NCBI RefSeq assembly: GCF_030684315.1
Contig: NC_081373.1
Coordinates: 32,589,989 to 32,653,988, forward strand
Direction: 5' to 3'
From: Stegostoma tigrinum
Taxonomy: Eukaryota
Length of the DNA stretch: 64,000 bases
In this document: one piece after another, positions 1-64,000 of the stretch
How the letters are laid out: each line of letters begins with the position of its first letter
Position numbering within the stretch: the stretch's first letter is position 1
The notes under the pieces: model-generated
Databases searched by the model: none
Told to the model about the DNA's origin: nothing
What the model saw: only the letters and a program-made list of their open reading frames with translations
Program-made: the position numbers and the translations under genes

Positions 1-815
1 TTCCATATTAAGCAGAGGTTCACCTGCACATCTGCCAATGTGGTATACTGCATCCATTGTACCCGGTGTGGCTTCCTCTACATTGGGGAAACCAAGCGGA
101 GGCTTGGGAACCGCTTTGAAGAACACCTCCGCTTGGTTCGCAATAAGCAACTGCACCTCCCAGTCGCAAACCACTTCCACTCCCCCTCCCATTCTTTAGA
201 TGACATGTCCATCATGGGTCTCCTGCAGTGCCACAATGATGCCACCCGAAGGTTGCAGGAACAGCAACTCATATTCCGCTTGGGAACCCTGCAGCCCAAT
301 GGCATCAATGTGGACTTCACCAGCTTCAAAATCTCCCCTTCCTCCACCGCATCCCAAAACCAGCCCAGTTCATCCCCTCCCCCCACGCACCACACAACCA
401 GCCCAGCTCTTCCCCTCCACCCACTGCATCCCAAAACCAGGCAACCTGTCTCTGCCCCCCTAACCTGTTCTTCCTCTCACCCATCCCTTCCTCCCACCCC
501 AAGCCACACCTCCATCTCCTACCTACTAACCTCATCCCACCTCCTTGACCTGTATGTCTTCCCTGGACTGACCTATCCCCCACCTCCCCACCTATACTCT
601 CCTCTCCACCTATCTTCTTTTCTCTCCATCTTCGGTCCGCCTTCCCCCTCTCCCTATTTATTCCAGGGTCCTCACCCCATACCCCTCTCTGATGAAGGGT
701 CTAGGCCCGAAACGTCAGCTTTTGTGCTCCTGAGATGCTGCTTGGCCTGCTGTGTTCATCCAGCCTCATATTTTATTATCTTGGATTCTCCAGCATCTGC
801 AGTTCCCATTATCAC
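1..815 (+). mobile_element. 3' end of a Penelope-like retroelement: GIY-YIG endonuclease C-terminus, C-rich 3' region, hammerhead-bearing pseudo-LTR
   Basis: Frame is open from base 1: FHIKQRFTCTSANVVYCIHCTRCGFLYIGETKRRLGNRFEEH...VANHF...LQPNGIN (VY...YIG, R..EH, HF and GIN motifs of PLE endonucleases). The terminal sequence 717-815 recurs at 50433-50540. Confidence 0.9.
687..720 (+). ncRNA. Minimal type-I hammerhead ribozyme motif, core intact
   Basis: CTGATGA (689-695), A, GGG-tctagg-CCC stem II, GAAA (709-712), palindromic ACGT helix III, predicted cleavage after GTC (716). Stem I is only CT/AG (2 bp). Confidence 0.75.
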
Positions 816-1866
816 TGGATAATTTATAAGTTGTATTCAGAGAAAGCTGAGGCTTCAAACCCTTATCTTTTGTGATTTCGCAGTGCAGCCAATGTTTCTT
901 ATTTTCTATTTAGCCCTTAAAATATGTCACTTCATTTTGGATTTACAGAACTTTTTTTTTCAAAACTTGGGATATTGTCTTGATAAAATGTGTCTATGAC
1001 CACATGCTTGCCTCAAGATGCATTCTGCTTGTAGGTCCTTTCAATTTATCATTGAAGTTTTTCGATACTCTAGGAAGCTAAGCTGAGTTAAATTCTAATG
1101 GCTTTTTTTTATCCCTTCTCTATCCCTTGAGAAGATAACCTTAAAAAAGTTCTTGGCAGTAATTTTTTTGTGTTGAAATGAGTCAGAGGTTTAACAGGAG
1201 CCGTAGTAGCATGTGGACTATCTCTGTGACAATACTGAATTTGAAAGTTACGGTAGTTCTTCAGACAGTTACGTTTGTGCAGTTGCTCCAATTGCCTTTG
1301 CTGTTTTCAAATGTCTAAAGTTCTTCACATTGGTTCCTCTTTTTGTTGATATTGCTTACTGAAAATTTGTGCCAATCATGCACTTCAAATGTGTGGAAAT
1401 GTTTAAGACTCTTTTCCTGAATGATTGTAGTGTGAATATATCCAGGTTAAGCCAAGGCTTTTGGATAAGGCTAAGAACTTACACTAGAAAGGTAAATGAA
1501 AAGGCATGAGTTAATTTAATATGCAAATTAAATGCAGTACTGAAGTCTATTTTTCAATTTGAATTTGATTTTAATGCCTAATTTTGAATGTATACTTGTA
1601 TGCTTTGTTTGACTTTAAATAGCTTCAGACATTGGATTAGTTAAGGAAATTGAATTATAAGTTGATATTGCTATCTTCAGTTTTAAATGTTAGAAAAATT
1701 AATTGTGATCCAATGAATGAGTCTGTGAAAAGCAATTTCAGACAGTAAGAAGTTTTAATATGCAGATATGACATTCTATGAAAGCTGTTGTTGCTATAAC
1801 AAAGGTTTCTGAAGAAAGTAAGTTGGCAATTTGAATATAACCATTCTGTTTTGTGTTTAATTGAAG

Positions 1867-1963
1867 GCAACATGAAACTGTTATACCAAATGAGCTCCCA
1901 TTGGTTCAGGAAGTCACTACAACTCTTCGAGAATGGTCGAGTATATGGCGCCAGTTGTATGTT
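1867..1963 (+). CDS. DOCK1: DOCK1 coding exon (approx. exon 5), 97 nt
   Basis: ttgaag|G...GTT|gtgagt. Translates (G)[32 protein letters not shown], matching recalled human DOCK1 [32 protein letters not shown]. Ends in phase 0. Missed by the ORF track. Confidence 0.95.
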
Positions 1964-2299
1964 GTGAGTGAACTATAATATGCGAAGAAGTTTTCTCCAC
2001 ACTGCTATGTTTTAAGCAGTATATTATGTTTAATGTCATTCGGTCTCCTGCAGAAATATTGTAACTCCATGAAGCTCCATAATGAGGACTGCTGTCTTTG
2101 TATTTGACATTAGTTAGTGCTCCTAAGTTTCATTCACATGAACTAAAGATCAAACACTTTTTCTTGAAATTGCTGGCTTTGTTTTTCAATTATATTTTCC
2201 TCCACCCCTCAGTTTGAGCACAATTGAATGAAGTATTATGATGAACCAATTGTTTTCAAAATGCAACCGTTCCTAATCTTGGTGTGGGCAAATCTAATC

Positions 2300-3320
2300 T
2301 GGCCAGTTGCTGCCCCATTAATTTACTCATTCATCACCAGAGTAATGGAGAACATTGTTAATAGTTCTGTGGAGTAATATTTGCTGATCCCCTTCACTGA
2401 TGCTTAGTTTGAGTTCTGTTAGGGCTTTTAGGCATGCAGCCTCATTACAGAATTAGATCAAACGTAGGCAAAATGTGCTACAATTCGGGGGAGGCAGTTG
2501 TGGTGTTGGCGGAGAGCAGTACTGGTTTCAGGAATATCTAGCACACGAAGATAGTAAATCCTCTCAGCTTCTGTAGACTGTTGCAGGAGTTTGAGTTTAG
2601 TGACCTAGTCTCAGCTGCTACAACAAGGACGTTCACCTCCCTCATAAGGTCAAGAGTGAGAATGTGCAATCTTCAGCAAGCAGTGTTTAACATCATTTGC
2701 AACTTCTCAGATACCAAAGCAATCCATGTTCATGTGTGCTAAGATCTGGATGAAATTCAACCAATCAACTTTGGTTTGATATGCAACAAGTAACATTTAC
2801 CTCATACAAGTCATGTATGACCACTTACAATGAGTAAGAATCTAAGCACTTTCTTTGATATTCAACATCATCTAGTCCTCTACTGTTAACTTCGTTGATC
2901 AGAAACTGAACTAGGACAAGCTGTAGAAATACTCTGACCTCAAGAGCCGGCAAGAGGCTGTAAATTCTGAGGCAATGAACTCACCACCTGACTTCCCAAA
3001 ACCTGTTCACTCTCTGCAGTTCAGAACGTGTGAACAAATGTGCTCCTTTTGCCTGGATGAGGGTTGCTCCAAAAATGTTCAATAAGCTTGACACTAATCA
3101 GGACAAAGTAACCTGCTTTATTGCAATCCCATCTATCACCTTAACCTATCACTGACCACTGCTGAAGTATAGTGGTAGTAGTCCATGCTATATGAAGAGG
3201 CTCTAAAACAACTAACCGTAAGTCCTTTGACATCAACTTCCAACCTCTGATCTCTACCAACTAAAATGTAAAGGCAGCAGGCATGTGGAATGCCACCATT
3301 AACAATTTTCCTTCCAGGCC
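2300..3320 (+). mobile_element. Decayed 3' part of the second LINE family (same as 54400-57170)
   Basis: Collinear similarity to 21686-22200 and 56620-57170, e.g. aagcttgacactaatcaggacaaag vs aagcttgacaccatccaggataaaac. Confidence 0.65.
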
Positions 3321-3324
3321 GCAC

Positions 3325-3970
3325 AGAATCTCAAGTGCTCTGGGACAGAATGAGGCCATTTGGCCCAGCAAGTCTGCGTGGTTCATTTGAGTGAGCATTA
3401 TTACCCATTGCTAATTTCATGCTTTAACCCTTATACCCATGCAGATTATTTTATCCAAAATAGTCATCTAATGCACACACTAATGCCTCAATTAACCTAC
3501 CTCCACCTCCATGCAGTGCATTCCATACTCTAACTACTTCCTGCACTCTCTCCCCCCATAGCCCTCAAATTCTCCCTATCTAATCTATCCATGCTGTTCA
3601 TGATTTTGAAGCTTCTATCACATTTTCTCCAAGCTGCCTTCTGTCCCAAATTCAATATTTGCTCACAAATTAAGTTCCTCATCGTGTAACTGTTCATGTA
3701 AACACGTTCAAATTCTTTATGTAATATGATGTCTACTATTGTAAACAATAATTCCATTGAAGTCTTACACATGTCTTAAACAAGGTCACATCACCTCCTT
3801 GCTCTGTACTCTATGCCCTGGTTGTTAAAACCAAGGACACTGTTTGCTTTACTTACCGTACTATTATCTGTCCCCTCTATAACCACTGCGCATATATGCC
3901 CAGATCCCCCTGCTCCTGGGCTCCATTTAGAATTTTACTCCCTATATTGTATTGTCATTCGGTGTTCTTC
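3325..3970 (-). mobile_element. Decayed CR1-type LINE 3' fragment
   Basis: CR1 3'UTR pattern (aggccatttggccc) and remnant FKIMNSMDRLDRENL on the minus strand. Confidence 0.6.
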
Positions 3971-4949
3971 CATACTTGGATTTCTCTGGGTCAAAATACT
4001 GGAACTTCATTCCAAAGAGCAGTTTGGATATCCCTATCGCGGTTGGACAATTCAATTGACAGCTCACTGTAAACTTCCCAAGAAAGTTAAGGATGGACAA
4101 CTAATGCTGGCCTTACCAGTGATGTCTGCACTTATGAATGAGACTTAGAAAATGTATGGAAAAATATTGATCCGGCATTGAGCATAACTCAGTGTTTCTT
4201 GAACGTTTATGTGTCTAACCTGTCCTTTTTATTCTTGAATTGCGAGTATTGTTTTATTTCCTTGTTCCTTGATTTTTTTTTCCCCCATTGTGCTCAAGGA
4301 CTTAAAGACACAAAACAATGTGTGTTACACAGCTCCATACTATAAGTTTCACACCATTATGCAAGGATGTAAAGAGAATGTCTGACCACAATGCTTGGAA
4401 GTTTATTCTGAATTAACCATTCTTGGGAAATCTTTCTATCCTGTTTCCCTATAGATTGGATCCTTGATTGAATGGAAGATTTAGTGTTATTTGGATCAGT
4501 GCCTTGTTAAGAGAATGTCACTTTTGTGTGGGTTTAAAGTAATTTCTAGAAACTGGGGTGGGTCAGATAGATTGCAATTGTCATTTCTGGTCCTGTATGA
4601 TTTGTAGTTGCAATTTTGCAGTGCGCGATAGATTTAATTTCACATTCTGCATTGAATTCATGATAGTGCTTTTGCTTTGGGTGTGGCTGCTTGCTAGATA
4701 ACTTACATATGTAACTATTGTTTCCTTTATCACAATCTATTTTTCGAAACTAGATACTGGTACAAAATACCTCTTAGTTATATATAATGCAGGAACAATC
4801 TATTTTGAAGTGCATCAAAATGCAGTCAATTGAATGGCACCTGTGAATCCTAGTAATAAGCTGTTTAGCGTGGAAAAAAAATGACAGGGGATGGTTCTTG
4901 TCACATACATTTTGTTGTATTGAAACTTTTTCATGGAATACTATGCATA

Positions 4950-6365
4950 CAGTCATAGTTATACAGCACAGTGTGTTTGGTCCAACCAATGCGTGCTGAC
5001 CAGAATCGTAAATTAATCTAATCCCATTTGCAAGCGTTTGACCCATATCTCTCTTAAACCCTGCCCATTAATATTCCCATCCAGATGCCTTTTAGATGTA
5101 ATTGTACCAGCCTCCACTACTTCCTCTGGCAGCTGTTTCCATACATGCAGCACCCTCTGAAAAATTTACCTCTTAGGTGTCTCTTAAACCTTTCTCCTCT
5201 CACTTTAAACCTATGCCTTCTCGTCTTGGACTCCCCTACTGTGGGACAAAGACCTTGGCTATTCACCCCATCCATGACCCTCACAATTTTATAAACCTCC
5301 ATAATGTCACTCCTCAAACTCTGGTGTTCCAGGGAAAATAGCCCCAGCTTATTCAGCCTGAGATAACCTTTCTTACTGTCCACTGTGACATCAATTTTGG
5401 TGTCACCTACAAACTTACTAACCATTCCTGTCAAATTCACAACCAAATCATTTATATAAATGTCAAAAAGCAGTGGATCCAGCCCTGATCTTTGCGACAT
5501 ACTGCTGGCCACAGGCTGCAGTCTGAGAAACAACTCTCGACCACCACCCTCTTTCTCCTTCATGTGGAGATACCAGTGTTGGACTTGGGTGGACAAGTTC
5601 AAAAATCACGTGACACTCGGTTATAGTCCAATGAGTTTAATTTAAAACACAGCTTTTGGAGCCCTGTTCTCCTTCAGGTATTGAGAAGGAGCGAGACTTT
5701 GAAAGCTTGTGATTTTAAACAAATCTATTTGTCTGTAACCTGGTGTTGTGTGATTTTTGATTTTGTCCTACCTTCAAGCAAATGTTGTATCCAATTGACC
5801 GGCTCCCCCGGACCCTGTGTGATCTAATCTTACTCCCCATTCTACCATGTGGAACCTTGTCAAATGCCTTCCTAAAGTCCATGTAGATAACGGTCACTCC
5901 TCTGCCTTCATCAACCTTCTTTGTCACTTCTTCACAAAACTCAATCCAGTCAGTAAGACATGATCTCCCCTGCACAAAGCCATGTTAAATGTGCCTAATT
6001 GTTCCTTGTCTTTCCAAATATGTACAGATCCTGTCCCTCAGAATACCTTATCCACCACTGACATCAGGCTCATCGGTCTATAGTTGTCTGCCTTTTCCTT
6101 ATGGCCTTTCTTAAATAATGAAGCCATATTAGCCGACCTGAAGTCGTCTTGCACCTTACGCATGGTAATTGATAGTACAGATATCTCAGTTGGCGCCCAG
6201 AAATTGCTTCCTAGCTTCCCACAAAGTTCTGGGATATGGCTTATCAGGTCCCAAGGATTTATCCACCATCTCCTCTGTAATATGGACACTTTTCAAGATA
6301 TCACTATTTATTTCTCCAGGTTCTCTACTTCCACATCCTTCTCCACAGTAAATACTGACACAAAT
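4950..6365 (-). mobile_element. Decayed CR1 LINE with internal deletions, interrupted by a PLE-derived cassette
   Basis: Minus-strand remnants NYRPMSLMSVV, YMDFRKAFDKVPH, IYINDL..SKFVGDTK and EVYKIVRVMDGV. Confidence 0.85.
5566..5769. mobile_element. Inverted-repeat PLE-like cassette with two degenerate hammerhead halves, inserted in CR1
   Basis: Arms ggacaagttcaaaaatcac...ttatagtccaa and tgtctgtaacc...gtgatttttgattttgtcc. Centre contains gaaggagcgagactttgaaagctt. ccttca is present on both flanks. Confidence 0.6.
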
Positions 6366-6429
6366 ACTCACTTAATATCTGTGGTTGCACGTGTATCACA
6401 TTTTACTGTCATGGTTGGAAGAAAATCCG

Positions 6430-7150
6430 GAAAATAGTACAGCACGTGAGGAGGCCCTTCGGTTCATTCAGTCCTGCTAGCTCCCTCAAAATGCAATTTA
6501 GTCATTCTGCACCTCTGTTCTTTTCAATTCACAACCAGTTGTTTTCTCATCAATATTTATCCACTTTTCCTTTGAATCTGTTACTGTTTCTCTTCTATTG
6601 ATTTTATTTCCACCAACTTAATAGCAGTCCTAACCTCTTGAGCATAAAAAGGCCTTTTCTCAAGTCACCACTAGTTGTTTTTAAATTTCCTTAACTACTT
6701 ACCTCTGATTCGTGATACTTCAGATATTTGAAATGAGTTTATTTTATCTAAATCTTCCATGATTTTAAACACCATTTCCAGTTTCTGTTTATGCTTTATG
6801 GAGAACAATCCCAGTGACTCTAGCTTTTCCATGTAGTTGGAACCTCTTGTGTCTGTCTATTCCTACAGCAAAAGTGGTAAATGCCTTCTGCACCCTCCAA
6901 AGCTTACAACTTACAACTTCAGCTGGTGCTGAACAAATGCATCCTATGGTTTTAGCATAACTGGCCAGCTTTTGTGTTCTATTGCCTTGTTTTTATAAAA
7001 ACAAAGACGCAATATGCTTTATAATAACTCATCACCTTCAAAGATTTGTATATAGACACCTTCGTATCTCTGTGCATTCTTCCTGCCAAAGTCCATTAGG
7101 TTCGCACTCTTTCACACATTGGAGTTCATCTGGTGTGTCTGTGTGCGCGC
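6430..7150 (-). mobile_element. Old decayed CR1-type LINE 3' fragment
   Basis: CR1 3'UTR pattern tacagcac...gaggcccttcgg followed by degenerate RT C-terminal sequence. Confidence 0.5.
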
Positions 7151-7734
7151 GCTGCACGAGCCTGACTATAGCTAGATCTTCTGGTCAACATTGATGCTGT
7201 GAGCCTTGGTGCTGCTCACAAAGACTTCTGTGACCAGACCTTTTTCTGATTTTTCAGCCAGGACTTCTAATCCCTCAATGGTCAAAGTGAGGTGACACCT
7301 CTCCTTTTAGAACATGAGTTGCCATTATTTGGGTAGCTCCTGAGAAGGTTCCAGGTTTTTGGGTGAGTTGGTGGATGGCAGAGTGGATGGTTGGGCAGGT
7401 TGGCGTGTGGGCAACTTTTTTTTTAAACCCCATTTAAGTATTCAGGTAAATCCCATATTTCTGTCCCAAGTCTCTGACACTAATGTTTCCATGATCACAA
7501 ATGCCTAATCCCACTTCATAGTTGTACTTGCTGTCCAAATTTATTACCTACACTTTGTGCAAATACGCATATGCATTCCAAATGTAATTTTAAATTTATT
7601 TTCTTTGTTTGCATCTAACTTCATTATTTTAATTATCTTTCCTAGTCTTCTGTGTTGCTTGCTTTTTTAAATACTATATATGAATACTGTTGAATTATTT
7701 TAATCCTTCCTTTGCAGCACATGTAAATATTGTT

Positions 7735-7986
7735 CTCACGTTCAGAGATGTTATTACACACTGTGGAGCAGTGGGACTTGAACCTGGCCTCTTGGTTCAG
7801 GGCTAGGGACACTACCTCATTGCCACCAGAACCCTGTAAATCTGCCTCCACATTTAAAAAAAAATTAACCTGTTTTTCTAATCAGCTTGTTCAGAGATGT
7901 TATTACACATCTCTGGAGCAGTTGGGACTTGAACCTAGCTGCTTGGTTCAGGGGTAGGGATACAAGCATTATGCCATATGAGGGCC
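7735..7986 (-). mobile_element. Two adjacent copies of a short tRNA-headed SINE-like unit
   Basis: gttcagagatgttattacaca...gggacttgaacc...ggttcaggg occurs twice (about 7740 and 7889). The minus strand reads GGTTCAAGTCCC (box B-like). Confidence 0.65.
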
Positions 7987-8525
7987 TAACGCTGCCTACA
8001 AGACATTAGTCCTAACTGTTCAAGTGCAGCTGGTACAAATTGATTTGGGTCCTCTTGCCACAAATTGAACATAATAGTTTGCAAATCTGAAGCTCCCTCC
8101 CTCCCTCCTTCATGCTCCTGTCGCCATGTTTTAACCTGCCATTTCCTTCTGTGAACTAATCTAGAGATTACTATCCTTTGTCTGCTTTTTGATCTCCTCC
8201 CTAAATTCTAAATAAAGTACCTTAACCCTTTTCCTTTCTATTTCATTGGATTGAAATAGACTACAACTTCTGATTCTACCTTTCCCCCAACATAGTTTTC
8301 CTTTCAACATGACAGCTACTGTGTAAGTTCCTGCTTGATCTACAAATTACACACTTTTGTATAACGGAGTTTTGTATTAAACACCTCAAAGCTTCAAGTG
8401 ATCAGTATTCTGTTATTAAGCTTAAGCTGTTAATCAATAATATTGAATTTTGTAAAGAATGGTTTTGAAAAACAGTGCTTGTTTTCTGTGTTTAATTTTC
8501 TATTCAAATATTCTTTTTCTTTTAG

Positions 8526-8674
8526 AATGACAACAAAGAGATGTTCAGCCGAGTTAGACATATGATGTACGATCTTATTGAATGGCGCTCCCAGATTCTT
8601 TCTGGAACACTCCCGCAAGATGAACTGAAGGAACTGAAGCAAAAAGTCACTGCCAAAATAGATTATGGCAACAG
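8526..8674 (+). CDS. DOCK1: DOCK1 coding exon (approx. exon 6), 149 nt
   Basis: Pyrimidine tract then tttag|AAT...AG|gtctgc. Translates [49 protein letters not shown](R). Phase 0 to 2. Confidence 0.96.
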
Positions 8675-10079
8675 GTCTGCATAATAAGATGTGTCCCAAT
8701 AATGTACTCTTCATATCAGTCTGTTTCAACTCATAAACCCATGAAATATTAATGTTGCTGATTTGTTAATTCAGTAATTTAAGCATTAGTTTGTTTATTT
8801 TAAATGGAATACTTATTTTGCTGACCGTGTTTTATGATGTGGTTTGAAATGCATTAAAATCCAACAGCAATGATATGTGTTCAGGTACATTTTGGTAGTT
8901 TAAAGAGTGATGTGTTTACTATTCTGTTCATTTCAATTAACAAAAGGCTGAATGTAGGAATTTAGGTTATGAATTTGCATACATAATTAAGAATAACCTG
9001 TCAAATGTAACTTTTGAGAAATGGATATCAGTTAATTGTTATCAATTTGGGTGCTTTTGTACTTGACGCTACCCTATGCTCCTTTTAACCATGTGTCAAC
9101 AAAACCTTTGACATTTATTTTGCTTGCTGTATCAAAGAAGAGTAATTATTGTTCTTTATGCTTTTGGTTTTACCTAATTCATCTTTTTAAAGCTCTGAGT
9201 GCTAATATCAGCAGTTAGATTGCCTATTTTCATTTTGGAAATGTTGACCTATTTGTTTGATTACAAGTTGCTTTTATTGTTTAGGCAATGAGGCAAAATG
9301 TTGACTGAAAATTATATTAGTAATCATTGATGTTAGACTTTACCTCTCACTTAATCAGAGCATTAGTAGTGAACATATTTCAGTTTCAAACTGTATGTAA
9401 ATCTGTGCATTAGTTACTTGCCTTCATAGCCTTGATCAGCTCGCATGCTTTTTTTTTCCAAAATGTATATGCAAATTTCTTTTCACTTTAAAACTATTTT
9501 CAAAGTGCTCATGTCCCAATAGTATGATGACCTTCAGAAATATGGAAAGAACAGATGGATAATTTCGTGACAATAGTGGCTTCTAAGGCAAAACTGCTTA
9601 ATAGAATGCTTTGTAGCATAAATTTGCATGGAAGATTCTGTGACAGTGCTGCAAATGTGATTTCACAATTGTTCGCATGAGCCTTTTTATGGGCCTCAGG
9701 TGGACGACCATAGCATTTATAGATTTCTAACCAAAAATTACCTTTCACATTGGTTAATTGGTGAAATTAATGAGTTCACAATATTAGCATAGAGGGGTAA
9801 ATATTAATGTTATTTGCTGTAGTAAGGCCAACTAAATTAAGGAAATTCTTGTATTACTTATGTTAATCATATTTGCAGCAAAGCACTTGTGAAGTTCTTT
9901 CCATGTTCTTTACAATACTAATTTTGTTCAGCCTCTCCAAAGGAACATTCATTTCACATGAATAGAAAGTACTCATTGCTGACAAGACTGTTATTGTATA
10001 CTTTTAAAAATATATTTGACTGTATTTATGACCCCATTGATAATCAGAGCAAAAGGTTGTCACATTGCTGGTTGTAAAG

Positions 10080-10081
<2 letters not shown>

Positions 10082-10123
<42 letters not shown>
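10082..10123. repeat. (AT)n microsatellite, about 21 units
   Basis: Directly visible. Confidence 0.97.
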
Positions 10124-10126
<3 letters not shown>

Positions 10127-12521
10127 ACATGTACAGCTATTTGTGGCAAGTGTACAGAAGGCTGACAAAATTTTGACAGATTCAAATTAATTATCCCTCT
10201 CATGCTGTCTCTTCCACCTCCACCCAAATTACTTCAGCTATGGTAGCTACTGCAATGTTTAATTGTGCAATTTCATTAAGCTTGAACAGATTCTAATTTT
10301 TCTTTGTACACCTTAGGGACATACGGATTTACTACTGAGTTCAAGAAATTAAATCTATAATCTCTGCTTCATTTTTCTATGCCCTTTTCTTTGCTTGTTT
10401 AATTTTTCTTTCTGTCAGCGGCCCACTCCATCTAAGTACATTTTTGTTTTGTATTCCTTCTTATCCTTTCTCCATTCTCTTAGGCCCTGGATTCACGGAC
10501 TCAAAAATGGTATGGTGCAGGAGTTGCCCATTCGGCTCATCCCATCTGCACCGACTCTCAGAATAAGCATTAAGATTTCAGTGCTGTTCTCTTCGCATTT
10601 CCCTGTAACCCTTACTAATGCTGCTATCTCAGTCTGTAGAATTGTTCACCCTGTGACATGCTGTTCTTATCTACCCTGCCCCTTCATCAAAACTTATTTC
10701 ATCTCTCGCTTCGTCCCAGTTCTGATGAAAGGTCACAGACGTTTTTGTATCAGACTCTTTCTTCCACCACTTCTGTCACTGCTACCACTAATTACTTACG
10801 ACCATGCTCCAGTCCTCCATGCACTTCAGGTTTGTAGGTGTGGTATAGCATACGTAAGCAAAACCTTTTATGATGAAATTAGTATCTTTATTGCAATAGT
10901 ACCCTTTTAAAATAGAGGATTGCTAAGTATTTGTTCACTAAAGATGACAACAGAATTGAAATTTCTGCTTCTCGAAAAAGCTACATAAATCTGTATGAAA
11001 ACATGTGAAATAGGAGCAGAAGTGAACCATTCTTCCCTTTAGCATGCTCCGCCATTCATTAAGATCATGGTTAATCTGTCTGTCTTTTTAATTCCACACT
11101 CCCATCTATCCCCAAAACCTTAGATTCTTATTAGACTAGGGAATCCATCTGTGTGTTTGAGAAATAATGCCCCCACCATTTAAACATGAATAAGTTCCAA
11201 AGTTGCAAAACCATCAGAGAAAAATTTTCCTTCTCATCTCTGTTTGAAATGGGTGACTTCAAATTTTGAAATAGTGCTGCTTAGTTCTAGACTCATCCAT
11301 AAGTGGAAACACCTTTTCCTGTGTCATGATTCTCATGGATAGTGCACTGGAAATCAAGCTTTACTATTCCTGGAGTCATCACAAATGTGAAAATTTGACT
11401 AAACCACCAAATTGCTCCAATTCTGTGCAGCCTATCCAATTCAGGTTAAAAGAATATGCAGACAAGATTTTTTTCCATTTCCAGAAAATAGCTGCTGTAA
11501 TCATACTGTTTTTAGTGAATGACAAGAAGTAAGCAAGTTGGATTGTCATCTATATTCATGTAACTTGAACTCTGTTCCTTTCAAAAATTCCCATTCAAGC
11601 ATTTAGTTGCCAGAGATACAACTTGAGTATTGAGTGTTTTTTTAGTTTGTTTTGATTCTTTCTGACTCTACTGATGATACAAGGTTGTAGATACACTGCT
11701 TCTCCGTCTTTCATTTGCTACTTGACAATTTGTCCTTTCATTGTCTTTGGAGTTGCCCTTCCTTTTTTTCCCTTTCGACAGGGGATTTACAGATGGGGCA
11801 ACTCTGAGGAAAGATGAAGAAGAGTAGCCAAATAATTTTTGTCTCCCTGTGTGTAAAGTAGTAAAAGAGAAATTGATACTTTTTCTTTGCAGGCTTGATG
11901 TTTTTTGCTTTATTGCCTACACATAACGCTGCATCCATCTGTCAGGAACCAATCAAGTGGTTGCTGCTATGCTGAAAAGTCTGAACCCACAATGACTGGT
12001 ACCAGTTGAAAAGCCAATCAAGAGACTTCTCTGGACAGAATTGTCCTGAACCTGAAGGGTGTCAATTTGTCTGCAATTCTCTCACTGCTCCAATATGGCA
12101 ACATTGTATTTATAATGCACAGGGTGTTTCAATAACTTATTAAAATTGCAAACAACTTTTTACACTGTTTACTTGGTTTTAAAGAAATATCTTCCTGTTT
12201 TTAGTCCTCAGGCTGAAAAATTAAAAGTGATCTTTACACCACATGACCTTGTCAAGGCCATTCAGGATGTTAAACAATCCAATCATGCCACCTCTCCTCA
12301 ATTCCAGTGGAAATGTGCTCAGCATGTTCAGTCTATCCTCAAAGACAACCCGCTAATTTGTTCTCAATCAAGTAAATCGTCTCTGAATGCTTCCAATGCA
12401 GTTAAATCCTTAACCAAGGTGATCAAAGCTGCACACGGTATTCAAGATCTTGTCCCATCAGTGCCCTGTATAACGGAAGCAAATCATCCATCCTTTGTTA
12501 ATGTTTCAAGTCCACTGATCT

Positions 12522-12842
12522 GGGGCGGCATGGTGGCTCAGTGGTTAGCACTGCTGCCTCACAACACCAGAGACGCGAACTGAATCCCTGCCTTGAGCAA
12601 CTATCTTGTTGCGTTTGCATATTCTCTCCGTGTCTGCGGGTTTGCTCCCACAGTCCAAAGATGTGCTGGTCAGTTGGGTTGGCCATGCTAAATTCAGTGT
12701 CCAGGGATGTGCAGGCTAGGTGGACTAACCATGGGAAATGCTGGTTTACAGAGTACGTTAGTGGTGGGACACTCTTCGGAGGGTTGTCTGAACTTGATGG
12801 GCCAAAAGGTCTCCATCCACTGTGGGAAATCTATGATTCTAC
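12522..12842 (+). mobile_element. HE1-type tRNA-derived V-SINE
   Basis: GGGGCGGCATGGTGGCTCAGTGGTTAGCACTGCTGCCTCAC head, V-domain-like GTTTGCATATTCTCTCCGTGTCTGCGGGTTT, and ctatgattct tail. Confidence 0.85.
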
Positions 12843-12859
12843 AACCTTTGTCCTCACGA

Positions 12860-13088
12860 AGGATATTGAAGTGCTAACTCTAGTTTTCTCTCTACAGATA
12901 TTGCCAGAACTGCTGAGTTTCTCCAATAACTTTGTTTTTGTTTCAGATTTCCAACATCTGCAGTTCTGAGGAAGGGTCGCTGGACCCAAAACATTAACTC
13001 TGTTTTTCCTTCACAGATGCTCCCAGACCTGCTGAACTTTTCCAGCAACTTTGTTTTTGCTCCTGATTTATAGCATCTGCAGTTCTTA
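12860..13088 (+). mobile_element. Tandem pair (period about 120 nt) of PLE terminal units with a CpG-decayed hammerhead at the junction (12962-12999)
   Basis: AGTT-CTGAGGA-A-GGGTC-gctg-GACCC-aAAAC-aTT-AACT. The unit taactct...acagat...gcagttct is repeated. Confidence 0.75.
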
Positions 13089-13854
13089 CCTTGCATGATT
13101 ATGTGTTGTACGTCCATACTAATTTTTTGGTGTTCATGCATTAAAATACCTAAATCTCTTTATATTTTCATATTTCTCTTCATACATTTTCATTCTGTCA
13201 CATTTTCCCATATTATATTTCATGAACAGATTTTTTTGTCCAATCAATCAACCTATCAATATTATGTATCATTTTGTTTCTCAGTTTTTATTTTTATGGA
13301 TGGTTGGAATTTGTTTATGAACATTGGTCCTTTTGGTTCTGTAATCTGAAGTTTTCTTCAGCCTTGTATTCCTTTCCCAGTCCCTGTTGCTGTGCACAAA
13401 AAGTTTGAGGGCAGCATACGTTGGTGGTAAAGGATCTTTATTGGCTGAAATTGGTTAAATTTTAATGCCTTGAATCTCTCCAACCCCTAAAGAGGGAGAG
13501 AATACATTTTTGATTAGAAGCTATAGGAGTGCAAGTTTTATCTGCTATTCATTTATCAGATGTTCAGGTTATTACAGAAACCATAGAATTTTGCAGCACA
13601 TAAACAGGTTTTCAACCCAAGTGGTCTATGTTAGTGTATATGCTCCATGTGGCACCTTATTTCATCTCCCCCTATCAACATAACTGATAAATTGATCAGA
13701 CTTTTCCCCTTTGGAAGCAGACTGACTGACTGTACCGATAATATTCATATCTTTTAAATGTGTAACTGACAGTTTTCTACCTCTTTCCGCTTTCTGTGGA
13801 AAGTCGAGTTTGCTATTTTCTAGTCTGATAAAACCTTTCCTGCATTAAAAGGAA

Positions 13855-14315
13855 TAGAACATAGAACAGCATAGCACGGTACACACCCTTCTTTCGGCCC
13901 ACGATGTTGTGCTGACCCATTATCCTACTAAGATCAAACTACGCTGCATCCCTACATTTTAATACCCACCATGTGCCTATCTAGGAGTCGCTTAAAAGTC
14001 TCTCAAGTACTTGACTCCACTACCGCTGCCGGCAGTGCATTTCACACGCCCACCACTCTCTGTGTAAAGAACCTACCTCTGACATCTCCCCATACCTTCC
14101 TCCAATCACCTTAAAATTATGCCCCTGTGTAATAGTCATTTCTGCCCTGGGAGAAAGTCTCCGACTATCCACTCTACCTAAGCCTCTCATCATCTTGTAC
14201 ACCTCTATCAAGTCACCTCTTGTCAGTCTTTGCTCCAGTGAAAAAAGCCGTAGCTCCCTCAACCTTTCCTCATAAGACCTGCCCTCCAGTCCAGGCAGCA
14301 TCCTGGTAGATATCC
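13855..14315 (-). mobile_element. CR1 LINE 3' end
   Basis: TRMLPGLEGRSYEERLRELRLFSLEQRLTRGDLIEVYKMMRG and (tagaaca)2 tail. Confidence 0.9.
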
Positions 14316-14544
14316 TCTTGGTAGCCCATTCAGTGAAGATAGAAACAAAAAATGTGTTCATTTCAGCTGCTATTTACTTATCTACTAATTTTCCATTCTC
14401 CCTTTCTAGAGGACCAACAAATACTTCTAATTAACTCTTCCTTTTTAAGAATCTGTACAAACTTTGGCTAGCTATGCTTCCATTCCTAAGAAGTTTCCTC
14501 TTGTACCCTAAATTCTGCCTCCTGCTTAATCTTTGATTTGTTTT

Positions 14545-15430
14545 GTTATGTAGTTGAAAATGAGAGGGCAAGATGATAAGCACATTTGAAGATAACTCGA
14601 AGATTGACCTGGTGGCCAGCCTAGAGGAAGATGGTCTTTGATTCCAGCAGGATATAGACAAATTGGTTGGTTGAGCAGATAGATTGTAGATGGAATTTCG
14701 CCCTGATAAGTGTGAGATAATGGTCTTGGAAAAAGTAACAAGCCACAGGAGTACTCAATGATTGGCAGGACGCTTAAAAGCTCAGAGGAATCTTGGCTGC
14801 AGATTCCTAAACATGGCAGGGAAGGTTAATAGAGTAATTAAGAATAGGACACACCTTTGTCAGTTGAGACATAGATTGTAAGAGCAGGGAGGTTATGTTG
14901 GAGCATATAGGAGCATGGTTAGGCCACAGCTGCAGTGCTGTATAGTTCTGGTCATCACAGTAGAGTGGGTGCAGAGATGATTCACTAGGATGTTGCCCGG
15001 GAAGGAGCACCTTAACCATGAAGTAAGACTGGTTAAGGTAGGGTTGTTTTTGCAGCAGAGAAGTTTGAGGGGTTCCTGTAGAGATGTATAAGATTGAGAA
15101 TCATGGACAGGGTGGATAGAAAGCAGCTATTGCCCTTAGTTAAAGGATCAGTTACAAGGCGGCACACGTTTAAGGTGAAAGGCAGATTTAAAGAGGACTT
15201 GAGGAAGCTTTTTTTCCTCCGAGTGTGCTACATGACTGGAATGCACTGTCTTGGAGGGTAGTTGAGGCAGGCAACCTCACAGCCTTTGCAAGGCATTAGG
15301 CTGAGTGCTTGAAGGTGTCACAACATTCAAGGCTATGGGCCGAATGCTGGGAAGTGGGACCAGTAGATTTAGTGTATTTTTTGATGTTGTTACGACTTGG
15401 TGGGCCAACGGGCCTCTTCTGTTCAGTGCA
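14545..15430 (+). mobile_element. Decayed CR1 LINE 3' part
   Basis: Degenerate RT C-terminus (cagcaggatatagac...atggaattt; gttaggccacagctg) and 3'UTR. Confidence 0.75.
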
Positions 15431-16153
15431 GTCAAAATATGAATACTGGGATAATTCATCTGACCTGCCACTCAACTTTGCACAGTTGATGCCTTTTCCT
15501 CAAATAGATGTTTTCCCTTATTTATCATGTGGTGGTTCCTCCCTTCAAAATTTTTCTTTTATAGTAGTTATTCTTTCTGGAAGGCTTCAATAGAATCAAA
15601 ACTTCTGATTCTGAAAAAGCTGCAGAATGTATTGAATGTGTGAAAACATTGTTTGTACTGCAAAGCAAATATGTCCCATAAGATCAAAACTCCGTACTCA
15701 GACATGATGACAATACATTGCTTATTTGATATATAAAAAAAAGTGCTGTTTTACTGGTGCAAAACAACTCAACTCTGGACCAATGAGCACAGTGTGAATG
15801 GATAAAACCCATTATACTGTGTTTAAAAATTGGTAGAGGTGAATGGAGTGGAGCTGTGCATTTTATGGTCATGCTTATTAAATCACCAGATTTGCTGGTG
15901 AGTTATGAAGAAATACAACATTTAGTAATTACAATCCAGATTCTTTGAGCATACTTGAGCCGACACCACTGAATTAAAGTTTTCACAGCCAGTGAATGAC
16001 CGTGGCAAATGCATATGCACAGGCCTATTATGCAACAAAAAAACCTTAAAAAAAAAATTACTGTAGACATCACTTTTGCCAGCATTATGAAAATCTTCTT
16101 GAAATGTATCATACATTTCAGTTTCTTACAGATCTGCTCTGATTAATTTCTAG

Positions 16154-16289
16154 AATCCTTGATCTTGATTTGGTGGTGCGAGATGAAGATGGCAATATTT
16201 TAGATCCTGACCAAACTAGCACCATCAGTCTGTTTAGAGCTCACGAAATGGCATTGAAACGGATAGAAGAAAGAATCGAGGAAGAAAAG
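16154..16289 (+). CDS. DOCK1: DOCK1 coding exon (approx. exon 7), 136 nt
   Basis: ttctag|A...AAG|gtgatt. Translates (R)[45 protein letters not shown]. Phase 2 to 0. Confidence 0.96.
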
Positions 16290-17220
16290 GTGATTAAAAT
16301 AAATAGTGAATTGTGTTTAAACCAACATAATTTGTTCACTTCTGAATTTTTGTCTGGTTTTAATGTTTATATGTTGACGATCAAATATGATTATGTGCTA
16401 AAGATCTTAGAAATGCTTTGTCAAATTTGCAGGAAATGTTTTGCTTTTGTTCATTAATGTAGTATTGGATTTTGCAATATATTTTGAAATATGAGGAAGA
16501 TGCACGTGATGTATTCTCTGAACCTTCGACATTCTCTTTACAATTTAAGGTTGTGTGAAGGAAATGTTGCACGATTGACAATTGCTTGAAGTAAATATGA
16601 TTTGTCTAATTTCAGACAAAATCTGACTTTTGTTAGGCAGCGTATCCATGCCTGCAAAATTTCCTATGAAGTGTCAAGTCTTAATTTCACTCAATTACCA
16701 TAAGCCACGATGAAAACCTTGATTAATATCACCATTTTATGCTACATTTAAATTTAATTGCAGTCCTGGTTTGAATGTTGAAGTTGGCTTTATTCAGAGC
16801 ATATTATTGAGCTATTGAACTATTCTTGATGCACAAATTGAATAGGCGGCCATAGAAATTGTTTTGTACAAATTCTTTATAATGCAGTATTAAAAATTCT
16901 CAATCAGCCCATGCTGGGTGTTTTTCTTTCATCCTAATTTTAGAGTTAAACTGCAGTTACTTAATATTCCAGTTTGAGAGCTGTACATTTTGTTCTGTCA
17001 GCATATCCTGTTCGATGTTGAAAATGGCTGGTAAGAGACCAATTGGCTTTTACCTGCTAATGTTCATTCATGGCAAAAAATCAGTTGATAATAACAAAAG
17101 TAATTTCTTATGGGTACTGCCTGTGTTGTGTGAACTATTAATTCAGTGAATAAAGGAGTGTCGCTGGGTAACAAATAGATTTGCATTAATCATTTTTAGT
17201 TGGCAAGATTCATGACTGAT

Positions 17221-17360
17221 CCTTCTGGCAAAAGGTCACCCGACCTGAAATATTAACTGCTTTTTTTTTCTGCACAGATGCTGTCAGACCTGCTGAGCTT
17301 TTCCAGCAACTTCTGTTTTTGTTCCTGATGTACAGCTCCTGCAGTTCTTTTGGTTTTCAG
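17221..17360 (+). mobile_element. Solo PLE terminal unit with degenerate hammerhead
   Basis: AGGTC-accc-GACCT-GAAA-tatt-AACT followed by the same tail as 12996-13088. The CTGANGA box is mutated. Confidence 0.7.
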
Positions 17361-17855
17361 AATTGATTTTCTTGGTTTCCAGTTGAATTCAAGACAATGG
17401 AAAGTATATTTTTTAAATAGGTCTGTAGCAGTTCTGAGGGTATCAAGAGAATTGTGAGGGGCTGTTTGAAGTCCTGAGTGCAAATCTCATAAAATTATTG
17501 TTAGTCAAAGAGGGTATCACAGATGTGATATTGCTAAAGTTGGGTGGTACATGGCTGTGTTTGTTCATTACTTTCTCTATTCATGGACTGTCCTGTTTAA
17601 TTTGTATTTTATTATGCTGTTGCTTATCTGCTTTGTTAAATAAACCTATTCCATAGTTTATAATCTCAATTCCAGTCTAATGGTGTTTATCCTGTTGCTT
17701 TCTGGAAGACTATCTCCTGATTGACTAAGAACAGTGCCCCTAGGATTGTGTACGTTCACAATTATTTAGTATGCAAGAATGTGTTCTGGTGAATTTTATA
17801 TTTTTTAAAAAACACTGCGTGAAATTCAGAAATTAGCATATCTTCAGTAAGCAAT

Positions 17856-19628
17856 TAGAACATAGAACATAGAACATAGAACATAGAACAGTACAGCACA
17901 GAACAGGCCCTTCAGCCCACAATGTTGTGCCGACCATTGATCCTCATGGATGCACCCTCAAATTTCTGTGACCATATGCATGTCCAGCAGTCTCTTAAAT
18001 GACCCCAATGACCTTGCTTCCACAACTGCTGCTGGCAACGCATTCCATGCTCTCACAACTCTCTGCGTAAAGAACCTGCCTCTGACATCCCCTCTATACT
18101 TTCCACCAACCAGCTTAAAACTATGACCCCTCGTGCTAGCCATTTCTGCCCTGGGAAATAGTCTCTGGCTATCAACTCTATCTATGCCTCTCATTATCTT
18201 GTATACCTCAATTAGGTCCCCTCTCCTCCTCCTTTTCTCCAATGAAAAGAGACCGAGCTCAGTCAACCTCTCTTCATAAGATAAGCCCTCCAGTCCAGGC
18301 AGCATCCTGGTAAACCTCCTCTGAACCCTCTCCAAAGCATCCACATCTTTCCTATAATAGGGCGCCCAGAACTGGACGCAGTATTCCAAGTGCGGTCTAA
18401 CCAAAGTTTTATAGAGCTGCAACAAGATCTCACGACTCTTAAACTCAATCCCCCTGTTAATGAAAGCCAAAACACCATATGCTTTCTTAACAACCCTGTC
18501 CACTTGGGTGGCCATTTTAAGGGATCTATGTATCTGCACACCAAGATCCCTCTGTTCCTCCACGCTGCCAAGAATCCTATCCTTAATCCTGTACTCAGTT
18601 TTCAAATTCGACCTTCCAAAATGCATCACCTCGCATTTATCCAGGTTGAACTCCATCTGCCACCTCTCAGCCCATCTCTGCATCCTGTCAATGTCCCGCT
18701 GCAGCCTACAACAGCCCTCTACACTGTCAACGACACCTCCGACCTTTGTGTCGTCTGCAAACTTGCTGACCCATCCTTCAATTCCCTCGTCCAAGTCATT
18801 AATAAAAATTACAAACAGTAGAGGCCCAAGGACAGAGCCCTGTGGAACCCCACTCACCACTGACTTCCAGGCAGAATATTTTCCTTCTACTACCACTCGC
18901 TGTCTTCTGTTGGCCAGCCAATTCTGTATCCAAGCAGCTAAGTTCCCCTGTATCCCATTCCTCCTGACCTTCTGAATGAGCCTTCCATGGGGAACCTTAT
19001 CAAATGCCTTACTGAAGTCCATATACACCACATCCACAGCTTGACCCTCATCAACCTTACTAGTCACATCCTCAAAAAACTCGATAAGGTTTGTAAGGCA
19101 TGACCTACCCCTCACAAAGCCGTGTTGACTGTATTTGATCAAGCCATGCTCTTCCAGATGGTCATAAATCTTATCCCTCAGAATCCTTTCTAACACCTTG
19201 CAGACGACAGACGTGAGACTTACCGGTCTATAATTGCCGGGGATTTCCCTATTTCCTTTCTTGAAGAGAGGAATTACATTTGCCTCTCTCCAGTCCTCAG
19301 GTACGACTCCAGTGGAGAGCGAGGATGCAAAGATCTTCGCAAGTGGCGAAGCAATTGCATTTCTCGCTTCCCAAAGCAGCCGAGGACAAATCTGATCCGG
19401 GCCTGGCGACTTGTCAATCTTAATGTTTGACAAAATTTTCAGTACATCAGCTTCCTCTATCTCTATCCATTCCAGCATGCACACCTGCTCTTCAAAGGTT
19501 TCATTCACTACACAGGTCGTTTCTTTCGTAAAGACAGAAGCAAAAAACTCATTTAGGGCTTCCCCTACCTCCTCAGGCTCCACACACAAGTTCCCTATGC
19601 TATCCCTGATCGGCCCTACTCTTTCTTT
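17856..19628 (-). mobile_element. Young 5'-truncated CR1 LINE with an uninterrupted 543-aa RT/C-terminal frame (17958-19589)
   Basis: PGPD, NYRPVSLTS, QHGF, YMDFSKAFDKVPH, GVPQGSVLGP and FADD motifs with no stops or frameshifts. (ATGTTCT)n-type tail is seen as (tagaaca)5 at 17856-17890. Confidence 0.97.
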
Positions 19629-21254
19629 CTATTGAACTTCATTGAAGCTAGCAGCCAGAAAGATCGATAAATTCAGCAGTTGATTTGATAGTATCTGGGA
19701 TGTAAGTGGAAGTGAGATTGATTTTTTTTTTTACTAAAGCAGCAAGGTAAAGGTGACAGCATGCATACAAGGTCAGGAAGGAGACCAACAGTGAACTTAC
19801 CAGTTAGTGTGTAAACTAGAAACTGTGAAGGAACAGTTTAAGCTGAAGCAGATGAGACATCAAGTTACAGTTTAAGGCTGATGAAGAGGAGTTTTAGGGT
19901 GAATTTGAAGAAGAAAATGACAAATGAAAGCTCTTCAACATCCAAGGGGGGTAAAAAATAAAGCTATGTCAGCATGAACTTAAGAGTTGGAAATTTGCAG
20001 ATGAATGAAGGTACAGTTGCAGTGTCTGTTCTGCTTCTGTCAGTTGAACGAAAGTGTAGATGCAGGCTTTAGGTTATGTGCATGTACATAAGAGGAAATT
20101 GTTGGCAACACTAATTCCCAATTTCTGTGCTAAACCTACTGTAAAATAGGAAGAAATGTGTACTTTCACAACCGTAGGATATCCCAAAGCACTTTTCATC
20201 AAAATATCTGCTTTTGAAATACAGGTTTAATATGTTGAAATTGCTATTTCCTGATTTGATTTCTGAAATTCACAAATAGGGGTGTGTTGCTTGTGAATGG
20301 ATATAAAAGCTGCTGAGTAGTCAATATTGGAGGAGTCAAAAAAATTACTTTTTAAGTATATAATTTATAGACGTCTTCATAAATTAGACTATTATGCAGC
20401 TTAAGATGCTGAATGTAAGCATCTTATCCAGTACTTTTACTTCAATGCTAGATGGGAAACACAATTTTTTTTAACATATTTGCAAATGTTGCCAAATTAG
20501 CTCTGATCTAGATGGGAGTAGACCTTGTAGGAACTATATCATTTTGTTCCTCAGTTCCTACTTTTTATGGTGGATTGGAATCTGGATATGAACATGATCC
20601 TGTGGGTTCTGTGTTTTTTATTTCCTTTCAGTCTTTCATTTCTTTCACTTTTTTTTATTCCTTTCCCAGTCCTTATTGCCACACACACAGGGTTTGTGAA
20701 TAGCATACATTGATGGTAAACAATCTTTTTGGGTTGCAGATAGTCTGATTTTAATGCTTTGAATCTCTCCAAATCCCAGAAAGAAAGAACCTTCATGAAT
20801 TTTAAAAACATATAATGTAAGTTTTATCTGTCATCCATTTATCAGTGTTCAGATTATACAGAAATCAGAATTTCATTGCACGTAAACAGGTTGTTCTGCC
20901 CTTCTGATCTATATTGATGTTTATGCTCTTAATTCATCTTGCCATATCAACATAACTTTCAATGTCTTTGTCCTTCAGGCACTTAATTAGCTTTCGCTTA
21001 AATGCATCCATGCTGATTACCTTAACTTCACCATAGAATAATGAGCCTAATATCTCATCGCTCTTAGTAAATATTTTTTTCCAGACATTGTGGATTTATT
21101 AATAACAATCTTGAATTAATGATTTCTGGTTTTGGACTTCCTGCAAGTTGTAAATGTAAAACTATTAGTAATCTAGTTACCCCCACCTTCCCAAAAATGC
21201 AGTGTTTAGTCTAAAAGAAAAAGCAAAGCAGAAGTCAGCAGAAAAAAAAACAAT

Positions 21255-23080
21255 GAATAGTAGGACTCTGGGAAGCATGGAGGATCAGAGGTATTTCAGT
21301 ATGCACGTACACTGGTCCCTTAAGGTGTAAGGACAGGTGGATAATGTGGTTAAGAAGGTAAATGATCTAATTGCCCTTATCAGTCAAGGCACAGGGTTTA
21401 AGAGCAAGAAGATTATTGCTAGAACTCTAAAATGTTTGTGAAACCACAGCCAGAGTATTGTCTGGAGTTCTGGAACGCACATTATAGGAGGGATCTGACA
21501 GCATTGTACATGGTGCAGATGAAATTTTTCAGGGATGTTGCCTACTCTGGAGATATTGTTATAGAACATGGAATAGTACAGCACAGTGCAGGCCCTTTGG
21601 CCCACGATGTTGTGCCGACCTATTATCCTGCTCTTAGATCAAATTACCCTGCATACCCTCTGTTTTACTATCATCCATGTGCCTACTGTGCTTCCGCTCA
21701 GCACCATTTGTGACTCCTCAGAAACTGAAGCAGTCCATGTTCAACTCCAACAAGATCTGGACAATATCCAGGCTTGGGCTGACAAGTGGCAAGTGACATT
21801 CACACCACACAAACGTCAGGCTATGATCATCTCCAATAAGAGACAACCTAACCACTGACCCGACATTCAATGAAGTTACCATCACTGAATGCCTCACTGT
21901 CAACATACTGGTTGTTGTCATTGACCAGAGACTCAATTGGACTCACTACATAAACGCAATGGCTATAAGAGCGGTCCAGAAGCTATGAATACTACAGTAA
22001 GTAACTCACCACCTGACTCCTCAAAGCCTGTTCACCATCTACAAAGCACAAGTCCAGAGTGTGATGGAATACTCCCCACTTGCCTGAATGAGTTCACCCC
22101 CAACAACACTCAAGCTTGACACATTCCAGGACAAAGCAGCCCACTTGATTGGCATTACATGCACAAGCATCCACTTCCTCCACCTCTGACACCCAGTAGC
22201 AGTAGTATCCCACCATTCAGCTATTACCACGGAGAAAGAGGATCCACCCTGCTTCAGTGAAAAGTGCAAGAGGTCATGCCAAGAGACACACCAGGTTTAC
22301 CTAAGAATGAGTTTTCAACATGGTGAGGCTACGAAACAAGATCATTTGCATGCTGAAAAGCAGACTTTGCAAGTGATAGACAGAGCTCGGCATCCTCACA
22401 ACCAACAGATCACATCTAAGCTCTACAGTGCTGCCACATCCAGCCATGAATGGCAGATTAAAACTTAATAAATTTAAGTGGATGAGGATGTTCCATAAAT
22501 GTTGTTATGGTCAGGGGCGTGACAGACCAGTATATCAGTGCGAAAGCAATTGCAGCAATCTTCAGCCAGATGTGCTGACTGGATTACCCATCACAGCCTC
22601 TTCCAGAGGCCTGCAGTATCACAGCTGCCAGCCTTCAGTGACCTGTACTGCACAAACTGTTGCACCCCTAGCTGTTATGTTGAGAAATTGGACAGGCTAA
22701 GTTTTCCTTTGCATAGAGGAGATTGAGAGGTCCTGATTGAGACATGTAAAATTTTGAGGGGAAAAGATAATGGGAGGACAAGAGGAAACTTTATCCTTTT
22801 GGTGGAGGGATCAGTGATGAGTGCATAGATTTAAGGTAAGTGGCAGAAGGTTAAGAGATGTAAGGAAGAATTCTTACAACCAGGGGATGTTAGGATTCCG
22901 GAGCTCTCTGCCGACACACTCAACATTTAAGAAGAATTTAACTGTGCATTTGTGATGCCAAGGCATACAAGGTTATGGGCCAAGAACTGAAAAACGGGAT
23001 GAAAATAGTTAGGTGCTTATTTATGACCAGCATGAACACAATGTCAAAGGGCTTCTTCTGTGCTGTATATCTGAATCTGT
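21255..23080. mobile_element. Nested cluster: + strand CR1 interrupted by a minus-strand CR1 3' end (21560-21685) and second-family LINE pieces (21686-22660)
   Basis: VKPQPEYCLEFWNAHYRRD (CR1), then QLQQDLDNIQAWADKWQVTFTPHK (second family). CR1 resumes near 22670 (gagaaattggacaggctaag). Confidence 0.75.
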
Positions 23081-23229
23081 GACTCAGTGATGAAAGAGTT
23101 TTTGATCAGCATTGGTTAGTACCTGTGATGTAACAACTAAGATTGATGAGCTATCAGCATAAATTTCTACGTAGGTTTGTAAAGTGGTTGTATTAATATG
23201 CATTTGGCACCAAGGACACTTTTTAAAAT

Positions 23230-24970
23230 TTATTTCTTGCTACCAAATATTCATGAATGGACAAAAAGAAAGAGAGGAGGAGGCATAGCGGTACTTCATA
23301 AGGATGGTGATGCAGTTCTGAATAAATAGGTCTAGTACTTTTATCTATTTGATTTCAAATAAGTAACAGAAAGAGAGTTGTTTCATTGTTAGTTCTTTTT
23401 TCTTCAATAACAGAACTCCAAACAATGCAAAAGAAATGGATGAATAAATTTGTTGCAGAATTCAAGCTTGTGCTACAAAAATTGAGTGCCAGTATTGGAC
23501 ATGACAAATATATTAGGAAGTGCTTTCTTTTGGTTTTATAAAGGAAGCCAACTGAAGGTTATACTAAAAGAGGAAAGGGAAGTTACGCAAGGCAATTGAT
23601 AGAGATACCTGGAAAAAATTAGCATTTGTGAAAGTTGATCAGTCACCTGCCCTAAATAGAATGTGTTGTAGATCACTGAAAGAAGCAAAGATAAGAATAT
23701 TAGAAGTCATGATTATATTCAATTAATCTTAATTGGATTCATTACTGGAGGTTTGGAGAATTGCTAAGAAGTAGGCTAGGCAGCTTTGCATCATTCTTGG
23801 AAAAGTTAATGCAAATCATTATTGGGGACAAATAAACTTGGAACAGCATGCTTTTTTTTTTAAAGGTGAATCATACTTAACTTGATTAAATTCTTTCAGG
23901 TAGAAGGTTGGTCACGTACTCTTGTATATATCTGGACGTCTGTAAGACAGTGACAATACTAATTTAGTGGTTTGATTAAAAAGATGGAAGCCCATAGGAT
24001 TAAAGGGAAAGTTATAATGTAGCAAAGGATGTTGCTGGATGAATGATTTAAGGTATGGCATAGTGTTCTTGGCTTAATTTGAGGGTTTATTCTCACTTAA
24101 TAACTCTCATTAACCAGTGATACCCTGGTACATTAGATTAGTTTAGATTCCCTACAGTGTGGAAACAGACCCTTCGGCCCCACAAGTCCACACTGCTCCT
24201 TGGAGCATGTCACCCAGACCCATCCCCCGCCTATAACCCTCACACGCCTGAACACTACAGGCAATTTAGCATTGCCGATCCACCTACCCTACACATCTTT
24301 GGACTGCGAGAGGAAACCGGAGCACCCAGAGGAAACCCACGCAGACACTGGGAGAATGTGCAGACTCCACATAGACAGTTACCCGAGGCTGGAAGTTTAC
24401 CTGGGTCCCTGGCTGTGAGGCTGCAGTGCTAACTACTGAGCCACTGTGCCACCCAGGAGTAGTGTTGTAAAGTTCACTGATGCCAAATTTGGCAAAGCAA
24501 TCTTAAGGATAGTTGTAATTTTTAGAATGACATAAACAGGATGGCAAAGTGGGTAGAAATAGAAGTCACATTTGTTGTATCTGGAGAAGTGTGGAATTGT
24601 GTATTTTGGGAGGACTAATATGGAAACACAGTATATTCTAAGTGGAATGACTTTAACAAATGTATTTGAGTAAAGATGCCTGATGACCAAACATGCACAA
24701 CTTAAGGTTTTTGACTGATTTACAAGTGTGTAAATATAGAATATCAAACTAAAGAGTTCATCCTGGAACTTTATAAATGAGGTTAAGCCTTGACTGGGTT
24801 ATTTGGACAATTCTGGGCACCAGCTTTCAGATATGATGTAAGAGCTTTGGAAAGGATTCGGAGATTTACCAGAATATTATCAAGAATGAGGGACTTCAAT
24901 TACGAAAAGAGCTTGGAAAGGATAGCACTGCTGTCCATTGGAAAAAAAATAACACGACCCAGTAAAGGTT
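23230..24970 (+). mobile_element. Heavily decayed CR1 LINE hosting a SINE
   Basis: Remnants such as aagttcactgatgccaaattt and FWAPAFRYDVRALERIRRFTRIL. Confidence 0.6.
24133..24454 (-). mobile_element. HE1-type V-SINE
   Basis: Reverse complement of head (gtgctaactactgagccactgtgccaccc) and V domain (gaggaaaccggagcacccagaggaaacccacgcagacac). Confidence 0.9.
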
Positions 24971-25865
24971 TTTGAAATGCAATAAAAGTTCTGTTACCTG
25001 GCACTGCACTGACTGGAATGCTTTATCAACTTGGATTTCTGGTGTCATCCAAGACCAGCTTTATTTGGCAGCTGAAGTTTAATAACAGGAACATAATTTG
25101 GCAATCTTACCAAATTCATTTTTTTCCCCTCATTTGACAGCTATATCCTAACAGACAGGTCATTATCTTTTGGTAAAAAGGAATCTGTTGGTACTGTTAG
25201 TCTGATTAGCAAACAAGTGAAATGGGTGGTTGCTTCCTGAGGCCATGACTGTATAAAACTGATTGGAGGGGTTTATAATGTTTTACCCCTTCAGGTACCA
25301 TAAAACTCTCTGTTCTGCTCATTATATAGCCTTGGCAGTATTCCTTTTGTCAGCTGACATGTTTTGATTTACCAACTCAATTCATATTGTTGCTGGATAA
25401 CACTGATTTAACTGTAATGAGAGGTTTTGCTGGAATAGTGCAAAAACTGTTCCTTCTGGTGATGACTCAGTGACAAGAGATCTTTAATTTGAAATTAACA
25501 GGAGAGTAAAGATGAGAAATCTTTTCACTCTGCTATTTATTGAAGTTTTGAATGCTACACTAAAAAGATGGTGAAAACTGATTCCTTCAATAATTGTAAA
25601 AGGGCATTGGACATTTGCCTGAAGAAGAGAAGCATGCAAAGTTACACTGTTGCAAGCTTTCATGCCATTTCCTGCCTCTTTCCTTTCCAAAGTCCTTGAA
25701 TGTGTCATTGCTTTCTAAGTCCATTCTCATCTTTCCAGAAACACTCATGTTTGAATTCCTCCAATCAAGTTATGCATCTGCCACAGTGCAGAAATAGCTA
25801 TTATTAAAGTCACAAATAACATCCGAAGTAATTGTAACAGAAGTAAACTCTTTGGTTTTGAGAGT

Positions 25866-25975
25866 TAGTAGGAACAGCAGATGCTGGAGAAGCTGAGATA
25901 ACCAGGTGTAGAACTGGATCAACACAGCAGGTCGAGCAGGAAGGCTGGCGTTTCGTGCCTAGACCCTCCTACAGT
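25866..25975 (-). mobile_element. PLE terminal unit with degenerate hammerhead, followed by a (GTCTTT)-like simple repeat to about 26022
   Basis: Minus strand reads ctgtagga-gggtctaggcac-GAAACGCCAGC..., homologous to 689-815. Confidence 0.7.
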
Positions 25976-27609
25976 CGTCTTTGTCTTTGTCTTTGTCGTC
26001 TTGTCTTTGTCTCTTTTTGTCTCTATTAATTGGGCTCCTCCCTTTTGACAGGGTTGACGACACTTCTTCCATTGTCTCCCCAGTCTGGGATTAGTCATAT
26101 TTGGTTCCATTCTTTCTAATCTAATCATACCCAACAAATCCATTGCAATGGCTTTTCTTTTTATTTCCTTACTTCTGGAATCAACCAGAAAAAGAGAGCT
26201 ACATCCCTCCTATTTTGCAGCAGTAGGCTGACCCACAGGGACATCAGTTGAAAGCGCACAGTTCTTTTTCATGTGTGCTGACGACACTGAACTCTAACAT
26301 ATTGCCACTTCTGTGGGCTCTTACGTTGTTGCTAAATTGTCAGATTGCTTATCTTGCATTCTGTATTAGATAAACAGACATAACCGTTCGGCAAACTGAA
26401 GCCATTGTTACAGCTTTAGGTCTCAAAGGAGTTGCCTATTTAAGGCCAAGGTGAGAGAGAGTTTTTAATTGTCTGAGCCTGGTGAATCTGTGGAATTGTT
26501 CACTGCTGAAGGATGGCAAAAGTGAGAGATTTTTAATCAGTAAGGCAATCAGGGATGATAAAGGAAAGGCAAGCAAATGGAGTTGAGGATTACTTCCCAT
26601 CTATTATGTTCATGAATTTTGATTGGGCATTGTAATAGGTTTTTATAATCTGAGTACTTCCCACATAATATGCATTAAATATATATTAATTAGTTGTTTT
26701 CTTTTAGAGTAAATTTATATAGCTTAATGAGATGATACAATGTCGACTATTGATTCTTCAGTGAAGGATATTAAAAAACAGCCTCTCTGTAATGCATCAT
26801 TTAACATTCCTTAGAGTTGCTGGTTTTCGCTTTGTAACAAAATCCGAAGTATTTGTTTTTCACCCTGTCAGCTGTTCAGTTTGTTTTGTGCAGTGTCTTT
26901 CAGCTGGCACATATATGTTTGAGAGAATAACGTGCTCCTCATTTGTAAGAAGCAGTGACAAAATTGCATTTGCCCATTTATTCTTCAATACAGTGCAAAA
27001 TACAGATTGATTAACAAGAGTAGTCAAATTACTTTTATAAATTAGAGTAATCAACTTGGATTTATAATAAATTTCCTTAGCTCCCTTTGCCTTTTTTGAG
27101 GGTACAGTAACATAAGCAAAAAAAAGATTAAATGTCATGTGTTTATCAGGTCTGTAAAAATTCAAAAAGAAGTCTGATTTTGAGGGTTTTACTTGGGTCC
27201 AAAGTTTTCATACTTATAAAGGTAAACATTTGACATATCAGTGTGGGGAAGAAATGAGGCCAAGTGATGACTGTACCGTAATAATTATTTTTGGGATCAC
27301 TACCATTTCTAATTTACATTACAGCAGTAACAAGAACATGCAGAAAATAGAAAATGGATTGCAAGTTACTTACAATTTCTCATTCAGCGCACTTGCCCTG
27401 AAGTTTACCATGTACTTGTGAATAACCTGCTGCCGCTAGTTCTAAATCTGCTTTGAATTTTTGTGGAAAGTTGACTAAGCCAATTTGCTGCAGGCAGAGA
27501 GCTCCTACTTTTGACAAATGAATTCTTTGCCTTTCAGACCTGCATAACGAATGTATGATTGTGTGGTGCTAGTGTCTAATTAGATTTTTATTTTGGTAAA
27601 ATGTTCAAT

Positions 27610-28790
27610 CTCAATGGGGATCCTGTACTTGTATTATATATCTGGAATTTCGGAAGGCATTTGATAAGGTACTACACAAAAGGTTAATTCACAAGATTGG
27701 ATCATTTGAGATTAGGGGTAATTTATTATCTTGGAAAGATGACTGGCTGATGGACAAAAGAGAGAGTCGGTTTAAATGGGTTTTGTTTTCTGGATGGCAG
27801 GAAGTAATTAGTGGGGTGCCACAGGGTTCAGTCCTCGGACCCTGACTGTTTGCAGTGTACCTTAATGCCTTGAATACAGCGATAGAAGGGTCTACAGCCA
27901 AATTTGCGACAACACAAATATAAACAGGATGGTAAATTGCAATGAAGAAATAAGGATCTTACAATTGGGTTATAGGTAGGTTAGGAGAATGGGCCAAAGT
28001 ATGGCAGATGGAGTTTAATGTGGATAAGTATGAGGTCATGCACTTTGGTCAGAAAAATGGGAAGGCAACCTATTATCTGAATGGGGAGAGACTTCAGGGT
28101 GCTCTGGTGCAGTGGGATCTTGTCCTTGTTTGTGAATCACAGTAAACTAGCATGCAGCCACAGCAGGTAATAAAGAAGGCAAATGGAATGTTGGCTTTAA
28201 AAACTAAAGGAATAGAATACAAAGGAAAGGAAGTATTGCAGCTATTTAAGGCTTTGGTGAGACTGCATCTGGAGTATTGTGCACAGATTTAGTCCCCTTA
28301 TTTGAGGGAAGGTATAGTGGCATTGGAGGCAGTTCAGAGGAGGCTAACTAGATTGGTCCCATAGATAAGAGGTTTGTTGTATGAAGCGAGATTGAACATT
28401 TTAGGCCTATACGCAATGGAATTTAAAAGAATGAGGGGAGATCAAATTGACATACTCAAGATTACAAAAGATACAGATAAAATAGACGTGGAGCGATGCT
28501 TCCTCTTATGGGGCATTCCAGGATGAGAGGTCATAGTCTTAGGACGTGGGGTAACAAATTTAAAACTGAGTTCAGGAGAAACTACTTCTCGCATAAGGTT
28601 GTGAATCTGTGGACTCTGCTACCCCACAGTGCAGTGGATGCTTAGACAGTAAGTAAATTTAAGGAAGAGTTAGACATTTTTAATTGGTAGTTAGTTGAAG
28701 AGTTAAGGGGAGAAGGCAGGAAAATGAAGGTAAGGAATACATCAGCCATGACCAAACTGCCTTTATTCTTCCCCTATATCTTATGAACTC
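27610..28790 (+). mobile_element. Decayed CR1 LINE 3' part
   Basis: ctggaatttcggaaggcatttgataaggta, agtggggtgccacagggttcagtcctcggacc (SGVPQGSVLGP) and 3'UTR. Confidence 0.88.
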
Positions 28791-30749
28791 AAGAAACTAG
28801 TCCTTCAGATGGAAGATTCCATTTTATTTTGCAAGCATATGTGTCATCTTAGGTCTTTCTTAAATGCTGTTGAAATTTGTAGTTACTTGGCTAGGCCAAT
28901 CAATATCTTGCATGCTGTTGCTGTAATCAATCAATAATTGTATTCTGGATAGCTGAGGCTTTGTGACCTGAATTTTTTTTATTATTCATTCCTATCCAAA
29001 CCTAGTCAATTGAAACATTTGAAACTCTAAAATGTTTTTATGTATTTGCTGTTTGTGTAAGAAGATATTTGAAATATTTAAAATCAAATTTACTTTTTCA
29101 ATTTTACTTCTTTTCAAAGAAGACAGCCAAATTGAGAATATTCCTTTCGAAGTGCTGTTTGGTGAGGACTGAGTCAGGTCATTTTCATAAATAGTGAAAT
29201 CGTGGAGGAATACTTTGCAAGATTATGGCCAAATGAAGCAATTTAACAAATCCATTTGTGACTAAAAATAAACATTAGAAATTATGCCCTGTTTGTTTAT
29301 AGTCCATACCCTTATTACTAAAACTTAATTTACAGATCTTCTGTTGTAGAGTTGTAAAATCTGATTTTACTGGCAGATATCAAAATTGCTGAAGTAGTAA
29401 ATTGGTTTTAACTGTCGTAACTACTCTTAAAATATGGCTTCAGGGTTATGTGAATTCATTCATTTAGTTTTTCAATATTATGTTGATTTACAAAATGGTT
29501 TAGTGTATGCAAAAAATCTAATGTTACCTTGTTAGAATCTTTTTAATGTTCTGCTAGAATATTTGAAACATTCAAATAACCCCTGTTCATTTTACATTTT
29601 CAACTAAAACTTGTTGGAAGCAGAATCTTTTAATTGAATATTTTGACTCTTTTTGGTGATTGTTCCCAAAACAGTCAGCTAGTAAGGATGGTTTTTTTGT
29701 CAAGATCAAATGTACTTATTTTATAATGATACTGAAATCAGCTGCAAAACCTTGAGAGTGGTCAACTGGACAGATTTAGTGAACGTCAAGCCTAAGTAAT
29801 AGTTAATTTGGTCAGTAAAACTGGACATTCAATAAAGTAATTGGCTTAAGCAGTATTGTTTATTAGAAATAATGTTTATAAGCATTGTTTCGATTTCCCT
29901 CCCCAACATTTTAGTTCATTCATAATTAATGTATGCCGACTATGCAATTAATGAATTGCAAACAACTCAGAATAATTTATGGATGATACCAACAGTCTCA
30001 GAATGCAATGCATGATTATGTTCCTGGTTATATTCTTGCCATCTAAGAGAGGCATCAAAGAAGATTAGTTTGGGTGAGAAACAAATTACACTTGACTCAG
30101 CACTTTGTGTATCTTGGTTGCCATTTATGAGGCCCTTATATAATACCCTGCCTGATGTGAGAAGATCTGAACAGGAGGAAGAGAATTTAAATTTAGCTTT
30201 TAATTTACTAAATATGTTTTCAAGCGCAAATTAGAACTTGAAATGCTATCTCACAGAATCTAGCTACACTTCATTCACAAGGGGAGGAATTTTATTATGT
30301 TCGTGTAGGAAGAACTATAAACCTATTCTTTGCAAAGAGGTTTATGATTTCACTATGTATTTTATTTTAAGGAAGTCTCCCAAGATGGTTTATTGATATT
30401 AGTCCTGCTATCATGATCTATTACATGGAACTCAAACTCTGTTTCCTGCTGAAAATTGAAAAAGGTCTTCCACCTTCTCATGGTATTCAGTTATCCTGAT
30501 CATGCCTTCCTGCAGTGTGGGATTTAAAATTTTGCTGAGGAGTAAGGTTACTGTGGCACTGGAAGGCAGACAGATTTTGATGACAAATAATTTGTCTCCT
30601 GTGAGACTACCAAAGCTTTTGCTATTAATACAGCTGTTACTGTTATTCTCATCTTCAGTTATATGCAACTTTATTCACCCCAACATTGCAATTGTTAATT
30701 TAAGTTGATGTAAGTTTCCATAAATAATTTACATTGTGGTTAATAGATA

Positions 30750-31825
30750 TAGAGTCATACAGCACTTAAACAGACCTTTTGGACCTTTCATGCAGAACCT
30801 AATCCCAAACTAAACTAGCCCCACCTGCCTGCTCCAGGGCCATATCTCTCCAAAGCTTTCCTATTTGTGTACTTATCCAAGTGTCTTTTAAATGTGGTAA
30901 CTGTGCCTATTTCCTCAAAGTCCATTGTAGCCTCCAACCACCCTCTGTGTAACAAAAAAAATTGCACCTCAAAAATCTTCTTAAAAATCTCTCCTTTAAA
31001 AATGTGCCCTTTAGTCTTGAAATTCGCTATCCTAGGGAGAGAAAAAAAACCTCCTACTAACCCTATCTATACCCCTCATTAGTTTAAAAACTTCTATGAG
31101 ATCACCTCTCAACCTGCTACGCTCCATTGGGAAAATGGGTTCTGCTTATCCAGCCTTTCCTTATAGCTTAAACCTTCCATACCCAACAACACCCTGGTAA
31201 ATCTCTTCTGAACCCTTTCCACCTGAATAATATCCTTCCTATAACTGGGTGTCCAGAACTGGACACAGTACTCCAGAAGTGCCTTCATCAGTGTACTGTA
31301 CAACCTCCAAATGACTTCCCAACTCCCATACTCAAAGATCTGAGCAATGAAGACAAGCGTGCTAAATGCCTTTTTAAGCTTTCTGTCTGTATGTGATGCA
31401 AACTTCAAGGAATTATGTACCTGAACCTCTAGTTCCCTCTTCTACAACACTACCCAAGGCCCTATCATGAATTGTGTAAGCCTTGCCCATGTTTGTTAGA
31501 CCAGAAAGCAATACCTTGCTTTTATCTAGATTGAACTCCATCTGCCACTTTTCAGCCCACGAATTTATTTGATCATGCTCCCTTTGTAAACTTAAGAGAC
31601 AGTGAAGACGTTTTCTATGCCTCCAATTTTGGTGTCATCTGCAAACTTAGTAATCATACCTTCTATATTCTCGTCCAAATCATTTATATAAATGACAAAC
31701 AAAAGACAACCCAGAACTGATTGCTGTGGGACATGTCTGGTGACGGGCCTCCAATCCAAAAAGCAAGCTTCTACCACTACTTTCTGTCTCCTGCTGTTAT
31801 GCCAATTATGTATCAATTGACAAGC
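30750..31825 (-). mobile_element. Decayed CR1 LINE 3' part
   Basis: VPQQSVLG..IYINDLD..KFADDTKIGG and LEYCVQFWTPSYRKD on the minus strand. Confidence 0.9.
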
Positions 31826-32502
31826 TGTAAAAATATTTAAATTTTCATTGAAATCTGTATTCAGTGCTTTTCTAAGTATCTATTTTACAATTAAATCCAT
31901 ATGCACAATTGAGCTTTAGCTTAATTTAAATACAGCCACATGGTAATTGCAGTTGTAAACAAATAGGTAGATTGTACTGGGACTGTCAGATCTTGGCAAA
32001 GTGATACTTTAATGGAGAGGTCATTCCAGTGATACTCATGAAAATTTTAAAAAGCTGGATGAATTTGGATGCTTAAAACTTCTAAGATTTATTTTAAATT
32101 GGCATGATTTGTGACGTTGGAAGCTTTGTTTTTATTTAAATTCACAGAGAAAAGGGAGAATGTGGTAATGGAAATCTAATAGAAAACGTCTTTATTGTCT
32201 CTTAAGTTTACAAAGGGATCATGATCAAATGAATTGGTGGTCTTCCAATTTAAACATGTAATTTAGCTCCAGGAAGTAATTGTGGGGTTTTTTCCTGCCC
32301 TAAATAGTGGGAAGAAATACACTGTAGAATTGCTGAGTAGATTTGATGTGATAATTCTGCACGGACAACTTTTTAAGTGATATTTATTGCATATTTGGAG
32401 AATGTATGCTTCTGTTTAAGTGGAATATGTAAATAAAATACTGAATCGATAATAACTTTCTAGCTATCCAAAATAACCTGTCCTTGTCTGTCTCACTTAC
32501 AG

Positions 32503-32660
32503 TCTCAGAAGCATAACATTGACATAAACAGGCAAGCAAAGTTTGCTGTCACACCTTCTTTCAGTCTCTTTGTAACTTTGAAGAATGTTGTCTGCAAAAT
32601 AGGAGAAGATGCCGAAGTCTTAATGTCTTTATATGATCCTATTACGTCCAAGTTTATCAG
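32503..32660 (+). CDS. DOCK1: DOCK1 coding exon (approx. exon 8), 158 nt
   Basis: ttacag|TCT...AG|gttggt. Translates SQKHNIDINRQAKFAVTPSFSLFVTLKNVVCKIGEDAEVLMSLYDPITSKFI(S). The NIDINRQAKFA stretch fits DOCK1 rather than DOCK2 or DOCK5. Phase 0 to 2. Confidence 0.96.
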
Positions 32661-33239
32661 GTTGGTAGTCAGCCTAATTTTACAAAGTTTCTACGTTATT
32701 TTGTTTAACCATTTCCCTTTAATCAAAATTGTTCAGCAGTGAGTATTTGCATAATTAATGCTTTCCATAACACATCAATCAGTGTAGAACTGATTTGTTA
32801 AATTTAGTAATAATAGTCATATTTAAAGTTCAAGAAAAGTCACTGAAGATGTACAGTTTGTTTTTTGAAAAACAACCATCTGCAAAAAGTATAGCTCCTT
32901 TCTATTATACCTAAAAGGTAGTTAATGGAATATTTCAGTTCTGTATTGTCATACTACAATTGCTGTTAAGTTTTTATACAATTCCTTTTTGCCTGCAATC
33001 TGAAAAATTACAATAATCACTTGGATTTCTTACATTAACTATTAAAAGGTATTTCATAACAACACCTTTATAATGTTAGTTGCGATACCATCTGCCCGTT
33101 TCTGGTTTAAATCATTTTAAAGAGAATGCACTTCTGTTTAAAGTACACGGACCTTTTCAGACTGTGAATCCTGTCCTATTGTTCTCTTGTATGATGGTTG
33201 ATCCTGGTTTGCAGCGGGTCGCCGACATAGCATACCCCC

Positions 33240-35590
33240 ACCAATTTCTTGAGTGCAAATAATGACAGACAATAAATGCTGTGTTTGCTGGTGACTGTTT
33301 CATTCCGTGACCAAATGCAAAATTCAGACTTGTCCCCGCTTATGTGTCTTTGATCCATTTCAGCTGATAAGCTTAGCTGACACAAATGTGCCCATCTTGA
33401 TCTTGAATATTTTAGTTTCTCCAACATTAACGGTTTTGGGGTAGAAATTCCGGGTTTTAACTGTATACGAAAAGTGTTTCCTAATTTCTGTCCTGAATGG
33501 CTTTGCTGTAATGTTCCTCCTTTTGCACTCTCATTCTAATTTATTCATCATAGAGTGAACACAGAGAAAGTATTTCCTATCAAATGTCTTTATCTTTTAA
33601 ACACTTGAATTAGATCAGTTCTGAACTACCTAACTATGAAGAAATGGATGTTAAGGTTTTTCAATTTATGCTTCTGATTTCTCCCTTCTAATCTTCGCTA
33701 CAATTCTCCTGGATTCTTTGCTATATGCAGTCCAAATCCAACACCATAGAATTGAGGAATGCTACAGCACAGATAGAGGCCTATCAAACTTAATGAGCAA
33801 GACTCAGCCAATTGTCCTATTAAGCCTACCCTACCATTTTGATAAGTTTCTGGCTGATCTGATTGTGGTTGTAACTCTACTTTGGTGCCTGCCTCAGTAA
33901 CCCTTGACTCCACCTGTGATCAAAATGCAATCCGCCTCAACTATAAATATGTTTAATAACCGAGGCTCAGCTGTTCTCTGTGATAGAGAATTTTAAAGAC
34001 TAATTGCTTTCTGAGAGAGAAATTTATTTTCAACATCTTTAATAGGCGACCCTCATGTTCTAACTGACCTCTTTTTAGATTTCCCCATGAGGGGGAACAC
34101 CCTTCATTTGCCCTGTCAAACAAACTACCTCAGAATCTTTTGTGTTTCAGTGAGATTACCTCTCATTCTTCTAAACTACACAAAGTATAAACCCACCTTA
34201 CTCAATCTTTGTTCATTAGAAAACCACTGCATCCCAACAGCCAACCTTCCGATCATTCTCTGAACTGTTTTGAGTGTTGTATATCCATCTAGAAATAGAG
34301 CTGAAAACCATATGTAGTGTTTTGGGTGCAGTTTCACCAAATCCCAATTCGGTTCTGGAATGACCTCCTTTTTCGACTCATCCTCTTTGCAGTAAAAGCC
34401 AATATTCCATTTGTCTTTGTCATAGATCGGAGAGAGAGACAAATTGAAATTATTCTTGTTATTGCCTCTGCCTATAAGAGACGTGGTGTTCAAGGTTTCT
34501 TTTCCTCAACAAAAGTAAGCTGTGGGTCATTGAGATTTACAGCATAGAAAAAAGAAGCACTTCAGCCCATTGTGTCCATGTTGGTCACAAACAAGCATCT
34601 AACAATTCTAATTGTACATTCCAGCACTTGGCTTTTAGCCTTGTTTGTCTTGATTTGTAAGTACACATCTAAATACTGCTTTAAATGTTATGAAGGTCTC
34701 TGCCTGTACCACCCTTACAGGCAATGAGCTTCAGATTCCCACTAACCTCTGGTTGAAAAGGTTTTGCTTCACATTTGCATTTAACTTTCAGACTCTTACC
34801 TTAAATCTATGTCCCTGGTCATTGATCCTTCCATCAAGGGAAAATGTTTGTCCTGGTTACCCTGTCTGTGCCCCTCATGATTTTATACATAATCATGTTC
34901 TAATTCAATCTCCTCTGCTTTAAGGAAAACAACCTCAAGTATGTCTAATATCCCTTCATAACTAAGACTCTGCAGCTTATGCAGCTTCCTGGTAGATCAC
35001 CTCTGTAGCCGCTCCTATGTTATCACTTATGTTCTATAATTTGGTTTCCAGAATTGCATACAGTACTCTAACTGTGGCCTAACCAATGTGTTATACATGT
35101 CTTCTCCCGTTCTTCCCATAATTTCCCTGCTCTTAAACTCTGTGCCTCAACTAATTAAGGCAGTTATACTGGTTGCTGCCTTAACCACTTTCTTCATCTG
35201 TCTGATACCTTAAGGGATCGGGATACATGAATGCCAAGGCCCCTTTAATCCTCCTTGGTGCTTCCCAGGATCCTACCATTAATCATGTATTGTTTCCTTG
35301 TTTGTCCTGCCCAAGAGCATCACCTCATATTTCTCTGGATTGAATTCAGTTTGACACCGACCCATCTGATGAGCCTGTAACAGCAAGGATCTCAGCGTGG
35401 CCCTTTGTGGGACCACAGATTTCAGTTGGAAAAACATCCCTCAGCCATCACCCTCTGCTTCCTGCTGCTTAGCCAATTGTAAATCTAATTTGCCAAATTT
35501 CCTCAGATCGTATGGGCCCTTTAATGTCAGTCCAAGTAGACTACATCAAATTTCATGCCCTCACCTGTCTCCTTAAGCTGTATTTGTAAG
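33240..35590 (-). mobile_element. Run of about three decayed CR1-type 3' fragments
   Basis: Repeated CR1 3'UTR starts near 33240, 33745 and 34540 with degenerate RT C-terminal sequence. Confidence 0.65.
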
Positions 35591-35872
35591 TTTATGTGCT
35601 CAGGAAATTATTACCCAGTTGAAGTCCTTTCATTGAGCTGTGCTCAGATGTTTATTCTGCAGGAGGACACATACAATCGAATTTGTGGAGATGGTGTAGT
35701 AGGTTATAATTGGTTCACTTTGCGAGTGAAACACCAAGTTTATTTTTGTAAATCAAACATTTAAGAGATATTGAGATCAGATCAGGCTTTTAACTAAGCC
35801 TGGTGCTGCTAACTTTTTGTATTACAGACAAACATTAAAGTTGTGCAGTTAAAGGTGGTTTGGACAACCTAC

Positions 35873-36275
35873 AAGCAAATTACTGTAGATACTAAAATCT
35901 GTACAAAAAGCAAAAAAGTGCTGGTGATTGCAGTGGGTTAGGCAGCATTCGTGAAGAGAAAGCAAGCTAACGTTTTCAGTCTAGATGACTTCTTCATCAG
36001 AGCTGACACGATGTCTGGAGGGGGCTACATTTATGCAATAATTTGGGAGGATAGTGGTTAGAGTGCTGGGGGAGAAAGTCTGAAGTATCAACATCCTTTC
36101 TCCCCCAGCAGACTCCCCTCTCCACCGTCCACCATCTCCTTCCCTCACCCCCGACTATGGCATAAAATTTGCACGTTTCACGTCAGATCTGATGAACAGT
36201 CATCTAGACTCAAAACGTTAGCTTGTTTTCTTTCCATTGATGCCAGCTAATCCAGCATTTCGTTGTTTTCTGTTC
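35873..36275. mobile_element. About 400-bp inverted-repeat PLE-derived cassette carrying two opposite hammerhead motifs
   Basis: Minus-strand motif at 35965-36004 and plus-strand motif at 36185-36223. Inner perfect 15-bp inverted repeat tgctgggggagaaag / ctttctcccccagca. Confidence 0.8.
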
Positions 36276-36451
36276 AAATAACCTAACAGTTTGTCATGTG
36301 ACTGGAGTTTTGAATTGAAACACTTAGATAATGTGATCGTTTTGATGTTACCCTTTTTAGCAACAATTCTGTTTTGAACCAGTTTATGAGGGACGTCAAG
36401 CAGTAGTGGGCTTTGGTTAAAAACTGAGACAACTACTGATCCTGTAACTCT

Positions 36452-37005
36452 CAAACAAAAACAGAAATTGCTGGAAATGCTTAGCAGCTGTGAAGAGAAA
36501 TCAGAGTTAACCTTTCGGTGACCCTTCCTCAGAACTGATGGTGGATAGGAAAATGTCGGTTTTTATGTAGACGATAGGGTGGGGTAAGGAGAAAACAAAA
36601 GGTGTGGATAGTGCCTAAAGAGAGAAAGAGAATGAACAGTTGGACAGACAGAGGATTGGATAACAATCTGGCTGGGAGGGTGAATAGCTGTTAATGGAGA
36701 CTGTTAATGGCTAACAGTAGATTTATGTGTAATAGCAAACAATGTGATCACAAGGCCTGGTGTGTGGAGGTGTGGGCTAGGACATAGAGAAATTCAACCC
36801 TAAAGTTATTGAACCTGGTATTGAGCCCATAAGGCTGCAGGATCCCCAATTGGAAAATGAGGTAATGTTCTTCTAGTTTAGGCTGAGCTTCACTGGAACA
36901 CTGCAGCAAGCCTGAGGCAGATTTTGGCCAGGGAGCAGGGTGGTGTGTTGAAATATAGGAATTGGAAGCTCAGGGTCATTTTTGTAGGCAGAACGGAGAT
37001 GTTCA
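36452..37005 (-). mobile_element. Decayed PLE 3' end (GIY-YIG C-terminus plus hammerhead terminal unit)
   Basis: Minus strand encodes KLEEHYLIFQLGILQPYGLNTRFNNFR (compare RLQEQQLIFRLGTLQPNGINVDF at 1-330). It also reads AGTT-CTGAGGA-AGGGTCACC-GAAAG-GTT-AACT at about 36503-36535. Confidence 0.8.
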
Positions 37006-38384
37006 AAAAACAAGTGCTGTCACTTTCCAGGAGTTGATGAGTTTTGTTTTGTCCTGGTAATAGCTAGAAATTTCCGGATGCAGTTAACTTCTTCATGGAG
37101 TTTGATCACAGACATTTTAAAATCTACAAGAATCACTTGTTCAAAAATAAACTTAAACATTATAAAGCTTTTAATAAAGCAGTTCAGGATCCCTCTTTCT
37201 CTCTTTGGGCATAACACCTCTCTAATTACTTGCTTGAGGCTAACTTTTTGCAATTCTTATACAAGGACACTCAGATTCTTATATATTGTAGTCCGTTTCG
37301 ATGGAAATACAATTCCACTTCTTTCCAGTTGGATAACAACATTTTCCCACATTAAAAACAGGGCTGTTGGTCTATAACAACCTCAGTTTAACCAGTCTGT
37401 ATTCCTTTGCAGATTTTTTGTGTCCTTTCACAACTTGCTTTCTTATCTAACTTTGTGTTATCAGCAAATTTGTTTTCAATCCAGTTGGACCTCCATTTCT
37501 GTTCCGTTTCATCCCTTAGTTCCTGCAGTTTATTTTTACATTCAAACATTTATTTCTTGTGGAGGGTTCTGTTTGATTTATATCCATCACTCAATTAGGA
37601 CTGCACATATCAAATCCTAGCTATTTATTGCTTTAAAAAAAAACACCTCATTTTGTCTCTTTACTGCAATCAGTGTCTCTTTATTTATTCTATACAAATT
37701 CCTTAGGATTTTAAACACCTGTTCTCCTCTTAGCCTTTCCTGCTGTTAGGAGAATAACCTCTGCTTCTTCGGTCTGTCCCCATAACAGTAATCTTTCATC
37801 GCTGCAACTATTTTAGTGAATATATTTTCTACACTTCCTAAAGCCCAAGCACTCTTTTAGAAATTGCATGGTTAGATCTGGACGTGATATGGAACCTCCT
37901 GGTGTTTGTTGAGTTTTTTTTTAATCAATTTGCAAAGTCCGGGATCCCAATCAGATCTTTAGTAACTGCTTTGTTAACTTCTCCTGCCATCTTCATGGTG
38001 CACCAGTGCCCCCAAGCTTCTTTCTTGTGGAACCCTTTTAAAATTGTATCATATTGTACACTCTTTGCTTGCAAAAGTTATTGCTGCCTTTTTCAGTGTT
38101 GCATTTAATTCCGCTAAGCTGCCTTATGGCCTGTTGAAGTCCAAGTTGTCTTCTGTACGACTTATCACATTGCCAAGTTTTATATCATCTGCATATGTTT
38201 ATAATATGACTTGTACCAATGAGCCTGTCACCTCAGGTTTCAACTGTTGATGTATATTGAAAGCAACAGTGGATGTATGACTGATCCTTGAGGAACCCCA
38301 CTCATACCTTAGATCGGTACAGAAAATAGCCATTCACCAAAACACTTTACTTTTGATAACCTATCAACTTTATATCTGTGGTAT

Positions 38385-38730
38385 TAGAATTAGGTTTATT
38401 GTCACGTGTACTCAAGTGCAGAAGTACAAGAGTACAGTGAAAAGTTTACAGTGTTGCCCCTCATGGCACTATCCTGGTACAAATTATAGGGATACAAAAC
38501 TGAGATACTAAACAGAGAAATAAAGGGAAGAGTAGTTACATTACCTTGGTGATTCATAGTATAAGGAAATTAGAAATAAAGTTAAAAGGATAACCATTAC
38601 ATGGCAGTAGATCAGTGTAGGGAGCTACCACACGTAATCTGACTGGCCTTGCAAGCAATTGACTGCACGCACCAGTCCCCGGTCTAGCAACCATTCTTGC
38701 TGCGCTCCAAGCCTCCAGCCTGCCCTGTCT
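38385..38730 (-). mobile_element. L2-like retroposon 3' end, embedded in decayed minus-strand CR1 sequence (about 37700-39050)
   Basis: Minus strand ends cacgtgacaataaacctaattctaat. Similar 3' end at 48480-48622 on the + strand. Confidence 0.55.
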
Positions 38731-39039
38731 CTTTTGCATCATAGTTTGTATTACTACCAAGTCTGACATGTAATATTTTATCAAACATCATTTTAAAATT
38801 AGATAGAAAATGAAACTGCACTGCCCTTATCCATTCTCTCTGACGTTTCATCAAAAATGTTATCAAATGAATAAAATAAAATTGCCCTTGAAATAATCCA
38901 CTCCTTTGGCTCATGTTTGTCTTTGTGGCTGTTAATTTTCTCTAGGATTATAGTTTATGCAAGTTTCCAAATATGATGTTAAATTGACCAATCTTTAATT
39001 GTTAAGTCTATCCTTTTTCCCTTTTAATTGAGTAAGCTA

Positions 39040-39255
39040 AAAGTAAAATTGCCATCGTCTTACCAGACCATAGAGCTGCTCTGTCATTAGAGAGATGACT
39101 AGTGTTATTTTAACCTGAGGGTCACCATACTTTAGCCAAGGGTAATGGTTGCAAAGGAGTGTCCTTCATTGAACCTCACTTTGCAGGAATTGAACCTGTT
39201 TTGTTGGCTTCTGAGTGCATCACAAACTAGCTTTCCAGCCAAATGAACCAAATAG
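39040..39255 (-). mobile_element. Old tRNA-derived SINE-like element
   Basis: ggaattgaacc reads GGTTCAATTCC (box B-like) on the minus strand, preceded by a box A-like stretch. Confidence 0.5.
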
Positions 39256-40384
39256 CTTTGTAATATTTGCATCCCTTCAGTCCTTAAGCTCAATGTCCTA
39301 GTTAAGGAAGCTTGGAAGATTGTGAGCAGCATCCTCAAGTTTCCAACTTCTTTCCTTCATTGAGGTAGGATGCCAGAATCTGAAGACAGTGCAGCAGTTA
39401 CATCCCCTATGGAGTACTATCGTTTCTCTCCTCAGTATTTCAGCTACTATTTTAGTCTCTTTGGCTGCTTTTTGTACCTGTGCACCAACCTCTAATGACT
39501 TGTGCATCAAAATTTCTTTGTTCCTCGATTATTCCTAATCTTTCACCTTAAAAGTATTCAAATTTGTCTTCCTAGGAATCAAAATAGATGATGATATATT
39601 TCCTTACTTACTCCCTGTTTCAGTTTTTCTACTCGTGTAATTTGTCTATATCCTTTTGTAACTTTTGGGTCCTATTTACACAATTTTTTTTATTGTGCCC
39701 GTAAGCTTGGTGCTGCACACAGACAGGGAGGTACACCCTTTGGTCCCTTACCATATTTAGGAATGGTATGTTGCGGATTGCATAACCTATTTGAGACTTT
39801 TGTAAATGACGAGAGGTCAGTGCAATCATTCACACTGCAGATGTGGATGGCAAACAGCTTTGTTTGTAAGTGAATGAACCTTCTTCAGGGTTTTATGATA
39901 CACATTGTGGCACTGGATGATGGGAACAAAGCATCAAATTGTGGATTACTTTCCTGGGTGTTGAGGTTAGTGAGAGAGAATTGCAGCTTAGTTACCTTAA
40001 GAACAAGATAGCCCTAAACATGTTAAATAGAGTTTGAAGCTTGGATGGCAGCAGAATGAAAAGAAAACTGAGATACGATGATAGGTTAGAATAAAGATAA
40101 GGCTCGATGCACCTGAGCTGAGACACCAGTTAGGCAGAGTAATTGTGTGATGGGAAGGTTTCATTAAAAGAAAATGAATGAAAATTAAATGTACAAATAG
40201 AGATGATGCGTTCTAGAGCCAAGCCCAAGTCTTGGTGCGTAGTAAGCTTGACTTTTAAATTGAATCGCTGATATTGAGTGAAATTTGGGCTGAGAGAAGA
40301 AGTTTTTGATATCCAAGTGAGAACGTGTTTTTATCAAAACTGGTTTTAAGAGATGTGAATAATTCATTGAAAATAATCTGTCAA

Positions 40385-40790
40385 AGTCATAGAGTGGAAA
40401 CAAGCTGTTTGGTCCAACCAGCCCATGCCAACACAGTCCCAAACTAAACTAGCCCTACTTACTTGGTCCTGGCTTATATCCCTCCAAACCTTTCCTATTC
40501 ATGTACCTATCCAAATGTCTTTTAAACATTATAATTGTACCTGCATCCGCCACTTCCTCAGGAAGTTCATTCCACAGGCGAACCATCCTCTGTGTAAAAT
40601 GTTTGCCTCATGTCATTTTTAAATTTTTCTCCTCTCACTAAGACCTCTAGTCTTGAAATTACCCATCACAGGGAAAAGATAACTACCATTAATTCTCTCC
40701 ATACCTTTCATTATTTTATAAACCTCAACCAGATCGCGCCTCAACCTTCTAAATTCCAATGGAAGAAGACTTAGCCTATCCTGCCTTTGT
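40385..40790 (-). mobile_element. CR1 LINE 3' end
   Basis: LEFRRLRRDLVEVYKIMKGMERI. 3'UTR resembles 30750-31100. Confidence 0.85.
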
Positions 40791-40879
40791 TGTAGGCAAA
40801 GAAATAGAATAGCAGTGGGAAAATTTAAACCAGTGGTCAATAGAGTCTAGGAGAAATCTTGAGTAAAATGCAAAAGCAA

Positions 40880-41198
40880 GTGGCACGGTGGCTCACTGGT
40901 TAGCACTGCTGCCGGGGACCCGGGTTCAGTTCCAGCCTTGGGTGACTGGCTGTTTGGAGTTTGCACATTCTCACTGTGTCTGCGTGGGTTTCATTCAGAT
41001 GCTCCGGTTTCCTTCCACAGTTCAAAGATGTGCAGGGTAGGTGGATTGGCTATACTAAATTGCCGTAATACCCAGGGATATTTGGGTTAGACGTGTGAAA
41101 TGCAGGGGTAGGGAAATGGGTCTGGGTGGGATACTCTGGACGGGCGATGTGGACTGGTTGAACCGAATGGCCTGTTTCCACACTGTAGGGATTCTGTG
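40880..41198 (+). mobile_element. HE1-type V-SINE
   Basis: GTGGCACGGTGGCTCACTGGTTAGCACTGCTGCC...GGGTTCAGTTCC...TGGAGTTTGCACATTCTC. Confidence 0.9.
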
Positions 41199-42964
41199 AA
41201 GAAGGGGAAAGAGAAAGATAATTAAAAATATAGACCACAAAAGAGAGGATAACAAAAGCTACATGAAATGCTAAGCCTGAAAAAATAATTAGGAAGACAG
41301 AAATTAAGTCATTAAGGAATATAGAAATAAACATTATTGGATCTACACAAATAACAGAAGAGTCTTCCGGTTGAAGTTAATAACTCAAGTGATGTCAGTG
41401 AAATTACGAAAGTGTAACAGTTGCTTAGTGTTTGCCTGTGAGATTAGAAATGCATGAGGTTAAAAAGAGATCAAAAAAGCTATGGAGACACATACAAGAT
41501 TAAAAAGGGGAAAAGATAATTGATAACTTAAGTCATTGTTAGAGAAGATATAACCTAGTGTCCAGATGGATTGCGTGGGAATGCGTTAGGGAAGAGGTAG
41601 CAGTGAAGCTATTACACACACATACAAATTCATCAGAGATGGGAATAATGTTAAATGAGTAACCAACAGCTCTTTTATAATACCTTTATTTAAAAGGGAT
41701 GATGAGCAAGTCAAGTGAACTATTTGTCCAATTAACTTCATGCAGATAATGGGAAAGGTTATGAAATCCTTACTTAAAGGTGTAATGAAAAGAAATTAGA
41801 AATTGAAAACATAATAAAGAGTAGTCAGAATGGCATTCGAGAGGAAAGGGCATTCTTGAACAATTTCTATTGAATCAATTGGAAATACAATATAAACACA
41901 TAAGAAATGGCAGCATTGAAGTGACACAGTCTGTCCAACCATGTTCTGTCATTGAATAATCCTGCCTCACCTTCATTCTCTTGGCTATTTCCTTCATTGT
42001 TTGATTCTCTGAGGTGACCAGAAGTCTGTCTTCTGTTTTAAATATACATAAGTGCATCCAGAACCCTCAGTAGATTATTCTAAAAATGCAGAACTTTTTT
42101 TGAAGAGTTTTCACCTAATTGCAATTCTAAATGATTAACCGCTTAATTTGAGATTGCACTCTTCTGTTTTAGGTGCCAGAGCTAGGGAAATCCATGTTTC
42201 AGTGTCTACCTTGTCAAAGCCCATGAGAACCTTATATATTTCAGTTGGATTACAGCTTCTTCTTCTAGGTAGAATTAGAAGACATAATACACTTGGATTT
42301 TAAAAAAAGACCTTTAATAAGGACTCACATGTAATACTCACATTTCTTCCTCCAGTGTGGTTGGAATGTGGAATTCATTACCAAAATGAAGTAGTTGGGG
42401 TAAGTAGGAAAGATACATTTAGGGGGAAGCTAGACATAAGCAAGTGATGAAGAAAGGAATAGGAAGATGTATTGATGGGATTAGATGAAGGAGTCTCTGA
42501 TAAAGCCCAAATATTGGCATTGAACTATTGGGTCACATAGCCAGTTACTGGGCTTTGTAATTGCATGTCACAGGCAATTCCAAAATACTCGATCATTAAC
42601 GTAATTACAGGATTAATTCAAGACTGTTCTCACCCATGGTTCTTGCTTGTTTTGTTTCCTAGCTTTGTTTTTTAAAATAAAGTGCATTTTTGGGATGGCA
42701 ATTAAAAGTACATTAAAATGTGCATTTCTGAATTTATGCCGACTGTGAAGTAGTGTTAATAAACTTGAGAGATTATATTTTGAATATGGTTTTGCATTCC
42801 ACAGTTCATTTTAGCAGAATGTCAGTCTAATATCATAATGGTTTTAATATGATAGGAATACATAGTTTCATTTGTAGTGTTATTTACTAATGAATAGTAG
42901 GTGTAGTGAGGATGACGTATTTGTCAGGAGCATCAAAATATAAAAAATATTTTTTCCTCTGCAG

Positions 42965-43046
42965 TGAGAACTACCTAGTACGATGGGCAAGCTCGGGCCT
43001 TCCAAAAGACATAGACCGACTAAACAACCTCAAAGCCGTATTTACT
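42965..43046 (+). CDS. DOCK1: DOCK1 coding exon (approx. exon 9), 82 nt
   Basis: ctgcag|T...ACT|gtaagc. Translates (S)[27 protein letters not shown]. Phase 2 to 0. Confidence 0.96.
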
Positions 43047-43444
43047 GTAAGCTATTTTCACTTTTCTCAAATTTTTCTAGTCTGGTAGTAGTTTGATAAA
43101 ATTTTAGTGCTGGTATGTTTGTTTTTTTTTCCTGATCACATTAAATTTAACTTAATTTGACATTCCAGGGATTATGATATAATTAATCCTTTGCTATTTG
43201 TTAAAAGACAGAAACGTGATTGAAGCTTTGCATAAGCTTTATCTGGTTAGATTTAGGTTCGAAGATTTTAAAAGTGTTACAATCTGATATTTGTTTTGAA
43301 AAAACTGTGCAACCAGAGAATTATTTTTCTAAAAAATTTCAAATTTTTCACCCAGCCAGCCATTCAGATTACATACACTATGCTCATTAATCAGCTTCTT
43401 GAGGTTGTCATCGACAATAAAAGCTCTTTGGTTCAGGAGAATGG

Positions 43445-44400
43445 GGAATTGTAGCAAAGTGGTAATGCTGGCCTGTTGCTCGTGAGACCAGGCAGCCAGG
43501 AGAATTTAAATTCACTTAATTAAATCTGGAACAAATTCCGAGTCGAAGTAATAGTGATCATGAAACAACCAAATGATCATAAAAATACATCTGCTTGTCA
43601 AAAGTCTCTCCTGGAAAGAAACCTGACAACCTTATCTGGTCTGACTCATATCTGACTCATAATTTCCCTTGCAGAGACCTAGCTAGCCATTTTTGTATTA
43701 AATATTATGTAAAGTCAAATCAGAATAAAACTGGACAGACTACCCAGTATTGTCCTAGAAACTGGAAGCTTTAGAGGTTTGTTTGTCCAGTGAACTCCTA
43801 TAAATTGATCCTCGCTAACCTTTGGAGAACCAGACTAAAATGGGAGCACCTGTTCCACAAGACTATTCAAGAATACCTTGAAACGGTCATACATGCTGAA
43901 TCATAACGTAGAGACAATGTCCCAGAATCCTCTATCACTATCTCTGGGTATGTCCAATCCAACAGGCAGGAATCAGAGAAAGCATCCGAGTCCTGTACAG
44001 TCAAAAGAAAATGAACCCAGAAATCCTCAACTTTGAATATCTGCCCCAAGAGAATTACAACATCAGGTGAAATATGGGCAAGAAACTCTCTTGTTAGTTA
44101 GTACCTTATCGTCAGCTGAGGGACTGTGGTGATCATTGTTCCTCCATATTGAGCACCTTTTGTAAGAAGGACTGAGTGTACTCGAGATGGAGTCTCCAAT
44201 ATCCAATTTTCAAGTGACGCAAGCACTCTTGTACTGACTGACCTGACTGAATCTTAAAGGATGTATCTGCTCGGTTAGGTCTATGGCAGGTGATGAAGAA
44301 ACCAGAGAGGCAAAAACTTACTTCATCTGACCCTCACCAGTCTGTCTTTCATGGATACATCTGCCCTTGTTAGGATTGACCACTACGCAATTCTTATGGG
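43445..44400 (+). mobile_element. 5' part of the second LINE family: tRNA-like head followed by decayed AP-endonuclease sequence
   Basis: Collinear with 54400-55700. Box A-like gtagcaaagtggtaa at 43451. Confidence 0.6.
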
Positions 44401-45039
44401 GAGCAGGGTCCCTTGGTTTACATGCCTGCAAGATGCAGCCTTGACCATGCTGTGATATAGGCAGAAGAAAAACATCTTTCATCAAATTGTTGATTTTCAA
44501 GTTGTGTTTTTGTAATAAAACTTACTCTAATGTGCTAAGTACAGCAAGTTGGCTTAGACTTGACCCAAATGTGTATCCGTGAAGATGCATCATTTCCTTA
44601 GATGTAATTGTCCTTTAACATCAGTCTTAAACTACTCATGCTAAGGTGATCTTTACTGCTTAGCATGAAATATTAAGGGCCTTAAAAGACTTTATTGTAA
44701 ACGAAGAGTTTGTTTGCCAAAATACTTTTGTGTGCTTAATTCAAATGACTGCGCAGATTAAGTTTTAATCCCATCGTAAAAATGTATAAGTAATTAGCTG
44801 AAAGCAATGCCAGGTGTTATTTTGACCATCAATGGAAAAGAAAATCAACCTTAATGTTATATTTTAAGTAGAATATGTATTTAGACTTTTTTAAGTGAAA
44901 AGCTATCTTGGGTAAAGTGAGTATGTTGCTTGCTCAAATTTAAAAAAACACTGCAAGTGCACTAAGTGTGCATTTATTTAGCACCATACATAGCTACTGG
45001 ATATATCACAAAAACACATTTCACCCCATTCATTGTTAT

Positions 45040-45390
45040 GGTGTGCAGCCTTTGAAGAATCGTAGGAAAGGTGGCGCCAAATCTGTATGCAGCAAGCCCT
45101 CAAACAACATTGTGTAAGTAGCTAGCTAATCTGTTTTAGTGATGTTGGTTTGAGGTATAAAAATTAGCTAGGATTTTGGGCTGTTTCTCCTTGAATCATT
45201 GACAAGGACCTTTAACGCTCACTTGAGAGAGCAGATGTGGCCAGCGTTTAACATCTCAGCTGAAAAACAGCACATATGATGGTACAGTACTGCACTGGAC
45301 TTTCAGCTTTGCTGTTTGTGCTCAAGTCCTGGAATGGGACTTGAACTGGAACCTTCTGACCTAAGAGGTGAGATTGCAGTCACCTTAGCC
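45040..45390 (-). mobile_element. DeuSINE-like element (SacSINE1/AmnSINE1 superfamily)
   Basis: Minus strand has a tRNA-like head (ttcaagtccca), then gtgctgtttttcagctgagatgttaaacgc...ccaacatcactaaaacagattagct. This resembles the Deu-domain consensus as I recall it. Confidence 0.65.
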
Positions 45391-45502
45391 ATAGCAGTCA
45401 GCACCTGTGAAGGGAAAAGAGACGTTATATACTTTGAATGTGTCTGTATGTCTCATTTGAACCGGAATATTTTATTTGGCATATTTTCCTATTTTTGCAT
45501 AG

Positions 45503-45638
45503 GATCTTGGCAGCAAAGATCTTAAGAGAGAAAAAATTAGCTTTGTGTGTCAAATTATCAGAGTGGGTCGCATGGAGCTGAAAGACAACAATACCAAGAA
45601 ATTCACTACAGGGTTGAGAAGACCCTTTGGAGTGGCAG
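45503..45638 (+). CDS. DOCK1: DOCK1 coding exon (approx. exon 10), 136 nt
   Basis: gcatag|GAT...G|gtaaag. Translates [45 protein letters not shown](V). Phase 0 to 1. Confidence 0.96.
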
Positions 45639-47449
45639 GTAAAGGCTCGGTCAAAACACTAACTATGTGAATATCTAAATTTGGACTATTGAGTAATATA
45701 AATGTTATTTTTCTTTGAGCAACATACACATTTTCAATTAATTTACTAAACATTACAACTAGTGGGGGTATGTGTGAAATGTGCATCTTTTAAGGGTTTT
45801 GCATGTAAGCAATACCATTTCCAATAATATGCAGGCAACTAAGTGTTTAATCTACACTTGACAAAGTGAGTAAGTAATTCAAATATGCTGATTGAGTAGC
45901 CAAATGGAAGGAGATGTGATGAATGCATATTAGAACAGGTTAGATAATCAGTGAGATGTGGATTGGCTGGGTCTATTTCTGTATTTTAACATCGATGCAT
46001 TTCAATATGTAAACAAGAAATGTGGTAGAAGAGCTGTTCAAGATATCTAAGCTCAACCGACACTTAAATCTTTTGCTGTTCCTTCGCTAATACCAAAATG
46101 CTTGAGTACAGTTGACTGAATACCTAAAATGTGTGGCAGAATGACACCGTTGCCATGTTGATTATGACTTATAACCATTTTGCCTTAAACCTATTATTTA
46201 AAAAATAACAAATGATCAATTTATCGTACTTCTTCAATTATCTTTCTATCCATGGATGCAAATTTTATGTTTTGATAAGATTTAAACATTTTTCACAGAA
46301 TATAAGTGATCTGTGGTTTTCAGTAGGGAGCTGTCAGGATCAAGCAGCAATTATAATTACTAAAAATGGAATATTGCATAAAAGGTATTTGTATGGATAC
46401 ATGGATAACTATTGGTCATTCATATCTCGGAATATTTTGCCTATAATTATGTAAAAAAGAAATGAGGTTTCTCTTTATAAATTGTAACGTTTTTCAAGTA
46501 GCCTGTTAAAATGTACTTTCTGTATGATGTCTTCTGTAAAAGCTGCTTGCTATGGTTTTATGTAAATTGGTTCTTAAATAATTTTCTGCATGATTCATTA
46601 AGGAAGGGGTCCAGTAGTTGAACTACTGAGAAATTAATTGCCATCTAAAAAGCTTCTTAAATTATATATTTTTTCAGAAGTCATCATTAATTTTTGTTTT
46701 GAACTCTTTCAAACTTTTGAGCAGTAGTAGTTTCAAAAGTTGCTAGCTTTTAAAAATCTGATTAGTATGAATTAACATTTGTGAGAAATTGATTTATTTT
46801 GTGAATATTAGATGGCAGTAATAAAGTTTTGATTTTTTTTAAATATTTCAATTGGGATTTCAAGTATTAAACAGAATATCATGCAAGAGTTTGATGAACC
46901 ATTAATTGTACTCAGCAAATAGTAACATGCATTCTTTATTTGGAAGACGTGACAGGCTCAATCGGACTCAGTGCTCGTAGGGTAGATCTGATTATTTCTA
47001 CTTGAATTCACAAATCAAAACGCAGCATTAAACCTTGCTAATTCAATTTATCAGGAGCCGTTTGAAATAAAATATTGGACTTTTGCTGCACACGTTGCTG
47101 CATTATAAATGGAAAGCACATATGTGCAGGGGAAGTGACTTGAAGGCAATTGGATCTCATTTTGTCAAGAAACAACTTCACCAGATTCTAGATTTTACTT
47201 TACATTCATTTTCACAGGAACCGAAGTAGTTGTAGAGCGGCAGTCTTTGAAATGCGTGGCTGTTGAAATTGTTAACACAGGCTTTGGAGTGATTACTTAA
47301 TAATAGTCAAGGAAAAGAACTAAGTGTGTGTTCTAATAATATCTTGTGTGTTCTAATAATATCCTATGTCTTCCACACAGCCACTTGTAGACAAGGAACA
47401 TGCCAGTGCTGCTCTGTGCCATCAATTGGAGTCTTCAGATTTTTAAAAA

Positions 47450-47708
47450 TTCTTCATTCACAGGATATGGGTGTTGTTGGATGGGCCAGCCTTTGTTGTC
47501 CATCTTTAGTTGCCGTTATGAGGGTCGTAGTGAGGTACCTCCTTCAACAATTTCAGTTGTTGAGGTCTAGCTATACCCACAGTGCTACTAGAAGGGGTTT
47601 TTAGATTATTGACCCAGTGATGGTGAAAAAGTGGTGATATAATTCCAAATCAGGATGTTGTGTGACTTGAAAGCAACCTGCAGGTGGTGGTGGTGGACCA
47701 ATGCATCT
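47450..47708 (-). mobile_element. 3' terminus of the second LINE family (another copy at about 51285-51560)
   Basis: The two copies are collinear (...ccaaatcaggatgttgtgtgacttg vs ...gcaagtcaggatgctgtgtagctc). Confidence 0.6.
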
Positions 47709-48963
47709 GAGTAGGTTCATATCAGAAAGGGATTTGTTACATCACATGGTCAGCAAGGAGCATAGTCAGCGTGAACAGTGACTCCATCCAACTGAGAAAA
47801 AGGCTGACTGAAGTAGATTCAAAGTGGGATTTGGTGCAATGGTATACAGAGGTGCTTTTAATTAAAGTTTACTGCAAGAAGTAAACTTTCTATACCTGTA
47901 GGTAGGCAGGAGAAGTTAAAAAGGCACTGATCAAAAGGCCAATCTACACTAACAGCAGCAGAGTGACATCACATACCACAAAAATGATACAAAGGGAAGG
48001 TGGATGATTGGTGGTAGAACTGATATATATTTCTAGTCTATAAAAGTAAAAGGCTGCCAGTTTGTGTTTAGGTCTGTATGTGTGGCCTTGTGCTCTGGAG
48101 CCTGCAGGCACATCCAGTGAGCCCCAGAACACCAAGAGCAGCAAGCCCAGAGCAGCGTGTGGGCTACGAGCCCAGAGTAGAGCAGGTAAGAAGCCCTGGA
48201 CCAGCAAGCAGGCAGCATGTCTGAGAATGGTGTAAGGGGGAAATCCTGCCAATCACCTTAGAGCAGCTGAGTGCCAATGTGGAGCAGAATGGAGCTTTGA
48301 GCAGAATAGGAATGGCTCTTGGTCGAGAGCCTGGGGAGGGTGGTCAGACCACGTGTGGAGGCTCTGCACTGAGCTACTTTACTGTAATGTCTGTTTGAAA
48401 TTTCCTACCTGATTATAATGTTAACCCTTTAATATTTTCCTGTTTTAAACTTATTTTTCAACTGTAAGCAATGCAACTACTCTTATATTCCTCTGCTGTA
48501 TCCAAGAAATGTGCCTAGGTACTTGTACCTAAGATGTTGCCATAAGAAGGCAGACCTTGTGAAGTTTTTCACTATATTCTTCCGATGGCACACATGTGAC
48601 AATAAAAGGATATTGTATTGTATTTTTTCCTCTCTCGTTTCTTCGAAACAGTTTGTTAAGTGTAAGAGTGAAACTGGTCTTCTTTTCAATTTAAAAGATT
48701 ACAATCAAGAAAATGTTGTGCAGTGATTCACCATGTTTGTTCAATTGCACATTCCACCATGCCTACCTATAGGTATGGAAAGTTTACATCTTGCAGTAAA
48801 CTTTAATTAAAAGCACCTCTGTACACCATTGCACCAAATCCCACTTTGAATCTACTTTACTCAGCTTTTTTTCTCAGTCAGATGGAGGCACAGCTCACAC
48901 TGACTGTGCTCCTTGCTTGACAATGTGATGCAACAAATCCCTTTCTTATATGGATCTGTTCAG
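47707..48963. repeat. About 200-bp inverted repeats (47707-47908 and 48760-48963) around an 850-bp spacer
   Basis: For example acagaggtgcttttaattaaagtttactgcaaga vs tcttgcagtaaactttaattaaaagcacctctgt, and agtagattcaaagtgggatttggtgcaatggt vs accattgcaccaaatcccactttgaatctact. Confidence 0.93.
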
Positions 48964-49240
48964 AGTTTCTTAACTACAGTAGTCAGTACTTTATTTAGGC
49001 AAACGATTTCAGTTTGAAAGCTACCTGCCAATGTCATGCAATTGCCTCGTTTTATTTAGGCTTTTTAAAACTTACTTAAAGACTGCTGTCTGAATTGACT
49101 TTATTTCTAAAACGAATTTGGAAAAGTTGCACCAGTTAAATTTCCACCGTGAACCAAATTCCCTAGCAATACTTACTCTGTCTCAGTATCACTGAGGTAA
49201 GGTCCCTCCTCGCATGAACTTTTTTCTATTATTATTTCAG

Positions 49241-49313
49241 TTATGGATGTCACTGACATTATTACTGGGAAAGTGGATGACGAGGACAAACAACATTTTA
49301 TTCCATTCCAACC
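49241..49313 (+). CDS. DOCK1: DOCK1 coding exon (approx. exon 11), 73 nt
   Basis: tttcag|TT...CC|gtaagt. Translates (V)MDVTDIITGKVDDEDKQHFIPFQ(P). Phase 1 to 2. Confidence 0.96.
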
Positions 49314-50374
49314 GTAAGTGTTTTAAATCTTGTTAGCTCTCAATCTTTGACCAAATCTTTGTTTAATATTATCAATATGTTTATGTTTAAGGATACCTGT
49401 AAAATGTATAAATTGCAAAGCAATGTCAATGTGTTTGATTTTTGGGGTAACATGACAAATATATTGAAAATTCTATTATTGTATTAGTTCCCTGTATAAA
49501 TCTATAATGGCCTAAAGACCTATATTGTGAAATTAGCATTTTCATGTGGGAGAATTTTTGTAGCTGGACAACAATATTGTAGTGCTTTGTTTATATGATA
49601 CCATAATATCTAAACATGGAATGAAGATAAGTATTTTCTACTAACAAATGTAATGCTGCTTTATCTTGAATGCTCTTGGTGGGCGGTAGCTGTAAAAAGT
49701 CTCATTGATAAATCCCCTTTTCTGAGTAGGACCCCTCCCTCTCTCTCTCCCTGCTCCCCCACCTGCTGCCTACCCTAATCTTAGTGTCAGCCAGATCCTG
49801 GTTCTTTGCTAGGACTGGATCTAGTTCCAGCAGTACTGGTAGTGTTGTTGGAATTGGCCACCTGTTGGTTAGTATAATTTAGTTCTCGGACGTGGAACAT
49901 CCTCCCAAGATGGGGGCCCTTTGTTTTCTAATGTGGCATTTTTTTTTGGAGTAATTGTCATTTTATCAGATGAAAGCAATGAAAATTTAGAAATCTGATG
50001 ATTAAAATCTCAAAATTACTAAGTATCCTATAAAACCATGGCTGTCCATTATCACATTAAATTATATGTTACACATAAAATTATGATAGTTAAAAGCCGA
50101 TTGTTAAGACGGTCTGATTGCCTTATTAGCTCTTTTTTCTTAAAAAACACATTTTATCTGTTTGTGGTAGGCTACATTTCAGTTGATTTAATTTATGCTA
50201 TGTCTAGCTTTCATTTCTAATTTTTGGTCCTTCTACATTTTCTTGTTTATTATCAGCTTGTGCAATTCTTTGACTTTTGCTTTATAGTAACGTAGGATAC
50301 TCTTGTCTATATGTCCTTGCTTATTCTTTTTATGTTCTTGTTCATGCTTAAAAACAGCTAGCCAAAATATTGGA

Positions 50375-50540
50375 TAACAAAGTGTGAAGCTGGATGAACG
50401 CAGCAGGCCAAGCAGCATCTCAGGAGCACAAAAGCTTTTGTGCTCCTGATGCTCCTGAGATGCTGCTTGGCCTGCTGTGTTCATCCAGCTTCACACTTTG
50501 TTATCTTGGATTCTCCAGCATCTACAGTTCCCATTATCAC
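50375..50540. mobile_element. Palindromic PLE-derived mini-element with 15-bp TSD
   Basis: Arms centred on AAAAGCTTTT (50430-50439). TSD agccaaaatattgga at 50360-50374 and 50541-50555. Right arm is nearly identical to 717-815. Confidence 0.9.
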
Positions 50541-51700
50541 AGCCAAAATATTGGAGTCTCTTTTAAGCTCAGCTGTCATTGTGTTCTATTCAGCATAATT
50601 ATGATTGGGGTTACAACATAGGTCTGCTGTAAATTAGTGTTGGAATTAGGTTAATTAGTGGTGGAGTTTGAAATATTGAGTGTGGAACATTCCACTAGTT
50701 TAAGTTATGTTTCTGGCTGATGTTCTCAGAGATGTTAATGCTATTTTTGTGGAAAATAAAATTGGAAAATTTCAGTAGAATGACCAGAAGAATGTAGAAC
50801 TTAAAATGTAGATAAATGTCAAGGCAAAAGTTACAGCCAACTTGAAAGTATAAATTTCCCTGAAGTGCTGAATGACGGTTTATTTGAAGCATGTATTTGG
50901 GCTTTGTCTAGATTTGAGAAAGACATGGGTTTTGTGTTGAACTTGGTTGATTACTGCCAACAAATATAATTTATGCTAAACAGGGTATTGATTTAACTTG
51001 TCAACGGAGAATTCTCTCAAATTGTCACCAAATGTGGCCCATTGGTTACCCATGGCAGCAATATATGTGCTGAAGTCAGAGCGATAATATTATAAAGTGT
51101 TCTTGGTTTCCCCTTACCATTCTGTAGCGAGCCACCTTTCAAAATATTTGGTGTACTGCTACTCTGCCTGTTCAGTAATGTCCCTATCACATCCTATTTG
51201 TGGAAGGTGGATTCAACTTTACAGTGTTTCCGTTGAAAGTAATATAGTGAAGGAGATTTTAAAAAAAAGACTTGGAAAGGAATTGTTCATGAAAAATGGA
51301 TGTTCCCTGGCTAGGTTAGCATTTATTGCTCTTCATTAATTGCCCTAGAGAAGATGATGGTGAGCTGCCTTCTTGAATTGTTGCAGTTTTTAGTGGTGTT
51401 AGGAAGCAAGTTCCACGACTTTGACTCAACAACCGTGAAGATTAGATAATGTAGTTGCAAGTCAGGATGCTGTGTAGCTCTGAGGGAACCTTGTCATGGT
51501 GGTGGTCCTATGTATCTGTTTCCCTTGTCTTAGGTTGTTCATGGGTTTGGGAGGTGAATTGAATAATTTGTTGGCAGTACTATTGAAATGGGAAGGGTGT
51601 GATTAATCAGGATCCAAAACATTTTTCAATGTAATACATAAAACATAAGATTAGATAGATTGGTCCTAAAGGGATGAATTCCGTGCAGGTGGATGGATCC

Positions 51701-51702
<2 letters not shown>

Positions 51703-51745
<43 letters not shown>
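51703..51745. repeat. (TG)21 microsatellite
   Basis: Directly visible. Confidence 0.97.
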
Positions 51746-51748
<3 letters not shown>

Positions 51749-52159
51749 CGCGTGCACCAGGGTTGTTTATTGTTGTTACTGAAAAGACGCTACTTTGAAT
51801 TTTAATTTTGATTGTTCTGTTGAACAGGAAAGTTGCCTTGTACGCATTCAGATTTTGTATTTTCTGTGGATACTGGGTGGTTCTTTTCAACGTATTGTGG
51901 AGGGTGGGGTTATGGTAGTCTATTTTAATGTTGGCAGTAGTGTTGCAGATTTGCATTTACTCTCATGCAATCAGCAATTTCTTGAATAATGATCTTCCTA
52001 TGTCTTTCTTGTTATCCATCTGTCCTGTCCCTTACGTTGGCTGATGATAACCATGTGTTGCATTTATGCAATGATATTTTGCATCCCCTTGTACTGTGAA
52101 TTCTGGTTTGTGTGGCCCTTCTGTTTCCTGTGGTGTTGGTCGTCATGTGCATCCTCCAG

Positions 52160-52302
52160 GCTAGCATTGGATGACGCCATTCGACACAAGCAGCTGAACA
52201 TATCATCCCGTTTTTCATCCAGGGTGGCAGGGGAGAATGACTTCCTTCAGACTGTGATAAATAAAGTAATTGCTGCCAAGGAAGTAAACCACAAGGGTCA
52301 AG
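52160..52302 (+). CDS. DOCK1: DOCK1 coding exon (approx. exon 12), 143 nt long form; 80 nt short form from 52223
   Basis: ctccag|G at 52160 and atccag|G at 52223 are in the same phase; donor G|gtaagt. Translates (P)LALDDAIRHKQLNISSRFSSR-VAGENDFLQTVINKVIAAKEVNHKGQ(G). Confidence 0.94.
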
Positions 52303-53550
52303 GTAAGTACTTTTTTTCTAACAAAAATTATTGAGAGAGATTAAAATAGCTTGTGAATGAAACATTGATTGAGCATTAATTAGTTTTTAGCAAAATAAAA
52401 TCTAAATGGGAAGATCACATGAAATTACTCAATTTAAAAGAGCATTTCCAGTAATACCAGTATGCAGTTTTTGCACCAGATGTTGTTTAACAGAAGTTAA
52501 GTTGCAGCTGTTTATTTTCCACTGAGTGTCACCGTTAAATGAAAATGATCAGACATATCCAAAACAAGGTGTACTTTTATTCTGGGTTGAATTTTCTTGC
52601 AGTGCATACCTGGTCACTTTCATCTTAATGCTTCACTAAAATGATTTAGAGTTCAAATCTTATGAATTTTAGTTCGAGGAAGAATAAGCAAAATTGCACT
52701 TCTAACATGTTAGAAAGATTTATGGTGAAGTATAATTTACATTCAGGAGTTTCACATGAAATGGAGGGTTGATAGTCACATTATATTTGATAATTCAGAA
52801 TGTGGAAGAAGTATACGGTATTTGATTGATATTAGGTAACTCATTATTATTTGTGGAACTAATCATTTTCACATAAAAGAGGTAAATTTCTGGCCCACCA
52901 CTGATATCTGTGCTCAAGTAGATATTCCTCAATGTGACAAATTCTGCTCACCTTAAATATTCTAGTATAATCTATTGTGATTTATATTGCTAATGTCTTG
53001 TTTGCCTTCAGAATTTGACTTGCATTAGCTGGTAAAGAAGTTGGTTTCTGTTGCTCCCCTTTTGGATTTACTTGGTTTTTAATGGACAAAGATGTTATTG
53101 CATGAACTAAGTAAGAAAATGTAATTCGATAAATTTCTATACACAGTATTGGGAAATTAACTTTGCTTACATGCAATCTATGTTCAATTTCCTTTCTGCA
53201 ATTTATTTCTAAGTTATGAGCACAAAGCTCCTCAATTCTGAAACGTAATTTATTTATGAATGTTTTGCAAGAAGGCTCTAAAGTATAATTTTATTGTATT
53301 GAGTACCTTTTCCAATTGTACAAACTCCCAATTGCTTCATTGTATTACTTAGTTAGTGGGAGTGTCCAAGTCTAATCTGTAAAGCAGTTATAAAAATGTA
53401 TATCCATTTTAGTACTGTTACTGTACTGTAAAAGAAGTAATTGTTCTGCAATTTAGGCAGCGTATACACATTTCTTCAGATGAATAACTGAAGACAAACG
53501 TGTTTTCAGTGGAAAGGCTAGAAGATAAAAATATACTTCTTTCACCTTGT

Positions 53551-53606
53551 CTCATGATAGTGACAAATATTAAACTGGTCAGTTTAATATTTGTCACTAT
53601 CATGAG
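53551..53606. repeat. Perfect 27-bp inverted repeat with 2-nt spacer
   Basis: ctcatgatagtgacaaatattaaactg-gt-cagtttaatatttgtcactatcatgag. Confidence 0.97.
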
Positions 53607-54150
53607 TCAGTTTAAACTGGTCAGTTTAATATTGAGTAATACATTTGGTGAGATTCATACATATAGGGAAGGTTTCAGGTTTAGTCATTGGCCTGTGATC
53701 ATCTGAGCAAGGATGTTCATACAGATAATACTTTTTTGTCTTGGCCTACTGAGCCCCGAAAGAAAAGAATCAATCTGCCTTTCTATTCTCAGTTGTCTCC
53801 TGCAAAGTGTGTTTGTGGGTATTGACCAAAGGCACTGATATTTTCACTGAGGATCATGTGGTCTTTAACTCCTCAAGATAGCATATTCAGAGGAAGTAGG
53901 AACGGCCGCTGCTGGAGTTAGAGATAACAGTGTGGAGCTGGAGAAACACAGCAGGCCAGACAAGTACTGAGAAAGGCAATGTGGCTGTAGTACATGGTTT
54001 GCTTCAGTATGTGGTTGAGCAATTTCAGGGCCAAAGAGAGTACCAGAGGGCTGCTGTGGGAGATCCACTGAAACCTTTCCGGATGGAGGACGATAGTCAA
54101 GGTAGTCATTCCTGGTAGAAGAGGCTTCACAGTGGGGTTATAACTCACTC

Positions 54151-54330
54151 AGAGATAGTAAGAGCTGCTGACGCTGGAGTCCGAGATAACAGTGTGGAGC
54201 TGGGGGAACACAGCAGGCCAGCGTAATTAAGATTTTCTGAAGAAGGGTCCCGACCTGAAACATCAGCTTTCCTGCTCCTCTGATGCTACCTGGCCTGCTG
54301 TGTTCCTCCAGCTCCACACTGTCTTATCTC
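54151..54330. mobile_element. Inverted-repeat PLE-derived cassette with + strand hammerhead (54237-54268); related solo fragment at about 53894-53961
   Basis: Arms gagataacagtgtggagctgggggaacacagcaggccag and ctggcctgctgtgttcctccagctccacactgtcttatctc. Core CTGAAGA-AGGGTC-cc-GACCT-GAAAC-ATC-AGCT. Confidence 0.8.
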
Positions 54331-54399
54331 AAAATACATATATTCCTTTTGAAAATAGAATTGTTGGAAATTTTTAAAATGTTCACAACAAATAATTAT

Positions 54400-57170
54400 A
54401 TTATCATGAGAATGTTCGTGCAGAAACTAAGCCAGTGCTCTGGACCTCTGGTTGAATCCCGTCACAGAAGATGGTAGAATTTGAATTCCGTAAAATATAA
54501 TCTGGAATTCGGAATCTACTGATGACAATGAAACCATTTTTAATTGTTGGAAAAACAATTGTTGGGAAATTAACTTTGCTTACATGCAATCTATGTTCAG
54601 TTTAAGCTTGGTTCACTAAGGCCCTAGGGTGGCATAGTGCTTTAGGGACCTGAGTTCGATTCCATTCTTGCTGACTGACTATCTGGAGATTGCACATTCT
54701 CCCTATCTGTGTGGGTTTCTTGTGGGTGCTGTGCTTTTCTCCCACAGTTCAAAGATACGTCGGTTGGTCAATTAGCCATGCCAAATTGCTCATAGTGTCC
54801 AGGGATGTGTAGGTTAGCGAGGTAGGTTATCTGTGGGAAATGCAGTGTTATGGAGATAGAGTGGGTGGGTTTGGGTTGATGCTCTTCAGAGGGGTGGTGT
54901 GGACTTGATGGGCCTAATAACCTGCTTCCACTCTGTACGGATTCTATGATTCTCTGGAAGGAAATCTACCATCCTCACATGGTCTGCTTGCATATGATTC
55001 CAGAGACACACCAATGTAATTGACTCTCAGATACCCTCTGAAATGGCTTAGCAATCAATTGTTACAAAGTCTCAAAAAAGAAATAAAACTGGAAGGACCC
55101 TCTGGCATCAATCTGGGCCCTGGAAATGACAACAGCCCTATTGATGCTGCACAGTCCTCTTCACCTAACATCCGTGGGTGAGTGCCAAAATTGGGAGAAC
55201 AGTCTAGTCTAGCAACAGCTTGACATTGTCATACTCATGGAATCCTAGCTGACAGGCAAATCCCCAGGTACTACTATGAGCATCCCTGGATATGTCTTCT
55301 CCCACCAGTAGGACAGACTCAGCATAGGTGAAGGCACAGTGGTATGCAGTTGGCAATTGCCCTGGGAGTCCTCAGCATTGACTTTGGACATCATAAACTG
55401 TCATGACAGTAAGCCATACGTGGGCGAGGCAACCTCCTGATTACCATGTTCTATACTTGCTTAGCTGATGAATCAGTACACCTCCATGTTGAACAATACT
55501 TTGTGGAAACACTGAGAGTGGCAAGGGCGTAAAATGCACTCTGTGGGAGACTTCTATGTCTACCACCATGAGTGACTTGGGAGATGGAATCTAAAGGACA
55601 TAATTCTAGACTGGGTCTGTGATAAGTGGTGAAGAAACCAAAAGGAGACTAAAAACATAACTAATCCTCACCAATCTGCTTAATGCACGTGCATCTGCCC
55701 ATGAAAATATTGGTAAGAGTGACTGACTACCACATAGTTATTTTGGAGATCAAGTCCCACCTTCACGGGGAATATCTTACCTTGTGTTGTGTGGCATTAT
55801 CAATATGTTAAATGGGACAGGCCTCAAACAGAGCTCCCAATTCAAGACAGGACATCAATGAGCTGCTGTGGGCCATCAACAGCAACAGAATTGTACTCTT
55901 CTTGGCTCAGCATAACCCCACTCAGCCATTTACCGTCAAATCAAAGGAGCAACCTTGGTTCAGTGGAGAATCCAGGACAAGCCAGGAGCAGCCTCAGTCA
56001 TTCCTAAAAATGAGGCTTCAACCTGATGCAGCTATCAAACAAGACCACATGCATGCCAAACAGCATAAGCAGCGAGTGATGACAGAACTAAGTGATCCCA
56101 CAACCAATGGATCCAATCTGAGCTCTGCAGTTTTGTCATATCCAATTGTGAATGGTAGTGGACAATTAAAGAACTCCCTGTAGGAGAAGGCTCCGTAAAT
56201 ATCCCCATTCTCAATAATGGAAGAGCCCTGCACCTTAGTGCAAAATGTAAGGCTGAAGCATTCACTACAATTTTCAGCCCAAAATGCCAAGTGGATGATC
56301 GATCTTGACTTTCTCCAGTGGTCCCCAACATTACAGTCTTCATCTTTTGGGCAATTCAATTCATTCCACGTAATGTCAAGAAATGGTTGGAGGCTATGGG
56401 CCCTGACAATATTCTGGCAATAGCACTGAAGATTTTTGCTGCAGAATGTGCCACACTCCTGGCTAAGATGTTCAATTACAGCTACAACACTGGCATCTCT
56501 CCAAAAATGTGGAAGGTTGCCCAGGTAAGTCCTGAACACGAAAAGCAGGACAAATCCAACCCAGTCATTCTACTGTTGATCAGTAAAATAATGGAAGGTG
56601 TCAGAGTTATGAACCAGCATTTTCTCAGCTTGGCTTGGGCTGACAACTGGTAAGTAACATTCATGCCACACAAATCCCAGGCAATGATCATTTCCATTAA
56701 GAGCCAGTCAGATCACTGCCCCCTGACATTCAATGGCAGTACCATCTTTGAAATCTCCACTATCAACATCCTGGGGGTTATCATCGACCAGAAACTTAAC
56801 TGGACTCACTGTGTACAGTGGCTACAAGAATAGGTTAAAAAGCTAGAATACTGTGGCGAGTAACTCACCATCTGACTCCCTAAAGCCTCCACCATCTAGA
56901 AAACGCAAGTCAGGAGCATGGTGGAATATTCCCCACTTGCCTGGATGATTGCAGCTCTAACAACACTCAAGAAGCTTGACACCATCCAGGATAAAACACC
57001 TTGTTTAACTGGCACCACAGCTACAAACATCCACTCCCTCCTGTACAGATGCTCAGTGGCAGCAGTGTGTATGGTTTTCAAAATGCACTGCAGACGTTCA
57101 CCCAACATCCTTAGACGACATCTTCAAAACCCACAAACACGTACGTTGGAACATCAGCACCTGCAAGTTG
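54400..57170 (+). mobile_element. Decayed, internally deleted LINE of the second family (CR1/L2/Jockey group; clade unassigned) with tRNA-like 5' head
   Basis: NIRG*VPKLGE...QQLDIVILMES (APE start, about 55167), AMGPDNIL...WKVAQVSP..KQDKSNP, then a jump to AWADNW and VRSMVEYSPLAW. The RT catalytic core is missing. Confidence 0.8.
54627..54953 (+). mobile_element. HE1-type V-SINE nested in the head of the second-family LINE
   Basis: gggacctgagttcgattcc...tggagattgcacattctccc...ggattctatgattct. Host sequence resumes at ggaaggaaatctacc. Confidence 0.8.
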
Positions 57171-57879
57171 ATTGACTGTAGAAACTGCTGTGTTCGACTG
57201 CCAATTCTCTTCACCTACCTTTTATATTAGCTGAAAAGCATAGTTGACCATTTTATGTTAACTTCAGCCATGGGCAGCTCCCAGATATGGCTAGTCCAGT
57301 TTAACTTCTTGATAGCTGTCTTAATGATGGCCTTTGGTGATATTTTTCTGAGAAGAGAAAAAAGTTTCCTCTGTTTAATTCATCAAACATTTAATGATTT
57401 TAAAGACCTCTATTAACCCACATACAGCCTACTTCTTTGATTTTTTTTTCCCCTGATGTGCATGGACCTTCTCTGTGTACTCTGGCATCTTCTTATTCTT
57501 TTTTTATATAATATTACAACCAGAACTGCTAGCACTATAAGCATAGTCTAACCCAGCTTTATCACAACTTGCCTACTTTTCAATTTTGTCCCTCTTGAAA
57601 TAAAACATAGTGCTCAGTTTGATTTCATTGTGGCCTTTGCTAACTGGTGATGTAATGTTTAATGATTTGGATCTTTTAACTAGATCTATTTCTTCCTATA
57701 GTCTACACAAACTTGCCCCTCCCAAGTAATGCGTTATCTATCTTTTGTTCCCAACAAAGTGTATTACCTCACATTTATCTGTATTGAATTCAATTTACCA
57801 ATTACCTGTCTAATCTGCAAGTTCATTCGTGCTTATTTGCATGTGCCATTCACATGTATAGCAACACCCACATCCAGTT

Positions 57880-59675
57880 TCTATAAGTACATAAAAAGAG
57901 TGGCTAAGGTAAACATTGGTCTTTTAGAGGATGAGAAGGATGATTTCATAGTGGGAAATGTGGAAATAGCTGAGGTATTGAACAGGTATTTGGTGTGGGT
58001 CTTCACAGTGGCAGTAATTGATGACGAAGAATTTATGGTAGCTGAGGACCCAGACACGATCATCATCATGGAAGGGGTATTGTTGGACCAGGTATTGGAG
58101 CTAATGGTAGATGATTCTCCTGGCCTGATGGAATGCATCCCAGAGTACTAAAAGAAATTATGGGAATAATAGCAAGTGCACTCAGTTTTTGAAAATTAGC
58201 TGGACGTTGGGGCAGTTCCAGCAGGTTGGAAAACAACAAATATGATGCCACTGTTCAAAAAAAGGACGGAGACAAAAGATGGGGAATTATAGGCTGGTTA
58301 GCTTAACCTCTGTAGGGGGGGGATAATGCTTGAACCTGTCATCAAAGAATAATAGCAAGACATCTTGATATCTAGATACCTAGATCTGCCCTATTGGGTG
58401 GATCCAGCATGGGTTCATGAAAGATAGGTCATGACTGACTAATTTGTTGGAATTCTATGAAGTCATTACGAGCACGGGGTCCCAGTAGATGCAGTGTATC
58501 TGGATTTTCGACAAGGTACCACACAAAAGGCTGCTGTATGAGATAAAGGTGCACACTGTTACAGGCAATATATTGACATGAATCGAGGCTTGGTTAACTA
58601 ATAGGAAGCAAAGAGTGGAGGTAAATGAGCATTGTTCTTGTTGGTGAACAGTGACTAGACATGAGCCTTGGGGTCAGTGGTGGGACTGCAATTGTTTATG
58701 ATTTGCATAGATGGTTTGGAGTTGGGGACCACAATGTAATGTGTCAAAGTTTTGTGGATGACACAGATGAGTGGTGGAGCAAAGTGTGCAGAGGACTCTG
58801 AAAGTTTGCCGAGGAATATAGGTAGTCTAAGTGAATGGGTGAAGGTCTGCCAGATGGAATCCGATGTTGATAAATGTGAAGTCATCCATTTTGATAGGAA
58901 TACCATAAAAGTGACTATTTCTTGAACGGTAAAAAATTGCAGCATGTTATTGTGCAAAGGGTGTTCTTGCGCATGAATTGTAGAAGGTTGGTTTGCAGAT
59001 ACAACAGGTGATTGAGAAGGCAAATGGAATTTTGTCTATCATTGCGAGAGGGATTGAGTTTAAAAGCAGGGAGATTATTTCGCAGCTGTTTAGGATGCTG
59101 ATGAGGCCACACCTGAACTACTGTGTGCGGTTTTGGTGTCCTTACTTGAGAAAGGATGTAGTGGCACTCGTGGGAGTGCAGAGGAGATTCGCTAGGTTAA
59201 TTCCAGAATTAAGAGGGTTGGTTTATGAGGAGAGGCTGGTTAGACTGGAATTATATTCCTTGGAATTTAGAAGAATGAGGGGGGGAATCTTATCGAAACA
59301 TATAAAATTATGAAGGGAATAGATAAGATACAAGCAAGGAGGTTGTTTCCGCTGACTGGTGAAACTCGAACAAGAGGGCATAGCCTCAAAATTAGGGGGA
59401 CCATATTTAGGACTGAATTGAGGAGGAACTTATTCATCCAAAGTCTTGTGAATCTGTGGAATTCCCTGCCCAGTGAAGTAGTTAAGGCTTTCTCATTGAA
59501 TATTTTTAAAGCTAAGATATATAAATTTTTGAATAGTAAAGGAATTTAAGGGTTACGGTGAGATGGTATGTGGAACTGAGGCCATGAAAAGACCAGCCAT
59601 GATCTTATTGAATAGAGGAAGAGACTCAAAGGGTCAGAAGGCCTACTCATGCTCCTGGTTCTTGTATTCTTATGA
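57880..59675 (+). mobile_element. Decayed 1.8-kb CR1 LINE, flanked by older minus-strand CR1 remnants (about 57240-57870 and 59700-60350)
   Basis: FYKYIKRVAKVNIGLL, aattataggctggttagcttaac (NYRLVSLT), RPHLNYCVRFWCPYLRKD and TRGHSLKIRG. Many stops and frameshifts. Confidence 0.9.
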
Positions 59676-61519
59676 CACTTCTCTGCTCATGCACACTGTT
59701 TAGAATGGTAGTATTTATTTTATACTGTCTCTCCAGGTTCTATTTTTCAAATGTATCATCTTAGACTACCCACATTGCTGTTCATTTGCAGTTTATTTGC
59801 CCACTCCACCAACTTGTCAATGCCCTTTTGAAGTTGTACTGGCCTAGTAGTTTACAATGCTTCCAAGTTTTGTATCGTCTGCTGTCTTTGAAATTATTTT
59901 CTTGACATCAAGGTCTAGATTATTAAAAAATATCAGGGAAAGCGAAATTATCAATACCAGCCCCTGGGGATGTCAACTACTAACTCGCCCTCAGCCTGGA
60001 AACATTCATTAATCACTCAGCCAGTTTTGTATGTACTTCATAGCTGGTCTCCATGGTCTCTATGCTCCCTGATCTGTTAGTGGCACTGTATTAAACTGTT
60101 TTTGGACGTTTGTGTACACCAGGTCAACAGCATTACCCTTTCTGCTATCTCTTTGAAAAACTAATTGTGATTTTCTCTTAAGAAATGTGTGTTGGTTCCT
60201 CTTGATTAACCCACATTTGTTCATGTGACTGTTTAATTCTATCCTAGATTATTGTTTCTAGAAGTTCCCTAATAGCAGTGAAAAACTGACACTTCTATAA
60301 TTACTGGACTTATCACTATACTCCTGCTTGAACGAGGTTGTAATGAGTAGCCCTGTGGTACTTTAGTATTTGAGTGTTACTTCATAAAAACATTTTTGCA
60401 AAGCTTTATAACTTTCCCTCATTAGCACAATTTGAAAGAATACCATTTTCAACTTAGTTAACAAAATAGGTGACAACCATTTGCTAGTTCATTTCTCGGC
60501 AGTGTCTTAATCAAAGTCAACCTACCTTGGTTCAGATTTTCAGCAAAACTTGGTTTTTACTTCTCACTTATCATCAGCGCATTCTTCATGGCAATGCCAG
60601 TACCAGTTGGAGTCCACTTCTCAATCAGTAATCTCTTGTAGGAAAAATGTTGGTTTTCCTTTTAAATTAGTATTCTTGCAAATTTTTCTGTTGAATAAAA
60701 CCATCAACAAAATGTGTCTTTATTTCAGTAGCACTGAAGATTGCAATGATTGCAACTCTTCAGCTTTCTCATATCTCCCTTGAGTCAAAGGAAACCTAAA
60801 AATTTATGCTCAGTGCCTTGCAATTTCCACTTGCAACTTCTTCATTGCTCTTGGATGCATCTTACCTGGTTGTGGTGTTTTATCAAATGTAATTATTCAT
60901 AACTTATCCACTATCACCTCCATTTCAACTTTGAACCCTTCCGGTGGTTAAATTTCCTCCCTTTTCATTGTGGCATGGGTTGAATTAGCTGATGTGGTAA
61001 AGATAGATGCAAAGTATTACATTAATACCTCCTTAGCTCTCCCCAAGTTCATTCCGTCCTTGAATCCGCTGGGACATTCCTCTTACTCCATCACTGCAAT
61101 TCTCAGCACAGAATTATGTTCCCCTTTATATCTGTGTTGTTGGACCCAAGGTGGACCACAACATCCACCTGATCACCCTTATCCAGCTTGCATCCACATT
61201 GTGACAACCTTGACCCCAGTACCAGAGCTAACATTCATGCTGTAGTTTCTTTCAGTGGCTGCAGGGATGCTTCCTATTTCCCTAACCAATTAATCTTCTA
61301 TCATTACTGCTCTTCTGCTATTTATTTCTTCCTACTTATGCAGCTCAGTTATCCATGGGACATGGGCTTGGCCGTTACTGAACTCCCCTGAGGAATCATC
61401 GGCATCCAAGACTGAAATTGGTTTAGTGAGCAAAATTGTCTTAAGTGGCACCTTCAGTACCAGGCTGTTTATTGGGTTGTCACCCAGTTTGTATCTATCG
61501 GCCTGAATACGTGATGGTG

Positions 61520-61975
61520 GTGGAAGGAGTGCTAGAGACTCAGCAACTTGCTGACAACCATGCATGTGCAGTTTCTTCAGCGCGCTCACAGCTATCTATG
61601 GTCCATGCCCAGGACCTACTCTGCTGAGAACCAAACAACAGCTGCTCGTCAAACACAGAGGCAGTCAGCGCCTGCTTGCGTGAGCGCTTGGAAGATCTTC
61701 TCAACCAATATACAGCCTTTGCAAGTGCTCTGATCACCATCTCACAACACACTACCTGTCACTACCTCAGCACGCTTCCAATCTGCCACAAGCCAAAGAA
61801 GTCAAGAAAGGCACTCTTGACATGAACCCATGACCTTATTGTACTTGTGTGGGAGGAAGAGAGCATGCCGGAAGATTTCAGAGACATGAATTGCGGCCAT
61901 TTTCAAGAAAGGAGACAGGGATGACTGTGGAAATTACAGAGGGATTTCCTTACTATCTGCCATGGGAAAGGTTAT
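61520..61975 (+). mobile_element. RTE-clade LINE fragment
   Basis: VWEEESMPEDFRD...IFKKGDRDDCGNYRGISLLSAMGKV. NYRGISLL is typical of RTE-clade RTs. Confidence 0.7.
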
Positions 61976-61977
61976 AA

Positions 61978-62745
61978 CAGCACAAGAACTAGGAGCAGGA
62001 GTAGGCCATGAGGCCCCTCCAGCCTGCCCTGCCATTTAATAAGATCATGGCTGATCTTTTTCAGACTCAGCTCCATTTACCTGCCCACTCACCGTAACCC
62101 TTAATTCCTTTACTGTTCAAAAATTTAACTAGCCTTGCTTTAAAAACATTCAGTGAGGTGGCTTCAACCGCTTCACCGGGCAGGGAATTCCACAGATCCG
62201 CAATCATTTGGGTGAAGAAGTTCCTCCTGACCTCAGTCTTACATCTGCTTCCCTTTATTTTGAGGCGATGCCCTCTAGTCCTAGTTTCACCTGCTAGTGG
62301 ACACAGCCTCCCTACCTCCACCTTATCTATTCCCTTCATAGTCTTTATATGTTTCCATAAGATCTCCCCTCATTCTTCTGAATTCCAATGGGTATAATCC
62401 CAGTCTACTCAGTCTTTCCTCATAATCCAACGCTCCCAACTCTTGGAATCAACTGAGTGAATCTCCTCTGTGCCCCCTCCAGTGCGAGTATATCTCTTCA
62501 AGTAAGGAGGCCAAAACTGCACACAGTACTCCAAGTGTGGCCTCACCAGGATCCAATACAGCTGCAGCATAGCCTCCCTGTTTTTAAACTCCATCCCTTG
62601 AGCAATGGCAGACAAAATTCCATTTGCCTTTTTAATCACCTGCTGCTCCTGCAGTCCCGCCTTCAGTGATTCATGCGCAAGGACACCCAAGTCCCTCTGC
62701 ACAGCAGCGTACTGCAATTTTTTAACCATTTAAAACATAGTCCAT
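61978..62745 (-). mobile_element. CR1 LINE 3' part
   Basis: QRDLGVL...VRPHLEYCVQFWPPY and TRGHRLKIKG..VRRNFFTQ. Confidence 0.9.
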
Positions 62746-63095
62746 TAGACAATAGGTGCTGGAGTAGGCTATTTGGCCCTTCGAGCCAGCATCACCATTC
62801 ATTTTGATCATGGCTGATCATCCACAATCAGTATCCTGTTCCTGCCTTATCCCCATAACCCTTGATTCCACTATCTTTAAGAGCTCTATCCATCTCTTTC
62901 TTGAAAGTATCCAGAAGGTTGGCCTCCACTGCCTTCTGGGGCAGAGCATTCCATATATCCACCACTCGCTGGGTGAAGAAGTTGTTCTTCAACTCTGTTC
63001 TAAATGGCCTACCCCTTATTTTTAAACTGGTTCTGGTCTCGCCCATCAGCAGAAACACGCTTCCTGCATCCAAAGTGTCCAATCCCTTAATAATG

Positions 63096-63270
63096 GATGT
63101 GAGTTTGCCCGCTTAGCTAGAAGGTCAGTTTTCAGACAAGCTTCGTCGGAGGCTCACTGATGATGTTACCTAGAATGGTGATGAAACGTCTGAAAACTAA
63201 CCTTCCAGCTCAGCGAGCAAACTCACATCCAGAACCTCAACCTGAGCTACAAATCCTCTCAAAACTCGCT
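63096..63270 (+). mobile_element. 175-bp inverted-repeat PLE-like mini-element with 14-bp TSD, inserted in CR1
   Basis: TSD atcccttaataatg at 63082-63095 and 63271-63284. Arms at 63095-63137 and 63188-63230. Confidence 0.88.
63154..63193 (+). ncRNA. Minimal type-I hammerhead ribozyme motif, core intact
   Basis: TCA-CTGATGA-T-GTTACC-tagaat-GGTGAT-GAAAC-GTC^TGA. Stem I TCA/TGA, 6-bp stem II with G-U pairs, palindromic ACGT helix III. Confidence 0.8.
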
Positions 63271-64000
63271 ATCCCTTAATAATGTTATACATCTTAATCA
63301 GATCCCCTCTCAACCTCCTAAACTCAAGTGAATACAAGCCCAGTCGCTCCAATTTTTCAACATATGATAGTCCCGCCTTTCCGGGAATTGATCTCGTGAA
63401 CCTATGCTGTACTCCCTCAATAGCAAGAATGTCCTTCCTGAAATTTGGAAACCAAAACTGCACACGGTAGTCCAGGTGTGGTCTCACCAGGGCCCTGTAC
63501 AGCTGCAGAAGGACCTCTTTGCTCCTATACTCAATTCCTGTTGTTAAGAAGGCCAGCATGTTATTCGCTTTCTTCACATGCTGTACCTTCATGCTTGCTT
63601 TCAATGACTGATGTACAAGAACACCTAGATCTCGTACTTCCCCTTTATCTAACTTGACTCTATTTAGATAGTAATCTGCCTTCCTGTTCTTGCCACTAAA
63701 GTGGACAACCACGCATTTACCCACATTAAACTGCATCTGCCATGCATCCGTCCACTCACCTAGCCTGTCCAAGTCACCCTGTATTCTTTTAATATCCTCC
63801 GCACATTTCACACTGTCACCCAGCTTTGTGTCATCAGCAAATTTGCTAAAATTACTTTTAATGCCTTCATCTGTATCATTAATGTATATTATAAACAGCT
63901 GCAGTCCTAGCATCGAACCTTGTGGTACCCCACTGGTCACCGCCTGCCATTCCGAAAGGCGTCTGTTTATCACTACTCTTTGCTTCCTGTCAACCAGCCA

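What the first reader, a model, noticed from the sequence alone, without database searches (positions are those of the whole stretch)
689..63270. A population of ORF-less, hammerhead-carrying, asymmetric hairpin mini-retroelements from at least four families
Seen: about a dozen hammerhead motifs or relics (689, ~5650 and ~5685, 10722, 12966, ~17225, ~25945, 35965, 36189, ~36503, 54237, 63157). Core boxes are shared while stems covary: stem I AGCT/AGCT, AGTT/AACT, TCA/TGA; stem II GGG/CCC, GGGTC/GACCC, AGTC/GACT, GTTACC/GGTGAT. Five loci (5566, 35873, 50375, 54151, 63096) share one architecture despite differing sequence: 165-400 bp, inverted arms, one arm longer by a 25-40 nt tail, no coding sequence. 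Two have clean 14-15 bp TSDs. Known: Penelope-like elements carry minimal hammerheads with a palindromic helix III in their pseudo-LTRs, and often insert with an inverted segment plus a short tail. Inference: these are either extreme 5'-truncated PLE insertions or non-autonomous, ribozyme-processed units mobilised in trans, i.e. a retrozyme-like system in a cartilaginous fish.
Basis: partly seen in the sequence, partly recalled or inferred. Interest (0 to 1): 0.8.

Follow-up and report, generated by a model that had tools for sequence, protein, structure and literature searches.

The report
Truncated Penelope retrotransposon ends in shark
The small DNA hairpins with ribozyme motifs in this shark-like gene intron are stubs left when ordinary Penelope-type jumping genes inserted only their last 100-400 bases, a known pattern rather than a new kind of mobile element.

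Summary
The motifs and hairpins are real, but they are 3' ends (pLTRs) of Penelope-like elements (PLEs). Two 'ORF-less' hammerheads (689+, 36532-) lie downstream of GIY-YIG endonuclease coding sequence; the first is 92-94% identical to RT-EN proteins of zebra and whale shark. That pLTR matches the arms at 50375, 54150, 53887 and 25858, and more distantly 12966, 17225 and 35873. Of 12 claimed motifs, 5 keep the whole core; cassette 50375 has no hammerhead. Outer ends are fixed (tail end, and a site 24-41 nt inside it). Inner junctions differ at all 5 hairpins, though only 2 are in one family, so this test is weak. Head-to-head pLTRs, a 30-40 nt tail, TSDs and opposite-strand minimal hammerheads are all published PLE features. 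Retrozyme tests fail: no tandem of intact motifs, no canonical hammerhead, and the arms mask the fold. Four hairpins lack the RNA beyond the tail that a PLE protein needed in vitro, so they are probably dead on arrival. Two leads remain. Both arms of 50375 start exactly at the predicted cleavage site, and other 5' ends cluster at the core's 5' edge. Locus 53887-54329 is an internally deleted mini-PLE that might be remobilisable.

The parts
1..815 (+). 3' end of a coding Neptune-type PLE (family A): GIY-YIG endonuclease C-terminus (1 to about 330), pyrimidine-rich 3' UTR, hammerhead at 689 (core intact, helix I 2 bp, predicted cut after 716), pLTR body, tail ending at 815
   Evidence: Pfam GIY-YIG E 1.8e-4; 94% and 92% identity to Stegostoma and Rhincodon RT-EN proteins; the Stegostoma protein P0001 ends with the translation of the same hammerhead
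5563..5770 (.). Family E hairpin: two head-to-head arms, each starting at a decayed hammerhead (5677-, 5681+), 25-nt tail on the left; inserted in a CR1 fragment. Assigned to PLEs by architecture only
   Evidence: 67 identities, 19 mismatches between arms; flanks map to adjacent CR1 positions 18908 and 18916; no similarity to families A, B or D above shuffles; no protein link found
10629..10740 (+). Weak family-B-like relic: pyrimidine-rich stretch plus the 5' half of a hammerhead at 10722
   Evidence: E 0.06 to a profile built without it, best hit in reversed-window control E 0.64; no GAAA box
12845..13090 (+). Family B partial head-to-tail tandem of two pLTR pieces; first hammerhead position decayed, second (12966) has one core mismatch
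17223..17352 (+). Family B solo pLTR piece starting at the hammerhead, 2 core mismatches, no inverted arm
   Evidence: 80% identity to 12964-13087
25858..25974 (-). Family A solo pLTR piece, decayed hammerhead, 14-nt internal deletion, no inverted arm
   Evidence: nhmmer E 5.4e-13 to 689-816
35873..36279 (.). Family C hairpin: two long arms, each with a hammerhead (36000- core intact; 36189+ one mismatch) and about 90 nt of upstream UTR; 24-nt tail on the left
   Evidence: 130 identities, 39 mismatches between arms; related to B (E 2e-6) and A (E 0.003); no significant TSD
36428..37088 (-). 5'-truncated coding PLE (family B): GIY-YIG C-terminal remnant (about 37088-36787), 3' UTR, hammerhead at 36532 (core intact, helix II shortened), pLTR
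   Evidence: tblastn E down to 5e-9; profile E 7e-11; DNA match to 114-364, E 4.7e-10
50360..50555 (.). Family A hairpin 50375-50540 with 15-bp TSD (50360-50374, 50541-50555); both arms begin at the AGCT at 50433, equal to position 717 of the reference copy; 9-bp tandem duplication beside the apex; no hammerhead core
   Evidence: 92-94.5% identity to 717-815; 61 of 62 arm identities; TSD
53872..54343 (-). Family A composite insertion 53887-54329: tail-less inverted arm with hammerhead 54237(+), short filler, pLTR piece with tail (54225-54150), 190 nt of PLE ORF start (54149-53960), second pLTR piece with tail (53959-53887); degenerate TSD of about 15 bp
   Evidence: flank match reached by 14 of 20000 random 21-mer pairs; 64 stop-free codons, versus 241 of 5000 random segments; pairwise E 9e-5 to residues 20-50 of a full-length RT-EN protein P0022; database search with the peptide found nothing
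63082..63284 (.). Family D (Poseidon-like) hairpin 63096-63270 with 14-bp TSD; best hammerhead of the window (63157+); reading frame open from helix II to the tail end; inserted in a CR1 ORF2
   Evidence: 38 of 42 arm identities; TSD; peptide hits two Opisthorchis hypothetical proteins, E 3.7e-6 and 3.2e-5, each with two copies of the motif; CR1 frame ends and resumes with a duplicated IIKG

Best explanation
These loci are one-off, heavily 5'-truncated insertions of at least five families of endonuclease-bearing Penelope-like retrotransposons (A, B, C Neptune-type; D Poseidon-like; E unassigned), piled up over time in introns of a DOCK5-like gene of a carpet-shark-like fish. Likely mechanism: the RT-endonuclease of a full-length tandem copy binds its RNA downstream of the pLTR and nicks both target strands about 14-15 bp apart (gives the TSD). 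Each nicked strand primes reverse transcription at one of two internal start sites 24-41 nt apart (gives one arm with the tail and one without). Both cDNAs stop after 40-215 nt and are joined head to head by microhomology, a short palindrome or filler. The hammerhead is a passenger because it lies about 100-130 nt from the 3' end of every PLE; copies shorter than that (50375, 53887) lack it. Shown here: homology to a coding PLE, fixed outer ends, variable inner junctions, TSDs. Shown elsewhere (Anolis Poseidon in vitro, PMC11167929): cleavage and extension of both strands, two internal RT starts matching the tail, need for RNA well past the start sites, no need for hammerhead cleavage. Inferred: that the two arms come from two priming events, and that tail-terminated hairpins cannot serve as templates again.
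For: GIY-YIG coding DNA upstream of hammerheads 689 and 36532. P0001 carries RT, EN and the translated hammerhead in one named shark record. Single-sequence nhmmer with window 1-830 recovers 9 other segments at E<=1e-3. Family A outer ends coincide: tail end at or within a few bases of reference 815 at 689, 50540, 54150, 53887, 25861; tail-less end at 778-781 at 50375 and 54329. Inner junctions differ in 5 of 5 hairpins. Solo, tandem, hairpin and ORF-bearing versions of the same pLTR coexist, with arm identity from 77% to 98%, i.e. many ages. At 54150 the tail-less arm reaches further 5' while the other arm has the tail, so neither arm can be a fold-back copy of the other. Literature passages: inverted 5'-truncated copy and 30-40 bp tail (PMC8557442); inverted pLTR, 31-bp tail, 8-10 bp TSDs, junction palindromes, solo pLTRs (PMC3846280); dual minimal hammerheads 100-700 bp apart on opposite strands, 'probably related to truncated PLEs' (PMC4209133).
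Against: The junction test is weak: 5 hairpins, only 2 in one family, and those two from subfamilies about 80% identical; no shark genome could be searched. Family E has no protein link. The family D link to a PLE ORF is indirect: the Opisthorchis hits have no Pfam family and P0029 does not align with P0022 (best E 0.77). 5' ends are not uniformly spread: 7 of 16 arms fall in a 12-nt window at the core's 5' edge (crude p 0.005; 5 of 9 events, p 0.01), which random truncation does not predict. Clean TSDs were found at only 2 of 5 hairpins. The in vitro RNA requirement comes from one Poseidon element and may not hold for Neptune-type families. PMC3846280 reports pLTRs sufficient for mobilisation in trans.
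Confidence: 0.85

Rival explanations
1. The hairpins are self-propagating non-autonomous elements (SINE/MITE-like PLE derivatives) mobilised in trans as fixed units.
For: Shared architecture and TSDs. The composite 53887-54329 is an internally deleted mini-PLE that keeps 190 nt past the tail, and its two tail-bearing pieces start within 4 nt of each other. Non-autonomous PLE derivatives are known in Chlamydomonas (PMC8557442 passage) and trans-mobilisation by pLTRs in Adineta (PMC3846280 passage).
Against: No junction recurs (0 shared among 5). The same pLTRs occur as solo, tandem and ORF-bearing copies. Four of five hairpins end at the tail and lack the downstream RNA needed by the Anolis protein (172 nt of ORF, against RT starts at 111-118).
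Confidence: 0.07
2. They are non-LTR retrozymes: tandem hammerheads cut out unit-length RNAs that circularise and are reverse transcribed.
For: Five motifs with intact cores, palindromic helix III at 689, 63157 and 36000. One head-to-tail pair at 12845-13090. Retrozymes are reported from one chondrichthyan and traced to PLE pLTRs (bioRxiv 10.64898/2026.07.22.740005).
Against: Tandem Repeats Finder finds no array with a hammerhead. The only tandem has one decayed and one mismatched core. Paired motifs in 5566 and 35873 are on opposite strands and cannot meet in one transcript. Predicted helix I pairing inside the cassettes is at most 1e-5. No Rfam hammerhead match.
Confidence: 0.03
3. Some hairpins were longer inverted PLE insertions whose centre was deleted later, because long inverted repeats are unstable (or collapsed in assembly). 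This changes how the inner junction arose, not the PLE origin.
For: The 50375 apex is a 4-bp palindrome, which forms a direct repeat between the two arms, and a 9-bp duplication lies next to it. Six 4-mer palindromes exist in the 92-nt module.
Against: 63096, 54150 and 35873 keep asymmetric loops or filler, and solo copies (17225, 25974) are equally short without any inverted partner.
Confidence: 0.15

Closest known systems
EN+ Penelope-like elements, Neptune clade (truncated copies, inverted pLTR, tail)
   Same: C-terminal GIY-YIG endonuclease; a Cys-rich linker between RT and EN in the 92%-identical relative P0002; minimal hammerhead in the pLTR; head-to-head inverted 5'-truncated copy; tail; TSD.
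   Different: The copies are at the short extreme (whole insertion 166-443 bp). TSDs of 14-15 bp are longer than the 8-10 bp in Adineta. Family A has only a 2-bp helix I in genomic form. Clade assignment rests on the linker motif; no tree was built.
Poseidon element of Anolis carolinensis (PAc)
   Same: Family D: reading frame opens at helix II, predicted cut 28 nt after that ATG (PAc: 26), tail end 108 nt after it (PAc RT starts: 111-118), two outer ends about 40 nt apart.
   Different: No RT or EN sequence of family D is in the window; sequence similarity to PAc was not tested.
Animal non-LTR retrozymes (PMC7229834; bioRxiv 10.64898/2026.07.22.740005)
   Same: Type I hammerhead topology, few hundred bases, no ORF, PLE ancestry, TSDs longer than 4 bp.
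   Different: Retrozymes are head-to-tail tandems with a hammerhead in each unit, mostly of the canonical type in PMC7229834, and give circular RNA. These loci are head-to-head or solo, with minimal, mostly decayed motifs.

Membership tests
EN+ PLE | GIY-YIG endonuclease coding sequence upstream of the pLTR | tested here: met
   Families A and B. Not found for C, D, E in the window.
EN+ PLE | Telomerase-like RT in the same ORF | tested here: inconclusive
   The RT part lies before the window start; the 92-94% identical relatives P0001 and P0002 carry the RT motif region by inspection, but Pfam called only GIY-YIG on P0001.
EN+ PLE | Minimal type I hammerhead in the pLTR | tested here: met
   5 of 12 claimed sites have a complete core.
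EN+ PLE | Inverted 5'-truncated copy, head to head, with optional 30-40 nt tail | tested here: met
   5 hairpins, tails 24-41 nt.
EN+ PLE | Variable 5' truncation with fixed 3' ends | tested here: met
   small sample, and 5' ends are clustered rather than uniform.
EN+ PLE | Target site duplication | tested here: met
   Exact at 2 of 5 hairpins, degenerate at the composite, not significant at 5566 and 35873.
Neptune clade | RT phylogeny and Zn-finger-like linker between RT and EN | tested here: inconclusive
   Linker seen by eye in relatives; no reference PLEs and no tree.
Non-LTR retrozyme | At least two consecutive head-to-tail units each with a complete hammerhead | tested here: not met
Non-LTR retrozyme | Canonical type I hammerhead (6-bp helix I, loop-loop contact) | tested here: not met
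   Helix I 0-5 bp, 2-4 bp in the five intact motifs; no Rfam match.
Non-LTR retrozyme | Self-cleavage and circular RNA in vivo | not testable with these tools
   Needs RNA data or assay; folding predicts masking inside cassettes.
Non-autonomous PLE derivative | Many copies sharing one internal junction | tested here: inconclusive
   0 shared among 5 hairpins in 64 kb; host genome not searchable.

The most novel reading that the evidence does not exclude
The inner junctions of short shark PLE insertions record real RNA ends made in vivo: a peak at the hammerhead cut site (both arms of 50375 start at cut+1; the short arm of 63096 stops within 3 nt of it) and a second peak at the 5' edge of the core. 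That would be genomic evidence that PLE hammerheads cleave during retrotransposition, which RNA-seq did not show for the Anolis element. In addition, internally deleted mini-PLEs like 53887-54329, which keep the ORF start past the tail, may form a true non-autonomous family.
Probability: 0.15. Interest if true: 0.6.

Novelty: new member of a known kind. Interest (0 to 1): 0.22.

Why it matters
As it stands it matters little: it shows that shark introns hold many short PLE stubs (14 arms or copies of the Neptune-type module, counting the weak 10722 relic, plus two other hairpins in 64 kb) that can be mistaken for MITEs, miRNA hairpins (50398-50480 scores below threshold against two miRNA families) or retrozymes. 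The one useful point is that such abundant short copies make an open question testable by computation alone: whether PLE hammerheads cut in vivo, and whether inverted arms arise by priming from both strands at the two RT start sites.

Tried and rejected
Rfam scan: no hammerhead family at E<=10. Strict descriptor with helix I of at least 3 bp missed 689 and 54237 and was barely above shuffles. Word-based protein searches with the family D peptide and the composite's spacer peptide found nothing; the tool calls this weak evidence. P0029 versus P0022 gave no alignment. A scan of prokaryotic genomes for a family A 22-mer gave 1 locus with a match of at most 28 nt, treated as chance. Degenerate TSD searches at 5566, 35873, 25858, 12850, 17223 and 36431 gave nothing convincing. 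D and E show no similarity to each other or to A and B above 300 shuffles. The helix II probability for 63157 used a wrong offset; the corrected value (0.97 for helix II, below 1e-6 for helix I in the cassette, 0.26 for the forward arm alone) is. The DNA profile matches its own 13 training rows by construction and is used only for the extra hit at 10722. A circular-template model for the composite was considered and dropped: it does not explain why the second pass stops at the same place. Paper searches: 'Penelope-like, hammerhead, inverted, shark' 0 papers; searches listed no paper, judged by title and abstract start, on short PLE hairpins in sharks or on junctions at the cut site; Repbase, Dfam and subscription journals were not searchable, so absence from print is not established. 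One paper on dimer cleavage by PLE hammerheads (recalled) is not held.


Full report
Setting. The window is 38.9% GC without N. Two exon-sized frames near 16150-16330 and 32490-32660 match Pfam DOCK_N, and the first matches DOCK5 best among solved structures (E 4.5e-18). The loci therefore most likely lie in introns of a DOCK5-like gene on the + strand. Much of the rest is CR1/L2-type LINE debris, including a stop-free 556-aa RT frame at 17958-19628(-). The closest named relatives of the window's PLE protein are from Stegostoma and Rhincodon (94% and 92%), which supports a carpet-shark-like host.

Observation. The five hairpins exist: 5563-5770, 35873-36279, 50375-50540, 54150-54329, 63096-63270. 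Arm identities over aligned bases are 67/86, 130/169, 61/62, 40/41 and 38/42, and tails are 25, 24, 35-37, 34 and 39-41 nt. Exact TSDs of 15 and 14 bp flank 50375 and 63096. Of the 12 claimed hammerheads, 5 have a complete core, 4 have one or two mismatches, 2 have three, and 10722 is half a motif. Several losses look like CpG decay by inspection (G12 at 12966 and 36189; helix III ACGT to ACAT at 54237 and 12966). Cassette 50375 has no core. A core-only pattern finds 6 sites versus a mean of 2.3 in 200 simulations (3 of 200 reach 6); a stricter descriptor is near chance; Rfam finds none. The motifs are credible mainly because they sit at the same place in homologous modules.

What they are. 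Bases 1-330 encode the end of a GIY-YIG endonuclease. A search among longer proteins gave 27 hits at E<=1e-10 of 79 candidates. The best, P0001, runs from RT through EN and ends in the translation of the hammerhead at 689. So 689 is the pLTR of a coding PLE whose 3' end is at 815. A second GIY-YIG remnant at about 37088-36787(-) precedes hammerhead 36532. With 1-830 as a single query, nhmmer finds 50430-50546 (1e-20), 25974-25861 (5e-13), 54234-54331 (7e-13), 50441-50367 (1e-11), 37011-36756 (5e-10), 12957-13088 (1e-6), 54221-54138 (5e-6), 17224-17348 (9e-4) and 53971-53882 (1e-3); the 35873 arms join through family B (2e-6). Families A, B and C are thus branches of one group. I call it Neptune-type because relatives carry a Cys-rich RT-EN linker (criterion from a passage of PMC8557442); no tree was made. 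D (63096) and E (5566) are unrelated to these and to each other at the DNA level. In D the frame is open from helix II to the tail end, the layout described for the Anolis Poseidon element (PMC11167929, first two of four parts read). The 37-aa peptide has 2 hits at E<=0.001 among 1.84 billion representatives, both Opisthorchis hypothetical proteins holding the motif twice. They have no Pfam family and the longer one does not align with P0022, so this link is suggestive only. E rests on architecture alone. Both D and E interrupt CR1 fragments whose halves are contiguous, which supports the boundaries.

Ends and junctions. In family A the tail end falls at or within a few bases of reference 815 in five copies and the tail-less end at 778-781 in two. 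The inner ends differ: 717/717 at 50375, about 688 and 740-744 at 54150, about 689 at 25974. The other three hairpins have their own junctions. Locus 54151 is not free-standing. The flanks of 53887-54329 match as a degenerate TSD (14 of 20000 random pairs score as high). The 190 nt between its two tail-bearing pieces read as 64 stop-free codons (241 of 5000 random segments do so) with a weak match to the N-terminus of a full-length RT-EN protein (pairwise E 9e-5; best of 24 proteins, E 0.0016; no database hit). It is best read as inverted arm + pLTR + ORF start + deletion + pLTR, a miniature of the textbook PLE insertion.

Mechanism. In vitro, the Anolis protein cuts and extends both target strands, starts reverse transcription at two internal sites that delimit the tail, needs RNA reaching 172 nt into the ORF while the starts lie at 111-118, and does not need hammerhead cleavage; RNA-seq showed no ends at the cut site. 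Applied here (inference), priming from both nicks at the two starts, early termination and head-to-head joining yield these hairpins and TSDs. At 54150 the tail-less arm extends further 5' while the other arm carries the tail, so one cannot be a fold-back copy of the other; fold-back self-priming, proposed in PMC3846280 (passages), remains possible at 50375 and 63096. Hairpins that end at the tail lack the downstream RNA and should be dead on arrival; only the composite keeps it. As RNA, the cassettes should not cleave: paired motifs are on opposite strands, and predicted helix I pairing within the cassette is at most 1e-5 for 63157, 54237, 36000 and 36189. For 54237 and 36189 it is also negligible in isolation; for the 63157 forward arm alone it is 0.26.

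Against the simple reading. 5' ends cluster at the 5' edge of the core: 7 of 16 arms in 12 nt (uniform null over -100 to +60, p 0.005), or 5 of 9 events (p 0.01). The two long copies (689, 36532) were left out, the null is crude, the positions were set by eye, and three boundaries rest on loss of similarity. Both arms of 50375 begin at the first base after the predicted cut, but that AGCT is one of 6 four-base palindromes in the module and a 9-bp duplication beside it suggests apex instability. The short arm of 63096 runs 3 nt past the cut, which a cleaved template would not give unless those bases are microhomology. These are leads, not results.

Comparison with known systems. Inverted 5'-truncated copies with a 30-40 bp tail are drawn as typical in PMC8557442 (passages) and described with TSDs and solo pLTRs in PMC3846280 (passages) and PMC8969392 (passages). 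Thousands of scattered minimal hammerheads, including pairs 100-700 bp apart on opposite strands, were ascribed to truncated PLEs in PMC4209133 (first two of four parts read). Non-LTR retrozymes are head-to-tail tandems giving circular RNA (PMC7229834, passages); a 2026 preprint finds them in one chondrichthyan, requires two consecutive units with complete motifs and derives them from pLTRs (10.64898/2026.07.22.740005, first three of five parts read; supplements not seen). The loci here meet the PLE features that could be tested and fail the two retrozyme features that could be tested. My searches (listings only unless stated) showed no paper on these shark families, but Repbase and Dfam were out of reach.

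Verdict. Real features, ordinary explanation: new members of a known kind, interest 0.22. The boldest reading still open, that junction positions record hammerhead-made RNA ends and that mini-PLEs like the composite propagate, has probability about 0.15 and can be settled with the host genome.

Noticed in passing
window 16143-16334 and 32464-32742 (+): Two exons of a DOCK5-like gene; all the PLE stubs appear to be intronic.
   Followed up: partly
window 17958-19628 (-): Stop-free 556-aa CR1/L2-type reverse transcriptase frame (Pfam RVT_1 E 2.5e-35), a young copy among many decayed ones; next to a (TAGAACA)5 repeat at 17856-17890.
   Followed up: partly
window 53149-53190 and 54562-54603: A 42-bp direct repeat (98% identical) brackets 1.4 kb that holds the composite PLE insertion and an unusual palindrome; origin unexplained.
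   Followed up: no
window 53548-53629: A 30-bp-arm near-perfect palindrome followed by a partial repeat of its centre; no similarity to the PLE modules seen.
   Followed up: no
window 47706-47908 and 48760-48964: 205-bp inverted repeats, 89% identical, about 850 bp apart; look like terminal inverted repeats of a non-autonomous DNA transposon.
   Followed up: no
window 31554-31618 and 32179-32243: 65-bp inverted repeat (91%) within or beside a CR1 fragment.
   Followed up: no
window 10700-10721, 36533-36560(-), 36001-36010(-): In families B and C a CAG lies just upstream of the hammerhead core, after a pyrimidine-rich tract in B, like a 3' splice site; PMC4209133 reports an intron ending at helix I in Drosophila Penelope. 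It might relate to the clustering of 5' ends.
   Followed up: no
window 12523-12840, 24145-24454, 40880-41199, 54645-54953: Four copies of a roughly 310-bp interspersed repeat, 66-75% identical, SINE-like in size; ARAGORN found no tRNA gene.
   Followed up: no
window 45390-45429 (-): Possible tiny family B fragment (E 0.01 to 0.9); may be chance.
   Followed up: partly

Follow-up and report, generated by a model that had tools for sequence, protein, structure and literature searches.

A hairpin insertion in Stegostoma tigrinum that probably records priming by both target ends on a hammerhead-cut Penelope-like RNA

In the 64-kb stretch of Stegostoma tigrinum DNA analysed here (the window), a short inverted insertion at 50360-50555 has its apex exactly where a hammerhead ribozyme, present in a Penelope-like element (PLE) at the start of the same window, is predicted to cut. 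The locus raises the questions of whether this apex records cleavage of the RNA in vivo, and how one stretch of the element came to be copied in both orientations. The original prediction proposed that a single cDNA had run to the 5' end of a self-cleaved RNA and folded back on itself. From the junction sequences here and elsewhere in the genome, we consider it very probable that the junction records hammerhead cleavage in vivo. The hairpin itself is a minimal head-to-head Penelope-like insertion, probably made by priming from both target ends on hammerhead-cut RNA and not by fold-back.

The insertion and its parent element

The features of the element and of the insertion are as follows (window positions, which for the first 815 nt are also the element positions).

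1-815, forward strand: 3' end of a longer member of this PLE family, with the GIY-YIG C-terminus (frame 1) followed by the pLTR end with hammerhead and tail
686-718, forward strand: minimal type I hammerhead in canonical numbering (architecture as described in PMC4209133), with core 689-716, 5-bp stem II, palindromic ACGT stem III, 2-bp stem I and predicted cut 716/717
50360-50374, forward strand: left copy of the 15-bp target-site duplication (TSD), read from the sequence and present as a single copy at the empty site of a relative; its last 2 nt (GA) also fit the start of the short arm
50375-50436, reverse strand: short inverted arm, by arm alignment, from a putative second RT start (element ~778-780) to the predicted cut (717)
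50433-50436, no strand: AGCT apex common to both arms, the first four bases past the predicted hammerhead cut
50433-50540, forward strand: long direct arm, element 717-815
50441-50458, forward strand: 9-nt tandem duplication TGCTCCTGA x2 (50441-50449 and 50450-50458), in the long arm only
50506-50540, forward strand: 35-nt PLE tail (as defined in PMC11167929), between the two putative RT starts
50541-50555, forward strand: right copy of the TSD

On re-examination, the 166-nt insertion, its perfect 15-bp TSD and the AGCT apex all hold. Within the 64-kb window, AGCCAAAATATTGGA occurs only at 50360-50374 and 50541-50555, where the repeat ends without further extension, and the insert between the two copies spans 50375-50540. 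A perfect palindrome centred on 50434/50435 extends for 15 bp each way, up to the 9-nt duplication. The short arm corresponds to element 717-780, including 2 nt in common with the target copy, while the long arm runs from 717 to 815 and so carries an extra 35 nt at 50506-50540. The arms fit these two intervals only and the hammerhead core is absent, in agreement with the proposal that the insert holds nothing but post-cut sequence. The tail and the duplication noted earlier in the right arm are both present, the former being the known PLE tail rather than a peculiarity and the latter likely a one-off slippage.

In a related organism, contigs of two runs have 50364 followed immediately by 50546. 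The missing 181 nt equal the 166-nt insert plus 15 nt, indicating a pre-insertion allele with one target copy and without a longer loop. In raw reads from the same species, the strand switch at 50436 is found in 180 reads with 78 different starts (pooled over all such copies), so the junction is not an assembly collapse, although no single read or contig bridges the whole insertion at 50360-50555. Where a loop-retaining version was to be looked for, the orthologous locus showed an empty site and the reads showed the apex switch.

The parent belongs to a very large family (family 1; 133,523 arms match one anchor). RT-like broken frames with an LRYVDD motif lie upstream of the window, and the frame-1 fragment used as query matches Pfam GIY-YIG with E=2.8e-4 (21.5 bits, slightly below the 22.6 cut-off). 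The traits of EN+ Penelope-like elements are present, namely a C-terminal GIY-YIG after the RT and a pLTR with hammerhead, inverted 5'-truncated copy, 30-40-nt tail and TSD. We take the cysteine pattern before the GIY-YIG to be Neptune-like. No long intact PLE frame was found in the five loci fetched for it or beside the window, and the loci fetched in the hunt for a full-length parent were short tandem derivatives. At 8.1-8.8 kb upstream of the window, and thus upstream of element 1-815, lies an inverted copy of the family end that is 643 nt long and lacks the tail, together with nested pieces; its target duplication is not established. The window also contains older family 1 relatives at 25871-25967 and 54154-54329, the latter an inverted pair that shows this tail asymmetry too, and, from 36532 onward, a degenerate motif resembling a hammerhead, from a third family (CTGAGGA core).

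The reference element has the motif order CTGATGA, 5-bp stem II, GAAA-CG-TC. Family 1 and a second hammerhead-bearing PLE family (family 2) both have the CUGANGA and GAAA boxes, G10.1-C11.1 in stem II, U16.1, a cleavable C17 and a palindromic stem III. Stem I measures 2 bp in family 1 and 3 bp in family 2, where 3-5 bp is usual for the minimal type I form; a D. virilis variant likewise has a 2-bp stem I (PMC4209133). Rfam at the gathering threshold returned 0 matches in the 64-kb window. The minimal hammerheads of PLEs are described as cleaving weakly in vitro, with in vivo evidence stated as none (PMC4209133).

Junctions at the cut across the genome

The exact junction occurs at 709 or more genomic sites, and a reversed control pattern at 0. 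A count of copies with distinct TSDs had been proposed as a check: in the 51 hairpins compared (the one in the window and 50 listed on C1), the target duplications are all different, 33 of them 13-16 bp long. In 50 of the 51, the long arm stops at element 811-815 or a few nucleotides beyond, and short-arm ends peak at 778-782. The two arms of each copy agree in subfamily and have rarer variants in common, with at least five variant types represented. Together with the differing target duplications, this agreement indicates that the form arose many times, from one source per event; it does not discriminate between fold-back and twin priming, and gene conversion may contribute to it. A retrozyme or self-propagating hairpin mini-element was also considered and rejected, as the insert has no core and the hairpins come from several subfamilies, with arms matched within copies.

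Hairpins also form at palindromes away from the cut, a point that had been overlooked, as had the fact that the hairpin is a minor class. Symmetric apices number 709 at AGCT, 272 at GGCC in stem II, 50 at ACGT 5 nt upstream and 23 at a downstream GGCC. These controls show that palindromes do make hairpins, with AGCT just 2.6-fold over the best control. Of near-apex junctions, 24 of the 50 among the matches listed (of 1,859) have the AGCT-apex form, and a CTAG apex was found in none of the 50 among the matches listed for looped inverted sites (of 7,334).

Since the AGCT apex is confounded by microhomology, we examined palindrome-free contexts. The first consists of head-to-tail joins, in which a pLTR piece comes after interior sequence. 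All 34 matches, at 31 loci, were listed, and 32 restart at AGCT; the remaining two are a restart within the core and a trimmed join. About nine different interior ends are joined in this way, with fillers of 0-3 A and a few 1-3-nt ambiguous overlaps; about 19 of the 34 jumps have one common interior end, and some of these may be related by descent. The 30-nt gap limit of this search hides far-upstream restarts. When these were sought, 100 matches listed included about 17 restarts at 683-691, 5 at the cut and none at 692-716.

Family 2 provides the second context, with a cut that is not palindromic.

63094-63270, no strand: inverted pair of the second hammerhead PLE family, cut GTC^TGAAAAC; independent control

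The apparent target duplication of this pair is ~14 bp, and one of its arms ends 3-4 nt past the cut. Across the genome, 50 of 51 near-apex junctions of family 2 were listed; both arms end at the cut in 13 (8 blunt, 5 with filler), one arm does so in 12, 8 use the ACGT palindrome and 17 are of other kinds. Pooled family 2 arms (100 listed of 310, with 18 indels dropped, and 74 of 74, with 12 dropped) include 24 that end at the cut, whereas 21 other positions average 5.7 (Poisson 1e-8). Without the blunt hairpins, which pass the filter by construction, 14 remain at the cut (~0.002, by hand). Family 1 has such joins too: 10 of the 50 among the matches listed (of 119 sites) are blunt or filler joins with both arms ending at the cut.

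Non-hairpin arms of family 1 gave a mixed picture. In set A (100 listed of 2,784, 7 dropped; tallied by eye), the cut is the mode with 12 ends, five neighbours have 5-7 each, and past the cut 1-4 arms end at +3 to +9 yet 11-12 at +11/+12. In set B (100 listed of 1,532, 3 dropped; tallied by eye), the cut is not the mode, with 8 ends compared with 14 seven nt short of it, and the density steps down from 70 arms over the 11 positions up to and including the cut to 7-8 over the following 9. A scripted recount, covering 30 loci of each search, agreed on the number of arms at the cut in three sets and differed in the fourth (3 vs 4).

The prediction that breakpoints would be enriched at the cleavage site is thus borne out for hairpins, jumps and family 2, but most arms read through. 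Exact hairpins account for 1,418 arms, ~1% of the 133,523-arm anchor count. Among 100 arms listed of these 133,523, 4 end at the cut, ~37 at 684-697 and ~53 read on (by eye), and none end in the 16 positions after 684-697. Joint counts from raw bisulfite reads, used qualitatively only because bisulfite blurs joint positions, were 44-47 per run for the 719/720 joint vs 320-354 for the 690/706 joint; joints with 690 and 700-710 exceed the 719/720 joint several-fold. Cut-end templating is therefore a minor route. The main family 1 stop is a sharp edge at 684-691, just 5' of the core and ~33 nt upstream of the cut, possibly, at a guess, a transcription start.

The claim that the RNA self-cleaved at the apex is nonetheless supported by three junction contexts, two of them without the AGCT palindrome. 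The head-to-tail jumps and the family 2 joins at the cut indicate that cut RNA was likely a template in vivo. Position 717 could instead be a real stop that is no cleavage product, through RT stalling at a folded (dimeric) hammerhead or through some other RNA end. A pair of motif copies can be folded together into a long duplex, breaks cluster in stem II too, and stem I is weak. We nevertheless judge such a stop unlikely, because it matches the scissile bond to the exact base in two families whose stems I and II differ, and because the break density drops right past the cut (70 vs 7-8, by eye), where a stall would be expected to smear.

How the two arms may be made

The arms of a hairpin begin at two fixed places. 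One long-start arm (~813) is paired with one short-start arm (~780) in 46 of 48 hairpins, irrespective of the apex position, and the same pairing holds in four other locus sets (6/6, 19/21, 8/8 and 14/15). In family 2, arm lengths are ~35-51 and 77-80 nt in 23 of the 24 loci examined. Beyond 815, the tail runs on into common interior sequence at 401 sites, which places both RT starts internally. The overlap between target end and short arm averages 1.5 nt in 35 hairpins, a value compatible with priming and also with end-joining.

These features fit a model in which the GIY-YIG endonuclease would nick both target strands ~13-16 nt apart. One 3' end would prime at site 1 (~813-815) and the other at site 2 (~780), with a single RNA, or RNAs of one source copy, as template. 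The 5' end of this template would likely be produced by hammerhead self-cleavage, so that each cDNA could run off the cut end and finish in AAAAGCT-3'. The two self-complementary cDNA ends may then anneal over AGCT and be filled in. In family 2, where the end is not palindromic, the cDNA ends would be joined blunt or with filler.

A Poseidon PLE protein is reported to cut and extend both strands in vitro, with two starts separated by the tail (PMC11167929). Some observations run counter to the model. Stem I of family 1 has just 2 bp. In the Poseidon study, cleavage proved unnecessary in vitro, RNA-seq gave no reads with ends at the cut, and the start site did not differ between strands (PMC11167929), whereas each insertion here uses one of each.

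A single cDNA that reached the cut 5' end and then folded back on AGCT would account for the subfamily and rarer variants common to both arms, and 2 of the 50 junctions listed read AAAAGCTGTG, compatible with a 5-nt loop. Junction palindromes have also been read as self-priming, on an antisense template (PMC3846280). We regard this explanation as improbable, because the arms start at two fixed sites ~35 nt apart and fold-back gives no reason for a short-arm end at ~780 in nearly all inverted pairs. In addition, a 2-nt loop would need to outdo a 3-nt loop by 709 to 18, and the blunt and filler joins at the cut in both families cannot be made by self-priming. The fold-back step of the original prediction is thus disfavoured.

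Arms that passed the site could also have annealed at AGCT and been trimmed, with no cleavage at all. The 272 GGCC apices and the ACGT apex of 8 of the 50 family 2 junctions listed fit this route; we hold it to be very unlikely, as the neighbouring ACGT palindrome of family 1 gives only 50 and the head-to-tail jumps and family 2 blunt joins reach the cut without such microhomology. It is scarcely credible that a longer cassette lost its loop later (the alternative offered originally, unsupported given the relative's empty site and the 709 copies), that the assembly collapsed, or that one hairpin unit spread as a mini-element: palindromes are unstable and difficult to assemble and nothing bridges this locus, but raw reads contain the apex, looped inverted copies are assembled at 7,334 sites, and hairpins of several subfamilies have matched arms.

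Comparison with known systems and related structures

Priming by both target ends resembles LINE-1 twin priming, in which the second target strand primes internally to give a 5' inversion with a microhomology join. In both cases there is internal priming by the second strand, inversion and microhomology. In LINE-1, unlike here, the arms are not mutual duplicates and the internal site varies; here the same stretch is copied from two fixed sites. In R2, the cut of an HDV-like ribozyme sets the template 5' end, which is visible in genomic junctions. In R2 this route predominates, whereas in the present element it is minor.

Insertions of EN+ PLEs are described with an adjacent inverted pLTR, an optional 30-40-bp tail, a TSD and a junction palindrome, the last ascribed to self-priming on an antisense template or left undefined (PMC3846280, PMC8557442). 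The hairpins share with these the head-to-head arms, the tail on one arm, the target duplication and the palindrome at the inverted junction, and differ in containing post-cut sequence only and in a junction registered on the hammerhead cut. With regard to the self-priming reading in PMC3846280, the present data favour two primed cDNAs. As with the Poseidon protein PAc (PMC11167929), both strands would be cut and extended, from two internal RT starts separated by the tail, with a pLTR hammerhead upstream. In contrast to that system, genomic junctions here record the cut end; the main text of PMC11167929 is without discussion of inverted insertions. The hammerheads resemble the minimal PLE forms of PMC4209133 in the type I core, the extra base before stem II, the palindromic stem III and the short stem I, and in having copies close together on opposite strands. 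Circular templates are proposed there (PMC4209133), whereas the run-off ends seen here would mean that the cut RNA is linear in at least some cases.

The text available of PMC4209133, PMC11167929 and PMC8557442 leaves open whether the minimal hammerheads of metazoan PLEs cut in cells and how the inverted structures originate. The architecture is already published. Our literature search turned up nothing that connects the junctions of PLEs with the hammerhead cut or with twin priming, with subscription papers and supplements (e.g. Fig. S2 of PMC11167929) outside the search and an earlier mention possible. The junctions would allow the cut to be read from genome sequence alone in two families, and the model, which is testable, ties published two-start biochemistry to published head-to-head architecture. 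More broadly, we lean towards the view that dual-site twin priming by PLEs explains tail, inverted copy and palindrome together, that the hammerheads cut in the germ line, and that units of ~175 nt arose by RT jumps between short, cut, oligoadenylated RNAs. If true, every PLE-rich genome would hold a base-exact, countable record of in vivo ribozyme activity. As the products of cut RNA are for the most part dead stubs, cleavage may hold transposition back instead of driving it.

Several tandem structures were seen alongside the hairpins. Units of 175-179 nt arranged head to tail, each reaching from the cut as far as a fixed interior end (CCGGA) with 0-3 A added, occur at C10:101532946, C49:27773892 and C4:54114524, and units of this kind carry the locus labels L297, L298, L292 and L293. 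Two loci (L300, L305) combine an AGCT hairpin with a head-to-tail unit, recording the cut three times per insertion. At L249 (1038-2298; C1:140.329 Mb), eight head-to-tail units of 166 nt each start at the hammerhead core, in an array that looks satellite- or retrozyme-like; similar arrays have units of 313 nt (L250) and 256 nt (C5:3.383 Mb). At L171 (C6:80.036 Mb) and C9:55422759, families 1 and 2 are inserted in each other's ends.
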